A stretch of 54,786 nucleotides of DNA from an uncultured virus (IMG/VR IMGVR_UViG_3300034062_004993). Taxonomy: Duplodnaviria; Heunggongvirae; Uroviricota; Caudoviricetes. The stretch is from the IMG/VR virus record IMGVR_UViG_3300034062_004993; one strand, written 5' to 3'. The translations under genes and the position numbers were made by a program. This document shows, in pieces, positions 1 to 54,786 of the stretch (positions within the stretch are counted from its first letter, which is position 1; every line of letters starts with the position of its first letter). Below the pieces are notes generated by a model. It ran no database searches. It worked only from the letters and a program-made list of their open reading frames with translations, and had not been told where the DNA came from.

Positions 1-771
1 TTGTTCGGGTTCTACTTCACTAAATTGATTATAAACTATAATTTTTTCAACATAAGATTTCTGCAATCTTCCATCAATAGAAAACCTATCACCAATGTTT
101 ATAGTATCGCTGATTGGTGTTACTAATTTTATATAAACCTCGCTTATAAAATCATCATCGCTTCCGTTAAGGTCGCCAATAAACTTTATACTAGCGACAT
201 CAGATATATTATTATTACCAAAATTTAAAATGAATTCAGGCCTATTTTTTGTAAAAATATAATTACTATCGCTTTGAACCCCACTTTGAATTTCTTTTAT
301 TAAATACATTGGTGGATTTTGCAATATACCATTGGCTTTTATTTCGGTTCTATCAGAAGAAATTTCCCCTATTGTTATATTGTTTGTATCCAACCCACCA
401 AAAAAATTGTATAATGGATTATAAACAAGTGTATATACCCCAAAATCAAACCCAGCCTCTCTAATATCTTTTTCAGGAGAAAATGCAAACGAAGTATTTT
501 GTGTTTGTATAAATTTTTTATCGTAAACCGATTTTAATAAATTATTTTCAGTATCGTATATATGTAATTCCAAAGAAGCCGGTATTTCAAAGGAAATAGG
601 AAATGTTGAAAAGTTATCAGTTTTTTGTTTAAGTCTTAATTTAAGGAGGCTATCATCAGGTGATAGTTTTAAATTATAGGAATTAATTTTAGTAGCTTGC
701 GCAAAAGTTTCACCATACACCGGTTTGGTATCTAAAACTTCATTTACATTTACAAATCTATCTAAAGACAT
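1..771 (-). CDS. Putative virion structural protein, runs off window edge
   Basis: ATG at 771; frame reads MSLDRFVNVNEVLDTKPVYG..LELHIYDTENNLL (N-terminal part translated by hand); collinear with baseplate genes. Confidence 0.6.
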   Translation of the reverse strand, partial: MSLDRFVNVNEVLDTKPVYGETFAQATKINSYNLKLSPDDSLLKLRLKQKTDNFSTFPISFEIPASLELHIYDTENNLLKSVYDKKFIQTQNTSFAFSPEKDIREAGFDFGVYTLVYNPLYNFFGGLDTNNITIGEISSDRTEIKANGILQNPPMYLIKEIQSGVQSDSNYIFTKNRPEFILNFGNNNISDVASIKFIGDLNGSDDDFISEVYIKLVTPISDTINIGDRFSIDGRLQKSYVEKIIVYNQFSEVEPEQ

Positions 772-795
772 ATTCTATTTCTTTCTGATTAGAAA

Positions 796-1122
796 TTATT
801 GCATTTCAATAGGGTTATTACCTAACGATGGGTCATTTGTTATTATACCACCACCACCAATACTATTATTGGTAGTAGAAGTTGTAGGAGTGGTAGTCTG
901 ATTATTTTGGTTATTACCTAATATCTGAAAAAACTCAGTACTTCCCGAAATAATTTCCGGCGAAACATCTTCAACATTTGTTGGGATAATTTGTAAAAAA
1001 GAAAGATTTTCAAATTTTCTAACAAAATTATTCAACTCAATTACACCATAAGTATCATTTGAATCTGATAATGAATATGATAGAATTCTTCCTTGATTGT
1101 TTCTTTTTATTTCTCTTTCCAT
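796..1122 (-). CDS. Hypothetical protein (structural module)
   Basis: 108 aa ORF coupled to upstream gene. Confidence 0.6.
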   Translation of the reverse strand: MEREIKRNNQGRILSYSLSDSNDTYGVIELNNFVRKFENLSFLQIIPTNVEDVSPEIISGSTEFFQILGNNQNNQTTTPTTSTTNNSIGGGGIITNDPSLGNNPIEMQ

Positions 1123-2216
1123 TATCTAACTACCTTAAAATAAAAATCATTATCGTAATACTTTTCCAGACCATCAGAATCTATTCTAAAAACAAATTTA
1201 TAATATCTTTCAGGTTGTAATGAATTAAACCAAAAATCAAAATAATTGCTCGTAGAATCACATTCAATCTTTGTATAAGTAGTATCAAATGGGATAATTT
1301 CTAATTCAGTTTCAACATCTATTAATGACCAATAAGAGGATGTTGGTAAATATTTTACGGTAGATAATGCACCACTATTACCAAATGTCCTTTGTGGATA
1401 TCTTTCTCTACCATAAACCCGAATCCTATCTTTTGAATCTTGTTTATATTCGGATTTTAATCCCTTTGTATATAAAACAATATTTTCCGAAGTCAATGCA
1501 GAAAGTGAGCCTGTTTGAAATTGAGAATCATTCCATTTAACTTCTAATGTAGGCACCCATATGGTATGTGTTTCGGTTGAAAAGTATTTTGATACACCAT
1601 ACTTAATTGATGATGTTTCATCGGTATTAGACCTTTTAATTATAAACCCATTATTTTGTCTACTACCATTTAGAATATCATTTACATATTGAGTTATTTC
1701 TATATTTAAATCCGAAACATTTCTACTGAAAGATTGCGAATAAATAGTCCCATTAACAGAGGATGTAAACCATGTTCCACCACCTGCATTAATTGACCAA
1801 TATGAGCCTGAATTTATTGGTGATTGAACACTCCAACTAACATTTGTGTTTCTATAAACCCAGTTTGAATCATTTTCATTGTGAGGTGTATCGGGCAAAG
1901 AACCGACACCTTCCGACCAACTTTGTGATATTGGGTAAATATACAAATCATATTCAGAAGGTATTTCTCTTTCATCGGATGAAATAAGGTTTAAATAATA
2001 TTTTATACTACCAGATATTGTCCCATTATTGATTGATTGTGATATTTGAGATAAGTTAAATTGTATCAATATCCTACTACTACCCAATAGAGTTGTATCA
2101 TCGGTATCAAAAAATTTACCTACTTCCAATATTTCATCTTTTCCCACATTTTGTAATTTTCGTGTAGAATCTTCATATATTGTAGTATCTTTTTGAGGAT
2201 ATATTCTATAAATCAT
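1122..2216 (-). CDS. Putative virion structural protein (DNRLRE-like beta-rich)
   Basis: 364 aa; KDTTIYE..SRILIQF..NNGFIIK..PTLEV motifs; next to baseplate wedge. Confidence 0.55.
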   Translation of the reverse strand: MIYRIYPQKDTTIYEDSTRKLQNVGKDEILEVGKFFDTDDTTLLGSSRILIQFNLSQISQSINNGTISGSIKYYLNLISSDEREIPSEYDLYIYPISQSWSEGVGSLPDTPHNENDSNWVYRNTNVSWSVQSPINSGSYWSINAGGGTWFTSSVNGTIYSQSFSRNVSDLNIEITQYVNDILNGSRQNNGFIIKRSNTDETSSIKYGVSKYFSTETHTIWVPTLEVKWNDSQFQTGSLSALTSENIVLYTKGLKSEYKQDSKDRIRVYGRERYPQRTFGNSGALSTVKYLPTSSYWSLIDVETELEIIPFDTTYTKIECDSTSNYFDFWFNSLQPERYYKFVFRIDSDGLEKYYDNDFYFKVVR

Positions 2217-2226
2217 TTATTTCTCC

Positions 2227-4158
2227 CTAAAATAACGGAACTACTTTACCTCTAATATCCAAATCAGGATACTTTACTTCAAAAATTGATGGGTCTTTTG
2301 CTGGATAAATAATACCATTTCGTGTCGCTTTTTTAATATCATAGATATGTGATGAATATACCCCATTGTATTTATTTACTATTTGTAAACCACCCACACC
2401 ATTTAAATCAGGTCTTACCACAGTCTGAACACCATCTACCCTATCTAACAAAACATAGATATCTGATAATAATATCGGTCTATTAATTTGGGCATCAGGT
2501 ATACTGAAATACTTTTTTAATTCATTAATACACCTTAATAATACTTCATTAGAATTATAATTTGGTAAAACTACTACTTCAAAATTAATACCAATATTGA
2601 TAATGTACACATCTTTAATATTTACAGCATCTGTCAACATTCTATAATAAGAAATATAATTTTTAAGGTTTTGTTTTGTTGCACTATTCAAAGGTGCTAA
2701 GTTTCCGTTTGAATTATATCCACAAGTATATAAATTAATAGCAAGTGGATTTGGTATTTGAAGAGAACCTGCGGATGCAACACCACTTACCATTCTATTG
2801 TAAGATTTAATTTGATAATCGGGTGCTACATATGCTTTTGCAACAGCTCCGAATTGAGCCGGCATTGCATACGCTCTAACAACATAATCTTCTGCGGTTA
2901 CTAATCTGTTTTGGGATGCAAAAAATGCCATAGTGTTATTTCTAACATCTTCAACACTATCTTCTACCTTACCACCACTAGCAGCCTCTTCGTTTATTAC
3001 CGCAACCGAATTTTTTATAGTGTTCCATTGTGCCGTATTTGTTGGAGTTGTTTCATTTTCAAACTCTATGTTTATTATTTGAGTTAAATCTTTTGATATT
3101 ACATTATCAGCAACCCCCTGACCAACTCTATATGTTACAGTCAATGTTGTATTTGCTGGTGCAACTCCATATGTTTTTGTGTAAAGAAAATTAGATGGGT
3201 CTATTGTTTGTGATAAATCAGTCTTTGCTTTATACAAATTAGAACCAACATTATCTGGATTTGGTAATATTTCTTCATCGGCATTTGATGATACCCCTGC
3301 TCCAAATTGCATTGTTATAGAACCATTTTCATCAACCCGTGTAATAAATCTTTTCGGTATTTTTTTTAACCTTAAAAGATATGGGGTTTCGGAACTGTAT
3401 TGGTTTAAGTTTAATGTGTAATCTGAATTATTTGGTATTTGCTCAAAAACAGTATCTTGTGCTAAATAATCTACTTTAGTCCAAGTATCACCATCACCAT
3501 CAACGATTTTTATAACATCAATGATTCCAGTATCATCTATTTTAATTTTATCATATGGTTTTGGTGAACCAAATGTAAAATCAGCCGTTTTTTCTTCCCC
3601 ACTAATTACACTTACACTTTTTTTGAAAAGATATAAAACAGGCTCATCTGTTGTTTCATTTATTTGATAAACCGATATTTCCGTTGGGTCAAATGATGAT
3701 GAAAAAGCAAAATCTACTTTTCTAGTGGTATTAAAAACAACATTTGCATTTTGTGTAGATGAAACCTGCATACCCTCTTTTATTTTTAGGGCGTAATCTA
3801 AATCAGGTCTAACATTGTTTCCCGTACCAATGGCTGGGATTAATTGATATACTATTAAATTAGTTGTGGCGGGTGAATATAATTTTGGTTTATATCCAAG
3901 CGATTGAGCTAATTCAAATAAATTCGTAGTTTCTTTGGCCTGTGTAACAATTGATTCTCTCAATTGAACATCGGTGTAGTATGATAAAACATCCCCAACA
4001 TACGATGCCATCTCCATAAACATCATACCAGGAGATGATTCATTAAAATCATTATAGGTATTTGGGTAGTATTGCTTAGCAAAGTCTACGAGGTTTTTCC
4101 TAAACTCGGAAAAATCCCTACCTATTAAGCTAACTTCTTTTTTTGAATCATTTAACAT
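2227..4158 (-). CDS. Baseplate wedge subunit (T4 gp6 / baseplate J-like)
   Basis: RDFSEFRKNL..YNDFNESSPGMMFMEMASYVGDVLSYY; QNRLVTAEDY motif. Confidence 0.85.
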   Translation of the reverse strand: MLNDSKKEVSLIGRDFSEFRKNLVDFAKQYYPNTYNDFNESSPGMMFMEMASYVGDVLSYYTDVQLRESIVTQAKETTNLFELAQSLGYKPKLYSPATTNLIVYQLIPAIGTGNNVRPDLDYALKIKEGMQVSSTQNANVVFNTTRKVDFAFSSSFDPTEISVYQINETTDEPVLYLFKKSVSVISGEEKTADFTFGSPKPYDKIKIDDTGIIDVIKIVDGDGDTWTKVDYLAQDTVFEQIPNNSDYTLNLNQYSSETPYLLRLKKIPKRFITRVDENGSITMQFGAGVSSNADEEILPNPDNVGSNLYKAKTDLSQTIDPSNFLYTKTYGVAPANTTLTVTYRVGQGVADNVISKDLTQIINIEFENETTPTNTAQWNTIKNSVAVINEEAASGGKVEDSVEDVRNNTMAFFASQNRLVTAEDYVVRAYAMPAQFGAVAKAYVAPDYQIKSYNRMVSGVASAGSLQIPNPLAINLYTCGYNSNGNLAPLNSATKQNLKNYISYYRMLTDAVNIKDVYIINIGINFEVVVLPNYNSNEVLLRCINELKKYFSIPDAQINRPILLSDIYVLLDRVDGVQTVVRPDLNGVGGLQIVNKYNGVYSSHIYDIKKATRNGIIYPAKDPSIFEVKYPDLDIRGKVVPLF

Positions 4159-4167
4159 TTAATACTC

Positions 4168-4602
4168 CTACGCTATTGATAATTCACCTTGACTATCAAC
4201 TTCTAAAATTATTGTTTGGTTAGAACCTTGTTCAGTTACTTTGAATGAAACTTTTATACTTACTTTATTAAAATCCGGTTCAGAATTAACTTCTACCTTT
4301 TGTAATAAAATGTAAGGTAGCCAAAAATTAATATCCTCCGATAAAGATTCTTCTAAATTGGAATCTAATTCACTATCCATATTTTCAAAAAGAAGTGAAT
4401 ATATATCCGAACCAAAAAGTGGTTGGAATACTCTCTCACCTTTTCTGGTTAGTAAAAGATTTTTCAAATTGGAAACTGCTTGCTCTTCAGTCGTATAACT
4501 AAGTTTAAATATAGGACTGCCACCCAATGGTAGCATTACACCAACTGCTTTATTTGGTTTTAAATCAATCGGATTATACCTATATTCTATTCTGTTAGCC
4601 AC
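4168..4602 (-). CDS. Baseplate gp25-like protein
   Basis: NLKNLLLTRKGERVFQPLFGS motif of the GPW/gp25 family. Confidence 0.9.
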   Translation of the reverse strand: MANRIEYRYNPIDLKPNKAVGVMLPLGGSPIFKLSYTTEEQAVSNLKNLLLTRKGERVFQPLFGSDIYSLLFENMDSELDSNLEESLSEDINFWLPYILLQKVEVNSEPDFNKVSIKVSFKVTEQGSNQTIILEVDSQGELSIA

Positions 4603-4605
4603 TTA

Positions 4606-5103
4606 TCATCCTCTTTTTTTATTGTTTATAGCCTGCATCAGTTGAGAATAATCTTTGGTTAAAGCATTTACAACCGCCTCACCATGTGGTGTTTGTGATA
4701 ATCTATCCATTGATATCGCATTACCATCAACATCTTGTACTACACTATTTGCAGTATTCATAGTATTGTTCATAGAACCAAATCCCTGTGCCATATCCGA
4801 TGTAAACGAATGACCACCATTAATATCTCTCCACTCACCACTTTGATAAGTTTCATTCAATACAGATGATAATACAGAATTACCCCCAAATAATTTATTT
4901 TGTTTTGGTTTTTGTTTTGTTTCAAAGAGGTGTTCAACATCCAAAGGGTCTTTTTCTACAAAAGATGTTTTTGTAATATGAGTTCCCCTTTTCAATTCTT
5001 TTAAGATAGATTCTTTCAACTGCTTTCTTTCTAAAGCAAGTTGTTTTTTAACTTCACTTTCAATAATGAGTTTTATTGCCTGAATTAATTTTGCTGTGTT
5101 CAT
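4606..5103 (-). CDS. Conserved phage hypothetical protein
   Basis: 165 aa ORF in operon. Confidence 0.7.
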   Translation of the reverse strand: MNTAKLIQAIKLIIESEVKKQLALERKQLKESILKELKRGTHITKTSFVEKDPLDVEHLFETKQKPKQNKLFGGNSVLSSVLNETYQSGEWRDINGGHSFTSDMAQGFGSMNNTMNTANSVVQDVDGNAISMDRLSQTPHGEAVVNALTKDYSQLMQAINNKKRG

Positions 5104-5134
5104 AATAATAAATATAATTTTTTATAATAATTAG

Positions 5135-6079
5135 TTATCCTATACCTTGTTTAAGTTTTAGTAATATACTAGCAATTTGTGGATGAGCGGTTGTTGCATT
5201 TCCTACTACTGGGAAAGTTCCCCTAGCTAATGTTTCTATCGCTGATATAATTAAATTAATTGTAGTGGTGTATTCCGATGTAGATATTGCTATATCTTTT
5301 TTTGACGATATAATTATATTATCTTTTTTACTATTAAAAATTAATCTATCGGAATTTATTATAACTTGCGGATTTGAAAATTGAGATATATTAGAAACTG
5401 ATGTTCTATTTGATGGTGTAATCCCAACTTTTTGATTAGAAGTCATCCAAATAGATGAATCATCTTTATTTATATCCTCCAAAACAAATTTATCGTAACC
5501 CTTTTTATTACTTTCGTTTTGAGTATTCCTTAAAATTGTTATTGGTTTATTTGGATTTGAAGATTGCCATGTTGGTAATCTTTGTGCATCACTTTCATTT
5601 GGTGTGTATCCAAAACGAATGGATTGACCAAATCTACCTTCAAATATAGTATCACCTATGTAGGGTTGTAATTGTGATAAATTACTAATTTCAGAAAACC
5701 CTTTACCAAAATTTTGATTATTATCTTCTACCGAAGAATTGTTTGGTATTGTTTGGGATGTATATGTAGTAGCATTAAAAGATTGTGCAGTATTTACAAT
5801 AGATTTTGGTAATGGGTTATTATTTATAGCTCTTTGTAAAAAAGTTGGCGACATATAATAATAGTCATATCCACCAGAAAGAGGGCCCGATGTTGCCCCC
5901 ATACCATTTATTAAATAAACTTGTTCTCCAATAATTGGAACTGATTTGATATAAGGATTTAATGGATATGCAAATTCAGTTGAGGCGTTACCAAAAGACC
6001 TTTTAATAGAAACCCTTATTTTGTAAATATCATTTGGATTTCCATCTTTCAAAAAAACTTCAGTTACTTCACCAAGCAT
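5135..6079 (-). CDS. Putative baseplate hub/spike protein (gp5/gpV-like)
   Basis: PIIGEQVY, GDTIFEGRFGQSIRFG, QVIINSDRLIFNSK; position next to gp25. Confidence 0.55.
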   Translation of the reverse strand: MLGEVTEVFLKDGNPNDIYKIRVSIKRSFGNASTEFAYPLNPYIKSVPIIGEQVYLINGMGATSGPLSGGYDYYYMSPTFLQRAINNNPLPKSIVNTAQSFNATTYTSQTIPNNSSVEDNNQNFGKGFSEISNLSQLQPYIGDTIFEGRFGQSIRFGYTPNESDAQRLPTWQSSNPNKPITILRNTQNESNKKGYDKFVLEDINKDDSSIWMTSNQKVGITPSNRTSVSNISQFSNPQVIINSDRLIFNSKKDNIIISSKKDIAISTSEYTTTINLIISAIETLARGTFPVVGNATTAHPQIASILLKLKQGIG

Positions 6080-6438
6080 TATTCATCCTCATCCTTTTTC
6101 AGAGATTCTATTTTAGAATCAATATCATCTTTTGCTTCCAATAACTGGCGCTTTTCTTCTTCAGATAATAAGAGTCCACCATCACCATCTGCTTTATCTA
6201 AAAGTTTTTGAGCTATTGCAGCCATTCTAACCAATTGGTCATCGTTCTTTACCGAAACTTCTAAATATTCTTTAATAAGTGGAACAACAACTGAAGCATC
6301 ATTTAGGTTTTTAACCAATGGTTCTAACTGAGCAATCAGTAATTTAATCTGTCTATCTTTTTTACGGGAATTATCGTAAATATCTTTTAATAAAGATGAA
6401 AACGATGTTCCTTTAAATATATCATCATCCTTTGTCAT
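6079..6438 (-). CDS. Conserved phage hypothetical protein
   Basis: 119 aa helical ORF, coupled to neighbours. Confidence 0.7.
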   Translation of the reverse strand: MTKDDDIFKGTSFSSLLKDIYDNSRKKDRQIKLLIAQLEPLVKNLNDASVVVPLIKEYLEVSVKNDDQLVRMAAIAQKLLDKADGDGGLLLSEEEKRQLLEAKDDIDSKIESLKKDEDE

Positions 6439-7156
6439 AATACCTTTCTACATTGTGATTTAATTTAAGAATACCCTTTTTTGAATAATCCGTATTTAAT
6501 TCCACAAAAATTATTTTCATTTTACCTATAACCCTTGTAATATATTGCGTACTTACTCCTGTCCTATCTCTTATAAGTATGTAAAGAGCCTTTTTGTTGT
6601 ATGAGTATAAATCTCTTCTATTTCTAAATAACTCATTTACCGAATCAGCTATCTTTCTATCTCTATCCTTTATAAAGATTTTATCTAAATTACAATCAAT
6701 ATATTCGGTATAAAAATCCATAAAATCTGATTTTTCTTCCAATAACTCATACCCAGCCACCTCATTGGGAACATTTCTTCCAATATCAACAGAATCCAAT
6801 TTTTCATGTATTTTCATCTTTGAATAATTGGCGTTGTTTTCATTAAATAAAAAATTACGCGCTATGACTGTAAAGTAAGAAAATGCTTTTCCTTTTTCAC
6901 CTTTAAACTTATGCATTTTTTCATTTAAAAACGCAACTACAGATGCTTTGGTATCTTCATACCCATCATCAAAATAATAAGTTTTATAGGTGTGTATTAC
7001 ATTCTCTGCCAATTTATCAAATGGGTATTCTATAAATCTGTTATAGATTTTATTTTTTAAACTTTGATTATCACAATTATTAAAAGCGTTTATTGCAATT
7101 TCAGTTATATTTGTAAAATATCTTTTACTTTGCGGATTCTTCCGTTTTCTCGCCAT
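6425..7156 (-). CDS. Phage RNA polymerase sigma factor-like protein (gp55-like)
   Basis: KGKAFSYFTVIARN resembles sigma region 2 of phage late sigma factors. Confidence 0.6.
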   Translation of the reverse strand: MARKRKNPQSKRYFTNITEIAINAFNNCDNQSLKNKIYNRFIEYPFDKLAENVIHTYKTYYFDDGYEDTKASVVAFLNEKMHKFKGEKGKAFSYFTVIARNFLFNENNANYSKMKIHEKLDSVDIGRNVPNEVAGYELLEEKSDFMDFYTEYIDCNLDKIFIKDRDRKIADSVNELFRNRRDLYSYNKKALYILIRDRTGVSTQYITRVIGKMKIIFVELNTDYSKKGILKLNHNVERYYDKG

Positions 7157-7436
7157 AATACATATCCAATTCTTCTATTATACTATACATTTCTCTAAAT
7201 ACATAACCCGTCTCATCATTTGCTTCAAACGAACCAATTTTATCTATTGATTTCATTCGTTCCATAGCATTCTGAATCTTCTCATCCATAAATTGGATTA
7301 CCTTTTGTGATTCATCGTATTGCTTTTCCATCTCATCAAAATTATCATCTGCCGTTTCTAATTTCCTTAAAAGATTCCAAACAAAAAACCCTAACCCAAT
7401 ATCGGTTAAAAGTAATAAAATTAAAATTGTAACCAT
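7125..7436 (-). CDS. Small membrane-anchored coiled-coil protein
   Basis: N-terminal hydrophobic helix followed by heptads. Confidence 0.6.
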   Translation of the reverse strand: MVTILILLLLTDIGLGFFVWNLLRKLETADDNFDEMEKQYDESQKVIQFMDEKIQNAMERMKSIDKIGSFEANDETGYVFREMYSIIEELDMYYGEKTEESAK

Positions 7437-7440
7437 ACTA

Positions 7441-8241
7441 TCAATCCTCCATTATATCTTTAAATGCGTCAAACACCAAATCTACTTTTGGTTTATCCTC
7501 TTCAGATTTACCATTCATTATTTTTTCAAATTTGGATAAATTTTTACCTGGTGTTTGAATAGTACCTCTAGTTCCTTTTAGTTTTTTACCATCATTAACC
7601 CACCTATTATATTCATATTTTGAAGCCATAAAATCGGCCTGATGTAGAATATGGGGTAAAAATGTTTTTAATTGATTTTCAGGATTAAAACTTTTATAAT
7701 AACTTTCAGTTGAAGAGTCATACAAACCATCAGTCAATCTAATAGCAAGATATTCTTCCTCACTACAACTTACTCCAAAGTGATTTAACAAAAAGAATGT
7801 TCTATCGTGAATTTCCATCCAATGTAAATTTGGGTTTGATTTATAAATCTTTCCCTGATTTTTTACATGCCACTCAGAATCATTTTTTTTATACCAATCA
7901 TCATTAACCGAACCAACCTTACCCAAATCGTGATGAAGGGCTGAAAATATAATTGATTCTCTTGTAATATCCTCAGTAACCATATCCAACTCTTTCCATA
8001 AATCAAACACTTTTAATGCGTTTCTCGTTACTCTTAAAATATGGTCAATATAACCACCAGGAAAAGCATTGTGAAAATGCTCAAATGATGAAGCAGGTGT
8101 ATAGATAATCCTTTCTTCTAAATGGTCATACATTTTGTTTAGGGCATCCAATCGGTCACCACTAAACTCCTGATTAATAAGTTTTCTAAACTTTTTGTAA
8201 TTTTCCAGCAATTCGTCTGGAGTAAAAAAATCAAAATACAT
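7441..8241 (-). CDS. HD-domain phosphohydrolase
   Basis: HNAFPGGYIDH..ALHHDLGKVG..HQAD. Confidence 0.85.
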   Translation of the reverse strand: MYFDFFTPDELLENYKKFRKLINQEFSGDRLDALNKMYDHLEERIIYTPASSFEHFHNAFPGGYIDHILRVTRNALKVFDLWKELDMVTEDITRESIIFSALHHDLGKVGSVNDDWYKKNDSEWHVKNQGKIYKSNPNLHWMEIHDRTFFLLNHFGVSCSEEEYLAIRLTDGLYDSSTESYYKSFNPENQLKTFLPHILHQADFMASKYEYNRWVNDGKKLKGTRGTIQTPGKNLSKFEKIMNGKSEEDKPKVDLVFDAFKDIMED

Positions 8242-8243
8242 AA

Positions 8244-8870
8244 TTAAATAATTTTATCAATGATACCCAATTCTAATGCTTCTTTGGATGATAGGAACAG
8301 GTCCGATTGTTGGTTTGATGTCCACCACTCTTTTGGTTTTTTTGTAAATTCTGCCATTAAAGAATTACATTCATCCTCTAATTGGTCTGCAAACTTTGCG
8401 TTAGATTTTACATCACTCAATTTACCTGCTGCGAAAGTAGATAATTGGTGAACCATAATTTTTGAGTGCTTTGATGCAACTCTAACCCCTGTACCAGATG
8501 CCAATAAGAGAGCAGCGGCTGACATTGCAATACCTCTACACACAATATTAAATTTAATTTCAGTATGGGTTCTAATATAATCAATAATACCCAAACATTC
8601 CATTACATCACCTCCACCGGAGTTAAGTAGTATTGTAATCACATCCGTATTAGGGTTTATTTTTTTAAGTAAACGTGTTTTAGCAATAAATTCTGCTAAC
8701 AACCCAATTTGAATTTCATCGTTGATTACAATAATATTATCACTAATATCAATACCATAATCAAACTCCCTAAAATATTGTTTATAAGGGTCATCTTCAC
8801 TATTCTCTTTCGTGTTGATATAATTTACATTTTTTACTGTTTGGTCGCTGACCGAATATAGTTCATCCAT
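8244..8870 (-). CDS. clpP: ClpP-like protease subunit
   Basis: NSGGGDV, GIAMSAA (Ser), IMVHQ (His), D..S.KEALELGIID. Confidence 0.85.
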   Translation of the reverse strand: MDELYSVSDQTVKNVNYINTKENSEDDPYKQYFREFDYGIDISDNIIVINDEIQIGLLAEFIAKTRLLKKINPNTDVITILLNSGGGDVMECLGIIDYIRTHTEIKFNIVCRGIAMSAAALLLASGTGVRVASKHSKIMVHQLSTFAAGKLSDVKSNAKFADQLEDECNSLMAEFTKKPKEWWTSNQQSDLFLSSKEALELGIIDKII

Positions 8871-8931
8871 TTTTATTTAATTTAGTTTAAATTTATTACA
8901 ATATACGAAAAAAATGATAATATTCCAAATT

Positions 8932-9951
8932 TTATCGCTTATATCTATCTGCTCCAGTTACTTTATATGAGTGTAATGGTGGTGTTGGGTTGGGGTTGGC
9001 ATTTTCATTGTATAGATTAACACCTTCCTCAGTTGTTGGTTCAAATACCACATCCGGCTTTTCTTCAATCGGAGTTTTAATTTTAGATTCAATCTCTCCT
9101 ACAACATCTTCTTTTTTTTCAATAAATTTTAAATCTTCATCGTTTTCTGAAATAGTTTTTTGGATATTTTCTTTTAATTCTTTTACAAGTTTATTTAAAG
9201 CAATAACCATTGCGATTGCAAGTGGGTCGAATACCAATACAATTAATAAGGTAAACCAATTTACAATTTTATCCATACCCCACCCAGTTAATTTATCCAA
9301 ATATCGTAAAGGACCAATTTCAGCCGCAACATCATTATTAGATTCCTTATCCAAAATAACTAAATCCAACGATGTCAACGAATCATTCATCGCTTCTATT
9401 TTTATGGTTAATTCATCCCTCTGCTTAATAGCAGTTTTTAATTCAGAACTCAACACCTTTCGTTGTGAAACCGCACCTCGTTCGGTTAATGAGTTATTAC
9501 TTGCCAACCCACCCCTAAGTGATGATATGGATGTTTCCAATATTCTTTTTTCTTGATTGTAATCCGTAAGCTGCTCTTTAAACCTCGTTCTTTTAATATC
9601 TACCACACCAACTTCTTTGTTTAAGATATTAAACTTATCGCTTGTAGTTTGATACGCTGATGTTAAAAAACCATATATACCCAATGATGTAATCATCATA
9701 AGAACCACAACCGCTGATGTTAAATACCATTTTAACCAACCAATAGTTTTCCAATAATTGTGGAGATAGGATGCTAATATCAATTTAGCAAATTCCAAAG
9801 AACCCGCCATAATAATTACTTCGGTTCTAGCTCCAGCAAACAAAGAACTTAATCCAAAAACAGAATAGTATGCAGCAGAACCTGCGAGACTGAATGTTGA
9901 TAAAATCATTAAAGTTATGAAACCATTTTTTCTCGTAAAAAATTTTTTCAT
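8932..9951 (-). CDS. Multi-pass membrane coiled-coil protein
   Basis: Three N-terminal TM segments, coiled coil, fourth TM with VFDPLA. Confidence 0.7.
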   Translation of the reverse strand: MKKFFTRKNGFITLMILSTFSLAGSAAYYSVFGLSSLFAGARTEVIIMAGSLEFAKLILASYLHNYWKTIGWLKWYLTSAVVVLMMITSLGIYGFLTSAYQTTSDKFNILNKEVGVVDIKRTRFKEQLTDYNQEKRILETSISSLRGGLASNNSLTERGAVSQRKVLSSELKTAIKQRDELTIKIEAMNDSLTSLDLVILDKESNNDVAAEIGPLRYLDKLTGWGMDKIVNWFTLLIVLVFDPLAIAMVIALNKLVKELKENIQKTISENDEDLKFIEKKEDVVGEIESKIKTPIEEKPDVVFEPTTEEGVNLYNENANPNPTPPLHSYKVTGADRYKR

Positions 9952-10094
9952 ATTTTTTCCATTTTTTTAACTTTACTAACTTTCCCAGTTGTATTTATTA
10001 TCAAAACCTTTTTTGTTAAAATAGTTACTTGTAAAAATAAGTAACTTGTTAATATAAAATAAATATAAAAAAAATGATAATAAGTTCAAACGGG

Positions 10095-10988
10095 TTAATT
10101 ATGCCCATACTTATTCAAATAAGTAAGAACTGCTAATTCTTTCATTTTTGCTTCAACTTCAATATCCAAATCATATCCATAAGTATTAATCTTATCAAAA
10201 ATATAATCGGAATGGGCTTGTGGCATTTTACCAATAGCAGATTCTGAATAATGAACTACGGGTTTAATACCTTTCGGCCAAGTTGACATAGCCATTTCCA
10301 AAGCTTCTCTTTCTGATAAATCACCTGTACAAAATTTGTGGTGGTGATAATCAAATACAATAGGAATACCAATTTGTTTGTGTATATACATCAGGTCTTT
10401 TACTGAATACATACTTGCTTTATCATCATTTTCTACCGTCAGCCTGGTTTTAACCGAGTCAGGTAACCTATCAAAGTTTCGGCAGAACCTATCCATCGCT
10501 GAAACCTTATCCCCATAGACACCATTACAATGGATATTGATTACATTATAGGGGGTTCTACTCAACCCCATAAGGTCAAACACCTCCCCATGCAGCGAAA
10601 GGTCTGTTATGCTGTTTAGAACCACCTTTTCGTTGGGTGAAACAAGCACATTAAAGGGGCCAGGATGAGATGTAATTCGTTGCCCATAGTTGGATACCAA
10701 TACCCCAATACCCTTCAAGAGATTGGATATAGGAGCAAAATGCGGCATGGATGATAGTTGGTATTCAGATGACCAGGGGAATAGGTTAGAAGTGATTCTA
10801 AAGAGTTTTATACCCTGTTGTTCATTCCAATTAATGATTTCTACCAAGTCTCTGGTGTTTTGTAACCCCAATTCAGAAGCCCTATCAATACCCTCTTTTA
10901 AGAAGGTCTTTTTAATCATACTCCTATTTGTGGTAATCTTTTTCTTGCCCAATGTCATATTGATGCAAGCATATCCTAAATTTGACAT
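10095..10988 (-). CDS. uvsE: UV damage endonuclease
   Basis: LGYACIN, HPGPF, TVENDD, VFDYHHH, HSDY, EVEAKMKE. Confidence 0.92.
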   Translation of the reverse strand: MSNLGYACINMTLGKKKITTNRSMIKKTFLKEGIDRASELGLQNTRDLVEIINWNEQQGIKLFRITSNLFPWSSEYQLSSMPHFAPISNLLKGIGVLVSNYGQRITSHPGPFNVLVSPNEKVVLNSITDLSLHGEVFDLMGLSRTPYNVINIHCNGVYGDKVSAMDRFCRNFDRLPDSVKTRLTVENDDKASMYSVKDLMYIHKQIGIPIVFDYHHHKFCTGDLSEREALEMAMSTWPKGIKPVVHYSESAIGKMPQAHSDYIFDKINTYGYDLDIEVEAKMKELAVLTYLNKYGHN

Positions 10989-11316
10989 AATAAGTTTTTA
11001 TTTTTTGCGTGGTAGTTTTACATATATCCACAGCAATATAGGTGAAAATATAATAAGTAAAAGGAGTGATTGGAGTCGTTGTTTAACCCCTAACTTCATC
11101 AGTAACTCCGTTATTAAATTCTAATAGAATTAGTTCTGCCGTTTCAGCATCAACCCACCCGGCCATCTCCGTCAAATCACCTACCCAATATTTACCATAC
11201 TTTTGTGGTAAATCACATATACCTAAAAATGTTTTCATAATTTTTAATTTTTATTTTGTAATCAAAGATAATCATAAAATCCCAAAGTTCCAAATTATTT
11301 TGGGATAAATATATTT

Positions 11317-12318
11317 TTATATATCAAATGGGGTATAACTAAAAGTTATATTTAGTACCGATGGACATTTCGTATTTATGATAGATTTTATATTTACCTC
11401 AAATGTATCCAAAGATTGGAATTTTATTATTTCACCACCATAAACAAAATTTAATTTACCGCATTTTTCTAATATATCAACCTTATTAAAAATTAAGTTG
11501 GTTACACCATTTATATTAATTGCTTTAATAAGTAAATCGATATCCAACCAATTTACTTGTCTACCCCTACCAGTGGTAGCACCATATTCATCCCCTAATT
11601 CTCTTATTTTGATAAATATTTCATCATCACCCTCAAAGTTTTTAGCACCTACATAAGTTCTATATGCTTTTGCTATACCATAAACCTTTCTAATCTTTTG
11701 TGGTGGAACTCCATTCAATAAAGCAGAACCAACCGTACAATGCGATGATGTTACATATGGGTAATCTCCCCAATCAATATCTAACTCGAATCCCTGCGCA
11801 CCCTCAAATAAAATTTTAGATGGGTCTGAATTATGTAGTTCTTCGTAGATATCAATTATATATTTAGAATGTAATTTATCCCCAGCTCTAATTCCCCTCC
11901 TTGCATATTTATCCCTATACGCAGGCCCATTACCTGTTTTGGTTGTTCCGATGTGAGTATCTTTACTATCCTCCATCAGGTGTTCCGGCTGAATTAAATG
12001 AACTCTTTTATCAATATGAAGATAATCCGAAACATTAATACCATTATCTTCTAACTCTTTCCACTCTTTACATAAATCTATAAAATTAACTACACAACCA
12101 GGACCTATAATTGATTTTATTCCATAAAATACACCGACGGGTATGTAGTGGGTTACAAATTTTTTCCCTTTATGATAAACAGTATGACCGGCGTTTCCAC
12201 CACCATTGTATCTAATTACATGAGTATATTCACCGCTCTTACAAAGTGAATGTGCAACCTTACCTTTACCAGTATCACCTGCTTGTAAATCTACAATTAC
12301 ATCAGCGTATTTTATCAT
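11317..12318 (-). CDS. purA: Adenylosuccinate synthetase (short form)
   Basis: GDTGKGK, GGGNAGHT, GTTKTGNGPAY, FEGAQG, YPYVTSS, GATTGR; probable start at MIKYAD. Confidence 0.9.
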   Translation of the reverse strand: MIKYADVIVDLQAGDTGKGKVAHSLCKSGEYTHVIRYNGGGNAGHTVYHKGKKFVTHYIPVGVFYGIKSIIGPGCVVNFIDLCKEWKELEDNGINVSDYLHIDKRVHLIQPEHLMEDSKDTHIGTTKTGNGPAYRDKYARRGIRAGDKLHSKYIIDIYEELHNSDPSKILFEGAQGFELDIDWGDYPYVTSSHCTVGSALLNGVPPQKIRKVYGIAKAYRTYVGAKNFEGDDEIFIKIRELGDEYGATTGRGRQVNWLDIDLLIKAININGVTNLIFNKVDILEKCGKLNFVYGGEIIKFQSLDTFEVNIKSIINTKCPSVLNITFSYTPFDI

Positions 12319-12363
12319 ACATAACTTATTTAAAAAATAACCCAAGGGCGCGGGTTACATAAC

Positions 12364-12780
12364 TTATTTAATTTTTAAACTTTTTGGTTTTGATTCTTCA
12401 GCGAATGGTATTACAATTTTAAGTAACCCATTGTGCATTGTTGCATCGGCTGAATTCAAATCATACTTTCGGGCAACTTTATATCCCAAATTAAAGGAAC
12501 GTTTTGATATACCTTTATGAATATAATTTACCTCACTATTGGTTTCTTCTTTTTTAGAATGAGAAATCCTTAATAGGTCTCCCTCAATATTGATATTAAT
12601 ATCTTCTTTGGTTAGACCTGTTCCTGCTACCTCAAAACATAAACCATCTTTGGTTTCATAGATATCTACGGGATGTCCGATTTTTACATCCATAGCGGGA
12701 GCGAAATACGAATCGGTTGTGAAAAAGTTTTTCACCAAAATATCAAATGGTGAAAATGGAAATTCTTTGATGTGTGTCAT
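12364..12780 (-). CDS. Small heat shock protein (Hsp20/alpha-crystallin)
   Basis: PVDIYET, YIHKGISKRSF, ADATMHNGLLKI. Confidence 0.92.
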   Translation of the reverse strand: MTHIKEFPFSPFDILVKNFFTTDSYFAPAMDVKIGHPVDIYETKDGLCFEVAGTGLTKEDININIEGDLLRISHSKKEETNSEVNYIHKGISKRSFNLGYKVARKYDLNSADATMHNGLLKIVIPFAEESKPKSLKIK

Positions 12781-12913
12781 AATAGTCCTTAAATCTATTT
12801 TAATTGTTAAACATAATTTTAATTTTGACCCCTTTCGGTAGTCGGTTGCGCCCTTAGGTTATATTTTATATTTATTACAAATATTATACCAACTATGGTT
12901 GGTTGACAAATTG

Positions 12914-14694
12914 TCAGTTTAAAGACATTGGTGGTATTTGTCCAATGATAATATATGTATTGTAAGTAGTTTTTTTAACTTTACTGCTGGTTAAATATTT
13001 CAATATAAAACCATCAAGCCATAATTTATTAAGAGCCTGTTGTAATGAAAATTCTTCTGAATTAGATTCAATATGAATTAATTTCAATACCGTATCAGAA
13101 ACAGGGTTGGTTTCCATATGATGATTAATAGCACCAAAGGATGATTTATTCGCACCCTCTAATTCAGATTCAATATCTTCATCATCACCTAACTTATCAA
13201 AAAACCCCGAATACATATCGGAAAAATAAATAAGTTTATCTCTTGCCGATAATCCTTTGTAAAAATCATATTCATTCTTATCCCAAAAAGATTCCAAATT
13301 TACATTATCCATACCTATAAATAGTTAATTTTTTTTGAATTCTTGGTTTAACCAAAATAAAACCTCTTTTGAAACGGCGGTATTTTCTTCTGTTATATAT
13401 TCATCCAAAATCCAAGTAACTTCTTCTAATACCGAATTATTATTGTAATAAGTTTTATTTAGAATTAATTGTAATTTATCTCGCATTTGTTTTTTATACA
13501 AATCATCAATAATTACATCAGTTTTAAAAAACTTTTTTTTAAGATTCTTTTTTATTAAAGTAAAATATGGTTCTTTTTTATTTTTTAAAATCTCACAACA
13601 ATTTTCAATATATTCTGAAAAAGATACATCTTTATTAATTAATAAAGGTTCTTCGTTGGTTAGGTTTAATGCACCCGTAATGTTTTTTTCAGATATTTCA
13701 AACCCATCCTCATCAAATTGACCGTATCCACCAAACAATGCCTTTTTTATTTTATCAAATTCGGTTGTTGCTTGGATTGAGCCGGTAATATACATTTTAC
13801 TAATTAAAAATATTTAACCTAAATTTTTTATCAACTGTATGTAATGCGTCTTGAAGAGTTTCAATAATTTTTTCTGCTTCCGCTTTTGTAACCACCATTT
13901 CAGCATTACCTATCTTTAAACTACCGATTTCGGTAAATGGTTTTACAGGATAATCCGATGGTTTTAATTCAGGATTTAATTGTAAATCAATACCCGAAAA
14001 ATTCTTTCCAGCATATTTTTGAAATTTGGCTTCTTGCTTTTGAGTTACACCAAAAGAATTATTTACAAAATTTTTAATTGGTGCGTTTTTATATTTACTA
14101 CTCATAACTTAATTGGTTTAATTGTTATACAGTAATAAATACAAAAAAATAATTAATTATTATGTTTTTTTAATCCTTTTATTTCGATTTGAAACTCTAC
14201 CAAATTTGACTTCATCAAAATCCATAATCATTTTATCGGGGTGGGTTCTATTGATATTTTGAGTTGTCTTAATAGACTCGTTTGCCCAAAACCACGCCCT
14301 TTCTAATGTTTTTTGTGGGGGTATAAAATTTTCTTCACCAATATACCCATCCACGCCATTATAAATTCTATAAAGACCCTCAGTTGTAATTACCGATTTT
14401 GCTTTTGGATATTTTTTTAGAATCCGTTTTTTAATTCTATCGGTAGCTGAATTAGCCGATACTATCTTCTTTACTTTCTGATTGCTTTTCATTGAAAATT
14501 TGGGTTAATCGTTTATTAATTAAAAAACCATTTGCTATTTCTTTGTTTAATGAACAATTTTCTATTAATCTACCATCTTCAAGTTTTACATCGTAGGCGT
14601 TACTGTTCTTAATTTTATTTTTTGAAACTATTTTACCTACCCGAAAATCTTTGTAAACGGCTACTACTACAATATCACCTATACCATACACCAT
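12914..14694 (-). other. Five small hypothetical CDS (12914-13312, 13325-13795, 13800-14105, 14160-14492, 14452-14694)
   Basis: Tightly packed ORFs; no recognised motifs. Confidence 0.6.
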
Positions 14695-14696
14695 AA

Positions 14697-14900
14697 TTAG
14701 TTTCCGATTACATTTAAGATTTTTGTTTGTGTAACGGAACTAACTTCAAATTCCAATGGAGAGCTTTGTAGAAAAGCTGTGATATGGGCTTCTGCATCAG
14801 TAACCGATACTGCTTTTACCAAATACTGTTCAGTATTCTTTTTAATTTTACCATTACCATTGTCGGTTTCGACTTTTACTTTTACTAAATAATACATCAT
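14697..14900 (-). CDS. DUF4494-like protein
   Basis: KKNTEQYLVKAVSVTDAEA resembles Bacteroidota DUF4494. Confidence 0.65.
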   Translation of the reverse strand: MMYYLVKVKVETDNGNGKIKKNTEQYLVKAVSVTDAEAHITAFLQSSPLEFEVSSVTQTKILNVIGN

Positions 14901-14904
14901 AATT

Positions 14905-15180
14905 TTATTTTTTTAAATTGTTTACAACTTTTTCACATGCTTTTACGAAGTTTTCTTTTCCCCATTTACCTAATTGAGTGTGGTGAGAATGTGATATTGA
15001 ATCTCCACTAACAGCAGAAGATATATAAGCAAATCTTTTTAACTTATAGCCTGATAGTGGGGATGAAAACTGCTTTAAGTATTCGGCTTTACTATCCAAG
15101 TATTCAAAAAAATCATCCTTTGATAAAGAATCAATTTCTTGATTTGTTAGCGGTTTATTTGGGTTATATATCATATACAA
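14905..15180 (-). CDS. Hypothetical protein
   Basis: ORF; start uncertain. Confidence 0.5.
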   Translation of the reverse strand: MYMIYNPNKPLTNQEIDSLSKDDFFEYLDSKAEYLKQFSSPLSGYKLKRFAYISSAVSGDSISHSHHTQLGKWGKENFVKACEKVVNNLKK

Positions 15181-15250
15181 ATATACAAAATTATTTTGTA
15201 AATTCCAAGTTTTATGTATTTAAATTTGATAATAATGTTTACCACAATGT

Positions 15251-15574
15251 TTAGTGTTTAGTTTCTTCAATTAGTTCTCCGTCTTTCCAATGACGGGTTT
15301 TGGTAATGTTTCCCTGTTCATCAAATTCCTCCTCAATTCCATCCGCCTTACCTTCTTTGTATGGGGTTCTCCAATGGATTTTTCCGTTTTCATAGAACAT
15401 TTCCTCAATTCCATCCTTCTTATCCTCTTTGTATGAGGTTCTCCATCGAATGTTTCCGTCCGCATAGAACCACTCCCAAATACCTTCTTGTTGCTCTTTT
15501 GAGTTTAGTTGTCCTTTGACCCATATATTTCCGTTGTCATAGTATTCAATGTAGGGTGTGAGTTTGTTTTTCAT
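15251..15574 (-). CDS. MORN/YwqK-like repeat protein
   Basis: YxNGNI..KxDGIEExF repeats; start at MKNKLTP. Confidence 0.8.
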   Translation of the reverse strand: MKNKLTPYIEYYDNGNIWVKGQLNSKEQQEGIWEWFYADGNIRWRTSYKEDKKDGIEEMFYENGKIHWRTPYKEGKADGIEEEFDEQGNITKTRHWKDGELIEETKH

Positions 15575-15578
15575 AGGT

Positions 15579-16373
15579 TTAGTGTTCAGTTGTTTCAATT
15601 AGTTCTCCATTTTTCCATAGAGTGGTTTCTACGATGTTTCCTTGTTCATCAAATTCCTCCACAATTCCATCTATCTTACCCTCTTTGTAAGGGGTTCTCC
15701 ATTTGATATTTCCGTTTTCACCAAAAACCTCCTCAATGCCATCCTCCTTATCCTCTTTGAATGGGATTCTCAATCTGATGTTTCCGTTAAAATCGAACAA
15801 CTCCCAAAGACCTTCTTCTTGTCCTTTGGAGTTCTTTTGTCCTTTGATATACACATTCCCGTTGCGGTGATATTCAATGTGGGGTGTGAGTTCGGGTTCA
15901 GTTGTTTCAATTATTTCTCCATCTTTCCATAGATAGGTTTCGATGATGTACCCTTGTTCATCAAACCACTCCTCAATACCATCTATCTTACCCCGTTTGT
16001 ATGGGGTTCTCCGTTGGATGTTTCCGTATTTATAGAAGAACTCCTGAATTCCATCCTCCTTACCTCCTTTGTAAGGGGTTCTCCAATGGATGTTTCCGTT
16101 TGTATAGAAATACTCCCAAAGACCTTCTTCTTGTCCACTGGAGTTCTTTTGACCTTTAACCTGTACATTTCCGTTGGGGTGGTATTTAATGTGGGGTGTG
16201 AGTTCTGCATTTTCCGACTTGGATTGAATGTTTGTGTAAATATCGAAAATCTCGTCTATGGTGTATAGTTTGTTTTTGTAAAAACGACAAACACCTGCTG
16301 TGTGCTTTGCTTCGTCTGTGTGGATTAATACCCACCTTGCGAATTTAACTTGCTCGTTCATTTTGTTTTTCAT
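15579..16373 (-). CDS. MORN/YwqK-like repeat protein (two modules)
   Basis: Two ELTPHI..NGNV..WKxGE modules. Confidence 0.85.
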   Translation of the reverse strand: MKNKMNEQVKFARWVLIHTDEAKHTAGVCRFYKNKLYTIDEIFDIYTNIQSKSENAELTPHIKYHPNGNVQVKGQKNSSGQEEGLWEYFYTNGNIHWRTPYKGGKEDGIQEFFYKYGNIQRRTPYKRGKIDGIEEWFDEQGYIIETYLWKDGEIIETTEPELTPHIEYHRNGNVYIKGQKNSKGQEEGLWELFDFNGNIRLRIPFKEDKEDGIEEVFGENGNIKWRTPYKEGKIDGIVEEFDEQGNIVETTLWKNGELIETTEH

Positions 16374-16383
16374 AGTGTAAAGT

Positions 16384-17034
16384 TTAGTAAATGTATTGAC
16401 CGACCCATTGTGTTAGGCCATCTGAGGTGGTGGTCTTTCTTTTAAAAATTCTAACCGCGTTGTCTCCAAATTGCTCATAACTATCTATTGCAGTGCACTC
16501 AAAAGCAACAGGTGTCTTTGGTTGTTGGAGGGATTGGATTAACTCTCCATAAAACTTATAAAACTTTACTGCATACTCACCTGAAGTTATTTTTCTATTT
16601 TCTTCTGAAAAAATGATAGCTTTGTGTATGGCAGTTTTAAGTTGTTCCTCTGTGTACTTGTACTTCTCTTTGGCTTTGTTGTAGCCTACAATAAATGATG
16701 AAACCTCATAATCAGTAACTCCAACTTTTTTATATGAACTTTTAAATTCCTCAGCCAACTTCACAACATCATCTTCAAGTGGTGGTAGTAAGTCAACACC
16801 TTCAAGAACAGGTGAGTTGTTGAGTGGTAAATGGGATATGATTTTCTTACAATAGTCCATGTGTATTTGGCCGTTGCCTTCAAATAGGAATTGTTCGTTG
16901 TAGTAATCATTGACTTTCCTTATGTCTAACACTTCCAATTCAGAGCAGTCAACAAGCACTGTGTCTCCAATAGCAATCTCTGAATCATCTACCACCAATA
17001 GGTAGTTGTCTGTTTTAATGATGCTGTGTGTCAT
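16384..17034 (-). CDS. Hypothetical protein
   Basis: 216 aa ORF. Confidence 0.7.
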   Translation of the reverse strand: MTHSIIKTDNYLLVVDDSEIAIGDTVLVDCSELEVLDIRKVNDYYNEQFLFEGNGQIHMDYCKKIISHLPLNNSPVLEGVDLLPPLEDDVVKLAEEFKSSYKKVGVTDYEVSSFIVGYNKAKEKYKYTEEQLKTAIHKAIIFSEENRKITSGEYAVKFYKFYGELIQSLQQPKTPVAFECTAIDSYEQFGDNAVRIFKRKTTTSDGLTQWVGQYIY

Positions 17035-17039
17035 AACTT

Positions 17040-17466
17040 TTATTTTTTAAGTTCCAAACTTTTTTGATAATAATAATTATAAAGTTCTTCTAAATTCATT
17101 GGCTCTTCATTCATCATTTCATTCCACATATCAATCCCAAACTTTTTTTGTAGTTCATTCCTAAGAGAATTCAATATACGCATTTCATCTAACTCACCCT
17201 CAAACTCAAGCTTTAAAGCACGAACCCTATCCATTCTACTCGCATCCCGTGCTATTTCTAATCTATCTGAATTAGAATCACCCCCATATTTTTTATAGGC
17301 GAGCTCGTAAGCACGATTTGCTTTTTTTCTGGCTTCAAATGCTTGAAGAAAAAATTCCGATAAATCGAAATCACCATTTTGTATTTTATCAAAAAGATGG
17401 GAGTTAAAAGAAAGGGGCCGTTTTTTCGGCCCCCGTCTCCACCACTTAAACTTATTATAACCCATA
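17040..17466 (-). CDS. Hypothetical protein
   Basis: Likely start MGYNKFKWW just after AAA gene stop. Confidence 0.6.
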
Positions 17467-17472
17467 CTAATT

Positions 17473-18756
17473 TTAGAAAGGGTTTTGTACCGGAGTAGCT
17501 TCTTCAGTATTAAAGAGGTTTTCTTCACCTACCTTAATAAACTTTTGAACATACTGCTTCATAAACACACGCTCCGATTGAGCACCACCCGTATTATCAA
17601 AGAAGGGATAGATAGCAATTTCAGCAGCCTCCTGCAAATTAAACCCATCATACAACAGCGAACCAATCTCCACCGCAGTTCGGGTAGATAATGAGTTGGT
17701 CAACTTCGGCGATTCGGATTTAACCTCATCACGAGTCATTGAAGTAATTTCGGCTACACTATCAATCAAAGATTTTGATACAGATGGATACATCATAGAG
17801 AGCAATTCAGCCTCTTCATCTTTTGTGAGAGATTCCATCTCAATCACCGTAAATCGGTCAAGTATCGCACGGTCAAGCAATCGTGTCGCTGTATATTCAT
17901 TACCAATATTAGCGGAAGCGATAAACGAAACACCATCAGCCACATTGATAGTGGGTGAATCAGCGGCTTCATCAAGTCGGAGATAGCGTTGACCCGGATC
18001 GAGAACAGTCATTAGAATGTTCCATGCTTCGGGGTGAGCCCTCGTAATCTCGTCAAGTACCACCACAGTGTTTGGTGTTTGGATTGCTTTTACAAATGGT
18101 GATTGATTAAACACCGTACCTTTAGTGGTATCAAATTGAGTATTACCAATCAAAGTGCTGCGAGGGTCTTGGGTAGCTCCCAAGTTGATGATAAAGGTAT
18201 TGTAACCATCAATAGAACTAGCCGCTGCTTTAGCCGCCATAGTCTTACCACAACCAGCCGCACCTGTCATCATAATGTTCTTACCACGAAGAATATTTCG
18301 AACCAAATATTTCCACTTTAATTCCGGCATAAACAACATCTTTGGTTTTAAGGATGCCGCCTCATTGTGGATGAAGTTCAAAACATTTTCAGGCATAACA
18401 ACCGGCGCAACTGCTGCCGGAGTATTAACCACCGGAGGAGCGGTAGATACAACATCCATAGAATATTGGGCCAACCCACCATTTGGTTTATTGAAATTTA
18501 AGACCGGAGAATTATCGGTAACTTTTGAAGCGGGAACACGCCCAAAACAAAGTTGACCGGATGTAAACGAACCCTTTACCCTAACTTTGAAACGAAATTT
18601 ATCAGGGTTTTTAGCGGCCTGTTTTGCCCTACGATTGAGCGAACTGCCTGGCTCATTAAGAGCAGGGATGTTGAACATGACCCCAGCGGAGTCTTTGAAC
18701 AATAGTACACCATTGCTTTCAACGATAGTACCGAAAACGAATCTTTGATTTTTCAT
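17473..18756 (-). CDS. MoxR/CbbQ/CobS-type AAA+ ATPase
   Basis: Walker A GAAGCGKT, Walker B VVLDEITR, LDRAILDRF, STR. Confidence 0.9.
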   Translation of the reverse strand: MKNQRFVFGTIVESNGVLLFKDSAGVMFNIPALNEPGSSLNRRAKQAAKNPDKFRFKVRVKGSFTSGQLCFGRVPASKVTDNSPVLNFNKPNGGLAQYSMDVVSTAPPVVNTPAAVAPVVMPENVLNFIHNEAASLKPKMLFMPELKWKYLVRNILRGKNIMMTGAAGCGKTMAAKAAASSIDGYNTFIINLGATQDPRSTLIGNTQFDTTKGTVFNQSPFVKAIQTPNTVVVLDEITRAHPEAWNILMTVLDPGQRYLRLDEAADSPTINVADGVSFIASANIGNEYTATRLLDRAILDRFTVIEMESLTKDEEAELLSMMYPSVSKSLIDSVAEITSMTRDEVKSESPKLTNSLSTRTAVEIGSLLYDGFNLQEAAEIAIYPFFDNTGGAQSERVFMKQYVQKFIKVGEENLFNTEEATPVQNPF

Positions 18757-18884
18757 AATAATTTGATTTGGGGGTTAAGGGGTTTAAGTTACAAAGTAAA
18801 GATAAGGAAGAAATAGCAAATATCCAAGCTTTTTATGTTAAATTATCGTTAAATTTATCCACATTTTGGGGTAAAGTGTCCATT

Positions 18885-21026
18885 TTATTGGACACCTACC
18901 TCAAATTTAGCATTCAGGGTTTTGGCCAGGTCAATTACTTCGGTCACATTCACGAACCTGGCATCCTTACCATACATTTCAGAAAACACATCCATATTAT
19001 AATCACCACCGCCCGAAGATACATAGTAGGATAAAACACTAACACCACCCATCTTCATTTTATTTATTTGGGCGGCGGTATGTTTAATAGCATCATTACC
19101 ACCGTAATTTATATCTTTATTATGGAACTGAGGCATCCCGTCGGAAAAGTTAATCAGATATTTTTCTGAGCCATCTTTGGTGTTCATAATCTCATTCATA
19201 ATAGCCTCATAACACAACCCTTCGGGAGTAGTACCATTTGGAACAATGTGGCCGAATAAATTCTTAATCTTTGAAAAATTATCTACACGACTATCATACG
19301 CAATTACGATAAGTGGTATATCATGATTTGATTCATAAGTGCTTCGGTAACTAATAACCACATTAATGTTTGAGGTCATTGAAGCCGCCTTAGCGATAGC
19401 AACCACAGCAGTTTGTGTTTTATTCCATTTAGAACCACCCATAGAACCACTAGCATCAATTGAAATATGAAGGGTAACGGGTTTTACCGAATTGGATTGA
19501 ATTTTATCAAAAATATTAAAATTACCAAACCCAATCTCATGCAACATTCGGGAGGATATTTTACCCGATTTAAGGCGGGGAGTAACCAAACTACGATTCT
19601 CATCACGCGTCTTTAGCTTTTTACCAAGCAACATACCCAAAGAAATACCATCATTAATATTTTTCTGAAGGTAACTAATGTTACCCTCATAATTTGTGGT
19701 AATACCAAACACAGAGGATTCAATTAATTGTTTTGTAAGTTTTTTAACAACATAACAATTTGTTTTCATAACCCTACCATAACCATCTAAAGCGGAAACA
19801 CTCTTTAAGTCAATGTTTGATTCCTCCAAAGCGTTTACATTATTGGAATCACCTTTACTCATTTTCTTTTTAGAGATATCACCTCGTATAAAATCTTTTT
19901 GCTTTTTGATAGCCTTATCAAGCTTATTTTTATTGGTAGGAGTAAGTTTATCATCACCACCCGAAGTAGGTTTACCACCATCCGGTGAATGGTCTAAATT
20001 ACCATCACCACTATCAATATCTGAATCACTATTTTCAGTAGAATCGGTATCACCATCACTATTAGAATCACCACTATCAGAATCACCACCACCAGCGGAA
20101 GAATTCATACTATCATCACCCGTTTGAGGAGAGTCAAAATCACCACTCATTGGCGATTGGCCCGATGATGAACCATCACCACTATCAGTATTTTCTGAAG
20201 CATCATTAGAAGAACCACCATTACCACCACTTTGTTTTTCAGCGGTAACAGCATCATAGATAGTTAAGAAAATATCCACCGCCAAATCCATACTATCTTC
20301 GGTCGTTTTCAACCTACCAATATTATTCAAGTCTAACAAATTCCAAATGATAGGAAAGGCTTTTAAAGCATCCATCCTACGATTTTTATTGGTAATATTA
20401 ATCAGGCGGAACATATAAGATTCCCAATCTTCTGAAGTGTATTCATCCGATTTTAGACCCTTATCAATAATACTATCATTAAAGTATTTGTCATACATAG
20501 TGTGATAATAACCACGATAACCGGGCGCCGAGTTATAAACATAACTATCAATCCGCCTATCCTCAACAATATTGAGAATATCTTTTAGGTAACTATCTTT
20601 AGCACGAACAATATCCTGTTCAATATCAGGATTACTATTAATCCTATTTTGGATTTTGGTTGGATTCGAAGAATTACTACTGAAATATTTTTGTAGTAAT
20701 GTAAAGTCGGTCAACTTAATATGCGAACCTTCATGAAGAGCCAAACCAACCGCTGGGTCAAATTCGGCATCATCAAGTTTGGATGAAATTACCACCGTAG
20801 TACCATCGGTATAGGATTGGTCGCCGTTTGAAAATTTGACAGGAATATGTTTACCCGTTACAATATTAACAAAATTACCAATAGCCCGTTTGTAGGAAGC
20901 CAACTTAATAAGGTCATTTTTATTATCAATAGCCTCACCACGAGCATTCACACGAACAGGTGCGAACAAAGATTTATCCAACCAGAAGTCGGAATAATAA
21001 GATTTATGATTTTTGTAGTGTTTCAT
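18885..21026 (-). CDS. vWA-domain protein with N-terminal HExxH domain (CobT-like)
   Basis: ALHEGSH, NIVEDRRID, acidic G/S/D linker, MIDAS DASGS..GTTP..SDG. Confidence 0.85.
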   Translation of the reverse strand: MKHYKNHKSYYSDFWLDKSLFAPVRVNARGEAIDNKNDLIKLASYKRAIGNFVNIVTGKHIPVKFSNGDQSYTDGTTVVISSKLDDAEFDPAVGLALHEGSHIKLTDFTLLQKYFSSNSSNPTKIQNRINSNPDIEQDIVRAKDSYLKDILNIVEDRRIDSYVYNSAPGYRGYYHTMYDKYFNDSIIDKGLKSDEYTSEDWESYMFRLINITNKNRRMDALKAFPIIWNLLDLNNIGRLKTTEDSMDLAVDIFLTIYDAVTAEKQSGGNGGSSNDASENTDSGDGSSSGQSPMSGDFDSPQTGDDSMNSSAGGGDSDSGDSNSDGDTDSTENSDSDIDSGDGNLDHSPDGGKPTSGGDDKLTPTNKNKLDKAIKKQKDFIRGDISKKKMSKGDSNNVNALEESNIDLKSVSALDGYGRVMKTNCYVVKKLTKQLIESSVFGITTNYEGNISYLQKNINDGISLGMLLGKKLKTRDENRSLVTPRLKSGKISSRMLHEIGFGNFNIFDKIQSNSVKPVTLHISIDASGSMGGSKWNKTQTAVVAIAKAASMTSNINVVISYRSTYESNHDIPLIVIAYDSRVDNFSKIKNLFGHIVPNGTTPEGLCYEAIMNEIMNTKDGSEKYLINFSDGMPQFHNKDINYGGNDAIKHTAAQINKMKMGGVSVLSYYVSSGGGDYNMDVFSEMYGKDARFVNVTEVIDLAKTLNAKFEVGVQ

Positions 21027-21377
21027 ATATTAGGGATTAACTTACAATGTAAAGATAAGAAAGAAATAGTAAATATCCAAGCTTTCTATGTTAAATTTGC
21101 GTTAAATCTTTTTTCCAAGATTTATCCTTTCTTGAATACGCCTTTAATGATGGGACAACCTGTTCTGTCATTTTTTTACCAATATGGTGTGCAGCATCCC
21201 CAGAAGTCCAATTTCCGTTGAAATCAAGTACTTTTTTATCTCTTTTGGTTTTACTCATATCAATAATTATTTAATACTTAAAGATAGTAATAAAAAAGCA
21301 AAATTCCAAGCTTTTTCCCTAAAAGTTATCCACATTTTAGGGTTAAAAAGTGTCCAATATATTGGACAGTTTGTAAA

Positions 21378-21821
21378 TTATCCGTTATAGATATCAAATC
21401 CACCCGAAGAATCGGGCGTTTGTTTTGGTGGGATTTTAAACCCATATTTAATTTTAACCCGCTCTGATATGGGTATAGGATTCCCCTCTTCATCAATTCT
21501 TACAAAGGTAATGTAGGTAGATACTACGGTGGTTTGCTTTCCAGTGTAAACATTATGGGCTCGGGCCTCAATATATAATTTAACTGATGTATTGCCTATA
21601 TTATGGACTTTACCATAAACCTTTAATAACTGCCCTTCTTTTGCAGGTTTTTTAAATAGACATTCTTCTATTTTAATAGTAACCACACGGGGTGTATCGC
21701 ATACCTGCATTGCATAGGCTGCGGCAGAAGCATCAATCCATGCCAATGCTTTTCCACCAAATAGATTTCCGTGAAATCCTAAATCTGATTTTTTGACGGG
21801 ATATGTATTAATTAACTCCAT
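21378..21821 (-). CDS. Acyl-CoA thioesterase (hotdog fold)
   Basis: HGNLFGGKALAWID, GNTSV, TFVRID..P. Confidence 0.88.
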   Translation of the reverse strand: MELINTYPVKKSDLGFHGNLFGGKALAWIDASAAAYAMQVCDTPRVVTIKIEECLFKKPAKEGQLLKVYGKVHNIGNTSVKLYIEARAHNVYTGKQTTVVSTYITFVRIDEEGNPIPISERVKIKYGFKIPPKQTPDSSGGFDIYNG

Positions 21822-22008
21822 CTGTTATTTCTTCAAATGGTATAGATACTATTTCTCTACAAAAATACAACATTCCATCTTTTTTAAATGCGTGAGAGCA
21901 GTTCCAATATTGCTTCACCCCATCCACATTCAACACACCATCCTCTCGTACGGCTCTATAAACTTGAAACATTGAATCATTAACATATATAACCTGTCCA
22001 ATATTCAT
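21808..22008 (-). CDS. Small hypothetical protein
   Basis: Likely start MNIGQVIY downstream of tRNA-Gly. Confidence 0.55.
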   Translation of the reverse strand: MNIGQVIYVNDSMFQVYRAVREDGVLNVDGVKQYWNCSHAFKKDGMLYFCREIVSIPFEEITDGVN

Positions 22009-22022
22009 TTTAAAAATTTTTG

Positions 22023-22093
22023 AGCGGGTAGATGGAATCGAACCACCTTCATAGGCTTGGAAAGCGAATGTAATACCAATATACGATACCCGC
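22023..22093 (-). tRNA. trnG: tRNA-Gly(TCC), weak anticodon stem
   Basis: GCGGGTA/TACCCGC acceptor, TTCGATT T-loop, loop TT-TCC-AA; two mismatches in anticodon stem. Confidence 0.7.
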
Positions 22094-22121
22094 AAGTTCC
22101 CCCAATTAAGGGGGGATTTGA

Positions 22122-22292
22122 TTACTGAGCAGCTTGAGTAGTGCTATCTACTGCAGGATACAACTCTTGAGTTGAATCAATTACAGAAGAATCTACTGGT
22201 TCAGCGGTTTGTTCGACCTGTTCAGCGTTATTGCTACATGATGTAAGTGATACAATCATAGCAATCATTGTTGAAAAAAAGATGTTTTTCAT
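22122..22292 (-). CDS. Small putative lipoprotein (56 aa, below ORF-track cutoff)
   Basis: MKNIFFSTMIAMIVSLTSC lipobox-like signal. Confidence 0.6.
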   Translation of the reverse strand: MKNIFFSTMIAMIVSLTSCSNNAEQVEQTAEPVDSSVIDSTQELYPAVDSTTQAAQ

Positions 22293-22367
22293 AATTAAAT
22301 TGGTTTAAATTTTACACAATATACGAAACTATTTTGATATTTCCAAATTTTTTACAAATAAATACAA

Positions 22368-22751
22368 TTATTTTTTTAATAAAATCTCTTTAAGCATGTT
22401 TACCTCATTTCGAAACAACTCGTTTTCCATTTTCCACCTTACCTTTTCAATTGCTTTTTGAACCAATAAAATTAATTCATTTGATAAATGTGAACCAATT
22501 GTGAACTCAAATGTATAGTAATGGTTTGATACTTTTACCATATTATTTTGAAGTATTAGTGTAAACTCTTTATCCCAAGTTTGAACATAATACCTACCTG
22601 AAGGTGTCATTAAATAATGAGTGTTTGGGTTGGCTAATAATTTAATTAAAACCCTTTTAGTAAGAATTTCTCTTTCAGTATATGGTTCATGTTTATTTGC
22701 TTTTAACTTAAACCAAACATAAACCTTTTTTAATTTATATGTTAAATTCAT
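22368..22751 (-). CDS. Hypothetical protein
   Basis: 127 aa ORF. Confidence 0.65.
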   Translation of the reverse strand: MNLTYKLKKVYVWFKLKANKHEPYTEREILTKRVLIKLLANPNTHYLMTPSGRYYVQTWDKEFTLILQNNMVKVSNHYYTFEFTIGSHLSNELILLVQKAIEKVRWKMENELFRNEVNMLKEILLKK

Positions 22752-22765
22752 ACTTTTTGTTTTTG

Positions 22766-22838
22766 TGATCCCGACTGGGGTCGAACCAGTAACCTACTGC
22801 TTAGAAGGCAGTTGCTCTATCCATTGAGCTACGGGACC
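22766..22838 (-). tRNA. trnR: tRNA-Arg(TCT)
   Basis: Cloverleaf; ACTGC CT-TCT-AA GCAGT. Confidence 0.92.
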
Positions 22839-22845
22839 AATGTAA

Positions 22846-22922
22846 TGGTGGGCCCTGCTGGGTTCGAACCAGCGACCACCTGATTATGAGTCAGACGCTC
22901 TGACCTGCTGAGCTAAGGGCCC
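22846..22922 (-). tRNA. trnI: tRNA with CAT anticodon, probably Ile2 (lysidine type)
   Basis: GGGCCCT acceptor, TCTGA CT-CAT-AA TCAGG, encoded CCA; identity inferred from acceptor stem. Confidence 0.8.
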
Positions 22923-22931
22923 TTATTGTTG

Positions 22932-23003
22932 AGCGGAGGGGTGTTACCGCCCCACCATCTCCGAGCTGGTAGCCCGGCGAGTTTCTTCCAACTCTTCCTC
23001 CAC
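22932..23003 (-). ncRNA. Atypical tRNA-like RNA, anticodon ACC, non-canonical T-loop
   Basis: GTGGAGG/CCTCCGC acceptor, CCGGG CT-ACC-AG CTCGG, T-loop GGCGGTA. Confidence 0.6.
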
Positions 23004-23044
23004 GTTTTATGTAAATATACGAAACTATTTTGATATTTCCAAAT

Positions 23045-23494
23045 TTAACAACAGTGATAATCTGCTGCTTTTGTTGCTATTTGTGAATGTGGTTTTATAT
23101 TTACTTTATATCCCAATGAACTTGCCCACCCACGTGTGGCTGAAACTAAACGATTAGATGGCCAATATTCATCTTCATTGTAATCCATATCCAATTCAAC
23201 CTTTATGTTTATTTGCTGAGTAAACCATTCTGCTAATTCAATAGTACGAGAGCATTCCTCAAATAATCGTTTGAACAAATCCTTTATTATAGGTATTCTT
23301 TCTTTACTATAAATATAATGAACACCCCTCACACCAAATCGGTATGCTATTACAGTTACATACACCGTTTCAATACCCACATTCTGCGAATCAGTTCCAA
23401 TGTATATTTTTGTAGATGGGTATTTTTTTAATACTTCCAATGTATGTTGAATCGGGTCTACATACCCATTATCAACTGAACGAAATTTTTTCAT
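23045..23494 (-). CDS. RNase H-like YkuK/DUF458 family protein
   Basis: IYIGTDSQ, RLFEE..TIELA, ELDMDYN, KP.S.IATKAAD. Confidence 0.75.
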   Translation of the reverse strand: MKKFRSVDNGYVDPIQHTLEVLKKYPSTKIYIGTDSQNVGIETVYVTVIAYRFGVRGVHYIYSKERIPIIKDLFKRLFEECSRTIELAEWFTQQINIKVELDMDYNEDEYWPSNRLVSATRGWASSLGYKVNIKPHSQIATKAADYHCC

Positions 23495-23507
23495 TTTTTA
23501 ATAATTG

Positions 23508-23592
23508 TACCAGAGATGGGACTCGAACCCACACGAGCGCTTAGCTCAATTAATTTTAAGTCAATCTTGTCTACCTGTTTCAACACTCTGGC
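23508..23592 (-). tRNA. trnL: tRNA-Leu(TAA)
   Basis: Class II cloverleaf; ATTGA CT-TAA-AA TTAAT. Confidence 0.9.
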
Positions 23593-23801
23593 GTTTAGGC
23601 TATTTTTTTATTTTTTCAACCACAAATAACTTATTAAATTCATCTAAACTTATTTGTTTTGTTTTTGCAAAAAATTCCAATGCTTCCTCAATAGAACCTG
23701 CTTTGGTTTTAGAAATTGCTTCCTTTTTAATGTCGGTGGTGCTGTAAAAAAAATATTCATTCATAGTAATCCTTATTTTTTATAAATATACGAAAGAAAG
23801 T

Positions 23802-24248
23802 TTAACTTTCCAAATAATAATTTATTTTAATTCCCGCTTCATTAAACATCTGAATACTTCTTTGAGCACTCTCTACCCACTTTTGTTCTTTAGAGCCACC
23901 ACCATCCTTAATCCATATTTCGGTAATACCTGCATTTATAATTGCTCTTGCACAATCTGTGCATGGTATTCCACATGTCATATACATTTTAGAACCATTT
24001 GTAGATACACCAATTCTTGCTGCATTATAGATAGAATTTCTTTCGGCGTGTTCAAACCAAAAATACTTTTCAGGTCTTTCCTGTCTTTCATCCACATTAT
24101 CATCAATACCCCGCGGAAATGAATTATAACCTGTGGAAATTATTTCATTACCCCTTCCTACAAGAACTACACCTATTTGAGTATATTTATCTTTTGATTT
24201 TAACTTAACTTGTTCCGCTATGTTAAAAAAATATTCATCCCAATTCAT
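23802..24248 (-). CDS. dCMP deaminase
   Basis: WDEYF, STGYN, HAERN, PCTDC zinc motif. Confidence 0.92.
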   Translation of the reverse strand: MNWDEYFFNIAEQVKLKSKDKYTQIGVVLVGRGNEIISTGYNSFPRGIDDNVDERQERPEKYFWFEHAERNSIYNAARIGVSTNGSKMYMTCGIPCTDCARAIINAGITEIWIKDGGGSKEQKWVESAQRSIQMFNEAGIKINYYLES

Positions 24249-24254
24249 ATTTTA

Positions 24255-24545
24255 TTAATTTTGAATTGTTAGTTTATATTCTTTTTTATCATCCGTTTTA
24301 AAATTAAAAGATTTTTCTGATTGGTTATAATTTATTTCCGATATTCTATCAGACTGAAATGCGGAAAATGTGCCCCAAGAATCACTCCACTCAAAATCCA
24401 AAAGTAAAATGTTCCCAGCATGCGGACCACCATCTTCCCAATTTTTAACCCTACCAAACCTATCAGTATTACCCCATCTAATGGAATCCGATTCTATAGT
24501 AAGGTTTCCGCCGATTTCTTCTAATTTATATTTTTTCATAACCAA
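24255..24545 (-). CDS. Hypothetical protein
   Basis: 96 aa ORF. Confidence 0.6.
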   Translation of the reverse strand: MVMKKYKLEEIGGNLTIESDSIRWGNTDRFGRVKNWEDGGPHAGNILLLDFEWSDSWGTFSAFQSDRISEINYNQSEKSFNFKTDDKKEYKLTIQN

Positions 24546-24560
24546 TAATTTACACTTCCA

Positions 24561-26117
24561 TTAATTTTTAAAAATACGTTTTGTATTAGTATCAACTGAT
24601 AGTATATACATTCCCATTGGAATTTGATGTGTGGTAATCATTGCCTTTTTACCATCAACAAAAATCTCAACAACCATCTTTCTACCACTCATATCATAAA
24701 GTGAGATATTCTTTATTAATTTATCACTTTCTACATTGATTAAATCACAAAAAGGATTAGGATAAATACCTACATTTGGATTAGAAATGGATTGTAGTGA
24801 ACTGTTTAATGTATCGGGTCTGAAATTAGACCAACCTGCTGTCCAGTCAATTGTTCCAAACGCACCCCTATGATTTACAACTGAGAAAAAGGTATCAGTT
24901 AGTCGTGGATTCAAAAATGAAGCGCCATTTAGAAGGGGACTTGTGGAATCAGGCAATAAATTTGGATTAGTCAAATTATTATATCCTACACCAAATCCTA
25001 AAAGATGAATACTATCAGTTTGATTATTACGAGAACTATCTCTAAAATATGTTTCCATCCCCGGCCAACTATTAGCACCAGATGTCTGCTCAAAGTTATT
25101 TGTCATATTAGCAAATACAACATTTTCAAACTGAAGTAAGTTATTAGTAGCATTTAATTGAGCCGCTGAACCATCAATATGTAACCCAGTTGGGTATCCA
25201 ACAAAAACCGAATTATATATTGAGGTTCGGGTATTTCTACGAAGATGTAATGCCCTACGATAAAGTGAAGCAGTCGTTCCATTTTCTTTTGGACCGATAA
25301 TAGTTACATTTGAAAAAATGGGAGATGTAATAGGTGTATTAGCAGTTCCCGTTCCATCATTATCGGATTCAAACCCATTTGATTGAGATTGGTCTGCAAT
25401 ATTCGGGTCACGCATTGAAAGAGTAAATTGAACTTTACCTGAATACCCAAAATCAGTATCAAAATCATCATCCCACCCACGATGGGCAATTAAGTATTTA
25501 CAATTTACATTTCCACCAAACCACTCATAACTATCATCACCGGAATAACTGACTTGGATATTTTCAATAATGGTTTTTCTTCCAACCCCACCCATCGTTA
25601 AACCATTAATCTCATTGTTGGGTTGATAAGCAATTCCACCATATTCAATTCGAACATACCGAAATACCCCCGATGAATCATCTTCGTTTGTTCCACCATA
25701 TGTAGCATCATTACCCAAAAGACCGCCTTCTACAATAGCAGTTCCGCCTGGTACATTGATTGGGGCATTTCCAAGAATAAGAACACCACCCCAGTCACCA
25801 TATGTGCGTTGACCCGCAGGTTCGTTGGAAGTGAATACTATTGGATTTGTTGAAGTACCTGATGCATGGATTTTACCTGTTTTAGTAACAATAAGGGTTG
25901 CTTTACTTGCCCTATCACCACGAATAATTGTGCCAGGTTCAATAGTTAGGGTAGCACCATCCTTTACAAATCTATATCCATTTAGAAGATAGATTCGATT
26001 AGAACTCCATGTTGTGTTTGTTGTAATATCAGTATTAACTGTATCAACGATTGTTTGACCAAAAGATGCAATGGTCATAAGTAAGCTCGTTAGAGCAAAT
26101 AGAAAAAGTTTTTTCAT
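24561..26117 (-). CDS. Secreted beta-helix-like protein with T9SS type-A C-terminal sorting domain
   Basis: Sec signal; DDSYEWFGG, DDDFDTDFG motifs; C-terminal IYPNPF..LYDMSGR..GMYIL. Confidence 0.8.
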   Translation of the reverse strand: MKKLFLFALTSLLMTIASFGQTIVDTVNTDITTNTTWSSNRIYLLNGYRFVKDGATLTIEPGTIIRGDRASKATLIVTKTGKIHASGTSTNPIVFTSNEPAGQRTYGDWGGVLILGNAPINVPGGTAIVEGGLLGNDATYGGTNEDDSSGVFRYVRIEYGGIAYQPNNEINGLTMGGVGRKTIIENIQVSYSGDDSYEWFGGNVNCKYLIAHRGWDDDFDTDFGYSGKVQFTLSMRDPNIADQSQSNGFESDNDGTGTANTPITSPIFSNVTIIGPKENGTTASLYRRALHLRRNTRTSIYNSVFVGYPTGLHIDGSAAQLNATNNLLQFENVVFANMTNNFEQTSGANSWPGMETYFRDSSRNNQTDSIHLLGFGVGYNNLTNPNLLPDSTSPLLNGASFLNPRLTDTFFSVVNHRGAFGTIDWTAGWSNFRPDTLNSSLQSISNPNVGIYPNPFCDLINVESDKLIKNISLYDMSGRKMVVEIFVDGKKAMITTHQIPMGMYILSVDTNTKRIFKN

Positions 26118-26148
26118 AGGTTAAATTGTTTTGTTTAAAGTTTAAAAT

Positions 26149-26487
26149 TTATTTCCAAAATAGTTGAATTAGTATAAGTATGGTAGCCACCCCTAATGAT
26201 ACTGTGGTTTTCGTATTAAGTGTTTCTCCAAACATGGAATTTGCCATTACTGCGAAAACAATAACCCCAATACCAAAACCAATAATTCGGCCAGGCCAAA
26301 GTAATCCACCATAATAAATAATTATTTGGCGTATTGATTCCATATACATCATTGATATTGGAATACCCATTAAAACTACTAACCAATAGTTTTCTTTGAA
26401 CGATTGATATTTTAAGTGCCCTTGTACTTGTAAAAATGTAAGTATTTGGGCTACAAACATCAAAACCATTCCTATAACTAATCTCAT
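26149..26487 (-). CDS. Small 4-TM membrane protein
   Basis: Four hydrophobic helices. Confidence 0.7.
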   Translation of the reverse strand: MRLVIGMVLMFVAQILTFLQVQGHLKYQSFKENYWLVVLMGIPISMMYMESIRQIIIYYGGLLWPGRIIGFGIGVIVFAVMANSMFGETLNTKTTVSLGVATILILIQLFWK

Positions 26488-26542
26488 ATATAATAAGTAT
26501 TACATTAATATTATTGAAGTGTTAATAAATTGTTAATGTTTG

Positions 26543-26616
26543 TAGGGGAAGCGGGACTCGAACCCACAACCTCGTGCTCCCAAAGCACGTAATCTAACCA
26601 ATTGATATATTCCCCT
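26543..26616 (-). tRNA. trnP: tRNA-Pro(TGG)
   Basis: CGTGC TT-TGG-GA GCACG. Confidence 0.9.
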
Positions 26617-26625
26617 GTGTTTAAG

Positions 26626-26748
26626 TAGTCAGGACAGGATTCGAACCTGTATGTGGTATATTTCTCTGTTTATTTTCTCTCATCCATTAGGATATTGAGC
26701 CACATCGTTAAACAATAAATCGTGCGTCTACCATTCCGCCACCTGACT
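26626..26748 (-). repeat. tRNA-like variable-centre element, copy 1
   Basis: AGTCAGGTGGCGGAATGGTAGACGC-73 nt-ACAGGTTCGAATCCTGTCCTGACTA. Confidence 0.9.
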
Positions 26749-26890
26749 AATTTAGTAATTCATCTGTTGAGTATCCAGTCAACATTAAACACTTAATTTC
26801 CGTTTTTAGCATTCTAAAAAATATCAAAAATGCTCTTCTACTAGGTCTTTTCCAAAACAATTTCCAAATATAATTTAATGTTCTAAACAT
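26747..26890 (-). CDS. Small basic protein between elements 1 and 2
   Basis: MFRTLNYIWK..; stop codon overlaps 5' end of element 1. Confidence 0.5.
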   Translation of the reverse strand: MFRTLNYIWKLFWKRPSRRAFLIFFRMLKTEIKCLMLTGYSTDELLN

Positions 26891-26903
26891 ATCTTTAATT
26901 TTG

Positions 26904-27017
26904 TAGTCAGGACAGGACTCGAACCTGCATGTGGACCTTGTGTGTATTTCAACTATATTGCGGTTTGTTCCACTCCGTTTCACTATTCGGGGCGTCTACC
27001 AATTTCGCCACCTGACT
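26904..27017 (-). repeat. tRNA-like variable-centre element, copy 2
   Basis: Same flanks, different centre. Confidence 0.9.
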
Positions 27018-27018
27018 A

Positions 27019-27576
27019 TTATTTTTCTATCTCTTTGTTATATTTTATTTTAAGTCCTAATTCTTCTAAACCTTTATCATGACAATCTTTTACTGCTTTC
27101 ATTCCATGCTTGGTAGCAATTGTTTCAAGTACCCTAGCATGATAAGCTTCTTCTGGTTCAATAACCTTAAACAACTCAACCAAATCCTTTGGTGTATTAG
27201 GATCGTTTATGATAACTCTCATGCGTTTAAGTGATAGAGTTTCAGCATAAGCACCAATAGCAGCAGCGGTGCTACAATCAATTACACACGGAAGTGTGTT
27301 TCGCCAATACCTTCCATCTTTGGTAGATTTGATAAATAAAGTAATGTTTCTATCCTTTAGGATTTTTTCAACCAATACCGAATGTTGTGCTTCTTGTTCA
27401 GCTATTCTCCTAAAGATAACATACGCTTGCATATCATTTTTACAATAGGTGTCAGCAAAATTGATGAAACGTTCTTCAGCATCTTTCTCATTGTTATATA
27501 AACCAACAAGCCAGTGTTCAAGTTTTTCTTTATTATTTAAACAATCATTCCACCACTTTTTTGTTATTTTTAACAT
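27019..27576 (-). CDS. Ferritin-like domain protein
   Basis: E..ExxH (QEAQH) and E..ExxH (EEAYH) pairs; start MLKITKKWW. Confidence 0.7.
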   Translation of the reverse strand: MLKITKKWWNDCLNNKEKLEHWLVGLYNNEKDAEERFINFADTYCKNDMQAYVIFRRIAEQEAQHSVLVEKILKDRNITLFIKSTKDGRYWRNTLPCVIDCSTAAAIGAYAETLSLKRMRVIINDPNTPKDLVELFKVIEPEEAYHARVLETIATKHGMKAVKDCHDKGLEELGLKIKYNKEIEK

Positions 27577-27593
27577 AACATTATTTTTTTTAG

Positions 27594-27715
27594 TAGTCAG
27601 GACAGGATTCGAACCTGTACGATGCATTTCTCTTGCACCTCGGAATTAATGGCCTCACGAAATTAATTATTTCGTTAGCTTACTTGCTGCGTCTATCCAA
27701 TTTCGCCACCTGACT
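27594..27715 (-). repeat. tRNA-like variable-centre element, copy 3
   Basis: Same flanks; centre has several hairpins. Confidence 0.9.
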
Positions 27716-27848
27716 GTTTGTTTACATCTCTAAATCAAACACATACGCTATAATAATATAGGAGATAAGGAAAATACCTATAATTGTTAATATAATTGGT
27801 CTCAATATTTTTACACTTACTAATTTTTCCATATTTTTTAATTTTTAG

Positions 27849-27945
27849 TAGTCAGGACAGGATTCGAACCTGCGTATGAGAGACTCATCTATACCTTTTT
27901 ACCGATGCAGACTAACCCTTTGCGTTACCAATTCGCCACCTGACT
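27849..27945 (-). repeat. tRNA-like variable-centre element, copy 4
   Basis: Same flanks. Confidence 0.88.
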
Positions 27946-27949
27946 ATGT

Positions 27950-28226
27950 TTCCCTATCCTGAGATTCCAGACGGGTAGATTTTAACGGGTTTCTCTCACT
28001 GTTCGAGAACCATATCTCCCTCTATTATTTGGCAACCTAAAAGATTAACCATTCAAAAAGTGGGCCTTTTTCATTAGTGTCTTACCACATAAAAACCTGT
28101 CAACACTACTGGGAGGAGGTGTGTCGCTCTCCTTTATTCCCATGCCGTCCCACTCACGCTGACTGACGGTCTGCGGGTCTATTGTTTAAGTCTTAGACCA
28201 AAGACTCTGAGCACCTCTTACTCATT
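27950..28226 (-). ncRNA. Candidate structured ncRNA
   Basis: ORF-free, GC-enriched, many stems and an apparent pseudoknot. Confidence 0.5.
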
Positions 28227-28227
28227 G

Positions 28228-28332
28228 TCCATTCTGTTGGATTCGAACCAACTTACTCGTCTTACATTCGGATTAGCGCTAACCAGGCGATGTAAGAGTC
28301 AAAGTGTTTTAACCACATAACACTAAGAATGG
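28228..28332 (-). ncRNA. tRNA-like RNA with long extended central stem
   Basis: CCATTCT/AGAATGG acceptor; AGTGTT/AACACT D-arm; GTTGG TTCGAAT CCAAC T-arm. Confidence 0.65.
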
Positions 28333-28424
28333 AGGATTAGAAGCTTGGGATTTTCACCCTCGAACATCTTCATTGATACGTCTATCAATTAGATTGAAAC
28401 GCGTATTGCGACACTTCTAATTTG

Positions 28425-28498
28425 CGGTTCGTATGGGAATCGAACCCATGACCTTCGCAGTGACAGTGCGATATTGTAACCAACTCTACTAACGAACC
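28425..28498 (-). tRNA. trnD: tRNA-Asp(GTC)
   Basis: TCGCA CT-GTC-AC TGCGA. Confidence 0.92.
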
Positions 28499-28503
28499 AT
28501 TTG

Positions 28504-28576
28504 AGCGATAAACAGGACTCGAACCTGCAACCTCCGACTTGGAAGGACGATGCTCTACCAATTGAGCTATTATCGC
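28504..28576 (-). tRNA. trnG: tRNA-Gly(TCC)
   Basis: TCGTC CT-TCC-AA GTCGG. Confidence 0.9.
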
Positions 28577-28582
28577 GAATTG

Positions 28583-28655
28583 AGCGGCAAACTGGATTCG
28601 AACCAGCGACCCTAACCTTGGCAAGGTTATGCTCTACCAACTGAGCTACTGCCGC
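28583..28655 (-). tRNA. trnG: tRNA-Gly(GCC)
   Basis: TAACC TT-GCC-AA GGTTA. Confidence 0.92.
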
Positions 28656-28660
28656 GTTTG

Positions 28661-28733
28661 AGCTCCCTGTCGGATTCGAACCAACGACCATCCGCTTACA
28701 AGGCGGGAGCTCTACCAACTGAGCTAAGGAAGC
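28661..28733 (-). tRNA. trnT: tRNA-Thr(TGT)
   Basis: CCCGC CT-TGT-AA GCGGA. Confidence 0.92.
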
Positions 28734-28741
28734 ATTTTTTG

Positions 28742-28815
28742 TGGACCGTACCGGAGTCGAACCGATGACCTTCTGAATGCAAATCAGACGTTCTAGCCAA
28801 CTGAACTAACAGCCC
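28742..28815 (-). tRNA. trnA: tRNA-Ala(TGC)
   Basis: TCTGA TT-TGC-AT TCAGA; G3:U70. Confidence 0.92.
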
Positions 28816-28817
28816 TT

Positions 28818-28895
28818 TGGTTGCGGGGGAGGGAATCGAACCCTCGTAGTTGGGCTTATGAGACCCAGCTGGTGCCATCTCCAGTCTACCCCGCG
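28818..28895 (-). tRNA. trnfM: tRNA-fMet(CAT)-like
   Basis: C1:A72 mismatch, CT-CAT-AA loop, encoded CCA. Confidence 0.82.
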
Positions 28896-28906
28896 ATATA
28901 CTTTTG

Positions 28907-28981
28907 TACTCCGTACGGGACTCGAACCCGTAAGCTTTCCCGTGAAAGGGGAATGTCCTAAACCAATTAGACGAACGGAGC
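28907..28981 (-). tRNA. trnE: tRNA-Glu(TTC)
   Basis: TTCCC CT-TTC-AC GGGAA. Confidence 0.92.
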
Positions 28982-28990
28982 GTCTTTTTG

Positions 28991-29062
28991 CGTCCTGAGA
29001 AGGATTCGAACCTACGGCCTAGCGGTTAACAGCCGCTTGCTCTACCTCTGAGCTATCAAGAC
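28991..29062 (-). tRNA. trnN: tRNA-Asn(GTT)
   Basis: AGCGG CT-GTT-AA CCGCT. Confidence 0.92.
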
Positions 29063-29070
29063 AAATAATG

Positions 29071-29153
29071 TATCGAAGGTGGGACTCGAACCCACATTGC
29101 TATTTAGCGCTGGTTTCTAAAACCAGTATGTCTACCAATTCCATCACTTCGAT
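29071..29153 (-). tRNA. trnL: tRNA-Leu(TAG)
   Basis: CTGGT TT-TAG-AA ACCAG; variable arm. Confidence 0.9.
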
Positions 29154-29191
29154 ATAAATATACGAAATATTTTTTATATTTCCAAATTTTG

Positions 29192-29280
29192 CGGAAGATA
29201 TTGGATTCGAACCAATGAACCGGGATTACCGATTAACACCTTAGCAGGGTGCCGCTTTAGACCAGCTCAGCCAATCTTCC
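29192..29280 (-). tRNA. trnS: tRNA-Ser(GCT)
   Basis: GCACC CT-GCT-AA GGTGT; long variable arm. Confidence 0.92.
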
Positions 29281-29282
29281 TT

Positions 29283-29357
29283 TGGGGTGATTAATGGGTT
29301 TCGAACCCATACTAACAGAACCACAATCTGTCGTGCTACCATTACACTATAAACACC
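29283..29357 (-). tRNA. trnH: tRNA-His(GTG)
   Basis: ACAGA TT-GTG-GT TCTGT; G-1, C73, CCA. Confidence 0.9.
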
Positions 29358-29370
29358 ATAAATAATAGAG

Positions 29371-29444
29371 TAGCGAGAAGCAGAATCGAACTGCTGGCCT
29401 TAGGTTTATGAATCCTACGCTCTAACCATCTGAGCTATCTCGCC
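29371..29444 (-). tRNA. trnM: tRNA-Met(CAT) elongator
   Basis: GGCGAGA acceptor; TT-CAT-AA loop. Confidence 0.85.
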
Positions 29445-29448
29445 ATTT

Positions 29449-29522
29449 TGGCGCGGGTGCAAGGATTCGAACCTCGAACTGCGGTGTTGGAGACCGTAAT
29501 GATACCATTTCAACACACCCAC
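29449..29522 (-). tRNA. trnW: tRNA-Trp(CCA)
   Basis: CGGT CT-CCA-AC ACCG; G73, CCA. Confidence 0.85.
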
Positions 29523-29530
29523 TTTTTTTG

Positions 29531-29601
29531 AGGTACTGGTTGGATTTGAACCAACATAAGAGCTTTTGCAGAGCTCCACCTTGCCAATCGGACACAGTAC
29601 C
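29531..29601 (-). tRNA. trnC: tRNA-Cys(GCA)
   Basis: GAGCT CT-GCA-AA AGCTC; U73. Confidence 0.92.
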
Positions 29602-29607
29602 AAAATG

Positions 29608-29679
29608 TGGTTCTTAAACGATTCGAACGTTTAATTCTTCGTCCGTAGCGAAGTGGTTTATCCGTTAGCCTAAAGAACC
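29608..29679 (-). tRNA. trnR: tRNA-Arg(ACG)
   Basis: CTTCG CT-ACG-GA CGAAG. Confidence 0.9.
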
Positions 29680-29684
29680 AAATG

Positions 29685-29758
29685 TTGGAATAGCCGGATT
29701 CGAACCAGCGACCTTTTGAATATCAGTCAAATGCTCTAACCTACTGAGCTATATTCCA
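29685..29758 (-). tRNA. trnI: tRNA-Ile(GAT)
   Basis: TTTGA CT-GAT-AT TCAAA. Confidence 0.92.
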
Positions 29759-29763
29759 ATGTG

Positions 29764-29845
29764 TGCCTGCAGAAGGACTCGAACCTCCGAACTCAAACGA
29801 GAACTGATTTACAGTCAGTTGCAATTGCCGCTATGCGATACAGGC
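29764..29845 (-). tRNA. trnY: tRNA-Tyr(GTA)
   Basis: ACTGA CT-GTA-AA TCAGT; variable arm. Confidence 0.92.
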
Positions 29846-29853
29846 GTATTGTG

Positions 29854-29926
29854 TGGTGATGGACGGAATCGAACCGCCGACACAAGGATTTTCAGTCCTT
29901 TGCTCTACCAACTGAGCTACATCACC
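29854..29926 (-). tRNA. trnF: tRNA-Phe(GAA)
   Basis: AAGGA CT-GAA-AA TCCTT. Confidence 0.92.
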
Positions 29927-29930
29927 AAAT

Positions 29931-30064
29931 AACACGAAGTTAGGATACCCGTCTCGTCCTAATCTTAACTGCTTAATCGTAGTTTTACGAGGCCTCGGCA
30001 GAGGGTGCTAACTCCATATGGAGACCTGCGCTGGTCTTTTACCCATACTTCTGTTCTTCATGTT
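29931..30064 (-). ncRNA. Candidate structured ncRNA between tRNA-Val and tRNA-Phe
   Basis: Closing stem AACATGAAG/CTTCGTGTT with internal hairpins. Confidence 0.5.
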
Positions 30065-30142
30065 TGGTACATCATGATGGATTCGAACCACCGACCCTTT
30101 GCTTGTAAGGCAAATGCTCTGAACCAACTGAGCTAATGATGT
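30065..30142 (-). tRNA. trnV: tRNA-Val(TAC)
   Basis: TTTGC CT-TAC-AA GCAAA; CCA. Confidence 0.92.
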
Positions 30143-30147
30143 GTATG

Positions 30148-30220
30148 TGACCCCGAGCAGGATCGAACTGCTACTCCCCTGATTAAAAGTCAGGTGCTTT
30201 ACCAATTAAGCTACGAGGTC
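30148..30220 (-). tRNA. trnK: tRNA-Lys(TTT)
   Basis: CCTGA CT-TTT-AA TCAGG. Confidence 0.92.
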
Positions 30221-30823
30221 ATATTCTTTTTTCAATCTATGACATCTATTATAGTTTCCACCTTTGGGAGTTAATCCAACAAAAATCAAAGATTGTCTGA
30301 AATTCCATTTATTAATCAACAATGATTCTAACAAAGTTTCATCGGTAACTTTCATTTTTCTTTCTTTTTTATTTCTACCTCTCCATGTAGAAGTAATTGA
30401 ATGGCAGTTAGGACATAACATTTCTAAATTATCTCTATTGTTGTTAAAGTGATTACCATCTTTATGCTCTAATTCTAAAACTAAAGTGGTGTTTAACCAC
30501 TCACTCAATCCACATTTATTACATTTTTCTTCCTGTTCATAAAGTATTCTAAACCTGAGAGATTGAAAACTAAGTTCAGAGTATTCTGATTGTAATATTT
30601 GGTTTTTATGATTTTCTTTTCTTATATTTCCAATCTTAATCCAAAAACTACTAGGTCTATTGGAGTTTGATTTTTTAACTTTTTCAGAGTTTTTTGCAGA
30701 TTTAGATTTTTTTAACTTATCAGATTCTGTCCAATTTCTACTATTTCTGCAAGATAACGAGCAATAATTAACTAAACCTCTAGATGGTTCAAATTCATTT
30801 CCACATTTTTTACATTTTTTCAT
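30206..30823 (-). CDS. HNH (homing) endonuclease with N-terminal Zn-finger
   Basis: CKKC..YCSLSC; CNKC..LELEHKDGNHFNN..NLEMLCPNCH. Confidence 0.88.
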   Translation of the reverse strand: MKKCKKCGNEFEPSRGLVNYCSLSCRNSRNWTESDKLKKSKSAKNSEKVKKSNSNRPSSFWIKIGNIRKENHKNQILQSEYSELSFQSLRFRILYEQEEKCNKCGLSEWLNTTLVLELEHKDGNHFNNNRDNLEMLCPNCHSITSTWRGRNKKERKMKVTDETLLESLLINKWNFRQSLIFVGLTPKGGNYNRCHRLKKEYDLVA

Positions 30824-30886
30824 AATTTCCCATTTTATGTAAATATTAAGTTGAACTCAGAAACATTAAAAAATTAAAAAATAAAT

Positions 30887-30908
30887 TAACCAATTGAGCT
30901 ACGAGGTC
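30887..30908 (-). repeat. Orphan duplicate of tRNA-Lys 5' end
   Basis: GACCTCGTAGCTCAATTGGTTA vs GACCTCGTAGCTTAATTGGTA at 30200-30220. Confidence 0.85.
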
Positions 30909-30913
30909 TTTTG

Positions 30914-30986
30914 TACTCCCGACAGGATTTGAACCTGTAACCTCGATGGTATAAGCATCTTGCGCTAACCGTTGCGCCACGAGAGC
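30914..30986 (-). tRNA. trnI: tRNA-Ile(TAT)
   Basis: GATG CT-TAT-AC CATC; normal acceptor, D and T arms. Confidence 0.82.
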
Positions 30987-30994
30987 ATAATGTG

Positions 30995-31080
30995 AGGAAG
31001 GAGTGAGATTCGAACTCACGGAGCTTTTACACCCTTCAGTTTTCAAGACTGATGCAATAGACCCACTCTGCCATCCTTCC
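30995..31080 (-). tRNA. trnS: tRNA-Ser(TGA)
   Basis: TCAGT CT-TGA-AA ACTGA; variable arm. Confidence 0.92.
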
Positions 31081-31188
31081 ATTACACCGTTCGTTGGTAC
31101 TTCGCCGTTATCTGCAGATTCGGTGTTTTCCCCGTTCTTGTTTTATTTAAGTGTACTACCCTACTCGGTGCTTGTAGCCAACACTGTG

Positions 31189-31284
31189 TAGTCAGGACAG
31201 GATTCGAACCTGTAATTAGGATTATTTAATCGGGCTCCATACCGTACCTACCTTTCGATGCGTCTACCATTTCGCCACCTGACT
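31189..31284 (-). repeat. tRNA-like variable-centre element, copy 5
   Basis: Same flanks. Confidence 0.9.
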
Positions 31285-31490
31285 ATTTCGGGACGGGAGT
31301 AAGCCGCTCCCATTTGTCCCTACTGAATTATAGTTGGTTTGTTGTTATAAAGAACTCAAACCCATCTATCAAAAAAAAACTTCTACCTTCGTCTAGTGAA
31401 CCTGTATCCTGCCGTTCCCTAATCAATCGATTGTTACTTTTACGTCTCAACAATCCACGTCCACGGCGGACAAGAAAAAAAGACGGCTTG

Positions 31491-31591
31491 TTGACTAATA
31501 TGGATTCGAACCATAATCCCCCGCCCCAGATTTCAGCCTCAGATATTTACCTACTTTCAAGGGGCAGTGTGCTCCATTACACCATAGCCAA
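31491..31591 (-). ncRNA. tRNA-like RNA with 33-nt anticodon loop
   Basis: TTGGCTA/TAGTCAA acceptor; GCCCC/GGGGC stem; TATGG TTCGAAT CCATA. Confidence 0.65.
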
Positions 31592-31640
31592 TCGAGAGTT
31601 TCGAACCTCTCAGTCTTAGGTTAATTACTCCTAAGATTTG

Positions 31641-31740
31641 TAGTCAGGACAGGATTCGAACCTGTATGTGGTAATCCTTTCAGATATTTCTCACTTACGT
31701 TTTTGCCGTATTAGCGTCTAACCAATTCCGCCACCTGACT
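31641..31740 (-). repeat. tRNA-like variable-centre element, copy 6
   Basis: Same flanks; identical to copy 11. Confidence 0.92.
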
Positions 31741-31839
31741 GATTAAAAAAAAAAAGAAACAGAGGTCATCCAGTATACAGTGTGCGCCTCACCTGATGCA
31801 TCAAGGGACTGTGCGTTTGCGTTTTACTTGTTTCTTTGG

Positions 31840-31953
31840 TAGTCAGGACAGGATTCGAACCTGTATGAAATCATCTTTGGGTACATAAATGTATTTCTAC
31901 ATTCAAGCTGACTTCTCACTTTGTTAGCGTCTAACCAATTCCGCCACCTGACT
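31840..31953 (-). repeat. tRNA-like variable-centre element, copy 7 (followed by encoded CCA)
   Basis: Ends CCTGACT-A-CCA. Confidence 0.9.
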
Positions 31954-31964
31954 ATTTTTTTATG

Positions 31965-32035
31965 TTGTCCCCCAAGGATTCGAACCTCGATAAGCAGAAT
32001 CAAAGTCTGCTGTCCTGCCGTTAGACGAGGGGACA
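31965..32035 (-). tRNA. trnQ: tRNA-Gln(TTG)
   Basis: GCAGA CT-TTG-AT TCTGC. Confidence 0.92.
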
Positions 32036-32045
32036 ATGGCTTTTC

Positions 32046-32061
32046 CAATATGTCAAAGAAC
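32046..32061 (-). promoter_or_regulatory. boxA-like antitermination motif in tRNA operon leader
   Basis: GTTCTTTGACATATTG between promoter and first tRNA. Confidence 0.6.
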
Positions 32062-32097
32062 GATGGTTTTTTAATGAGAACCAACTCAAGAACAAAA

Positions 32098-32129
32098 CAA
32101 ATATACTAAACAATTTTCAATTTTCCAAA
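32098..32129 (-). promoter_or_regulatory. Bacteroidota sigma70-type promoter of tRNA operon
   Basis: TTTG(-33)..TATATTTG(-7); similar motifs near 8900, 15180, 22320, 23015, 23785, 29157, 45520, 48315. Confidence 0.65.
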
Positions 32130-32154
32130 TTTTTAATATTATCTTTTTGTTAAG

Positions 32155-32187
32155 AAAAAAAAAGCCCGAATTTTATTGTTCGGGCTT
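32155..32187 (-). terminator. Intrinsic terminator
   Basis: AAGCCCGAA-loop-TTCGGGCTT followed by T-run. Confidence 0.8.
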
Positions 32188-32369
32188 GCTCTTTTAGATT
32201 TGTATTTGTTATATACACATCCACGGCACAACCCTACCGCCAATATAGTTTACTGGTGTAAACCATATTTTATCTGATTGGAGTTGATTGTTTGAATGCA
32301 TAGTATTTATGTTTTTATTCTTACAATAAGTATATAAAAAAATTTTAAAAATATGATAATGGTTTTTAG

Positions 32370-32455
32370 TAGTCAGTACAGGATTCGAACCTGCAATTTG
32401 CAACCTTAATGATGGTAAAGGATTCGGCTAGCCATGCCTCATTACACTACTGACT
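32370..32455 (-). repeat. tRNA-like element, divergent copy 8
   Basis: Acceptor AGTCAGT/ACTGACT (compensatory change), T-arm conserved, D-arm different. Confidence 0.75.
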
Positions 32456-32732
32456 ATATTATTAGATTTAATTTAATTACTATTTTCTTTTTTACGTTTT
32501 TGTTCTCGCTCCCAAAGTAAGTTTCCCACAATCACACCACATCCAATTGATGAAACGATTCGTAATACCATATTTGGTGCAAGTATTGAATAGGTTAATA
32601 ATGCTGCTGATAGTAGCCACCATAAAGGGAATGGTTTAAAAAAGTTTTTCATATTATTGTTTTTTAATTTGTTTGTTTATCATCCACATCATAAATAAAT
32701 ACATTGCGAATACTATAAGTACAACTAACGCG

Positions 32733-33083
32733 TTATAGGCCTAATCTTTTTAAATAAGCGGGACCATATACATCATAGGTACATCCTTCAACAACATTAC
32801 CACGCGGAATAGGAGCGGGAGCACGCCACGATGCAGCTTTCATCAAATCCGCCCTACGATATGGTTTACCATTTAGTTCACCATCCTTTCGGGCGATAAA
32901 TCCCCATACACTACCATTCACATCAATTTTGTAAAACTTAGAACCCTTTGTTAATTTGATTACAGGCTCATTTAAGGATTGAAACCTTTCTTTATAATAT
33001 CCCTTTAATTGTCCAGTCAAAATTTCCATAAAATCTTCAATAGTTTGACATGGGGGGGATGTTAATTGCGTAACTGATGTCAT
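32733..33083 (-). CDS. Conserved phage early protein
   Basis: SVWGFI..DLMKAASWRAPA..RGNV motif. Confidence 0.7.
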   Translation of the reverse strand: MTSVTQLTSPPCQTIEDFMEILTGQLKGYYKERFQSLNEPVIKLTKGSKFYKIDVNGSVWGFIARKDGELNGKPYRRADLMKAASWRAPAPIPRGNVVEGCTYDVYGPAYLKRLGL

Positions 33084-33095
33084 ATTTTTTTAGGA

Positions 33096-33479
33096 TTATT
33101 TGTTATACATTTTAACCATATTAACACTCACTTTATAAGTCTTACCACCACGAGTAACCAATACAGGTGATTTGGTAGATTTAGGTTTCCAACCCGAAAT
33201 CACATACTCATTACCCTGTAAGATGATTGTTTGACCAAGATTAAAGCCTGGTAATTGATATTTACCATAAGTATTAAAAGCGGATGCCTCTTTAGTCATA
33301 ACCACCCCATTAGAAGCTTTAACAGCAGCTTGAACCTTATAAGTTACATTGTTTGAGGTAAAGGTAGCATTACCAACGGAAAGCTGAATACCATATTTGG
33401 ATGATACGGCGCTTAGGGCTGCGTTAATATCATCACGAAGATTCTTAACGGCGGCCCTGTCAAAAGATGTAATTTTCAT
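33096..33479 (-). CDS. Hypothetical early protein
   Basis: 127 aa, directly downstream of promoter module. Confidence 0.7.
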   Translation of the reverse strand: MKITSFDRAAVKNLRDDINAALSAVSSKYGIQLSVGNATFTSNNVTYKVQAAVKASNGVVMTKEASAFNTYGKYQLPGFNLGQTIILQGNEYVISGWKPKSTKSPVLVTRGGKTYKVSVNMVKMYNK

Positions 33480-33496
33480 AGTGTTTGTTTTTTTAA

Positions 33497-33605
33497 CTTA
33501 CATAGTAAAGATAAGGAAGAAATAGCAAATATCCAAGCTTTTTATGTTAAATTATCGTTAAATTTATCCACATTTTGGGTTAAAACTGTCCAATAAATTG
33601 GACAC
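33497..33605 (-). promoter_or_regulatory. Repeated early-promoter module (about 14 copies near 18790, 21040, 21275, 33497, 37224, 37815, 39920, 40650, 41070, 42370, 44625, 44900, 50818, 54308)
   Basis: AAAGCTTGGA..TATCTTTACTATGTAA; many copies have upstream TTAAC x2 and/or TGTGGATAA and a GTCCA/TGGAC hairpin. Confidence 0.75.
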
Positions 33606-33701
33606 TTATTCAATATTTCATTTCATTTTGGTTAGGGTTTAACATTTTGGTGGTGTCAACGAAATGGTATAAAGGCTGACGATGAGTTCATAAATAAGGT
33701 A

Positions 33702-37001
<3,300 letters not shown>

Positions 37002-37289
37002 TTTAATTAGTTTTTATAGTTTCAAACAACCGATACCTCCCACACGAATCGGTCAGGGTCTTGACTTGAGGCCCGAATCCGTTGGAGCGGGATAGCACAT
37101 ACTCGCAGGCGTTACCCTTGGCCCGCACCTCAATCACCTTCCAAGGGCGGTCGTTGGTGCAAGCGGTCAGCAGGAGCAGAAGTAGGAATGGTCTCATAAC
37201 TTAATTTTTTAGTTTTTTAATTATTACATAGTAAAGATAGGGATAAAACCCCATATTTCCAAGCTTTCTGTATTAAATTTAGGTTAAAT

Positions 37290-38101
37290 TTATTCATTTT
37301 CCATATCAATCCAATCCACATCACCATCTTCCATCATATTATTATCTTCCAATAGTGTCCAATACCGCTCTTTCCACCTATCTAATTCAACACCATCTAT
37401 GAGTTGAACTTGTCCCGTTTTTTTGGCAAGATATGCAATACCCCAATTAAGTATTTCTTCGGCCTGGTTTAGTAAACCATCTTCCAACATTACCAATACC
37501 CGTTTATAATTTTCGGTTATGGTATCTAATTTTTTTGGTTTTCTTCCTCGCTTTTTCATATGTATAAAATTTTATCGGTATAAAGTAACAATTGACCCAA
37601 AATTAGAGTCAAATACCCTAATCAAATTTTCGTAATCACCACTCATCATTTCGTTTACGATTTCTTTGGAATTAAATCCCAATTGTTTGGAAAGATTTTG
37701 AGCAAGACCAATGAGATAAAATGCATTTCCCTGCGGCCCTGTTAAATCAACTTCAATAGCTGAATTTTTTACTTTTTGCTTAATAGCCATAACTTTTATT
37801 TTTAGTTTTTTAATTATTACATAGTAAAGATAGGTATAAAACCCCACTTTTCCAAGCTTTCTGTATTAAATTTAGGTTAAATTTTATGCTTTCCAAAGGT
37901 GTAATAATCTTGAGCCTCATCATCGGCACTCATTTTCATTTCATCATCAATCCTATCACTATATTTTATCTCATTAAAGATAACGGCTATCTTGTTCTTA
38001 TCTTCTTGTGTGGCATGCCCACTATCTTCAAAAATAATAAGTAACTCACAAGCACTATTTAATAATCGTTTTAAGGTTTCGCTGGTCGTTTCGCTGGTCA
38101 T
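37290..38101 (-). other. Three small hypothetical CDS (37290-37559, 37572-37790, 37877-38101)
   Basis: ORFs; the second has a conserved-looking DLTGPQGNAF..MMSGDY motif. Confidence 0.6.
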
Positions 38102-38143
38102 CGTCTGTTGGTTTATTGGTTGAACAAAAGTCTTTGATGGTAG

Positions 38144-38638
38144 TTATGGTATTAGTTTGTATTTACGTCCGTTGTGTTCAATGATTTCGGGGGGGCGGTT
38201 GTCAATAATTGCACCAACTGAATCCTCAAAGTAGATGACATCGCCATTTGAATCAAATTCAGATTTAAACCAATATCCACTTGAATCTTCACCATAGAAA
38301 CGATAGTCATTTTTGTCCATAATTTCAAGGTTGCCATTGGCCTCAAAGTCCCAGTTCAGCCATTGGCCGATTGTTTGTCCGTCTTTCATGGTTAGGGTAT
38401 TAGTTGATATTTTTTGCCGTTGTGTTCGATGATTTGAGGGGATGCGGTTGTCAACAATATTACCGCCTGAATTTTTAAAGTAGATAACATCGCCATTTGA
38501 ATCAAATTCGGATTTAAACCAATATCCTTTTGAAGTTTCATGGTATATATCGTCGCCATTCTTGTCTTTAATTTTAAGGCTGCCATTGGTCTTGAAATTC
38601 CAGTTCAGCCATTGGCCGAGTGTTTGTCCGTCTTTCAT
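38144..38638 (-). CDS. Tandem paralog pair fused by a +1 frameshift
   Basis: Two MKDGQTxGQWLNW..DNR modules. Confidence 0.65.
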   Translation of the reverse strand: MKDGQTLGQWLNWNFKTNGSLKIKDKNGDDIYHETSKGYWFKSEFDSNGDVIYFKNSGGNIVDNRIPSNHRTQRQKISTNTLTMKDGQTIGQWLNWDFEANGNLEIMDKNDYRFYGEDSSGYWFKSEFDSNGDVIYFEDSVGAIIDNRPPEIIEHNGRKYKLIP

Positions 38639-38642
38639 AGGT

Positions 38643-38967
38643 TTAGTGTTTAGTTTCTTCAATTAGTTCTCCGTCTTTCCAATGACGGGTTTTGGTAATG
38701 TTTCCCTGTTCATCAAATTCCTCCTCAATTCCATCCGCCTTACCTTCTTTGTATGGGGTTCTCCAATGGATTTTTCCGTTTTCATAGAACATCTCCTCAA
38801 TTCCATCCTCCTTACCTCCTTTGTATGAGGTTCTCAAATGGATGTTTCCGTTTTCATAGAACCACTCCCAAATACCTTCTTCTTGCTCTTTTGAGTTTAG
38901 TTGTCCTTTGACCCATATATTTCCGTTGGGGTAATATTCAATGTAGGGTGTGAGTTCGTTGGTCATA
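38643..38967 (-). CDS. MORN/YwqK-like repeat protein (near-duplicate of 15251-15574)
   Basis: Start MTNELTP; 3' ~150 nt identical to the 15251 copy. Confidence 0.8.
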
Positions 38968-39346
38968 GGTTTAGTGTTTAGATTGTTATGTGCCATTTTA
39001 GTGAACACAATTCCGAAGATTCCACTCTTGAAGGTCAATGTACTTATCATAGGTACACTCTTGACCACTTTCAATCTCATAAATTTGATTATCAAAAGCG
39101 TCTATTTTATCTTGTTTTACAATCCATTCTTTATACTCGTCAAGAGTGTTGAAGCCAAACATTTGACCTTTCTGATTATTTACTACTATTATCATAATTT
39201 TTGAATTAATTTGGTTTATTGGTTGAACAAAAGTGCGTAAATGAATCTGCCGAAGAAAATTACACTAAGCACTACTGCTAACGTTGTAAATCCATACTCA
39301 AGTATAGTTACAACTAAATGGTTATTGGTTTTTGGTTTCATAACTT

Positions 39347-39901
39347 TTATTTAGAAGCGGATTGAATTATACTAAATGCTTTACTAACCACTTTTTGGTC
39401 AGATACATATTTTACAGTATCATTGAATTCCCTACCCACATTTACCACCTCATTCACCACCCATTCAACTTTACCAAATGGAGCCCGATTATCAACAAAC
39501 ACATACTTAACCGAAGCTTCCAACACCATACCCGTCAAACCACAAACCGAACCTGAAGTTTCATAACTCTCATAGATATCATGCATACCATTGAATGTAC
39601 CATACTCCCAAAGGTGGGCAAATTTTTCTACCTCATAAGCAATTTGTGAATCAACGGGAGCACCCATTTTAGTGTAAAGATTAACCCGAAGAGAATTACC
39701 ACCAGAGAAAGAGTCCGATTTTACCGAACACATAACCCCATTATAATTCATTTTAACAAACTGCTTTACCAATGAACCTGCGATTGGTGCATTGATATGA
39801 ACATATTTTACGCCGGAATTTGACCCGTAGGTTTTAGTACGGAGGGCTGTGGTGGGAACTTCAAAGTTCTGACCATTAATTTGGATTACCATTTTTTTCA
39901 T
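39347..39901 (-). CDS. Hypothetical early protein, LPD29-like
   Basis: SVKSDSFSGGNSLRV..GTFNGMHDIYE motif. Confidence 0.55.
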   Translation of the reverse strand: MKKMVIQINGQNFEVPTTALRTKTYGSNSGVKYVHINAPIAGSLVKQFVKMNYNGVMCSVKSDSFSGGNSLRVNLYTKMGAPVDSQIAYEVEKFAHLWEYGTFNGMHDIYESYETSGSVCGLTGMVLEASVKYVFVDNRAPFGKVEWVVNEVVNVGREFNDTVKYVSDQKVVSKAFSIIQSASK

Positions 39902-39979
39902 AATGTTTGTTTTTTTAACTTACATAGTAAAGATAGGGATAAAACCCCATATTTCCAAGCTTTCAATATTAAATTTGCG

Positions 39980-40348
39980 TTAATTTTCAGTTTCTTCGAT
40001 TAGTTTCCCTTCTTTCCAAAGTTGGGTTTTAATGATGTTTCCGTTTTCATAGAACAACTCCACAATTCCATCTATCTTACCTCCTACGTGTGGGATTCTC
40101 ATACTGATGTTTCCGTTTTCATAGAATATTTTCCATATGCCGTCATATTGCCCTTTTGAGTTCTTTTGACCTTTGACCCATACATTTCCGTTGGAGTGAT
40201 ATTCAATGTGGGGTGTGAGTTCGTTGGTCGTTGTTGGTTCAACGTTTTTAGATACTGTCTCATACTGTTCCAAACGCTCTTTGAGCTTTGCGTTTTCTTC
40301 TTCAAGTTCTAATATGGTCTTAACCATACTGGTTATTAATTCGTTCAT
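39980..40348 (-). CDS. Coiled-coil plus MORN-like repeat protein
   Basis: ELTPHIEYHSNGNV module. Confidence 0.75.
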   Translation of the reverse strand: MNELITSMVKTILELEEENAKLKERLEQYETVSKNVEPTTTNELTPHIEYHSNGNVWVKGQKNSKGQYDGIWKIFYENGNISMRIPHVGGKIDGIVELFYENGNIIKTQLWKEGKLIEETEN

Positions 40349-40351
40349 CTT

Positions 40352-41911
40352 TTATTGCTCGTTCAAAGGGTTAGTTTCGATTAATAAGTTGTCAAGTACG
40401 GTCATGAAAGGAAATTCTGTGTAGTATTCAACTCCGGCAACAGTTCGAATCGATTTTATTCCTCCTAAATACAGTACAGTTTCTAATGTCAAATGATACA
40501 TAAAATATTTTTCTTCTAACTCTTTAACAACTTTGGCGATTGTGTTGGGGTAATGAACGGCTTTTTTATGCAAAGCATAAACCACTTCAGGTTTTAAACG
40601 GGAATAAAGATTTTTCATATATTATTTTTATTTTTAGTTTCTCAATTATTACATAGTAAAGATAGGGATAAAACCCCATATTTCCAAGCTTTCAATATTA
40701 AATTATCGTTAAATTTTGGAGGAGGGGGGTATTGGTCCAAACGAAAAAAAACACCAATACCCAATCCTCAACCATCTATTATACCAATGATGCCATACAC
40801 TCTTTAGCGTATGTGGACAAATACGGGTAATGGAGAGCAATCTTCAGCGTATGTGGAAGATGAACTCATAATCATACCATCTGTCTCTACCTCTACCATA
40901 TACTCACTCCATACCCGGCGTGCCTCTTCGTGCAAATGCGCAAGTTCCTGTGAAGAGGAATATTCGAGCTGATAAGTGGTTTCGGGCTCGGTGGTGTTGG
41001 GGAAATCTCCGGTGGGGAAATAAACTCTGAAAGTAGCAATCATAAAAGGGGGGTTTAGTTTCTCAATCATTACATAGTAAATATAGGCATAAAACCCCAT
41101 ATTTCCAAGCTTTTTCCCCAAAAGTTATCCACATTTTACAAAAAAAAAGTGTCCAATTTAGTGGACACTTTCATATAGAGTATTTGGTATTGTTTTACTT
41201 CCAATCAATTTTAGGGCAGTATTTGTGATACTTTGCTTTCACCATCTCAACGATGATATTGTCTGTCTTTTCAGTATTACTATTCTTTGATTGCAAGTGT
41301 TCTTTTGTTTTAATAATAGCCCAAGTAATGCCAACTATGATAAGGGAAGTCCAAACACAAAAACCAAAAACTATCATTACCATAAGTAATGAATCCTCAT
41401 CAGGGATGTAAAAGAAAAGACTCAATGTTGAAATCGTGCAAATAATAGCAGCGATAAAGAACCAATAAACAAACGATGTTCCGAGCATATCACCGTATGT
41501 GTCCCGACGACTACGTTTGTAGTTGATGATTTCATAAGGTAGGGTATAAATTGCAAACAAAGGTGAAAGAATCACCGCAGTAACCAGTTTCCAAAAGTAA
41601 GGACACAGGTTGGTGGGCATTGTGTCGGTTTTATAGAACCAACGATAGAGTTTTGCCGAGAGTGAGTTTTGATTTAGTTTCATTTGTTTTTATTATTTTA
41701 TTTTCACGGTAGACCTAATGGTTCCATTTATCTCTACCCTAATATCTAGCACATTTGTAGAATCCACCACTATGTATCGACATCCGTCAACACTATACAC
41801 AATGCCTTTTGGGTATTTCTTTTGAAGCATCTCCTTATCTTGAGAAACAGTGGTGGCATTACAACTTACCAATAATACACCGATGCTGAAAATTGCAATT
41901 AACTTTTTCAT
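40352..41911 (-). other. Small hypothetical CDS (40352-40618, 40804-41043, 41195-41683 membrane, 41693-41911 lipoprotein-like)
   Basis: ORF track; TM segments; LVSC lipobox. Confidence 0.55.
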
Positions 41912-41953
41912 GTCTTTTGTTTAGTTTGTTTAGTTTTGTTTTAAATTGTTTAG

Positions 41954-42061
41954 TAGTCAGTACAGGATTCGAACCTGTAAGGAAGGAGGATTACTATTAA
42001 ATCTAACAAATGTTACCAAGTTTAGATTCCTCAATGCGTCTACCAATTCCGCCACCTGACT
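41954..42061 (-). repeat. tRNA-like variable-centre element, copy 9
   Basis: Same flanks; centre with GAGGA/TCCTC and AATCTAA/TTAGATT stems. Confidence 0.88.
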
Positions 42062-42067
42062 GTTTGA

Positions 42068-42250
42068 TTATTCAATGTACGACCATTTAATAATATGTTT
42101 CTCTTCACATACATCATTATACGAAGGTATGTACCATTCATCATTTTCATAATAGCAAACCTCATATTTCGGTACGTTCTTCAAAGAACTTTGAATTAGT
42201 ACCCAACTACCATCTTTTGGTTTTCCATTTTTAATTTCAACCCATTCCAT
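42068..42250 (-). CDS. DUF551-like small protein between elements 9 and 10
   Basis: MEWVEIK..P..VLI..W..I.KW pattern. Confidence 0.55.
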   Translation of the reverse strand: MEWVEIKNGKPKDGSWVLIQSSLKNVPKYEVCYYENDEWYIPSYNDVCEEKHIIKWSYIE

Positions 42251-42266
42251 ATTCTTTAATTTTTAG

Positions 42267-42349
42267 TTGTCAGTACAGGATTCGAACCTATATGAACTTT
42301 CATTCTCGGGAAGGTTTCCCTAGCGTCTATCCAATTCCGCCACCTGACT
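42267..42349 (-). repeat. tRNA-like variable-centre element, copy 10 (slightly degenerate)
   Basis: Same flanks with substitutions; directly follows a promoter module. Confidence 0.8.
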
Positions 42350-42440
42350 GTGTTTCATATCTCTTTATCTTACATAGTAAATATAAGGATAAAACCCCAC
42401 ATTTCCAATCTTTTTATGTTAAATTATCGTTAAATTAATT

Positions 42441-43628
42441 TCACGACTTCTTGGTTGGGATTAGCACCGTTGCGTTATCGTCTTTCACGAGTTCCCAGTT
42501 GTAAGTGGGTGAAAGGTAGAACGAGCGTTTATCTAGTTCCTGATTGTCTGAATTTCTGATTTGTATAAAATCATTCTTAAGTCCCAAAGATTTACAAACA
42601 TCCGCTGAAACAACTCTTTGCCCGGGTTTATTGGCGTGCTCAGAGAAGTCAAAATACTTGCTATCCTCAGGGAAGCAGTTGGGGTGGTTCTTCTTGATTT
42701 TTGGTTTCCATCCTCCACAAGCCATATCGTGCAGTCCACGGATGGCTTCTACAGTAGTAGTTCCATCCAACTTGAAGTGTTCTGTAAGGTATTCCTTTTG
42801 TGGGGTAGTGGCTGCGTTGTAGTACTCGTTGAGTAACTCACGGGAGATTCGAATTGATTTTGACATGGTTGTTTGGGTTGGGTTTGTGATTTGACGGAAT
42901 TGTTCAAGGGAGATTTCTACAAATTGAGGATAATCGGCAATACAATTTTTGATGTCTCCAGCATAGTACTTGCTTTCGTCCTTCGGATGCTCGGACATTA
43001 GAGTGTATCCAACCTGAAAATGGAAATCTGTGTCTGCATTTTCCTCCCACCATGCTTTGAGTTCTTTAAAGTTTTCTTCCGTGGCTTCAATGCACCAGTG
43101 TTCAGGGTGTTTCATGGGTTGTGAGTTTGTGATTTCACGGAATTGTTCGAGGGTGATTTCTTGGTAGTGACATTTTAGAAAGTTTCCAAAGTCCGAAAAA
43201 AAGTAAGTACCGTCGTATGGGTGTTCAGACACAAGGAATGAGCCTGGTACAAACTTGTCGTCCCATTTTGACGCTTTACTCGTTCTTTTGCTCAACCTCC
43301 AACGATTGAGTTCTGCGTGGTTTTCTTTGGTTACGGGGATGTACCATTTTTCGGGGTGTTTCATAGGTTTTGGGTTTGTGATTTCACGGAATTGTTCAAG
43401 GGTTATTTTTTGGTAGGATGGATACCTTGCGGTAAAACCTTTTTCGGAGCCACACCAATAATAACTTGAGTCTGTTGGGTGCTCTGAAAGTAGGAAGGCG
43501 CCTTCTCTTAGGCGGGTGTCTGGGTCCTTTGTCCATCTGCTTTTTAAGGCTTGCTTTCGCCACCACGTTTGGAGTTCTGCGCGGTTCTCTTGGGTAACAG
43601 GTATGTACCATTTTTTTAGGTGTGTCAT
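42441..43628 (-). CDS. Protein with three tandem ~85-aa repeats
   Basis: KWYIPVT.EN..EL..W..SEHP.D..ITLEQFREITN x3. Confidence 0.8.
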   Translation of the reverse strand: MTHLKKWYIPVTQENRAELQTWWRKQALKSRWTKDPDTRLREGAFLLSEHPTDSSYYWCGSEKGFTARYPSYQKITLEQFREITNPKPMKHPEKWYIPVTKENHAELNRWRLSKRTSKASKWDDKFVPGSFLVSEHPYDGTYFFSDFGNFLKCHYQEITLEQFREITNSQPMKHPEHWCIEATEENFKELKAWWEENADTDFHFQVGYTLMSEHPKDESKYYAGDIKNCIADYPQFVEISLEQFRQITNPTQTTMSKSIRISRELLNEYYNAATTPQKEYLTEHFKLDGTTTVEAIRGLHDMACGGWKPKIKKNHPNCFPEDSKYFDFSEHANKPGQRVVSADVCKSLGLKNDFIQIRNSDNQELDKRSFYLSPTYNWELVKDDNATVLIPTKKS

Positions 43629-43647
43629 TCGTTTTTTAGTTTTATAT

Positions 43648-45482
43648 TCAAAAAGGATTGGTGATTTGACGTGTTAGAATTTTTGAATCTTTTTCTGGAC
43701 GAGATTCGATGTCCAATGAAATGGACTTGCCGTAGCATTTAGCAACGATGATGTCATCGCCGTAGCTGTCTTTTTCAACGGCAAACCTTACAAACCCAGC
43801 GCCTTCGCATTTTTCATTATAACCAACCATGTCTTTGTGTTGGATTGCCGCGGAAAAGATGATTCCACTCCCTTCAACGATTACGTATTTTGCTTCGTAC
43901 ATTTTTATATACTATTTAACTCCAACCATCAAAGTATATACATCACATTCCATCAACCTAAACATATCTTTAGGGAACACACTTTTCAAATCGGTAGTAT
44001 CAAAGTACTCATTTTCGTAAATGGGTAATGATAGTTTGGTGTCTTTACGCATGGTGTGTCTTTCGACCCACTCATTAACATCGACTACCAACATGTAATT
44101 TCCGTTTCTTAACATAGCTTTTATTTTTAATATGATTAAATATACGAACGAATTTTATGGTGTTAAGATTGAAATGATCAAAACTAACAAGATTGAATAA
44201 AGTATAAAAGTTATACCAAACCCTACTATAATTCCATCAAAATATGTTTTTTCTTTTTTCATGTTTTGTTATTTTATTAAACTTTAAATTTCCAATTCGC
44301 CAACCACCACTTATTATAGGCAAGGGTGGTGATATATACCAACCCAAATAATGCCAATACGGTAATGGTTTTCAATACTACAATATAGATTGCGAGTAAA
44401 TTGAGGATATCTGATAGAATTTCCATATTATTTACAGTTTTGTTCTTTGGTGGAGTAAAGGTTGACAAGATAATTAAACTTTTCAACAGCCTCAAATACC
44501 GAGCAGGTAACTGCTTTAAGGAGCATGGATGATTTTAGTTCGCTGAACATAATGGTATCATTTGATAGTTCAATCGAGAGGTTCAATTTTGGGAAGGTTT
44601 TTTTCATACTGTTTGTTTTTTTAACTTACATAGTAAAGATAAGGATAAAACCCCATATTTCCAAGCTTTCAATATTAAATTTGCGTTAAGTTTTTCTCAA
44701 TAATGAGACGAACCCGTTCCCTATCAACGGAATCAAATTCAATGTCGCTTAATGGTATGCTTTCCAAATACTCATTACAGGCGGCAATAATCCCCTTTTT
44801 TGTAGTAAGTGGGTAAATACCATTACGCAACTCATAAAAAGTTATACAATATTTGTAAAACTCTTTGATTAAAACTGAATATTTTTTCATATCTCTTTTT
44901 GTTACATAATAAAGATACTACAAAAACCCCATATTTCCAAGCTTTTTCCCCAAAAGTTATCCACATTTTACAAAAAAAAAGTGTCCAATTTAGTGGACAG
45001 TTCTTATTGACCTTGGGTTTGCAAATCTATAATCCCCAAAGCCTCACTTATAACGGAAACAATTCGATATGGAATTATTTTATTTATTATCTACTCAAAA
45101 ATGATAGTTGAACTTCTTTTAAAAGTTTCCTACCCAATTTTTTATCATTACGAAAGGTATATTTGTTTTTTACACTCATAAGTGTATTAGCCCTCACCAA
45201 CTTTTCGATTTCAGTTTCGTTATAGCCAATACTTTCCCATGTCGCAATTAATTTACTTTCAACCCTCTGAAGTTGTTCACTAATATCATTTTCGATATGA
45301 GATTGGTTTATCTTAAAAAAGATATTACCACGTCTTATTTTATCCCGAAAAGAATTACCCATCCCAAATATACAAAAGTTTTGGTAAATCTGCCTACGTT
45401 GGTTATAATCCATACCTACCATTTCTTTTTCCATAATTTCTAATGTTTCTTCGAAACTGTACCTTTTATTATTTGCACACAT
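43648..45482 (-). other. Small hypothetical CDS cluster
   Basis: 43648-43902, 43912-44115, 44675-44890, 45087-45482 and others. Confidence 0.5.
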
Positions 45483-45589
45483 AATTTTATTGTTTAATAT
45501 TTTTTATTTAGTTAGTTATTACAAATATACGAAGTAAATTTTGTTTTTCCAAATCCTTATAGAAAAATTTACTACTCATATTTGAGGAC

Positions 45590-48500
45590 GTTAGTCCCAA
45601 TTCATAGGAAGACAGTCATGAGAAGGTACATCATAGAATTTTTCACCTGTTTCAATATTTTGTAGTGTATAGTATCGTGTACCTATCCTATAAGGTGCAT
45701 AAGTTGACAAAATTTTATGAACCTTATGCCTATATCGTATTAAATCATCACTAACATCAGATATATGTAATTTTTCATTACTATTATCCAAGTTTTGTTC
45801 TAAATTTTTATCTTCTTCTGTATCACCATCTACCGTTCCTTGTAAAAAGGATAAGTATTTTATCTTTTCAATTTCTTTATCAGTATAAAACCTACCACTA
45901 ACACCAAATAAACCCAATAAAAGGTTTTGTGCTTGGTTTTCAGTTATCAGTTCTAACCTAAGTTTTTCTGCTATTTCTAAAATTTGTTCTTTCATATCTT
46001 TTACTGTGTTTATTTGTGAACCGTTAGCGGTAATACTAATAACCCAACAAATACATCTTTCTACCCCAAGCTTTTTTTGCTTCTTGTTCATTACCACCAT
46101 AAACAATCTGATACCAATCCACCCACATTTGAGGCTGGGCAACTGGATTTGGTTCAGATGAAGCACTACCGCTAACAGCAGGTTGCTTCAATGGCTTAGT
46201 TTCTTTCTTTTTTGACATTTTATCATTTATTTAAAGTTTGTAATCCTACACAAATACAACATACTGGTGGAATATAAGTGGATGTAAACTTCACAAATAA
46301 ACGAGTTAGTTGCAATTTTTCTTACACCACATAATCTTGCTGCCTTTTCGCAAATGAACTAATCGTAATTCATAACCTTTATCCATCATTTGTTGCATTT
46401 CTTCTAATTCTTTAAGTTCTACATCATTGAAAGAGCGTTCATTTACTCCATCCTTAATCTTAATGTAGTTCTTAGCAAAATCATAAAAACTGCAACTAAC
46501 ATCGTGTAGTGCTTGTTTAATTTCATCACTAATTTCTTCATCTGTTTTTTTAACATTTTTCTTTTTCATATTCTATATTTTTTAATTTGTAAAACAATAA
46601 TTTAACTAAACCTAACAAATGATAAACAACATTAAAACGATTGTTTATCATCGGACGTTATGTGTAATTTAATCAACTTTGTATTTCCTACCACCTAAGT
46701 GATGTTCGTGTATAAACTTTGATTTACATCTTGAACATTCATACTTACTATGATAATTACTTTTCCAAATCAAAGTTTTCTTATGTATTCCAATTAAACA
46801 CAATAAACTACACATAACATCAGATATATGTAATTTTTCATTACTCTTATCCAAGTTTTGTTCTAAATTTTTATATTTTTCCATCTTATTAATTTTTTAC
46901 CTTGTGTTCTATATATATTTCTCTGTACATCTTATATTGTTTCCCGTAAAAATCAACCAAGAAAAAATTCCAATTATCATTACCATTTCTACCTATTAAC
47001 ATTGCGTGTATATTTTGTAGTTTATAATACATCATAGCCACCTTACCATAATTGTCGGGATTATTTTTTAATTCATCAATCTCGTCCAATCTTTTTTCTA
47101 ATTCAGTTTTAGGTATAATCAACCTCATAAACTTTAAAAAATAATCCCTAATTTTTTCTTTTGTTTTCATAATTCAAAAATTAATACTAAAATATAACAA
47201 GGTATATGTGAAATACCTCATAAAGTTTCTACTAATTATTTAAGTTCTGTGGTAAGGTACTTCACATATACCCAACCGTTAGTGGTAATTTTAATCTTTG
47301 TATCTTCTCCATACCGCAGAACCATCAATACCATCTTTCCACATTCCTTCGTCATTTTCCTTAACAGTTTTGAAGAATTCTTTAACTAAATCCAACACTT
47401 CTTTTTTATCCATTTTTACACCTTCGTAATATACATCATCTCTTTGATTTCTGAAGAATTCTTCAAAACGATTAAAACTACCACTAACATCAGATATATG
47501 TAATTTTTTATTACTTTTATCTAAGTTTTGTTCTAATTTTTTATCTTCTTCCATTTTGTTGAATTTTATGTTAAAACTACATATATCTGAGTATCGTTAT
47601 AAACAATAAAAAACCTTAAAGTGGTGGTTCTAAATTGTCTTTTATCTTATCATAAGATTCTTTAATCGCTTCGGATAATACTTGTTCGATAGGTTTTTTA
47701 CTATTTATAACAACGGATATATGAAATAAAAAATTAATAGATTCTACAAACTTTCTAATTTCTTCTTCTGATTTACATTCTCGTTGAACAACACAAAATT
47801 CACCCCTAACTACTTTACAAGTTTGGGTTTCTATGTTGTAATAAAGTATTGGTAATCTACAAGGGTTTCCACATATCTCTGTATCTTCTTCACCTAAAAC
47901 CCAAACTTGTTTTCCAGTGAATACATCAAGTATCTCACTAAAACCTAATTCTGTTAAATTTTGTGTTGTTATCATCGTTCTGATTATTAATTTTTTACAT
48001 TCATATATCCGCAGCCGTTATGTGTAATTTATTCAAAAATAATCACGTTTAAGTTGTTCCTCTTTAATTAGAATCTCCCTTTGTTCTTTCATTTGACCAA
48101 TTACTTCATCGAAATTTTTACTCATTTGTCTTTCAAACTGATTTTCATTTTGGTAATCTAATGACACTTCGTGTTTAACATCAAATCCGTTTTCTCGTAA
48201 AAATTTCTTCAATAAGAAAATTAAACGTGATTTTCCACTCATTGCTCTACCAGATACGGTAATAATTAATTTTTCCTTTTCCATTTTATATTTGTTTTGA
48301 GTTTAATATAATTAAATATAAGAAATAAATTTTGATTTTCCAAATTTTTTATCAGGTTAACTTAAACCTACACAAATACAACATACTGGTGGGATATAAG
48401 TGGGTGTAAACTTCACAAATAAACGAGTTATAAGTAATATTATTTTTTAATTGGTTTCTTCTTGTTCTTTTTAGGTTTTTTACATTCATCAAGTTTAGTC

Positions 48501-50608
48501 CCAGCCACATATTCAGCCATTTCGGGTTCATTATTAAGAAACCAATTTATTCGGTTTATTTTTTGTTCTTGTGTTAATTCTATATTCATTTTTATTAAAT
48601 TTATTTTGTTAAAAAAATAATACATACACATAACAAAGTGTATAAGTAATGTGGCTAATAAAGTTTATCTGTAAGTTATGTGTAATGTTACTCACCATTA
48701 TACTTAAATTCAAACAACTTTGGTTTTAATGTATTACCAATTGGTTGAACGATTGATAAATCACTTGATGTTTCTCCGTGAATAACTTTCATTAAACCAG
48801 GTATTCCATAATTCTCAAATGTTATTTCATACAAATCGCCAAAAAATGATGTATCATTATTACTAATTGTATGTGTTACTTCTATAACATACTTTTTTGT
48901 AGTTATCAATGATTGTTGTAAATTAATAAACCAAAGTTGTGTTCCACTTGGTATCACATACTTATCTCCAATTTTTACTTTTTTCATATTTCATTTCTTT
49001 AATTTTAACTTTTTAAAATTTGTGAGTTCATTACTCCATCAATATCCAAGAAAATAACTTTTTGCACAGGTTTTGGATTTAACTAATGGTTCTTTCAAAA
49101 ACAATGAGATAACCTCCTCTTAGATGACTGCCACCACCTGTTGATATATGTCGTGCTGTTACAGATACAATCAACCAACCATCTTCCAAGATTTTATCTA
49201 TTTTGTCTTGAACATCTTTGTAAGATTCATCATCAGGAGTCACCAATACTTTTTGTTCTTTAAGTGCTATCATATTATTTTTAATTTAATCGTTCAAAGA
49301 TATGACCTACAAACTCACCCCTCTGATACTGGTAGAGTATAAGTGGGTGTAAACTTCACAAATAAGCGAGTTAGCAGCAATGCTATGACTGCAAGCCAAC
49401 ACCATATCGTTTAAACCCATATTTCGTAAGTGTATAGTATTCTCCGTGTTCATTCACCCATTGATTAGGTCTTACTTCAATTAATCCTATTAGCCTTGCA
49501 AGTGCATCATATAAAGCACTGCTGCTAACATCGTATTGCTGAACATTGCCAGCTTCATCGGTAATTTCAACTTTTACTTTCATATCAATATTTATTTTTA
49601 TTAAACATTTGTCTTTCAATTTAACTTAATACTACACAAATACAACATACTGGTAGCGTATAAGTGGGTGCAAACTTCACAAATAAGCGAGTTAGCAGCC
49701 ATAATCAGAACAGACCGTTTCAAAGTCGTTCATAACAGCATCTAACAATTCCCATTTATCAGGATTACAACTTGTTGAACCTACCAGCAAAAATTGAATT
49801 GCTATATCGTGTTCAGTTGTATGTTGACCTTTTTCGGCAAATCTTAATCTTTCTGATTTAAGTGCCTCAATCAATTTTTGTTTTCTTTCTTCGTTCATAT
49901 TTTTAGTATTAAATTTTACAAAATTACGGCTGCTAACACACGTTTGGCGAAAGTGGCGGTTCAGTGCTCCGCAGACACATTTGTGGTTAATCAAACATTG
50001 GTTCTCCGCATCGGCTTTTGTGGTGAAAATCGCCACCTTCGCCGAGCGTGGGAACATTATGTGCAAGGCTACAATTCGTACTTTGAATAAAAGGCAACCT
50101 CACCATCATTTACCCATTGGTCAATTAAGTCGCTAACATCATTAATGTATTGTTCATTTTTACCTGCTAATTTAGTTGCTTTTAGATTTTCCCAAAATTC
50201 ACCACTAAATTCATCCATATTATTCATGTAGTGAACAACAATTTCAAGTTTCTCTTTTAAGTTTTCCATTTCGTATTTAAATTAAATTTTGTGGTTAATG
50301 AAAAGTCAGTGCATTTAAGCCTCCACTGACAGCAAGCGGCAAAACGTTAGTGATAATAAAAATTAAATCAATCCTTGTTTCTTTAACATATTTACGATTG
50401 CCTTTGCTGCTGCCTTAACTGAATCAGGGTCTGTTTCCATATCACCCTCTTTCATAGAATAAGGCACATATCGTAAATATACTTCACTATCAATTATATC
50501 TTTAATCATATCAATAAGTTCTTGCTCATTTTTACTATCACTAACATCAGATATATTCAAGTTTTCTTGATGTTCATTGAGACTTTGTATGTGTTTTAAA
50601 TCTTTCAT
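45590..50608. mobile_element. Integron-like cassette array, block 2
   Basis: attC-like palindromes 46611-46666, 47192-47287, 49928-50065; seven exact 10-nt GTT../..AAC core complements; repeated CTTCACAAATAA(A/G)CGAGTTA junction. Confidence 0.65.
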
Positions 50609-50894
50609 CTTCGTAAATTAGTTTTTAGCTAAACTAAGAATATAATCAGCATCATTTTGTGTTGATATTTTCCCCTTTATTAGTAATTTATCATAACCTG
50701 TATAAAGTTCCCATTTATCATCATACAACAAAACATAATGTTCTCCGTTTGATTTATAACCCCCAACATATGCCCCCTTTTTTAATACGATTAATTTTTT
50801 CATATTCATTTTTTTAACTTACATAGTAAAGATACAACAGAAAACCCATATTTCCAAGCTTTCAATATTAAATTATCGTTAAATTTATCCACAT

Positions 50895-51395
50895 TTATTT
50901 ACACACCAAATGCCTCTTTACCTTTTTCTTTACTACACCCCCCACAATAATATCATAATCCTTATTATCCATCACCCAGTCCAAATCAATCGTTGTAGCA
51001 TAGTACGAACCCGAAGATGAAGATTTCCAATCCCCCTTCAGTAAACTCGTCCACATAAAAAACCACTTTATCCCACCACCACTATCATCGTATGATACTA
51101 AAAGATAATCCGAAGCACGCTTTGAATACTCACCACCCCTCCAAATATGGGTAGTTTTTGAGGTCTTAATCTCCAATGGAATACCACCAACCACCAAATC
51201 CGGTTCGGAATCCAGACGGGGCGAAACGCATTGCGGAACAACTTTGGCAAACGAAGCCTCCAATATATTCGATATCAACTCCGATTTTAATTTCGTTGAT
51301 AGTGAATCGTAATCCACTAACCCCCTAAATGTATAAAACCGATTGGTGGCCTCCCCCACCACATCATTAATCCATAATCGTATCGTTTCGTTCAT
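50895..51395 (-). CDS. PD-(D/E)XK nuclease-like protein
   Basis: EPDLVV..PLEIKTS motif. Confidence 0.55.
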   Translation of the reverse strand: MNETIRLWINDVVGEATNRFYTFRGLVDYDSLSTKLKSELISNILEASFAKVVPQCVSPRLDSEPDLVVGGIPLEIKTSKTTHIWRGGEYSKRASDYLLVSYDDSGGGIKWFFMWTSLLKGDWKSSSSGSYYATTIDLDWVMDNKDYDIIVGGVVKKKVKRHLVCK

Positions 51396-52025
51396 TCTTT
51401 ACTAAATATTATTTGTTTTGATTATTATGAGTGCGATTATCATAGGTGCGCTTATCAAGGGAAAATAGTGCTTATCGTATGTTCAAGGGGAGAAGCTATG
51501 GTCGAAAACCTGACCTCTCGATGGGGATGAGTCCCCTCCCATAACACAACATAAATTATTTTCGTGCTTACACTAAAATGCCTGCCCCCCCCTGTCTTAT
51601 AACATAACCCTTCTCACTAACACCATTCGGATTTTTTTTACCAAACTAGCCTCCTTCAGGCCTACCACTTTTTGGGTTGTGTTATATTTGAGTTGAGCTA
51701 TATTTGGTTACAGCCCTTTCCACTTTTTGGAATTCGCAACTGCTCCCATCCTCATATACTCCATTCTACACCATTCCGTTGGTGATATATCGGATTGTGT
51801 GATACGCATGATATTTGGGTTGTGTTCTAACCCTAATACTTTTGGGTTACTATCTACAGGTTTATAGATAAAGTCATGTGGGGAGAATGCTTTTTTACTA
51901 TTTTGCGTTTTTTTGTTGAAAAGGTTTAACATAGGTGTTATTTTTTATTGCTGATATTTTTTTTGTTTATTTCATCCAAAATCCGGACTGCTTCATCCTC
52001 ATACACCCAACCGTTAGGCACAATA

Positions 52026-52331
52026 CTAAGACTGTACCCATTCACAATCAAATTCTTGACAAAGATTTATAAATGCTTGTTTTTCACTTCCACATTCGTT
52101 GATGTATTTTTCAGAAACACAACCAAAATCACCACCATTTCTTGTCCACTCAATACCATACTTAGTTCTTTCAATCCAACAAATGTGTTTCCCTCTTTTA
52201 TCAGCATCATCAATAAAACAGATAGGTTTCTGTTTGTCAAGAATTAAACTATAAAGTTGTTCGTAATCTTTAGATAATTTATACATACTATCGTATTGCT
52301 TCAAATCGCTTAATTTAATTTCGTTTTTCAT
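52026..52331 (-). CDS. Hypothetical protein
   Basis: ATG ~17 nt after element 11. Confidence 0.6.
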   Translation of the reverse strand: MKNEIKLSDLKQYDSMYKLSKDYEQLYSLILDKQKPICFIDDADKRGKHICWIERTKYGIEWTRNGGDFGCVSEKYINECGSEKQAFINLCQEFDCEWVQS

Positions 52332-52347
52332 ATTATTTAATTTTTTG

Positions 52348-52447
52348 CAGTCAGGACAGGATTCGAACCTGTATGTGGTAATCCTTTCAGATATTTCTCA
52401 CTTACGTTTTTGCCGTATTAGCGTCTAACCAATTCCGCCACCTGACT
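52348..52447 (-). repeat. tRNA-like variable-centre element, copy 11
   Basis: Identical to copy 6 over 99 nt. Confidence 0.92.
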
Positions 52448-52680
52448 AAAATTTGTTAAGGCCATTTTAAATCGGGTGACTTATTGTCATCTTGAAACTC
52501 CCAATAAGTATCACCAAGTATTTGATCCACCTCGTCTGATGTATTTTCAAATGCGTCAAAAATAACTTGCATCACTTCCTTTTCGGTTACATTTAGAATT
52601 TTAGCAATTCCAATAATGTGGTCTTCTAATGGTAAATCTCTCATTTCGTTTTAAAATTAATCCGGTTTATAATTGTTTTG

Positions 52681-52783
52681 CAGTCAGGACAGGATTCGAA
52701 CCTGCAAAGTATGGTGAGTTCATCCGTTGTACCCATACCTTTAACATTACTACTCAAGCGTCTAACCATTCCGCCACCTGACT
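52681..52783 (-). repeat. tRNA-like variable-centre element, copy 12
   Basis: Same flanks; GTATGG/CCATAC stem. Confidence 0.9.
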
Positions 52784-52838
52784 ATAAATGAAGGTTCCAT
52801 ACTTAGTCTTTGCGGGAAGTCACCTCCAACCCACCTCG

Positions 52839-52936
52839 TAGTCAGGACAGGATTCGAACCTGTAAGTACCGACTGGGCTTATTTCTGTTTTAAATGCATC
52901 GCCTGTCCAGTGCGTCTACCATAACGCCACCTGACT
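52839..52936 (-). repeat. tRNA-like variable-centre element, copy 13
   Basis: Same flanks; ACTGG/CCAGT stem with ~30-nt loop. Confidence 0.88.
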
Positions 52937-53826
52937 ATGTTTACTCTTTAATCAATTTTTTATACGCCTTATCAGTTCCAAGACCCATCATATCAATATT
53001 TTTTCCTTGGTCGTACCATTCAGTTTTAATCCAGTTGTCATCATGATACCAAGTTTCCCAACCATTTTCACGAAGTAATTTAGATTTTTCTTCGTAGTTT
53101 TCAATTTCGTGTTTTTGTTTTAATAGTGCCATGTATTTTATATTTGTAGTCAGTATTCGATTAACTTTTTACGTAATTCATCATTTCAACCATTTCACAA
53201 CAAATAAATGAAATAATTTTTAATAATGAACAAAGTTGAACTCGTCATTCAAATCAACAAAATATCCATTATCCTGTGCATTTTTAACTATTTCCATAAT
53301 ATCCTTTGTTTGTGCATACCATCTTTCATAAGAATTAATATCACCATTCAATACTTTATCTGTTCCTGGAATCATAACTGCCTCATCATTATCAATTGTG
53401 TTTGCAGTTTCTCCATCAATTAAAAATGCACAAATATCACCATCAGCATCAGTTAGTTTAACTAAATATGCATTCTTATTTTGTTGATTTTCATTCACTT
53501 TTTCGTTAAAATTAAGTATGGGTTTCATAGTCGTTTTTTATTTGTTTTGCTTTTAGTTGATTTGATTTGCAGTCAGGACAGGAATCGATTAACTTTTTAC
53601 GTAATTCATCATTTCCACCATTTTCTGAATCAACAATTCCATTTCATCTTTGTTAAGATACAACTTACCATTCAATGTTTTATCGTCCAACTCTTTTGTT
53701 TCAACTATAATGCCATCAAACTCATCTGTCGGATAAATGCTTACGTTTTGTTCTTCAGTTGCAATAACTGTTTTGTTCCAAACTTTGTTTTTCATTTGTT
53801 TTGTTTTTAATTTGTTAATTTGTTTG

Positions 53827-53906
53827 TAGTCAGTACAGGATTCGAACCCGTAATATCAGCTTGCTTATTAGGCTTGCTTCTGCGCTACCAATTCCGCCAC
53901 CTGACT
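53827..53906 (-). repeat. tRNA-like variable-centre element, copy 14 (shortest)
   Basis: Same flanks; 29-nt centre with no anticodon stem. Confidence 0.85.
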
Positions 53907-54062
53907 GTTTTGTTATTTTAAAGTTTGGATTATGCTCAGTATTCCACTAACTATTAACATTGAAATCAAAATATAACCCAATGTAAGTGGAATGGATATC
54001 CCCGGGTCAATCCAAAAATCATGCCAAATTGTTTTTAACTTATTTTTCATTTGTTTTTAATT

Positions 54063-54299
54063 TTAAAATCCCATTTCTCTTTGTAAATCGTACCTCTCCT
54101 TTTCCACCTCAGAATAAACATTAAGATTTAAATAAGTGTTGTGCCAAGAATTATGAATTAGGTTTTTAGCCTCTTCGGCATCCCATGCTTTACAAAACTC
54201 ATACTCTTCTTGAGTAAGAACTTCTTTGTTAAACATCAACTGATTAAAAAGTGCCAAATTTTGTACTGCCTGGTGTATTTCTTTCTGATTCATATCCAT
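54063..54299 (-). CDS. Hypothetical early protein
   Basis: Downstream of promoter module. Confidence 0.6.
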   Translation of the reverse strand: MDMNQKEIHQAVQNLALFNQLMFNKEVLTQEEYEFCKAWDAEEAKNLIHNSWHNTYLNLNVYSEVEKERYDLQREMGF

Positions 54300-54352
54300 T
54301 TCTTTATCTTACATAGTAAAGATAGGTATAAATCCCCATATTTCCAAGCTTT

Positions 54353-54691
54353 CTATATTAAATTTGCGTTAATTTTTAGTTCTTCAATTAGTTTTCCGTT
54401 TTTCCATAGATAGGTTTCGATGATGTTTCCTTGTTTATCAAACAACTCCTCAATTCCATCCTCCTTACCCTCTTTGAACGGAATTCTCATACGGATGTTT
54501 CCGTTTGGATAGAACCACTCAGCAATTCCATCTTCCTTACCACCTTTGAATGGGGTTCTATATTTGATGTTACCGTCCTCATAGAACACCTCCCAAATAC
54601 CTTCTTCTTGTCCTTTGGAATTCCGTTGTCCTTTGACATACACATTCCCGTTGGGGTGATATTCAATGTGGGGTGTGAGTTCGTTGGTCAT
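54353..54691 (-). CDS. MORN/YwqK-like repeat protein
   Basis: MTNELTPHIEYHPNGNV module. Confidence 0.8.
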   Translation of the reverse strand: MTNELTPHIEYHPNGNVYVKGQRNSKGQEEGIWEVFYEDGNIKYRTPFKGGKEDGIAEWFYPNGNIRMRIPFKEGKEDGIEELFDKQGNIIETYLWKNGKLIEELKINANLI

Positions 54692-54786
54692 AACTTTTAT
54701 TCATTAATAATTGTGTATTCTGAGGCTTCTAATAAATCCAGTATATGTGCTATCTCATAAAGGTCTAATGTTTCTAATGAAATTTC

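What the first reader, a model, noticed from the sequence alone, without database searches (positions are those of the whole stretch)
26626..53906. Dispersed family of tRNA-scaffold elements with constant acceptor/D/T arms and a hypervariable centre
Seen: 14 full copies (26626, 26904, 27594, 27849, 31189, 31641, 31840, 32370, 41954, 42267, 52348, 52681, 52839, 53827), all on the minus strand, of AGTCAGG-TG-GCG(G/A)AATTGG(T)AGACGC-[29-73 nt]-(A/G)CAGG-TTCGAAT-CCTGT-CCTGACT-A. The flanks form a Leu-type acceptor stem, D-arm and T-arm. The centres are mostly unrelated, fold into different hairpins, and I found no canonical 5-bp/7-nt anticodon arm. Copy 8 has a compensatory acceptor change (AGTCAGT/ACTGACT) and copy 7 encodes CCA, which suggests selection on RNA structure. 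Established: RNase P, RNase Z and the CCA enzyme recognise the acceptor/T elbow, not the anticodon. Inference: a constant-scaffold, variable-payload RNA system. Options are decoys for tRNA-targeting defence nucleases or synthetases, scaffolds displaying aptamer/antisense guides, processing signals, or a SINE-like mobile element. I know of no named family matching it.
Basis: partly seen in the sequence, partly recalled or inferred. Interest (0 to 1): 0.92.

Follow-up and report, generated by a model that had tools for sequence, protein, structure and literature searches.

The report
Phage tRNA-shaped RNAs with swappable cores
An uncultured lake phage carries 14 genes for tRNA-shaped RNAs that cannot read codons, all sharing one tRNA-like outer frame around very different folded cores, a widespread and so far unnamed relative of the unexplained tRNA-like stable RNAs of phages T4 and T5.

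Summary
All 14 copies lie at the stated places on the minus strand.

They are not ordinary tRNAs and not intron-bearing tRNAs. ARAGORN calls them no more often than copies with shuffled cores. Rfam gives only weak tRNA hits.

They belong to a large family:
- At least 136 stretches in IMG/VR carry the same 21-base end.
- Only 20 genome-collection stretches carry it, all in metagenome bins.
- It occurs in phages whose large terminases share only about 25% identity.

The frame is under RNA-level selection, shown by kept pairing, compensated acceptor stems and covarying core helices. It carries the same 5' leader and 3' trailer marks as the phages' true tRNAs.

The cores fall into 171 types among 201 elements and behave as cassettes. 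The same core sits in unrelated flanks, and the same flanks hold different cores.

Best reading: these are natural tRNA-scaffolded stable RNAs whose core is the working part, exchanged by recombination at the constant ends. The targets are unknown.

Closest known are T5 RNA1/RNA2 and T4 rnaC, whose function is also unknown. This scan noted the same kind of element before on other DNA.

The parts
26626..26748 (-). Element copy 1 (123 nt); lies 9 nt upstream of tRNA-Pro (26542-26616)
   Evidence: (76.3 bits)
26904..27017 (-). Element copy 2 (114 nt)
   Evidence: 65.2 bits; an RNA-library contig covers 26901-27000
27594..27715 (-). Element copy 3 (122 nt); its core type is shared with L180:8335-8455, with 3 compensated pairs
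27849..27945 (-). Element copy 4 (97 nt)
   Evidence: (tRNA 47.4 bits)
31189..31284 (-). Element copy 5 (96 nt); the same core lies at another site of a related phage (L168:11258-11353)
   Evidence: RNA-library contig covers 31190-31286
31641..31740 (-). Element copy 6 (100 nt); core identical to copy 11, flanks unrelated
31840..31953 (-). Element copy 7 (114 nt); lies 10 nt downstream of tRNA-Gln; followed by CCA
   Evidence: RNA-library contig covers 31835-31940 with 1 mismatch, depth 117
32370..32455 (-). Element copy 8 (86 nt); divergent D arm, acceptor pair T7-A66
   Evidence: 51.7 bits
41954..42061 (-). Element copy 9 (108 nt)
42267..42349 (-). Element copy 10 (83 nt)
52348..52447 (-). 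Element copy 11 (100 nt); same core as copy 6
52681..52783 (-). Element copy 12 (103 nt)
52839..52936 (-). Element copy 13 (98 nt)
53827..53906 (-). Element copy 14 (80 nt); core type shared with L185 and L168
53571..53589 (-). 3' fragment of an element (half a T loop plus the acceptor 3' strand) directly after ORF 53589-53795; probably a recombination scar
   Evidence: in L188 the homologous ORF stands before a full element
28227..28332 (-). Further tRNA-like non-decoding element with another acceptor stem (CCATTCT/AGAATGG)
   Evidence: (12.6 bits); RNA-library contigs cover 28283-28422
31491..31590 (-). Further tRNA-like element with another acceptor stem
   Evidence: (tRNA 29.5 bits)
30206..30823 (-). 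HNH homing-type endonuclease gene inside the tRNA array; a possible driver of breaks and recombination at tRNA-like DNA
   Evidence: PHROG 14736, E 1.4e-27; homologs in 8 of 70 element-bearing loci

Best explanation
The elements are genes for non-decoding, tRNA-shaped small RNAs that act as a natural 'tRNA scaffold'.

The constant part forms the top half of a tRNA: a 7-bp acceptor stem, discriminator A, a 5-bp T stem and a canonical T loop. In this window it also includes a tRNA-Leu-type D arm. The anticodon and variable arms are replaced by a folded core that differs between copies.

Inferred steps:
- The RNAs are transcribed with the genes on the same strand.
- They are cut out by the host's tRNA maturation enzymes (RNase P at the 5' end, 3' trimming, CCA addition).
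- They accumulate as stable RNAs of about 80-125 nt whose core is the working, target-specific part. The most likely role is as a binding module or decoy for a host or phage factor.

At the DNA level, the identical ends of about 25 bases give portable homology. The T-loop DNA also matches the cleavage motif reported for a homing endonuclease of a phage tRNA cluster. Cores and the spacers between elements can therefore be exchanged between copies and between unrelated phages. The 'hypervariable centre' is the result of this cassette exchange among many conserved core types, not of local mutation.

Shown: the RNA-level constraint, the tRNA-type flanks, the lack of an anticodon arm, the cassette behaviour and the spread across phage lineages. 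Inferred: processing, stability, and what the cores bind.
For: Real and non-random.

Not decoders: ARAGORN of 201 elements, against 37-39 of 201 with shuffled cores. With introns allowed the figures are 130 against 112-120, and the anticodons spread over 20 or more classes.

RNA-level selection on the gene strand:
- 99.3% of 1782 frame cells are paired.
- One-sided changes that keep a pair (45 G-U and 1 G-C) fill 46 cells, against 13 unpaired cells.
- Diverged members have fully compensated acceptor stems: L220 and L231 AGCCAAG/CTTGGCT, L181 AGTTGTG/CACAACT.
- Core helices covary while the loops stay fixed.

Same maturation marks as the true tRNAs of the same loci:
- Base -1 is T in 139 of 167 elements, against 199 of 283 tRNAs and a background of 0.32.
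- Base 74 is C in 213 of 216 elements, followed by A/T then A. True tRNAs have C in 262 of 283.

Co-orientation and position: copies are co-oriented with each other in 62 of the 63 long loci listed. Window ORFs of 100 aa or more are nearly all on the minus strand, as the copies are. Two window copies sit 9-10 nt from true tRNAs.

Cassette behaviour:
- 171 core types among 201 elements.
- 39 of 44 same-core pairs have no flank homology.
- 15 of 38 homology end-points between the window and related phages fall within 8 nt of an element junction, against 3.6% by chance.

Spread:
- The identical 21-mer occurs in contigs whose TerL proteins form 3 groups about 25% identical.
- It was found in no isolate genome.
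- No tRNA-length match to the acceptor pattern looked like a tRNA in 401 Bacteroidota-class genomes.

Expression hint: contigs of four freshwater metatranscriptome runs carry copies 2, 5 and 7 including their cores.

Precedent: T5 RNA1/RNA2 and T4 rnaC have the same design and are known stable RNAs (PMC3014915 passage). SegB cuts inside tRNA genes at RAWTSGAAC, whose complement matches the T-loop DNA (PMC13096335 passage).
Against: - No read-level ends were seen. The RNA evidence is contigs only, from relatives, and cannot show the 5' or 3' ends, CCA or the strand.
- No target of any core is known. Cores are not antisense to the phage's own genome beyond chance.
- No protein partner is conserved nearby; the best ORF cluster is in 13 of 70 loci.
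- General tRNA processing does not need an invariant acceptor sequence, so the exact conservation needs the recombination or horizontal-transfer argument, or an unknown sequence-specific partner.
- Only 10 of 188 elements abut a true tRNA within 30 nt, and none abuts another element. Small ORFs fill some gaps between window copies, which also fits a role in cutting messages.
- The family sample was seeded with an exact 21-mer, so variation in the frame is under-sampled.
Confidence: 0.55

Rival explanations
1. Message punctuation. The tRNA-like frames serve mainly in cis, as RNase P/Z cutting sites or end-protecting structures that separate and stabilise the small early mRNAs between them. The released RNA would be a by-product.
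For: The elements are intergenic and co-oriented with the genes. They carry tRNA-type leader and trailer marks. They are spaced 50-230 nt apart rather than abutting, and ORFs of 60-62 aa fill the gaps 42062-42266 and 52448-52680. Earlier notes of this scan read similar arrays this way.
Against: A bare acceptor/T minihelix or a true tRNA would do the job, yet cores reach 100 nt or more. The cores have covarying helices and conserved loops and travel independently of their flanks. Several window copies have no ORF between them (copies 12 and 13 are 55 nt apart). The two roles do not exclude each other.
Confidence: 0.17
2. Chiefly a DNA-level element. The constant ends would be recombination or homing-endonuclease target sites, or a selfish repeat, that shuffle accessory genes. 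The RNA fold would be inherited baggage from a tRNA ancestor.
For: Exact DNA identity across phages with TerL proteins only about 25% identical. Homology breakpoints fall at element junctions. HNH and GIY-YIG-like ORF clusters lie nearby in 8, 8 and 6 of 70 loci. SegB cuts the T-loop DNA motif. There is a 3' scar fragment at 53571-53589.
Against: The strand-specific bias (46 pair-keeping one-sided changes, 45 of them to G-U, against 13 unpaired cells), the compensated acceptor and T stems and the covarying cores show selection on the transcribed RNA. There are no target-site duplications beyond the control. Leader and trailer marks are kept.
Confidence: 0.12
3. Unusual decoding tRNAs. These would be Leu-accepting tRNAs with odd or expanded anticodon arms (missense or nonsense suppressors, in the manner of allo-tRNAs), or tRNAs with small introns.
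For: A Leu-type D arm and A73 are present in the window copies. From recall, LeuRS does not read the anticodon. A few family members do look like real tRNAs on the same frame: L205:11489-11560 Lys(UUU) and L238:378-451 Ile(UAU). Leu calls are somewhat enriched when introns are allowed, 25 against 8-11 in shuffles.
Against: Overall tRNA call rates equal those of shuffled cores. Anticodon classes are scattered. Cores fold into long helices with 3-6 nt or GNRA loops. Lengths reach 160 nt or more.
Confidence: 0.06
4. Dedicated aminoacyl carriers. The RNAs would be charged, perhaps with Leu, but kept out of translation, and would donate the amino acid to a phage enzyme. Non-ribosomal uses of aminoacyl-tRNA are the model.
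For: The frame keeps everything a minihelix-reading enzyme needs. A Leu-type D arm plus A73 is present in the window. A 2026 paper reports tRNA-dependent DNA hypermodification by a phage enzyme (PMC13219725; search listing and start of abstract only).
Against: About half of the family lacks the Leu-type D arm (113 of 216 fit). The diversity and conservation of cores are unexplained. No transferase is conserved nearby.
Confidence: 0.05

Closest known systems
Phage T5 RNA1 and RNA2 (annotated 'tRNA-like stable RNA with unknown functions', NC_005859)
   Same: They lie in the tRNA region among tRNAs, small ORFs and HNH endonuclease genes. RNA2 (125 nt) has an acceptor-type closing stem, a T arm almost identical to this family's, and an expanded folded centre with an inner T-arm-like hairpin. 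RNA1 (144 nt) has a Leu-type D arm and a large centre. Inner T-arm-like hairpins also occur in 8 of 197 family cores.
   Different: There is no sequence-level membership: model R1 scores RNA2 at 21.9 bits, in the range of ordinary tRNAs. T5 has single genes, not a family of 14 copies on one invariant frame. No cassette exchange has been described. The host is Escherichia, not Bacteroidota.
Phage T4 rnaC (species 1 RNA, 139 nt) and rnaD
   Same: These are small stable RNAs at the end of the tRNA cluster, next to a homing endonuclease gene (segB). rnaC ends in a canonical T arm plus a partial acceptor pairing, with a long folded centre and a C-A-A trailer. Their roles are still unknown (PMC3014915 and PMC9697503, passages).
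   Different: The acceptor of rnaC is imperfect and it has no D arm. rnaD is not tRNA-like in the fold. R1 scores rnaC at 24.7 bits. They occur as single copies.
Engineered 'tRNA scaffold' for recombinant RNA (Ponchon/Dardel; PMC3753655, search listing and start of abstract only; design recalled)
   Same: It works alike: a foreign structured RNA replaces the anticodon arm, so that the cell processes and stabilises it as a tRNA.
   Different: It is man-made and not a natural family. Here the insert also replaces the variable arm, and the system is a natural, exchanged repertoire.
Canonical tRNA (Rfam RF00005), class II / tRNA-Leu
   Same: The acceptor stem, T arm, D arm, discriminator A, and leader and trailer marks match. 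True tRNA-Leu genes of these phages have the same D arm.
   Different: There is no 5-bp/7-nt anticodon arm above chance. Scores are 23-47 bits, against 49-75 for the true tRNAs of the window.
'tRNA-Undet' genes of Tenacibaculum phage pT24 (LC168164.1)
   Same: A cultured Bacteroidota phage carries two tRNA-shaped genes in which a long hairpin stands in place of the anticodon arm.
   Different: The acceptor and T sequences differ (R1 scores 23.5-28.5 bits). Both copies carry the same core.

Membership tests
Canonical decoding tRNA (RF00005) | 7-bp acceptor stem, 5-bp T stem with a T-loop of the TTCRANY type | tested here: met
   (99.3% of frame cells paired)
Canonical decoding tRNA (RF00005) | Anticodon arm of 5 bp with a 7-nt loop giving a readable anticodon | tested here: not met
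   ARAGORN of 14 in the window. Family-wide it of 201, against 37-39 of 201 with shuffled cores.
Canonical decoding tRNA (RF00005) | Score over Rfam's gathering cut-off (29 bits) | tested here: inconclusive
   5 of 14 pass and 7 of 14 when one search is counted. All lie at 32-47 bits, below every true tRNA of the window.
Intron-containing tRNA | Removing one insert leaves a canonical tRNA of consistent identity | tested here: not met
   With introns allowed, 130 of 201 are called against 112-120 of 201 with shuffled cores, and the anticodons are scattered.
Phage tRNA-region tRNA-like stable RNAs (T5 RNA1/RNA2, T4 rnaC) | Encoded in or beside a phage tRNA cluster, on the tRNA strand | tested here: met
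   8 of 14 copies lie at 26.6-32.5 kb around the array of 28 tRNAs. However, many related loci have no tRNA within 10 kb.
Phage tRNA-region tRNA-like stable RNAs (T5 RNA1/RNA2, T4 rnaC) | tRNA-like acceptor/T end with an enlarged non-anticodon centre | tested here: met
   Compared directly.
Phage tRNA-region tRNA-like stable RNAs (T5 RNA1/RNA2, T4 rnaC) | Accumulates as a discrete stable RNA | not testable with these tools
   Only contigs of RNA libraries were available. They show presence, not ends or stability.
Phage tRNA-region tRNA-like stable RNAs (T5 RNA1/RNA2, T4 rnaC) | Sequence homology to the T4/T5 RNAs | tested here: not met
   R1 scores them at 21.9-24.7 bits, no better than true tRNAs.
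tmRNA | Alanine-type acceptor, tag reading frame, pseudoknots | tested here: not met
   ARAGORN, which also searches for tmRNA, found none. The acceptor has U3-A70.
Transposon-, MITE- or SINE-like mobile element | Target-site duplication at the borders | tested here: not met
   Border repeats in 165 elements match the re-paired control.
Any other Rfam family | Match to a curated covariance model | tested here: not met
   (the window plus the elements of three related loci): tRNA only.

The most novel reading that the evidence does not exclude
The family is an RNA arsenal. It would be a horizontally traded library of hundreds of different aptamer-like or decoy cores, all displayed on one tRNA chassis that the host itself matures and stabilises. 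Each core would neutralise or hijack a different host factor, for example tRNA-cutting defence nucleases or toxin RNases. That would make it the RNA counterpart of phage anti-defence protein islands, and it would explain the long-unexplained tRNA-like stable RNAs of T4 and T5.
Probability: 0.25. Interest if true: 0.9.

Novelty: new variant of a known kind. Interest (0 to 1): 0.72.

Why it matters
T4 and T5 have been known for decades to make tRNA-like stable RNAs whose role is still listed as unknown. This family gives that problem a comparative handle. One invariant frame carries at least 171 core types across very different phages, with clear rules for what is conserved and what is exchanged.

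If the cores are binding or decoy modules, phages possess a natural RNA display system. That would be of interest for phage-host conflict and as a ready-made set of stable RNA scaffolds and aptamers.

The family is also a practical warning for annotation. These genes are called as tRNAs with random anticodons about one time in five.

Tried and rejected
- Antisense targets. The longest perfect complement of each window core in the 161.6-kb phage genome is 10-14 nt. Shuffled cores give means of 10.8-12.7 and maxima of 13-18. Host genomes were not tested.
- Intron or decoder reading: rejected.
- Other RNA families: none. A 'freshwater-1' hit in L175 is a separate RNA.
- Conserved neighbouring protein: none. 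The best cluster is in 13 of 70 loci.
- Host origin of the frame. The 21-mer occurs in 20 genome-collection stretches, all in metagenome bins. The acceptor pattern at tRNA length matched 2 of 401 genomes of the class, and neither match is tRNA-like. The reversed control pattern matched in 9 genomes. It matched 0 of 4 of the bins themselves.
- Cultured phages. No record among 50,697 carries both constant ends. The Enterococcus-phage hits are an ordinary tRNA-Gln with a similar 3' end.
- Target-site duplications: none beyond the control.
- Read laying. The ORF stretches 27063-27504, 30378-30819 and 32146-32587 had almost no cover in the four RNA runs. This cannot be used, because the runs hold relatives and are contigs. 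No starts or ends were reported.
- Literature. Four full-text searches found no description of this family. A 2023 survey of structured RNAs in IMG/VR mentions five tRNA-like candidates without this architecture (PMC10690425, passages). A 2026 preprint on bacterial tRNA mimics concerns other families (abstract only).
- Not used: structure and complex prediction, and the protein homology searches. No protein is at issue here.

Full report
**1. Observation**

The window is the last 54.7 kb of a 161.6-kb viral contig rated 84% complete. All copies of the element in that contig lie inside the window.

The 3' constant 19-mer, allowing up to 2 mismatches, occurs 15 times, always on the minus strand. 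None is expected by chance. The fifteenth (53571-53589) is a 3' fragment.

Window ORFs of 100 aa or more are nearly all on the minus strand, the strand of all copies. The phage has a gp25-type baseplate protein. It also has a protein with a type IX secretion sorting domain, which points to a Bacteroidota host.

ARAGORN finds 28 ordinary tRNAs and calls only one element. Rfam gives nothing but weak tRNA matches.

**2. Anatomy**

Each copy has these parts:
- a 7-bp acceptor stem;
- two linker bases;
- a D arm that matches the D arm of the true tRNA-Leu genes of related phages;
- a core of 29-72 nt;
- a 5-bp T stem with a canonical T loop;
- the acceptor 3' strand and a discriminator, A in 12 copies and G in 2.

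A covariance model built from 13 window copies and 36 viral copies separates the family (51.7-78.2 bits) from the true tRNAs (37.2 bits or less).

The cores carry no anticodon arm. Across 201 family members ARAGORN makes 42 calls, against 37-39 when the cores are shuffled. With introns allowed it makes 130 calls against 112-120, with the anticodons scattered over more than 20 classes. So these are neither decoders nor intron-bearing tRNAs as a class.

A few members do look like real tRNAs on the same frame, for example Lys-UUU in L205 and Ile-UAU in L238. The Ile-UAU has the body of the window's own tRNA-Ile(UAU) but the family's acceptor stem.

**3. A large phage family**

- It occurs in only 20 stretches of 185,579 species genomes. 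All 20 are metagenome bins, and 11 are labelled Bacteroidota lineages.
- No tRNA-like match to the acceptor pattern at tRNA length was found in 401 genomes of the class: 2 matches, neither tRNA-like, with the control pattern matching in 9 genomes.
- No record among 50,697 GenBank phage records carries both ends.
- In 122 non-redundant loci I counted 213 elements, of which 216 sequences were unique once the window's were added. Up to 12 lie in one locus, co-oriented in 62 of the 63 long loci listed.
- Many loci have elements but no true tRNA within 10 kb.
- Terminase large subunits could be found in 11 of 26 element-bearing contigs. They form three groups that share only about 25% identity. The identical frame is therefore present in deeply different phages.

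**4. Selection on the RNA**

In the 150 best family members, 99.3% of 1782 frame cells are paired. Where one side has changed, the result is still a standard pair in 46 cells (45 G-U and 1 G-C), against 13 unpaired cells. This asymmetry exists only on the gene strand.

Because the sample was seeded with an exact word, full compensation is rare in it (5 cells). Weaker model hits show it plainly:
- The acceptor stems AGCCAAG/CTTGGCT (L220, L231), AGTTGTG/CACAACT (L181) and GGTTAGG/CCTGACC (L211) are compensated.
- The T stems CAAGG/CCTTG and AGAGG/CCTCT are compensated.
- Several of these carry core types also seen on the standard frame.

Core helices covary while the loops stay fixed. Window copy 3 against L180 shows three compensated pairs in three hairpins.

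GNRA loops are the commonest hairpin caps (GAAA 15, GTAA 9). Eight of 197 cores hold a second T-arm-like hairpin, against 0.18 expected.

**5. tRNA-type flanks**

- The base before the element is T in 139 of 167 and C in 19, with an A-rich leader. True tRNAs of the same loci have T in 199 of 283, and the background is 0.32.
- The base after the discriminator is C in 213 of 216, followed mostly by A/T then A. True tRNAs show the same pattern, with C in 262 of 283.
- Two window copies stand 9 and 10 nt from true tRNAs.

From established knowledge (recalled), bacterial RNase P favours U at -1. RNase P, RNase Z and the CCA-adding enzyme read the acceptor/T half of a tRNA. The flanks therefore argue that the elements enter the tRNA maturation pathway. 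This step is inferred, not shown.

**6. Cassette behaviour**

The 201 elements fall into 171 core types, of which 151 were seen only once.

Of 44 pairs that share a core type, 39 have no detectable homology in either 250-nt flank. The similarity begins at base 1 and ends at the discriminator. Window copies 6 and 11 are such a pair.

Conversely, related phages (L167-169, L197) share spacers at 91-98% identity that end exactly where a core begins. Of 38 homology end-points, 15 lie within 8 nt of an element junction, against 3.6% expected. The same upstream flank precedes window copy 5 and a different element in L168.

There are no target-site duplications.

The simplest mechanism is homologous exchange within the two constant arms of about 25 bp. 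An HNH endonuclease gene sits in the window's tRNA array, with homologs in 8 of 70 loci. A 2026 paper reports that the T-even endonuclease SegB cuts inside tRNA genes at RAWTSGAAC and drives segmental amplification (PMC13096335, abstract and passages). The complement of that motif fits the family's T-loop DNA. That is my own reading, and the window's enzyme belongs to another family. The 3' scar at 53571-53589 begins inside the T loop.

**7. Expression**

Twelve of 17 listed runs holding parts of the region are RNA libraries of lake, river or other fresh water. In the four that were laid, contigs carry:
- copy 7 (31835-31940, 1 mismatch, depth 117);
- copy 5 (31190-31286);
- copy 2 (26901-27000);
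- spacer RNAs, for example 28283-28422 with no mismatch.

Contigs cannot show ends, strand or abundance, and an RNA library can contain DNA.

**8. Function**

What the cores do is unknown. They are not antisense to the phage's own genome. No partner protein is conserved nearby.

I favour trans-acting binding or decoy modules for four reasons:
- the cores are structured, with conserved loops;
- they are extremely diverse;
- there are several per genome;
- they are traded between phages, the pattern of conflict genes.

A cis role in cutting or stabilising the small early messages is the main rival and may co-exist with it. Elements are spaced 50-230 nt apart, and ORFs of 60-62 aa fill two of the gaps.

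**9. Comparison with what is known**

T5's record annotates RNA1 and RNA2 as 'tRNA-like stable RNA with unknown functions', set among tRNAs, small ORFs and HNH endonucleases. Their sequences show the same design: a Leu-type D arm in RNA1, and in RNA2 a near-identical T arm with an inner T-arm-like hairpin.

T4 rnaC ends in a T arm with a partial acceptor and lies beside segB. Its role is unknown.

The family is thus a new, far larger and modular variant of a known but unexplained kind. It is not a sequence relative of the T4 or T5 RNAs.

Earlier notes of this scan describe the same kind of element on other DNA and reached similar readings. I tested the exchange at the constant ends, the T4/T5 comparison and the antisense idea myself.

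**10. Limits**

- The family sample is biased by the exact-word seed.
- Hosts are inferred.
- Processing, charging and targets are untested.
- Supplements of the cited papers were not read.

Noticed in passing
window 28227-28332 (-) and 31491-31590 (-): Two more tRNA-shaped, non-decoding elements with other acceptor stems. The phage therefore carries the design on more than one frame.
   Followed up: partly
window 28283-28422 and 31331-31448: Protein-free spacers beside the elements are carried by RNA-library contigs at high depth (X1 153.8, X3 45.5; X3 104 and 66). They may be further small RNAs. A strong hairpin lies just upstream of copy 5.
   Followed up: partly
window 30913-30986 versus L238:378-451: The same tRNA-Ile(UAU) body occurs with two different acceptor stems, the window's own and the family's. 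This suggests that acceptor stems are swapped between tRNA genes.
   Followed up: no
window 22022-32035: The window holds 28 true tRNA genes. Nearly all are followed by C then A/T then A instead of an encoded CCA, a trailer rule shared with the true tRNAs of related phage loci (262 of 283 have the C).
   Followed up: partly
window 27019-27627 (-): An ORF between copies 2 and 3 has weak rubrerythrin and MiaE-like (tRNA hydroxylase) matches. The MiaE match is below Pfam's cut-off, and there is no PHROG match.
   Followed up: no
window 42068-42250 and 52456-52644 (-): ORFs of 60-62 aa almost exactly fill the gaps between neighbouring elements, as in the 'micro-gene cassette' arrays that earlier notes of the scan describe.
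   Followed up: no
L175:11831-11893 (+): The orphan Rfam motif freshwater-1 (70.1 bits, gathering score 72) sits inside the tRNA/element array of a related phage.
   Followed up: partly
L293 (Tenacibaculum phage pT24) 3790-3868 and 4157-4235: Two annotated 'tRNA-Undet' genes of a cultured Bacteroidota phage have a long hairpin in place of the anticodon arm.
   Followed up: partly
window 15251-16373, 38643-39095, 39980-40348, 54353-54691 (-): Five small proteins with MORN_2 repeats are scattered through the window.
   Followed up: no
window 32140-32250 (-): Several weak matches to leader or terminator-type RNA families pile up here. It is probably an intrinsic terminator upstream of tRNA-Gln.
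   Followed up: no

Follow-up and report, generated by a model that had tools for sequence, protein, structure and literature searches.

The tRNA array of an uncultured tailed phage raises the question of why tRNA-like elements alternate there with single small genes, and of what such elements are. A sequence-only reading of the window (the whole stretch of 54,786 nt analysed here) had placed four elements and three genes at 26626-27945 and had suggested that the elements either punctuate a polycistronic message or act as recombination or integration anchors for accessory genes. All four elements and all three ORFs were found at these positions, on the minus strand throughout (Table 1). We show that the elements belong to a widespread, uncatalogued, anticodon-less family with a tRNA core, here called shells, whose constant arms are the joints at which their variable middles (inserts) and the stretches between them (intervals) are exchanged.

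The spacing described earlier was reproduced. The ATG codons of the 47-, 185- and 36-aa ORFs lie 14, 18 and 17 nt past position 72 of the upstream element, and their stops fall at -2 (an overlap), 1 nt before and 6 nt before the next element, in agreement with the claim that the genes end at or just before an element. One-to-one alternation holds in this array and at 41954-42349 but fails as a general rule, as only 56 of 319 copies have genes on both sides. Recurrence of the pattern was likewise seen at 41954-42349 and only in part at 52026-53906, where one interval is a 56-nt non-coding piece.

Table 1. Features of the focal array and of related sites in the window
Feature	Position	Strand	Remarks
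Element 1 (shell, insert M13)	26626..26748	-	RF00005 38.3 bits, anticodon arm unaligned; followed by tRNA-Pro
47-aa basic ORF, mobile cassette	26747..26890	-	ATG 26890; stop TAG
Element 2 (insert M12)	26904..27017	-	
185-aa ferritin-like di-iron protein, MiaE-like by fold	27019..27576	-	ATG 27576
Element 3 (insert M11)	27594..27715	-	
36-aa hydrophobic ORF	27722..27832	-	ATG 27832
Element 4 (insert M10)	27849..27945	-	RF00005 47.4 bits
Nearest upstream promoter-like site, TTGGAA-N17-TATATTT	29155..29185	-	pattern match only
HNH endonuclease gene inside the tRNA array	30206..30823	-	PHROGs phrog_14736, E 1e-27
Four elements (31190-31284, 31642-31740, 31841-31953, variant 32371-32455)	31189..32455	-	non-coding blocks and tRNA-Gln between
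Promoter-like site (42408-42378), element, 60-aa ORF, element	41954..42349	-	
Four elements, two 3'-half remnants, small ORFs	52026..53906	-	

Architecture of the shells and their variable middles

Read on the minus strand, a shell consists of AGTCAGG-TG-GCG...CGC (acceptor 5' strand and D arm), a variable middle, U48, and ACAGG-TTCGAAT-CCTGT-CCTGACT (T arm and acceptor 3' strand), followed by A or G at position 73. Shells keep a 7-bp acceptor of tRNA-Leu type, the D arm, a 5-bp T arm with a TTCGA loop (a 7/5 pairing) and A73, and carry a variable insert of 30-140 nt where the anticodon arm would be. Thirteen full shells are present in the window, together with one shell whose 5' arm is divergent (32371-32455) and two remnants of 3' halves (53571-53588 and 53148-53160). 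All shells of the window lie on the minus strand; a 3' arm match is absent from its plus strand, and the rest of the 161.6-kb contig is without shells. The shell at 52349-52447 is identical to that at 31642-31740, 20.7 kb away. Both remnants begin at the T loop and are preceded by the same ~35-nt gene-end sequence, and the junction at 53571 is also present in genome G009. The longest ORF in the intervals of 31190-32455 has 30 codons.

Pattern scans of IMG/VR (at least 125 and at least 120 stretches) yielded at least 363 distinct shells of 68-190 nt (median 107) in at least 301 loci, once 13 loci from the phage's own genome or from the same phage had been dropped and overlaps collapsed by exact sequence. 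The arms were located by exact pattern, so their invariance is partly built into the search and the free positions are the informative ones. Among the shells listed, these are U48 in 86%, A73 in 90%, C74 in 99%, U-1 in 84% and A-2 in 75%. The 312 true tRNA genes of the same loci have C74 in 97%, U-1 in 69% and A-2 in 63%, and all 38 Leu tRNAs have A73. CCA is rarely encoded by the shells, and the same is true of the tRNAs beside them. The acceptor appears in the minimum free energy fold of 246 of 252 copies among the matches listed. Stem deviations in the listed shells comprise 91 G-U pairs, 20 compensatory changes, 21 other mismatches and a single A-C (41, 14, 15 and 1 without pair 49-65). 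G-U thus far outnumbers A-C, although a transition yields either equally often, which suggests that this strand is selected to fold as RNA. The D stem GTG is paired with CAC in 11 of 14 copies. The tRNA-Leu genes of these phages have a matching D arm, and one of them likewise begins AGTC, so the shells are likely to derive from tRNA-Leu.

ARAGORN listed 29 genes and called one of 14 shells (53826-53906), while five of the 14 reached the gathering score of RF00005; in Rfam only tRNA was matched at gathering score, with no tmRNA or Y RNA match at that level. The prokaryote genome collection (bacteria and archaea) contained only four exact shell matches, all in short MAG contigs, and none of 50,697 cultured-phage records covers 80% of element 4. 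The phage's DNA comes from lake and freshwater sequencing runs. The literature searched, mostly papers readable without subscription, contained no account of the shell family.

The D arm could be parsed in 252 of the 363 listed shells, giving 239 middles in 191 families. Canonical tRNA-Leu was considered and rejected as an identity for these elements: an anticodon-like stem-loop (5-bp stem, 7-nt loop) occurs in 2 of 191 insert families against 0.6% of shuffles. U33 reaches 28% among the matches listed, no anticodon is favoured, and positions 32-37 show no conservation. By these sequence features, shells are unable to decode and bear no resemblance to spliced tRNAs. Folding of the listed inserts is modest (mean z -0.83, with 16% below -2), and most are weakly structured. 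Among the matches listed, a helix ends beside U48, the place where the long variable arm of tRNA-Leu ends, in 112 of 191 families against 32% of controls, and a helix starts at position 27-28 in 61 of 191 against 22%. In the largest family (nine members) all 26 named pairs are kept, two of them with compensatory changes within the middle; as the members are related sequences, this is suggestive of a conserved insert structure. Each of the four focal inserts has too few relatives for covariation.

A guide function received no support from sequence matching. The 13 inserts of the window score 24.7 bits against the phage's own genome, the target searched, and shuffled inserts score 24.8. When 337 inserts were compared with element-masked loci, nine matches (and no shuffled ones) reached at least 40 bits; eight of these fall in other, unmasked tRNA-like elements and one is a 20-nt A-rich match. 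The variable middle, which the sequence-only reading had overlooked, is itself an exchangeable and partly structured module. In four loci (L156, L308, L058 and L056) shells whose inserts are identical or nearly identical to window copies carry a long insertion in the D loop, which may be a third exchangeable slot.

Several other repeated features share the accessory region. Two further anticodon-less tRNA-like elements with other acceptors lie at 28228-28332 and 31491-31590 (minus strand; RF00005 30.5 and 29.5 bits), and the G006 counterpart of the former has a ~140-nt insertion. One 54-nt insert recurs, at 96%, in L077 within a shell whose acceptor differs, so inserts may be common to several shell families. 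Between tRNA-like elements, other phages conserve the minus-strand non-coding blocks at 27946-28222 (277 nt) and 31285-31490 (206 nt), wholly or in part, at 73-99%, and both are candidate structured RNAs. Repeat families D2 (promoter-like) and D11-D14 (around gene ends), with a PeSL-like look, punctuate the region (33470-54376, 33676-49709 and 46223-49703), and genes with MORN_2 repeats are present in several copies (15249-16188, 38641-40229, 54366-54689), with further copies in the extension contributed by a second record, G002.

Constant arms as joints between related phages

Three close relatives (G001, G005 and G006) share blocks of ~88-100% identity with the window array in differing orders. 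Inserts and inter-element stretches are reordered, lost or duplicated among them, and the joints fall within the ~26-nt arms. The 5' and 3' arms, the same in every copy, are in this sense joints that exchange two kinds of module between related phages: inserts, and intervals made up of a small gene, a non-coding block or tRNAs. The suggestion that the elements anchor the shuffling of accessory genes is in this way borne out by gains, losses and reorderings with joints in the constant arms, and gene content between elements varies among relatives rather than being invariant.

The 47-aa interval, whose contexts were drawn from three genomes and from protein extensions, is flanked by M12/M13 here, by M18/M19 in G001 and by M20/M9 in G005, and is cleanly absent from G006. 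G006 equals G001 minus this cassette plus one insert: M18 is joined there, within the 3' arm, to the block that G001 has after M19. The insert of element 3 is 100% identical in G005 between other flanks, and the tRNA-Pro flank stands after three different inserts in three genomes. Across the window, G001, G005 and G006, eight of nine shared inserts have more than one downstream neighbour (genome pairs agree in 1 of 16 cases), and all seven shared interval ends precede more than one insert (pairs agree in 2 of 18), in a tally from which G009 was excluded, as were M4 and M21, which are duplicated within a genome.

Of 156 internal alignment ends, which are not independent events, 51 fall in shell arms in both genomes, 7 in shell arms on one side, 72 in tRNAs and 26 elsewhere. 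Shell arms make up 7-11% of the DNA, and sequence that is neither shell nor tRNA, holding the last 26, makes up 55-63%. Among the matches listed, 60 of 70 near-identical insert pairs differ on both flanks, as do 40 of 73 pairs of the same true tRNA gene. Because canonical tRNAs are reshuffled too, shells are best regarded as hot spots in a generally plastic array and not as its sole joints. Both the 5' and the 3' arm act as joints, with no single fixed crossover point.

The records G000, G002 and G003 are identical over 16.5 kb, and the ferritin cassette is matched without difference by contigs from DNA runs of 2020 and 2024; wherever comparison is possible, the arrangement in this phage is the same in all three records and both DNA runs, which argues against a fast switch. 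The run comparison used contigs from 4 of 24 listed runs, and the arm-to-arm joints seen in run contigs, with sides of 20-32 letters, probably come from shells of other phages. Two RNA runs contain pieces 98-99% like the phage, and the ferritin bin is almost uncovered in both, through a strain difference or low expression.

The enzymes available for such exchange were sought among the larger ORFs of the genome. G000, the record of this phage, is a linear contig that is 84% complete; G002, a second record of the same phage (100% over 16.5 kb), overlaps both of its ends, which gives a circle of about 217.5 kb. T4-like genes include those for gp23 capsid, T4 portal, sheath, PolB, RecA, gp32, Mre11/Rad50-like proteins and endonuclease I. 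The ORFs scanned were 87 of 89 of at least 90 aa at 1-107 kb of G000 (two plus-strand ORFs left out), 56 in the window, and 66 of 71 of at least 100 aa in the G002 extension (the other five being four excluded plus-strand ORFs and one counted with the window). None of these ORFs of the closed circle matches the integrase, serine recombinase or reverse transcriptase families, and PF00589 has no match in six frames of G000. Together with the use of both arms, this speaks against the earlier idea of integration anchors. We consider homology-driven recombination by the phage's RecA, gp32 and Mre11-Rad50, perhaps helped by the HNH nuclease of the array, to be the probable mechanism, and it would act over evolutionary time with no programmed switch. 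About 26 nt is short for RecA-type recombination, and no circular or other intermediate turned up.

The same genome encodes two RNA ligases and a kinase-like protein (L321:4416-7975, in the G002 extension), which points to tRNA repair, as well as canonical Leu tRNAs and a Tad3 anti-Thoeris protein (L320:9499-10068, same extension). Also at L320 (10607-12743), thymidylate synthase is in two pieces around a DUF7487 ORF, a possible candidate for an intron. Proteins with T9SS tails are encoded, and a TTGGAA-N17-TA..TTT promoter-like site, which we take to resemble the Bacteroidota promoter consensus, is repeated in the genome by pattern match; these two features suggest that the host is probably a member of the Bacteroidota. 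A sigma-70 promoter scan gave fewer hits than chance (24 vs 31.9).

Passenger genes, transcription and stop-codon overlap

In profile searches the ferritin-like protein matches Pfam PF02915 (E 2e-6) and MiaE (E 0.0025); it has 126 homologs and no match in the PDB sequence search. Its structure model (pLDDT 94) is closest to the fold of MiaE (TM 0.72, E 0.015), with no significant lead over other ferritin-like folds, and the protein is possibly a phage tRNA-modifying enzyme. Among the four arrays compared, its cassette is present in this phage only. Homologs of 70-75% in other phages have no shells around the gene, and in three loci (L128-L130:8530-8680) the homolog sits directly before an ORF that we take, by recognition, to be smpB-like. 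In L131/L132:8001-8534 the homolog has an in-frame stop in place of the Glu of its relatives, which may reflect stop recoding in these large phages or a broken gene. The 36-aa ORF has an 81% homolog between two other shells in G009, and the 47-aa ORF has 18 homologs with 68-96% identity.

Among the listed shells with enough flanking sequence (n=319), an ORF starts within 40 nt downstream of 132 and ends within 30 nt upstream of 128, compared with 58 and 35 of 281 canonical tRNAs of the same loci. Both hold for 56 shells and for 10 tRNAs, and the opposite-strand control of the shell tally gave 22 of 319. The link between shells and genes is above chance but partial.

No promoter-like site with the same spacing lies between the one at 29155-29185 and 26.5 kb, and none of the three focal genes has its own consensus promoter. 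No terminator-like site falls within the elements located at 24.0-33.5 kb, and the phage promoter pattern is located outside the elements, in other repeats. Since the nearest promoter-like site is that at 29185, the three genes should ride in the tRNA transcript. The shells are likely to be transcribed together with the tRNA operon and to mature as true tRNAs do, through host RNase P and 3'-end enzymes, a route that would yield stable tRNA-shaped RNAs and, as a side effect, cut the message into single-gene pieces. Such processing would inevitably sever the genes from one another, and punctuation is in this respect a plausible consequence of the predicted maturation.

The overlap at element 1 bears on what such cleavage would do. 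The stop codon of the 47-aa ORF is formed by U-1, A1 and G2 of the element and straddles the predicted RNase P cut, after which the message would end in U. All 18 homologs end at the same place (within two residues) or read on from there, and five database proteins whose gene calls extend past this codon continue into a shell 5' arm and then into five different sequences. Among the matches listed, the predicted cut falls inside the stop codon of 17 of 128 upstream ORFs. Judging by the position of this cut, either translation would precede cleavage, or cleavage would switch the gene off by non-stop decay, or an added A would complete the stop.

Explanations and known systems

We favour, with somewhat more than even confidence, the view that the shells are tRNA-Leu-derived joints that are matured as RNAs and serve as a scaffold for payloads. 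They would be real RNA genes, in which a tRNA core (7-bp acceptor, D arm, T arm, elbow bases and discriminator) holds an interchangeable insert. Selection could keep the shell as a natural scaffold that gives the inserted RNA stability and precise ends, a step to which we assign slightly less than an even chance, and the array would then amount to a reshuffled collection of RNA payloads and mini-genes that serve to take over the host or to counter its defences. More tentatively, lake phages may carry a natural tRNA-scaffold expression system, a host-matured chassis with hundreds of interchangeable structured payloads that would be aptamer-like inhibitors of host defence and translation factors or decoys for them. 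Reshuffling of payloads and mini-genes at the ends of the chassis would resemble an integrase-free RNA integron, and chassis cleavage would regulate the passengers through cut stop codons.

Punctuation could instead be the selected function, with shells cutting a long transcript into single-gene messages and the inserts as filler. The retained tRNA-processing signals, the missing promoters of the focal genes and the ORF ends upstream of 128/319 shells against 35/281 tRNAs fit this proposal. It is nevertheless unlikely: genes lie on both sides of only 56/319 shells, many intervals are non-coding, filler needs no inserts of up to 140 nt with compensatory helices, and the predicted cut lies inside the stop in 17/128 cases, an arrangement kept across the 47-aa family. 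We give much the same weight to a tRNA decoy or leucine-charged mimic, whose core might bind LeuRS, EF-Tu, RelA or a tRNA-sensing or tRNA-cleaving defence while the diverse middle escapes anticodon nucleases. Recognition by bacterial LeuRS does not depend on the anticodon, the D arm is that of phage tRNA-Leu, A73 is present in 90% of copies, the variable-arm-like helix is enriched, and two RNA ligases and a kinase-like protein are encoded. A decoy has no need for 191 insert families, and CCA is rarely encoded (equally so in true tRNAs). This reading is compatible with the scaffold explanation and does not exclude it.

Selfish or neutral SINE-like repeats of tRNA origin, spread by gene conversion with shuffling as a by-product, are improbable. 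The exact duplicate 20.7 kb apart, the decayed half-copies and the high insert diversity would be expected of them, but the strand-specific excess of G-U over A-C, the kept U48 and C74, the lack of a reverse transcriptase among the ORFs scanned and the co-orientation of all copies with transcription would not. Movement of cassettes by a site-specific recombinase, as in integrons or at att sites, would account for precise cassette gain and loss and for the two remnants that begin at the T loop, tRNA 3' halves being classic att sites. Six frames of G000 and the ORFs scanned elsewhere on the circle yielded no integrase, and both arms are used as joints; we find this reading very hard to credit. 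A host or helper enzyme or an unrecognised recombinase family might still move the cassettes. Intron-containing tRNAs, as proposed for Lak megaphages, would have their anticodon arm restored by splicing. The oversized middle within a tRNA frame, the two RNA ligases and the helix at position 27-28 (61/191 against 22%) point that way. Against this stand U33 at 28%, no anticodon preference, a canonical stem-loop in 2/191 families against 0.6% of shuffles, no splice motif common to the inserts, and canonical Leu tRNAs already present. We reject the intron hypothesis, the least probable of all, as no anticodon arm can be restored and positions 32-37 are unconserved.

The scaffold explanation can be set against several known systems. 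In mitochondrial punctuation, functional tRNAs abut genes and sometimes overlap a stop that an added A completes, and gene order is fixed. Shells similarly abut genes, and one overlaps a stop codon, but they are anticodon-less and mobile, and cleavage is here predicted only. tmRNA and the stable RNAs of T4 and T5 tRNA regions mimic tRNAs or occur beside phage tRNA genes, and are single-copy with a fixed interior. YrlA, a Y RNA, joins tRNA mimicry to a non-decoding module according to the accessible text (PMC10424219); shells share with these RNAs the mimicry, the non-decoding module and the position beside phage tRNA genes, but differ in being multi-copy with a variable interior.

PeSLs of the T4-type phages RB49 and phi1 are ~100-bp promoter-terminator units, and recombination between two copies deletes or inserts the intervening ORF, as the available part of that report describes (PMC2839356). 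Shells are like them in being repeated intergenic elements of plastic T4-like regions where genes are gained and lost at repeats, but, as far as that part goes, unlike them in having neither promoter nor terminator, a tRNA fold, only two ~26-nt homology blocks and an exchangeable inner module. In the engineered tRNA scaffold of Ponchon and Dardel, arbitrary RNA replaces the anticodon stem-loop and is processed and stable in E. coli (PMC3753655, in the portion available). Shells likewise retain the acceptor, T and D arms with the anticodon stem-loop exchanged; unlike that laboratory construct, which retained the hairpin base, they are natural, of Leu type and phage-borne, and their stability and processing are inferred. 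As far as these portions of the two reports go, shells work like PeSL shuffling at the DNA level and are built like the engineered scaffold.

The Lak megaphage 'introns' are, in the preprint text apart from its supplement (bioRxiv 10.1101/356790), usually the same from cohort to cohort and lie in tRNAs whose anticodon can be assigned. Shells resemble them as oversized tRNA-like genes, scored as pseudo-tRNAs, of large phages with Bacteroidota-type hosts, but have one constant shell with at least 191 insert families and an anticodon that cannot be restored. Allo-tRNAs, in the excerpts at hand (PMC5389517, PMC7609411), have 8/4 or 9/3 pairing and anticodon arms. Shells share with them and with polycistrons of irregular tRNAs the occurrence of non-canonical tRNA-like genes in arrays, some of them outside translation, but lack the anticodon arm. 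Shells fall outside PeSLs, integrons, allo-tRNAs and intron tRNAs.

To these systems the window adds joints placed precisely at the level of cassettes in four related arrays, a closed genome in which no integrase is recognisable, a strand-bias test and a conserved stop-codon overlap. Shells offer defined, testable substrates for the role of anticodon-less phage tRNA mimics and for phage tRNA punctuation. If the favoured explanation is true, part of the unexplained 'pseudo-tRNA' content of large phages would be a modular library of non-coding RNAs and mini-genes, the tRNA region would be an engine of accessory-gene exchange with no need for an integrase, and the shell would be the natural equivalent of an RNA scaffold in wide laboratory use.
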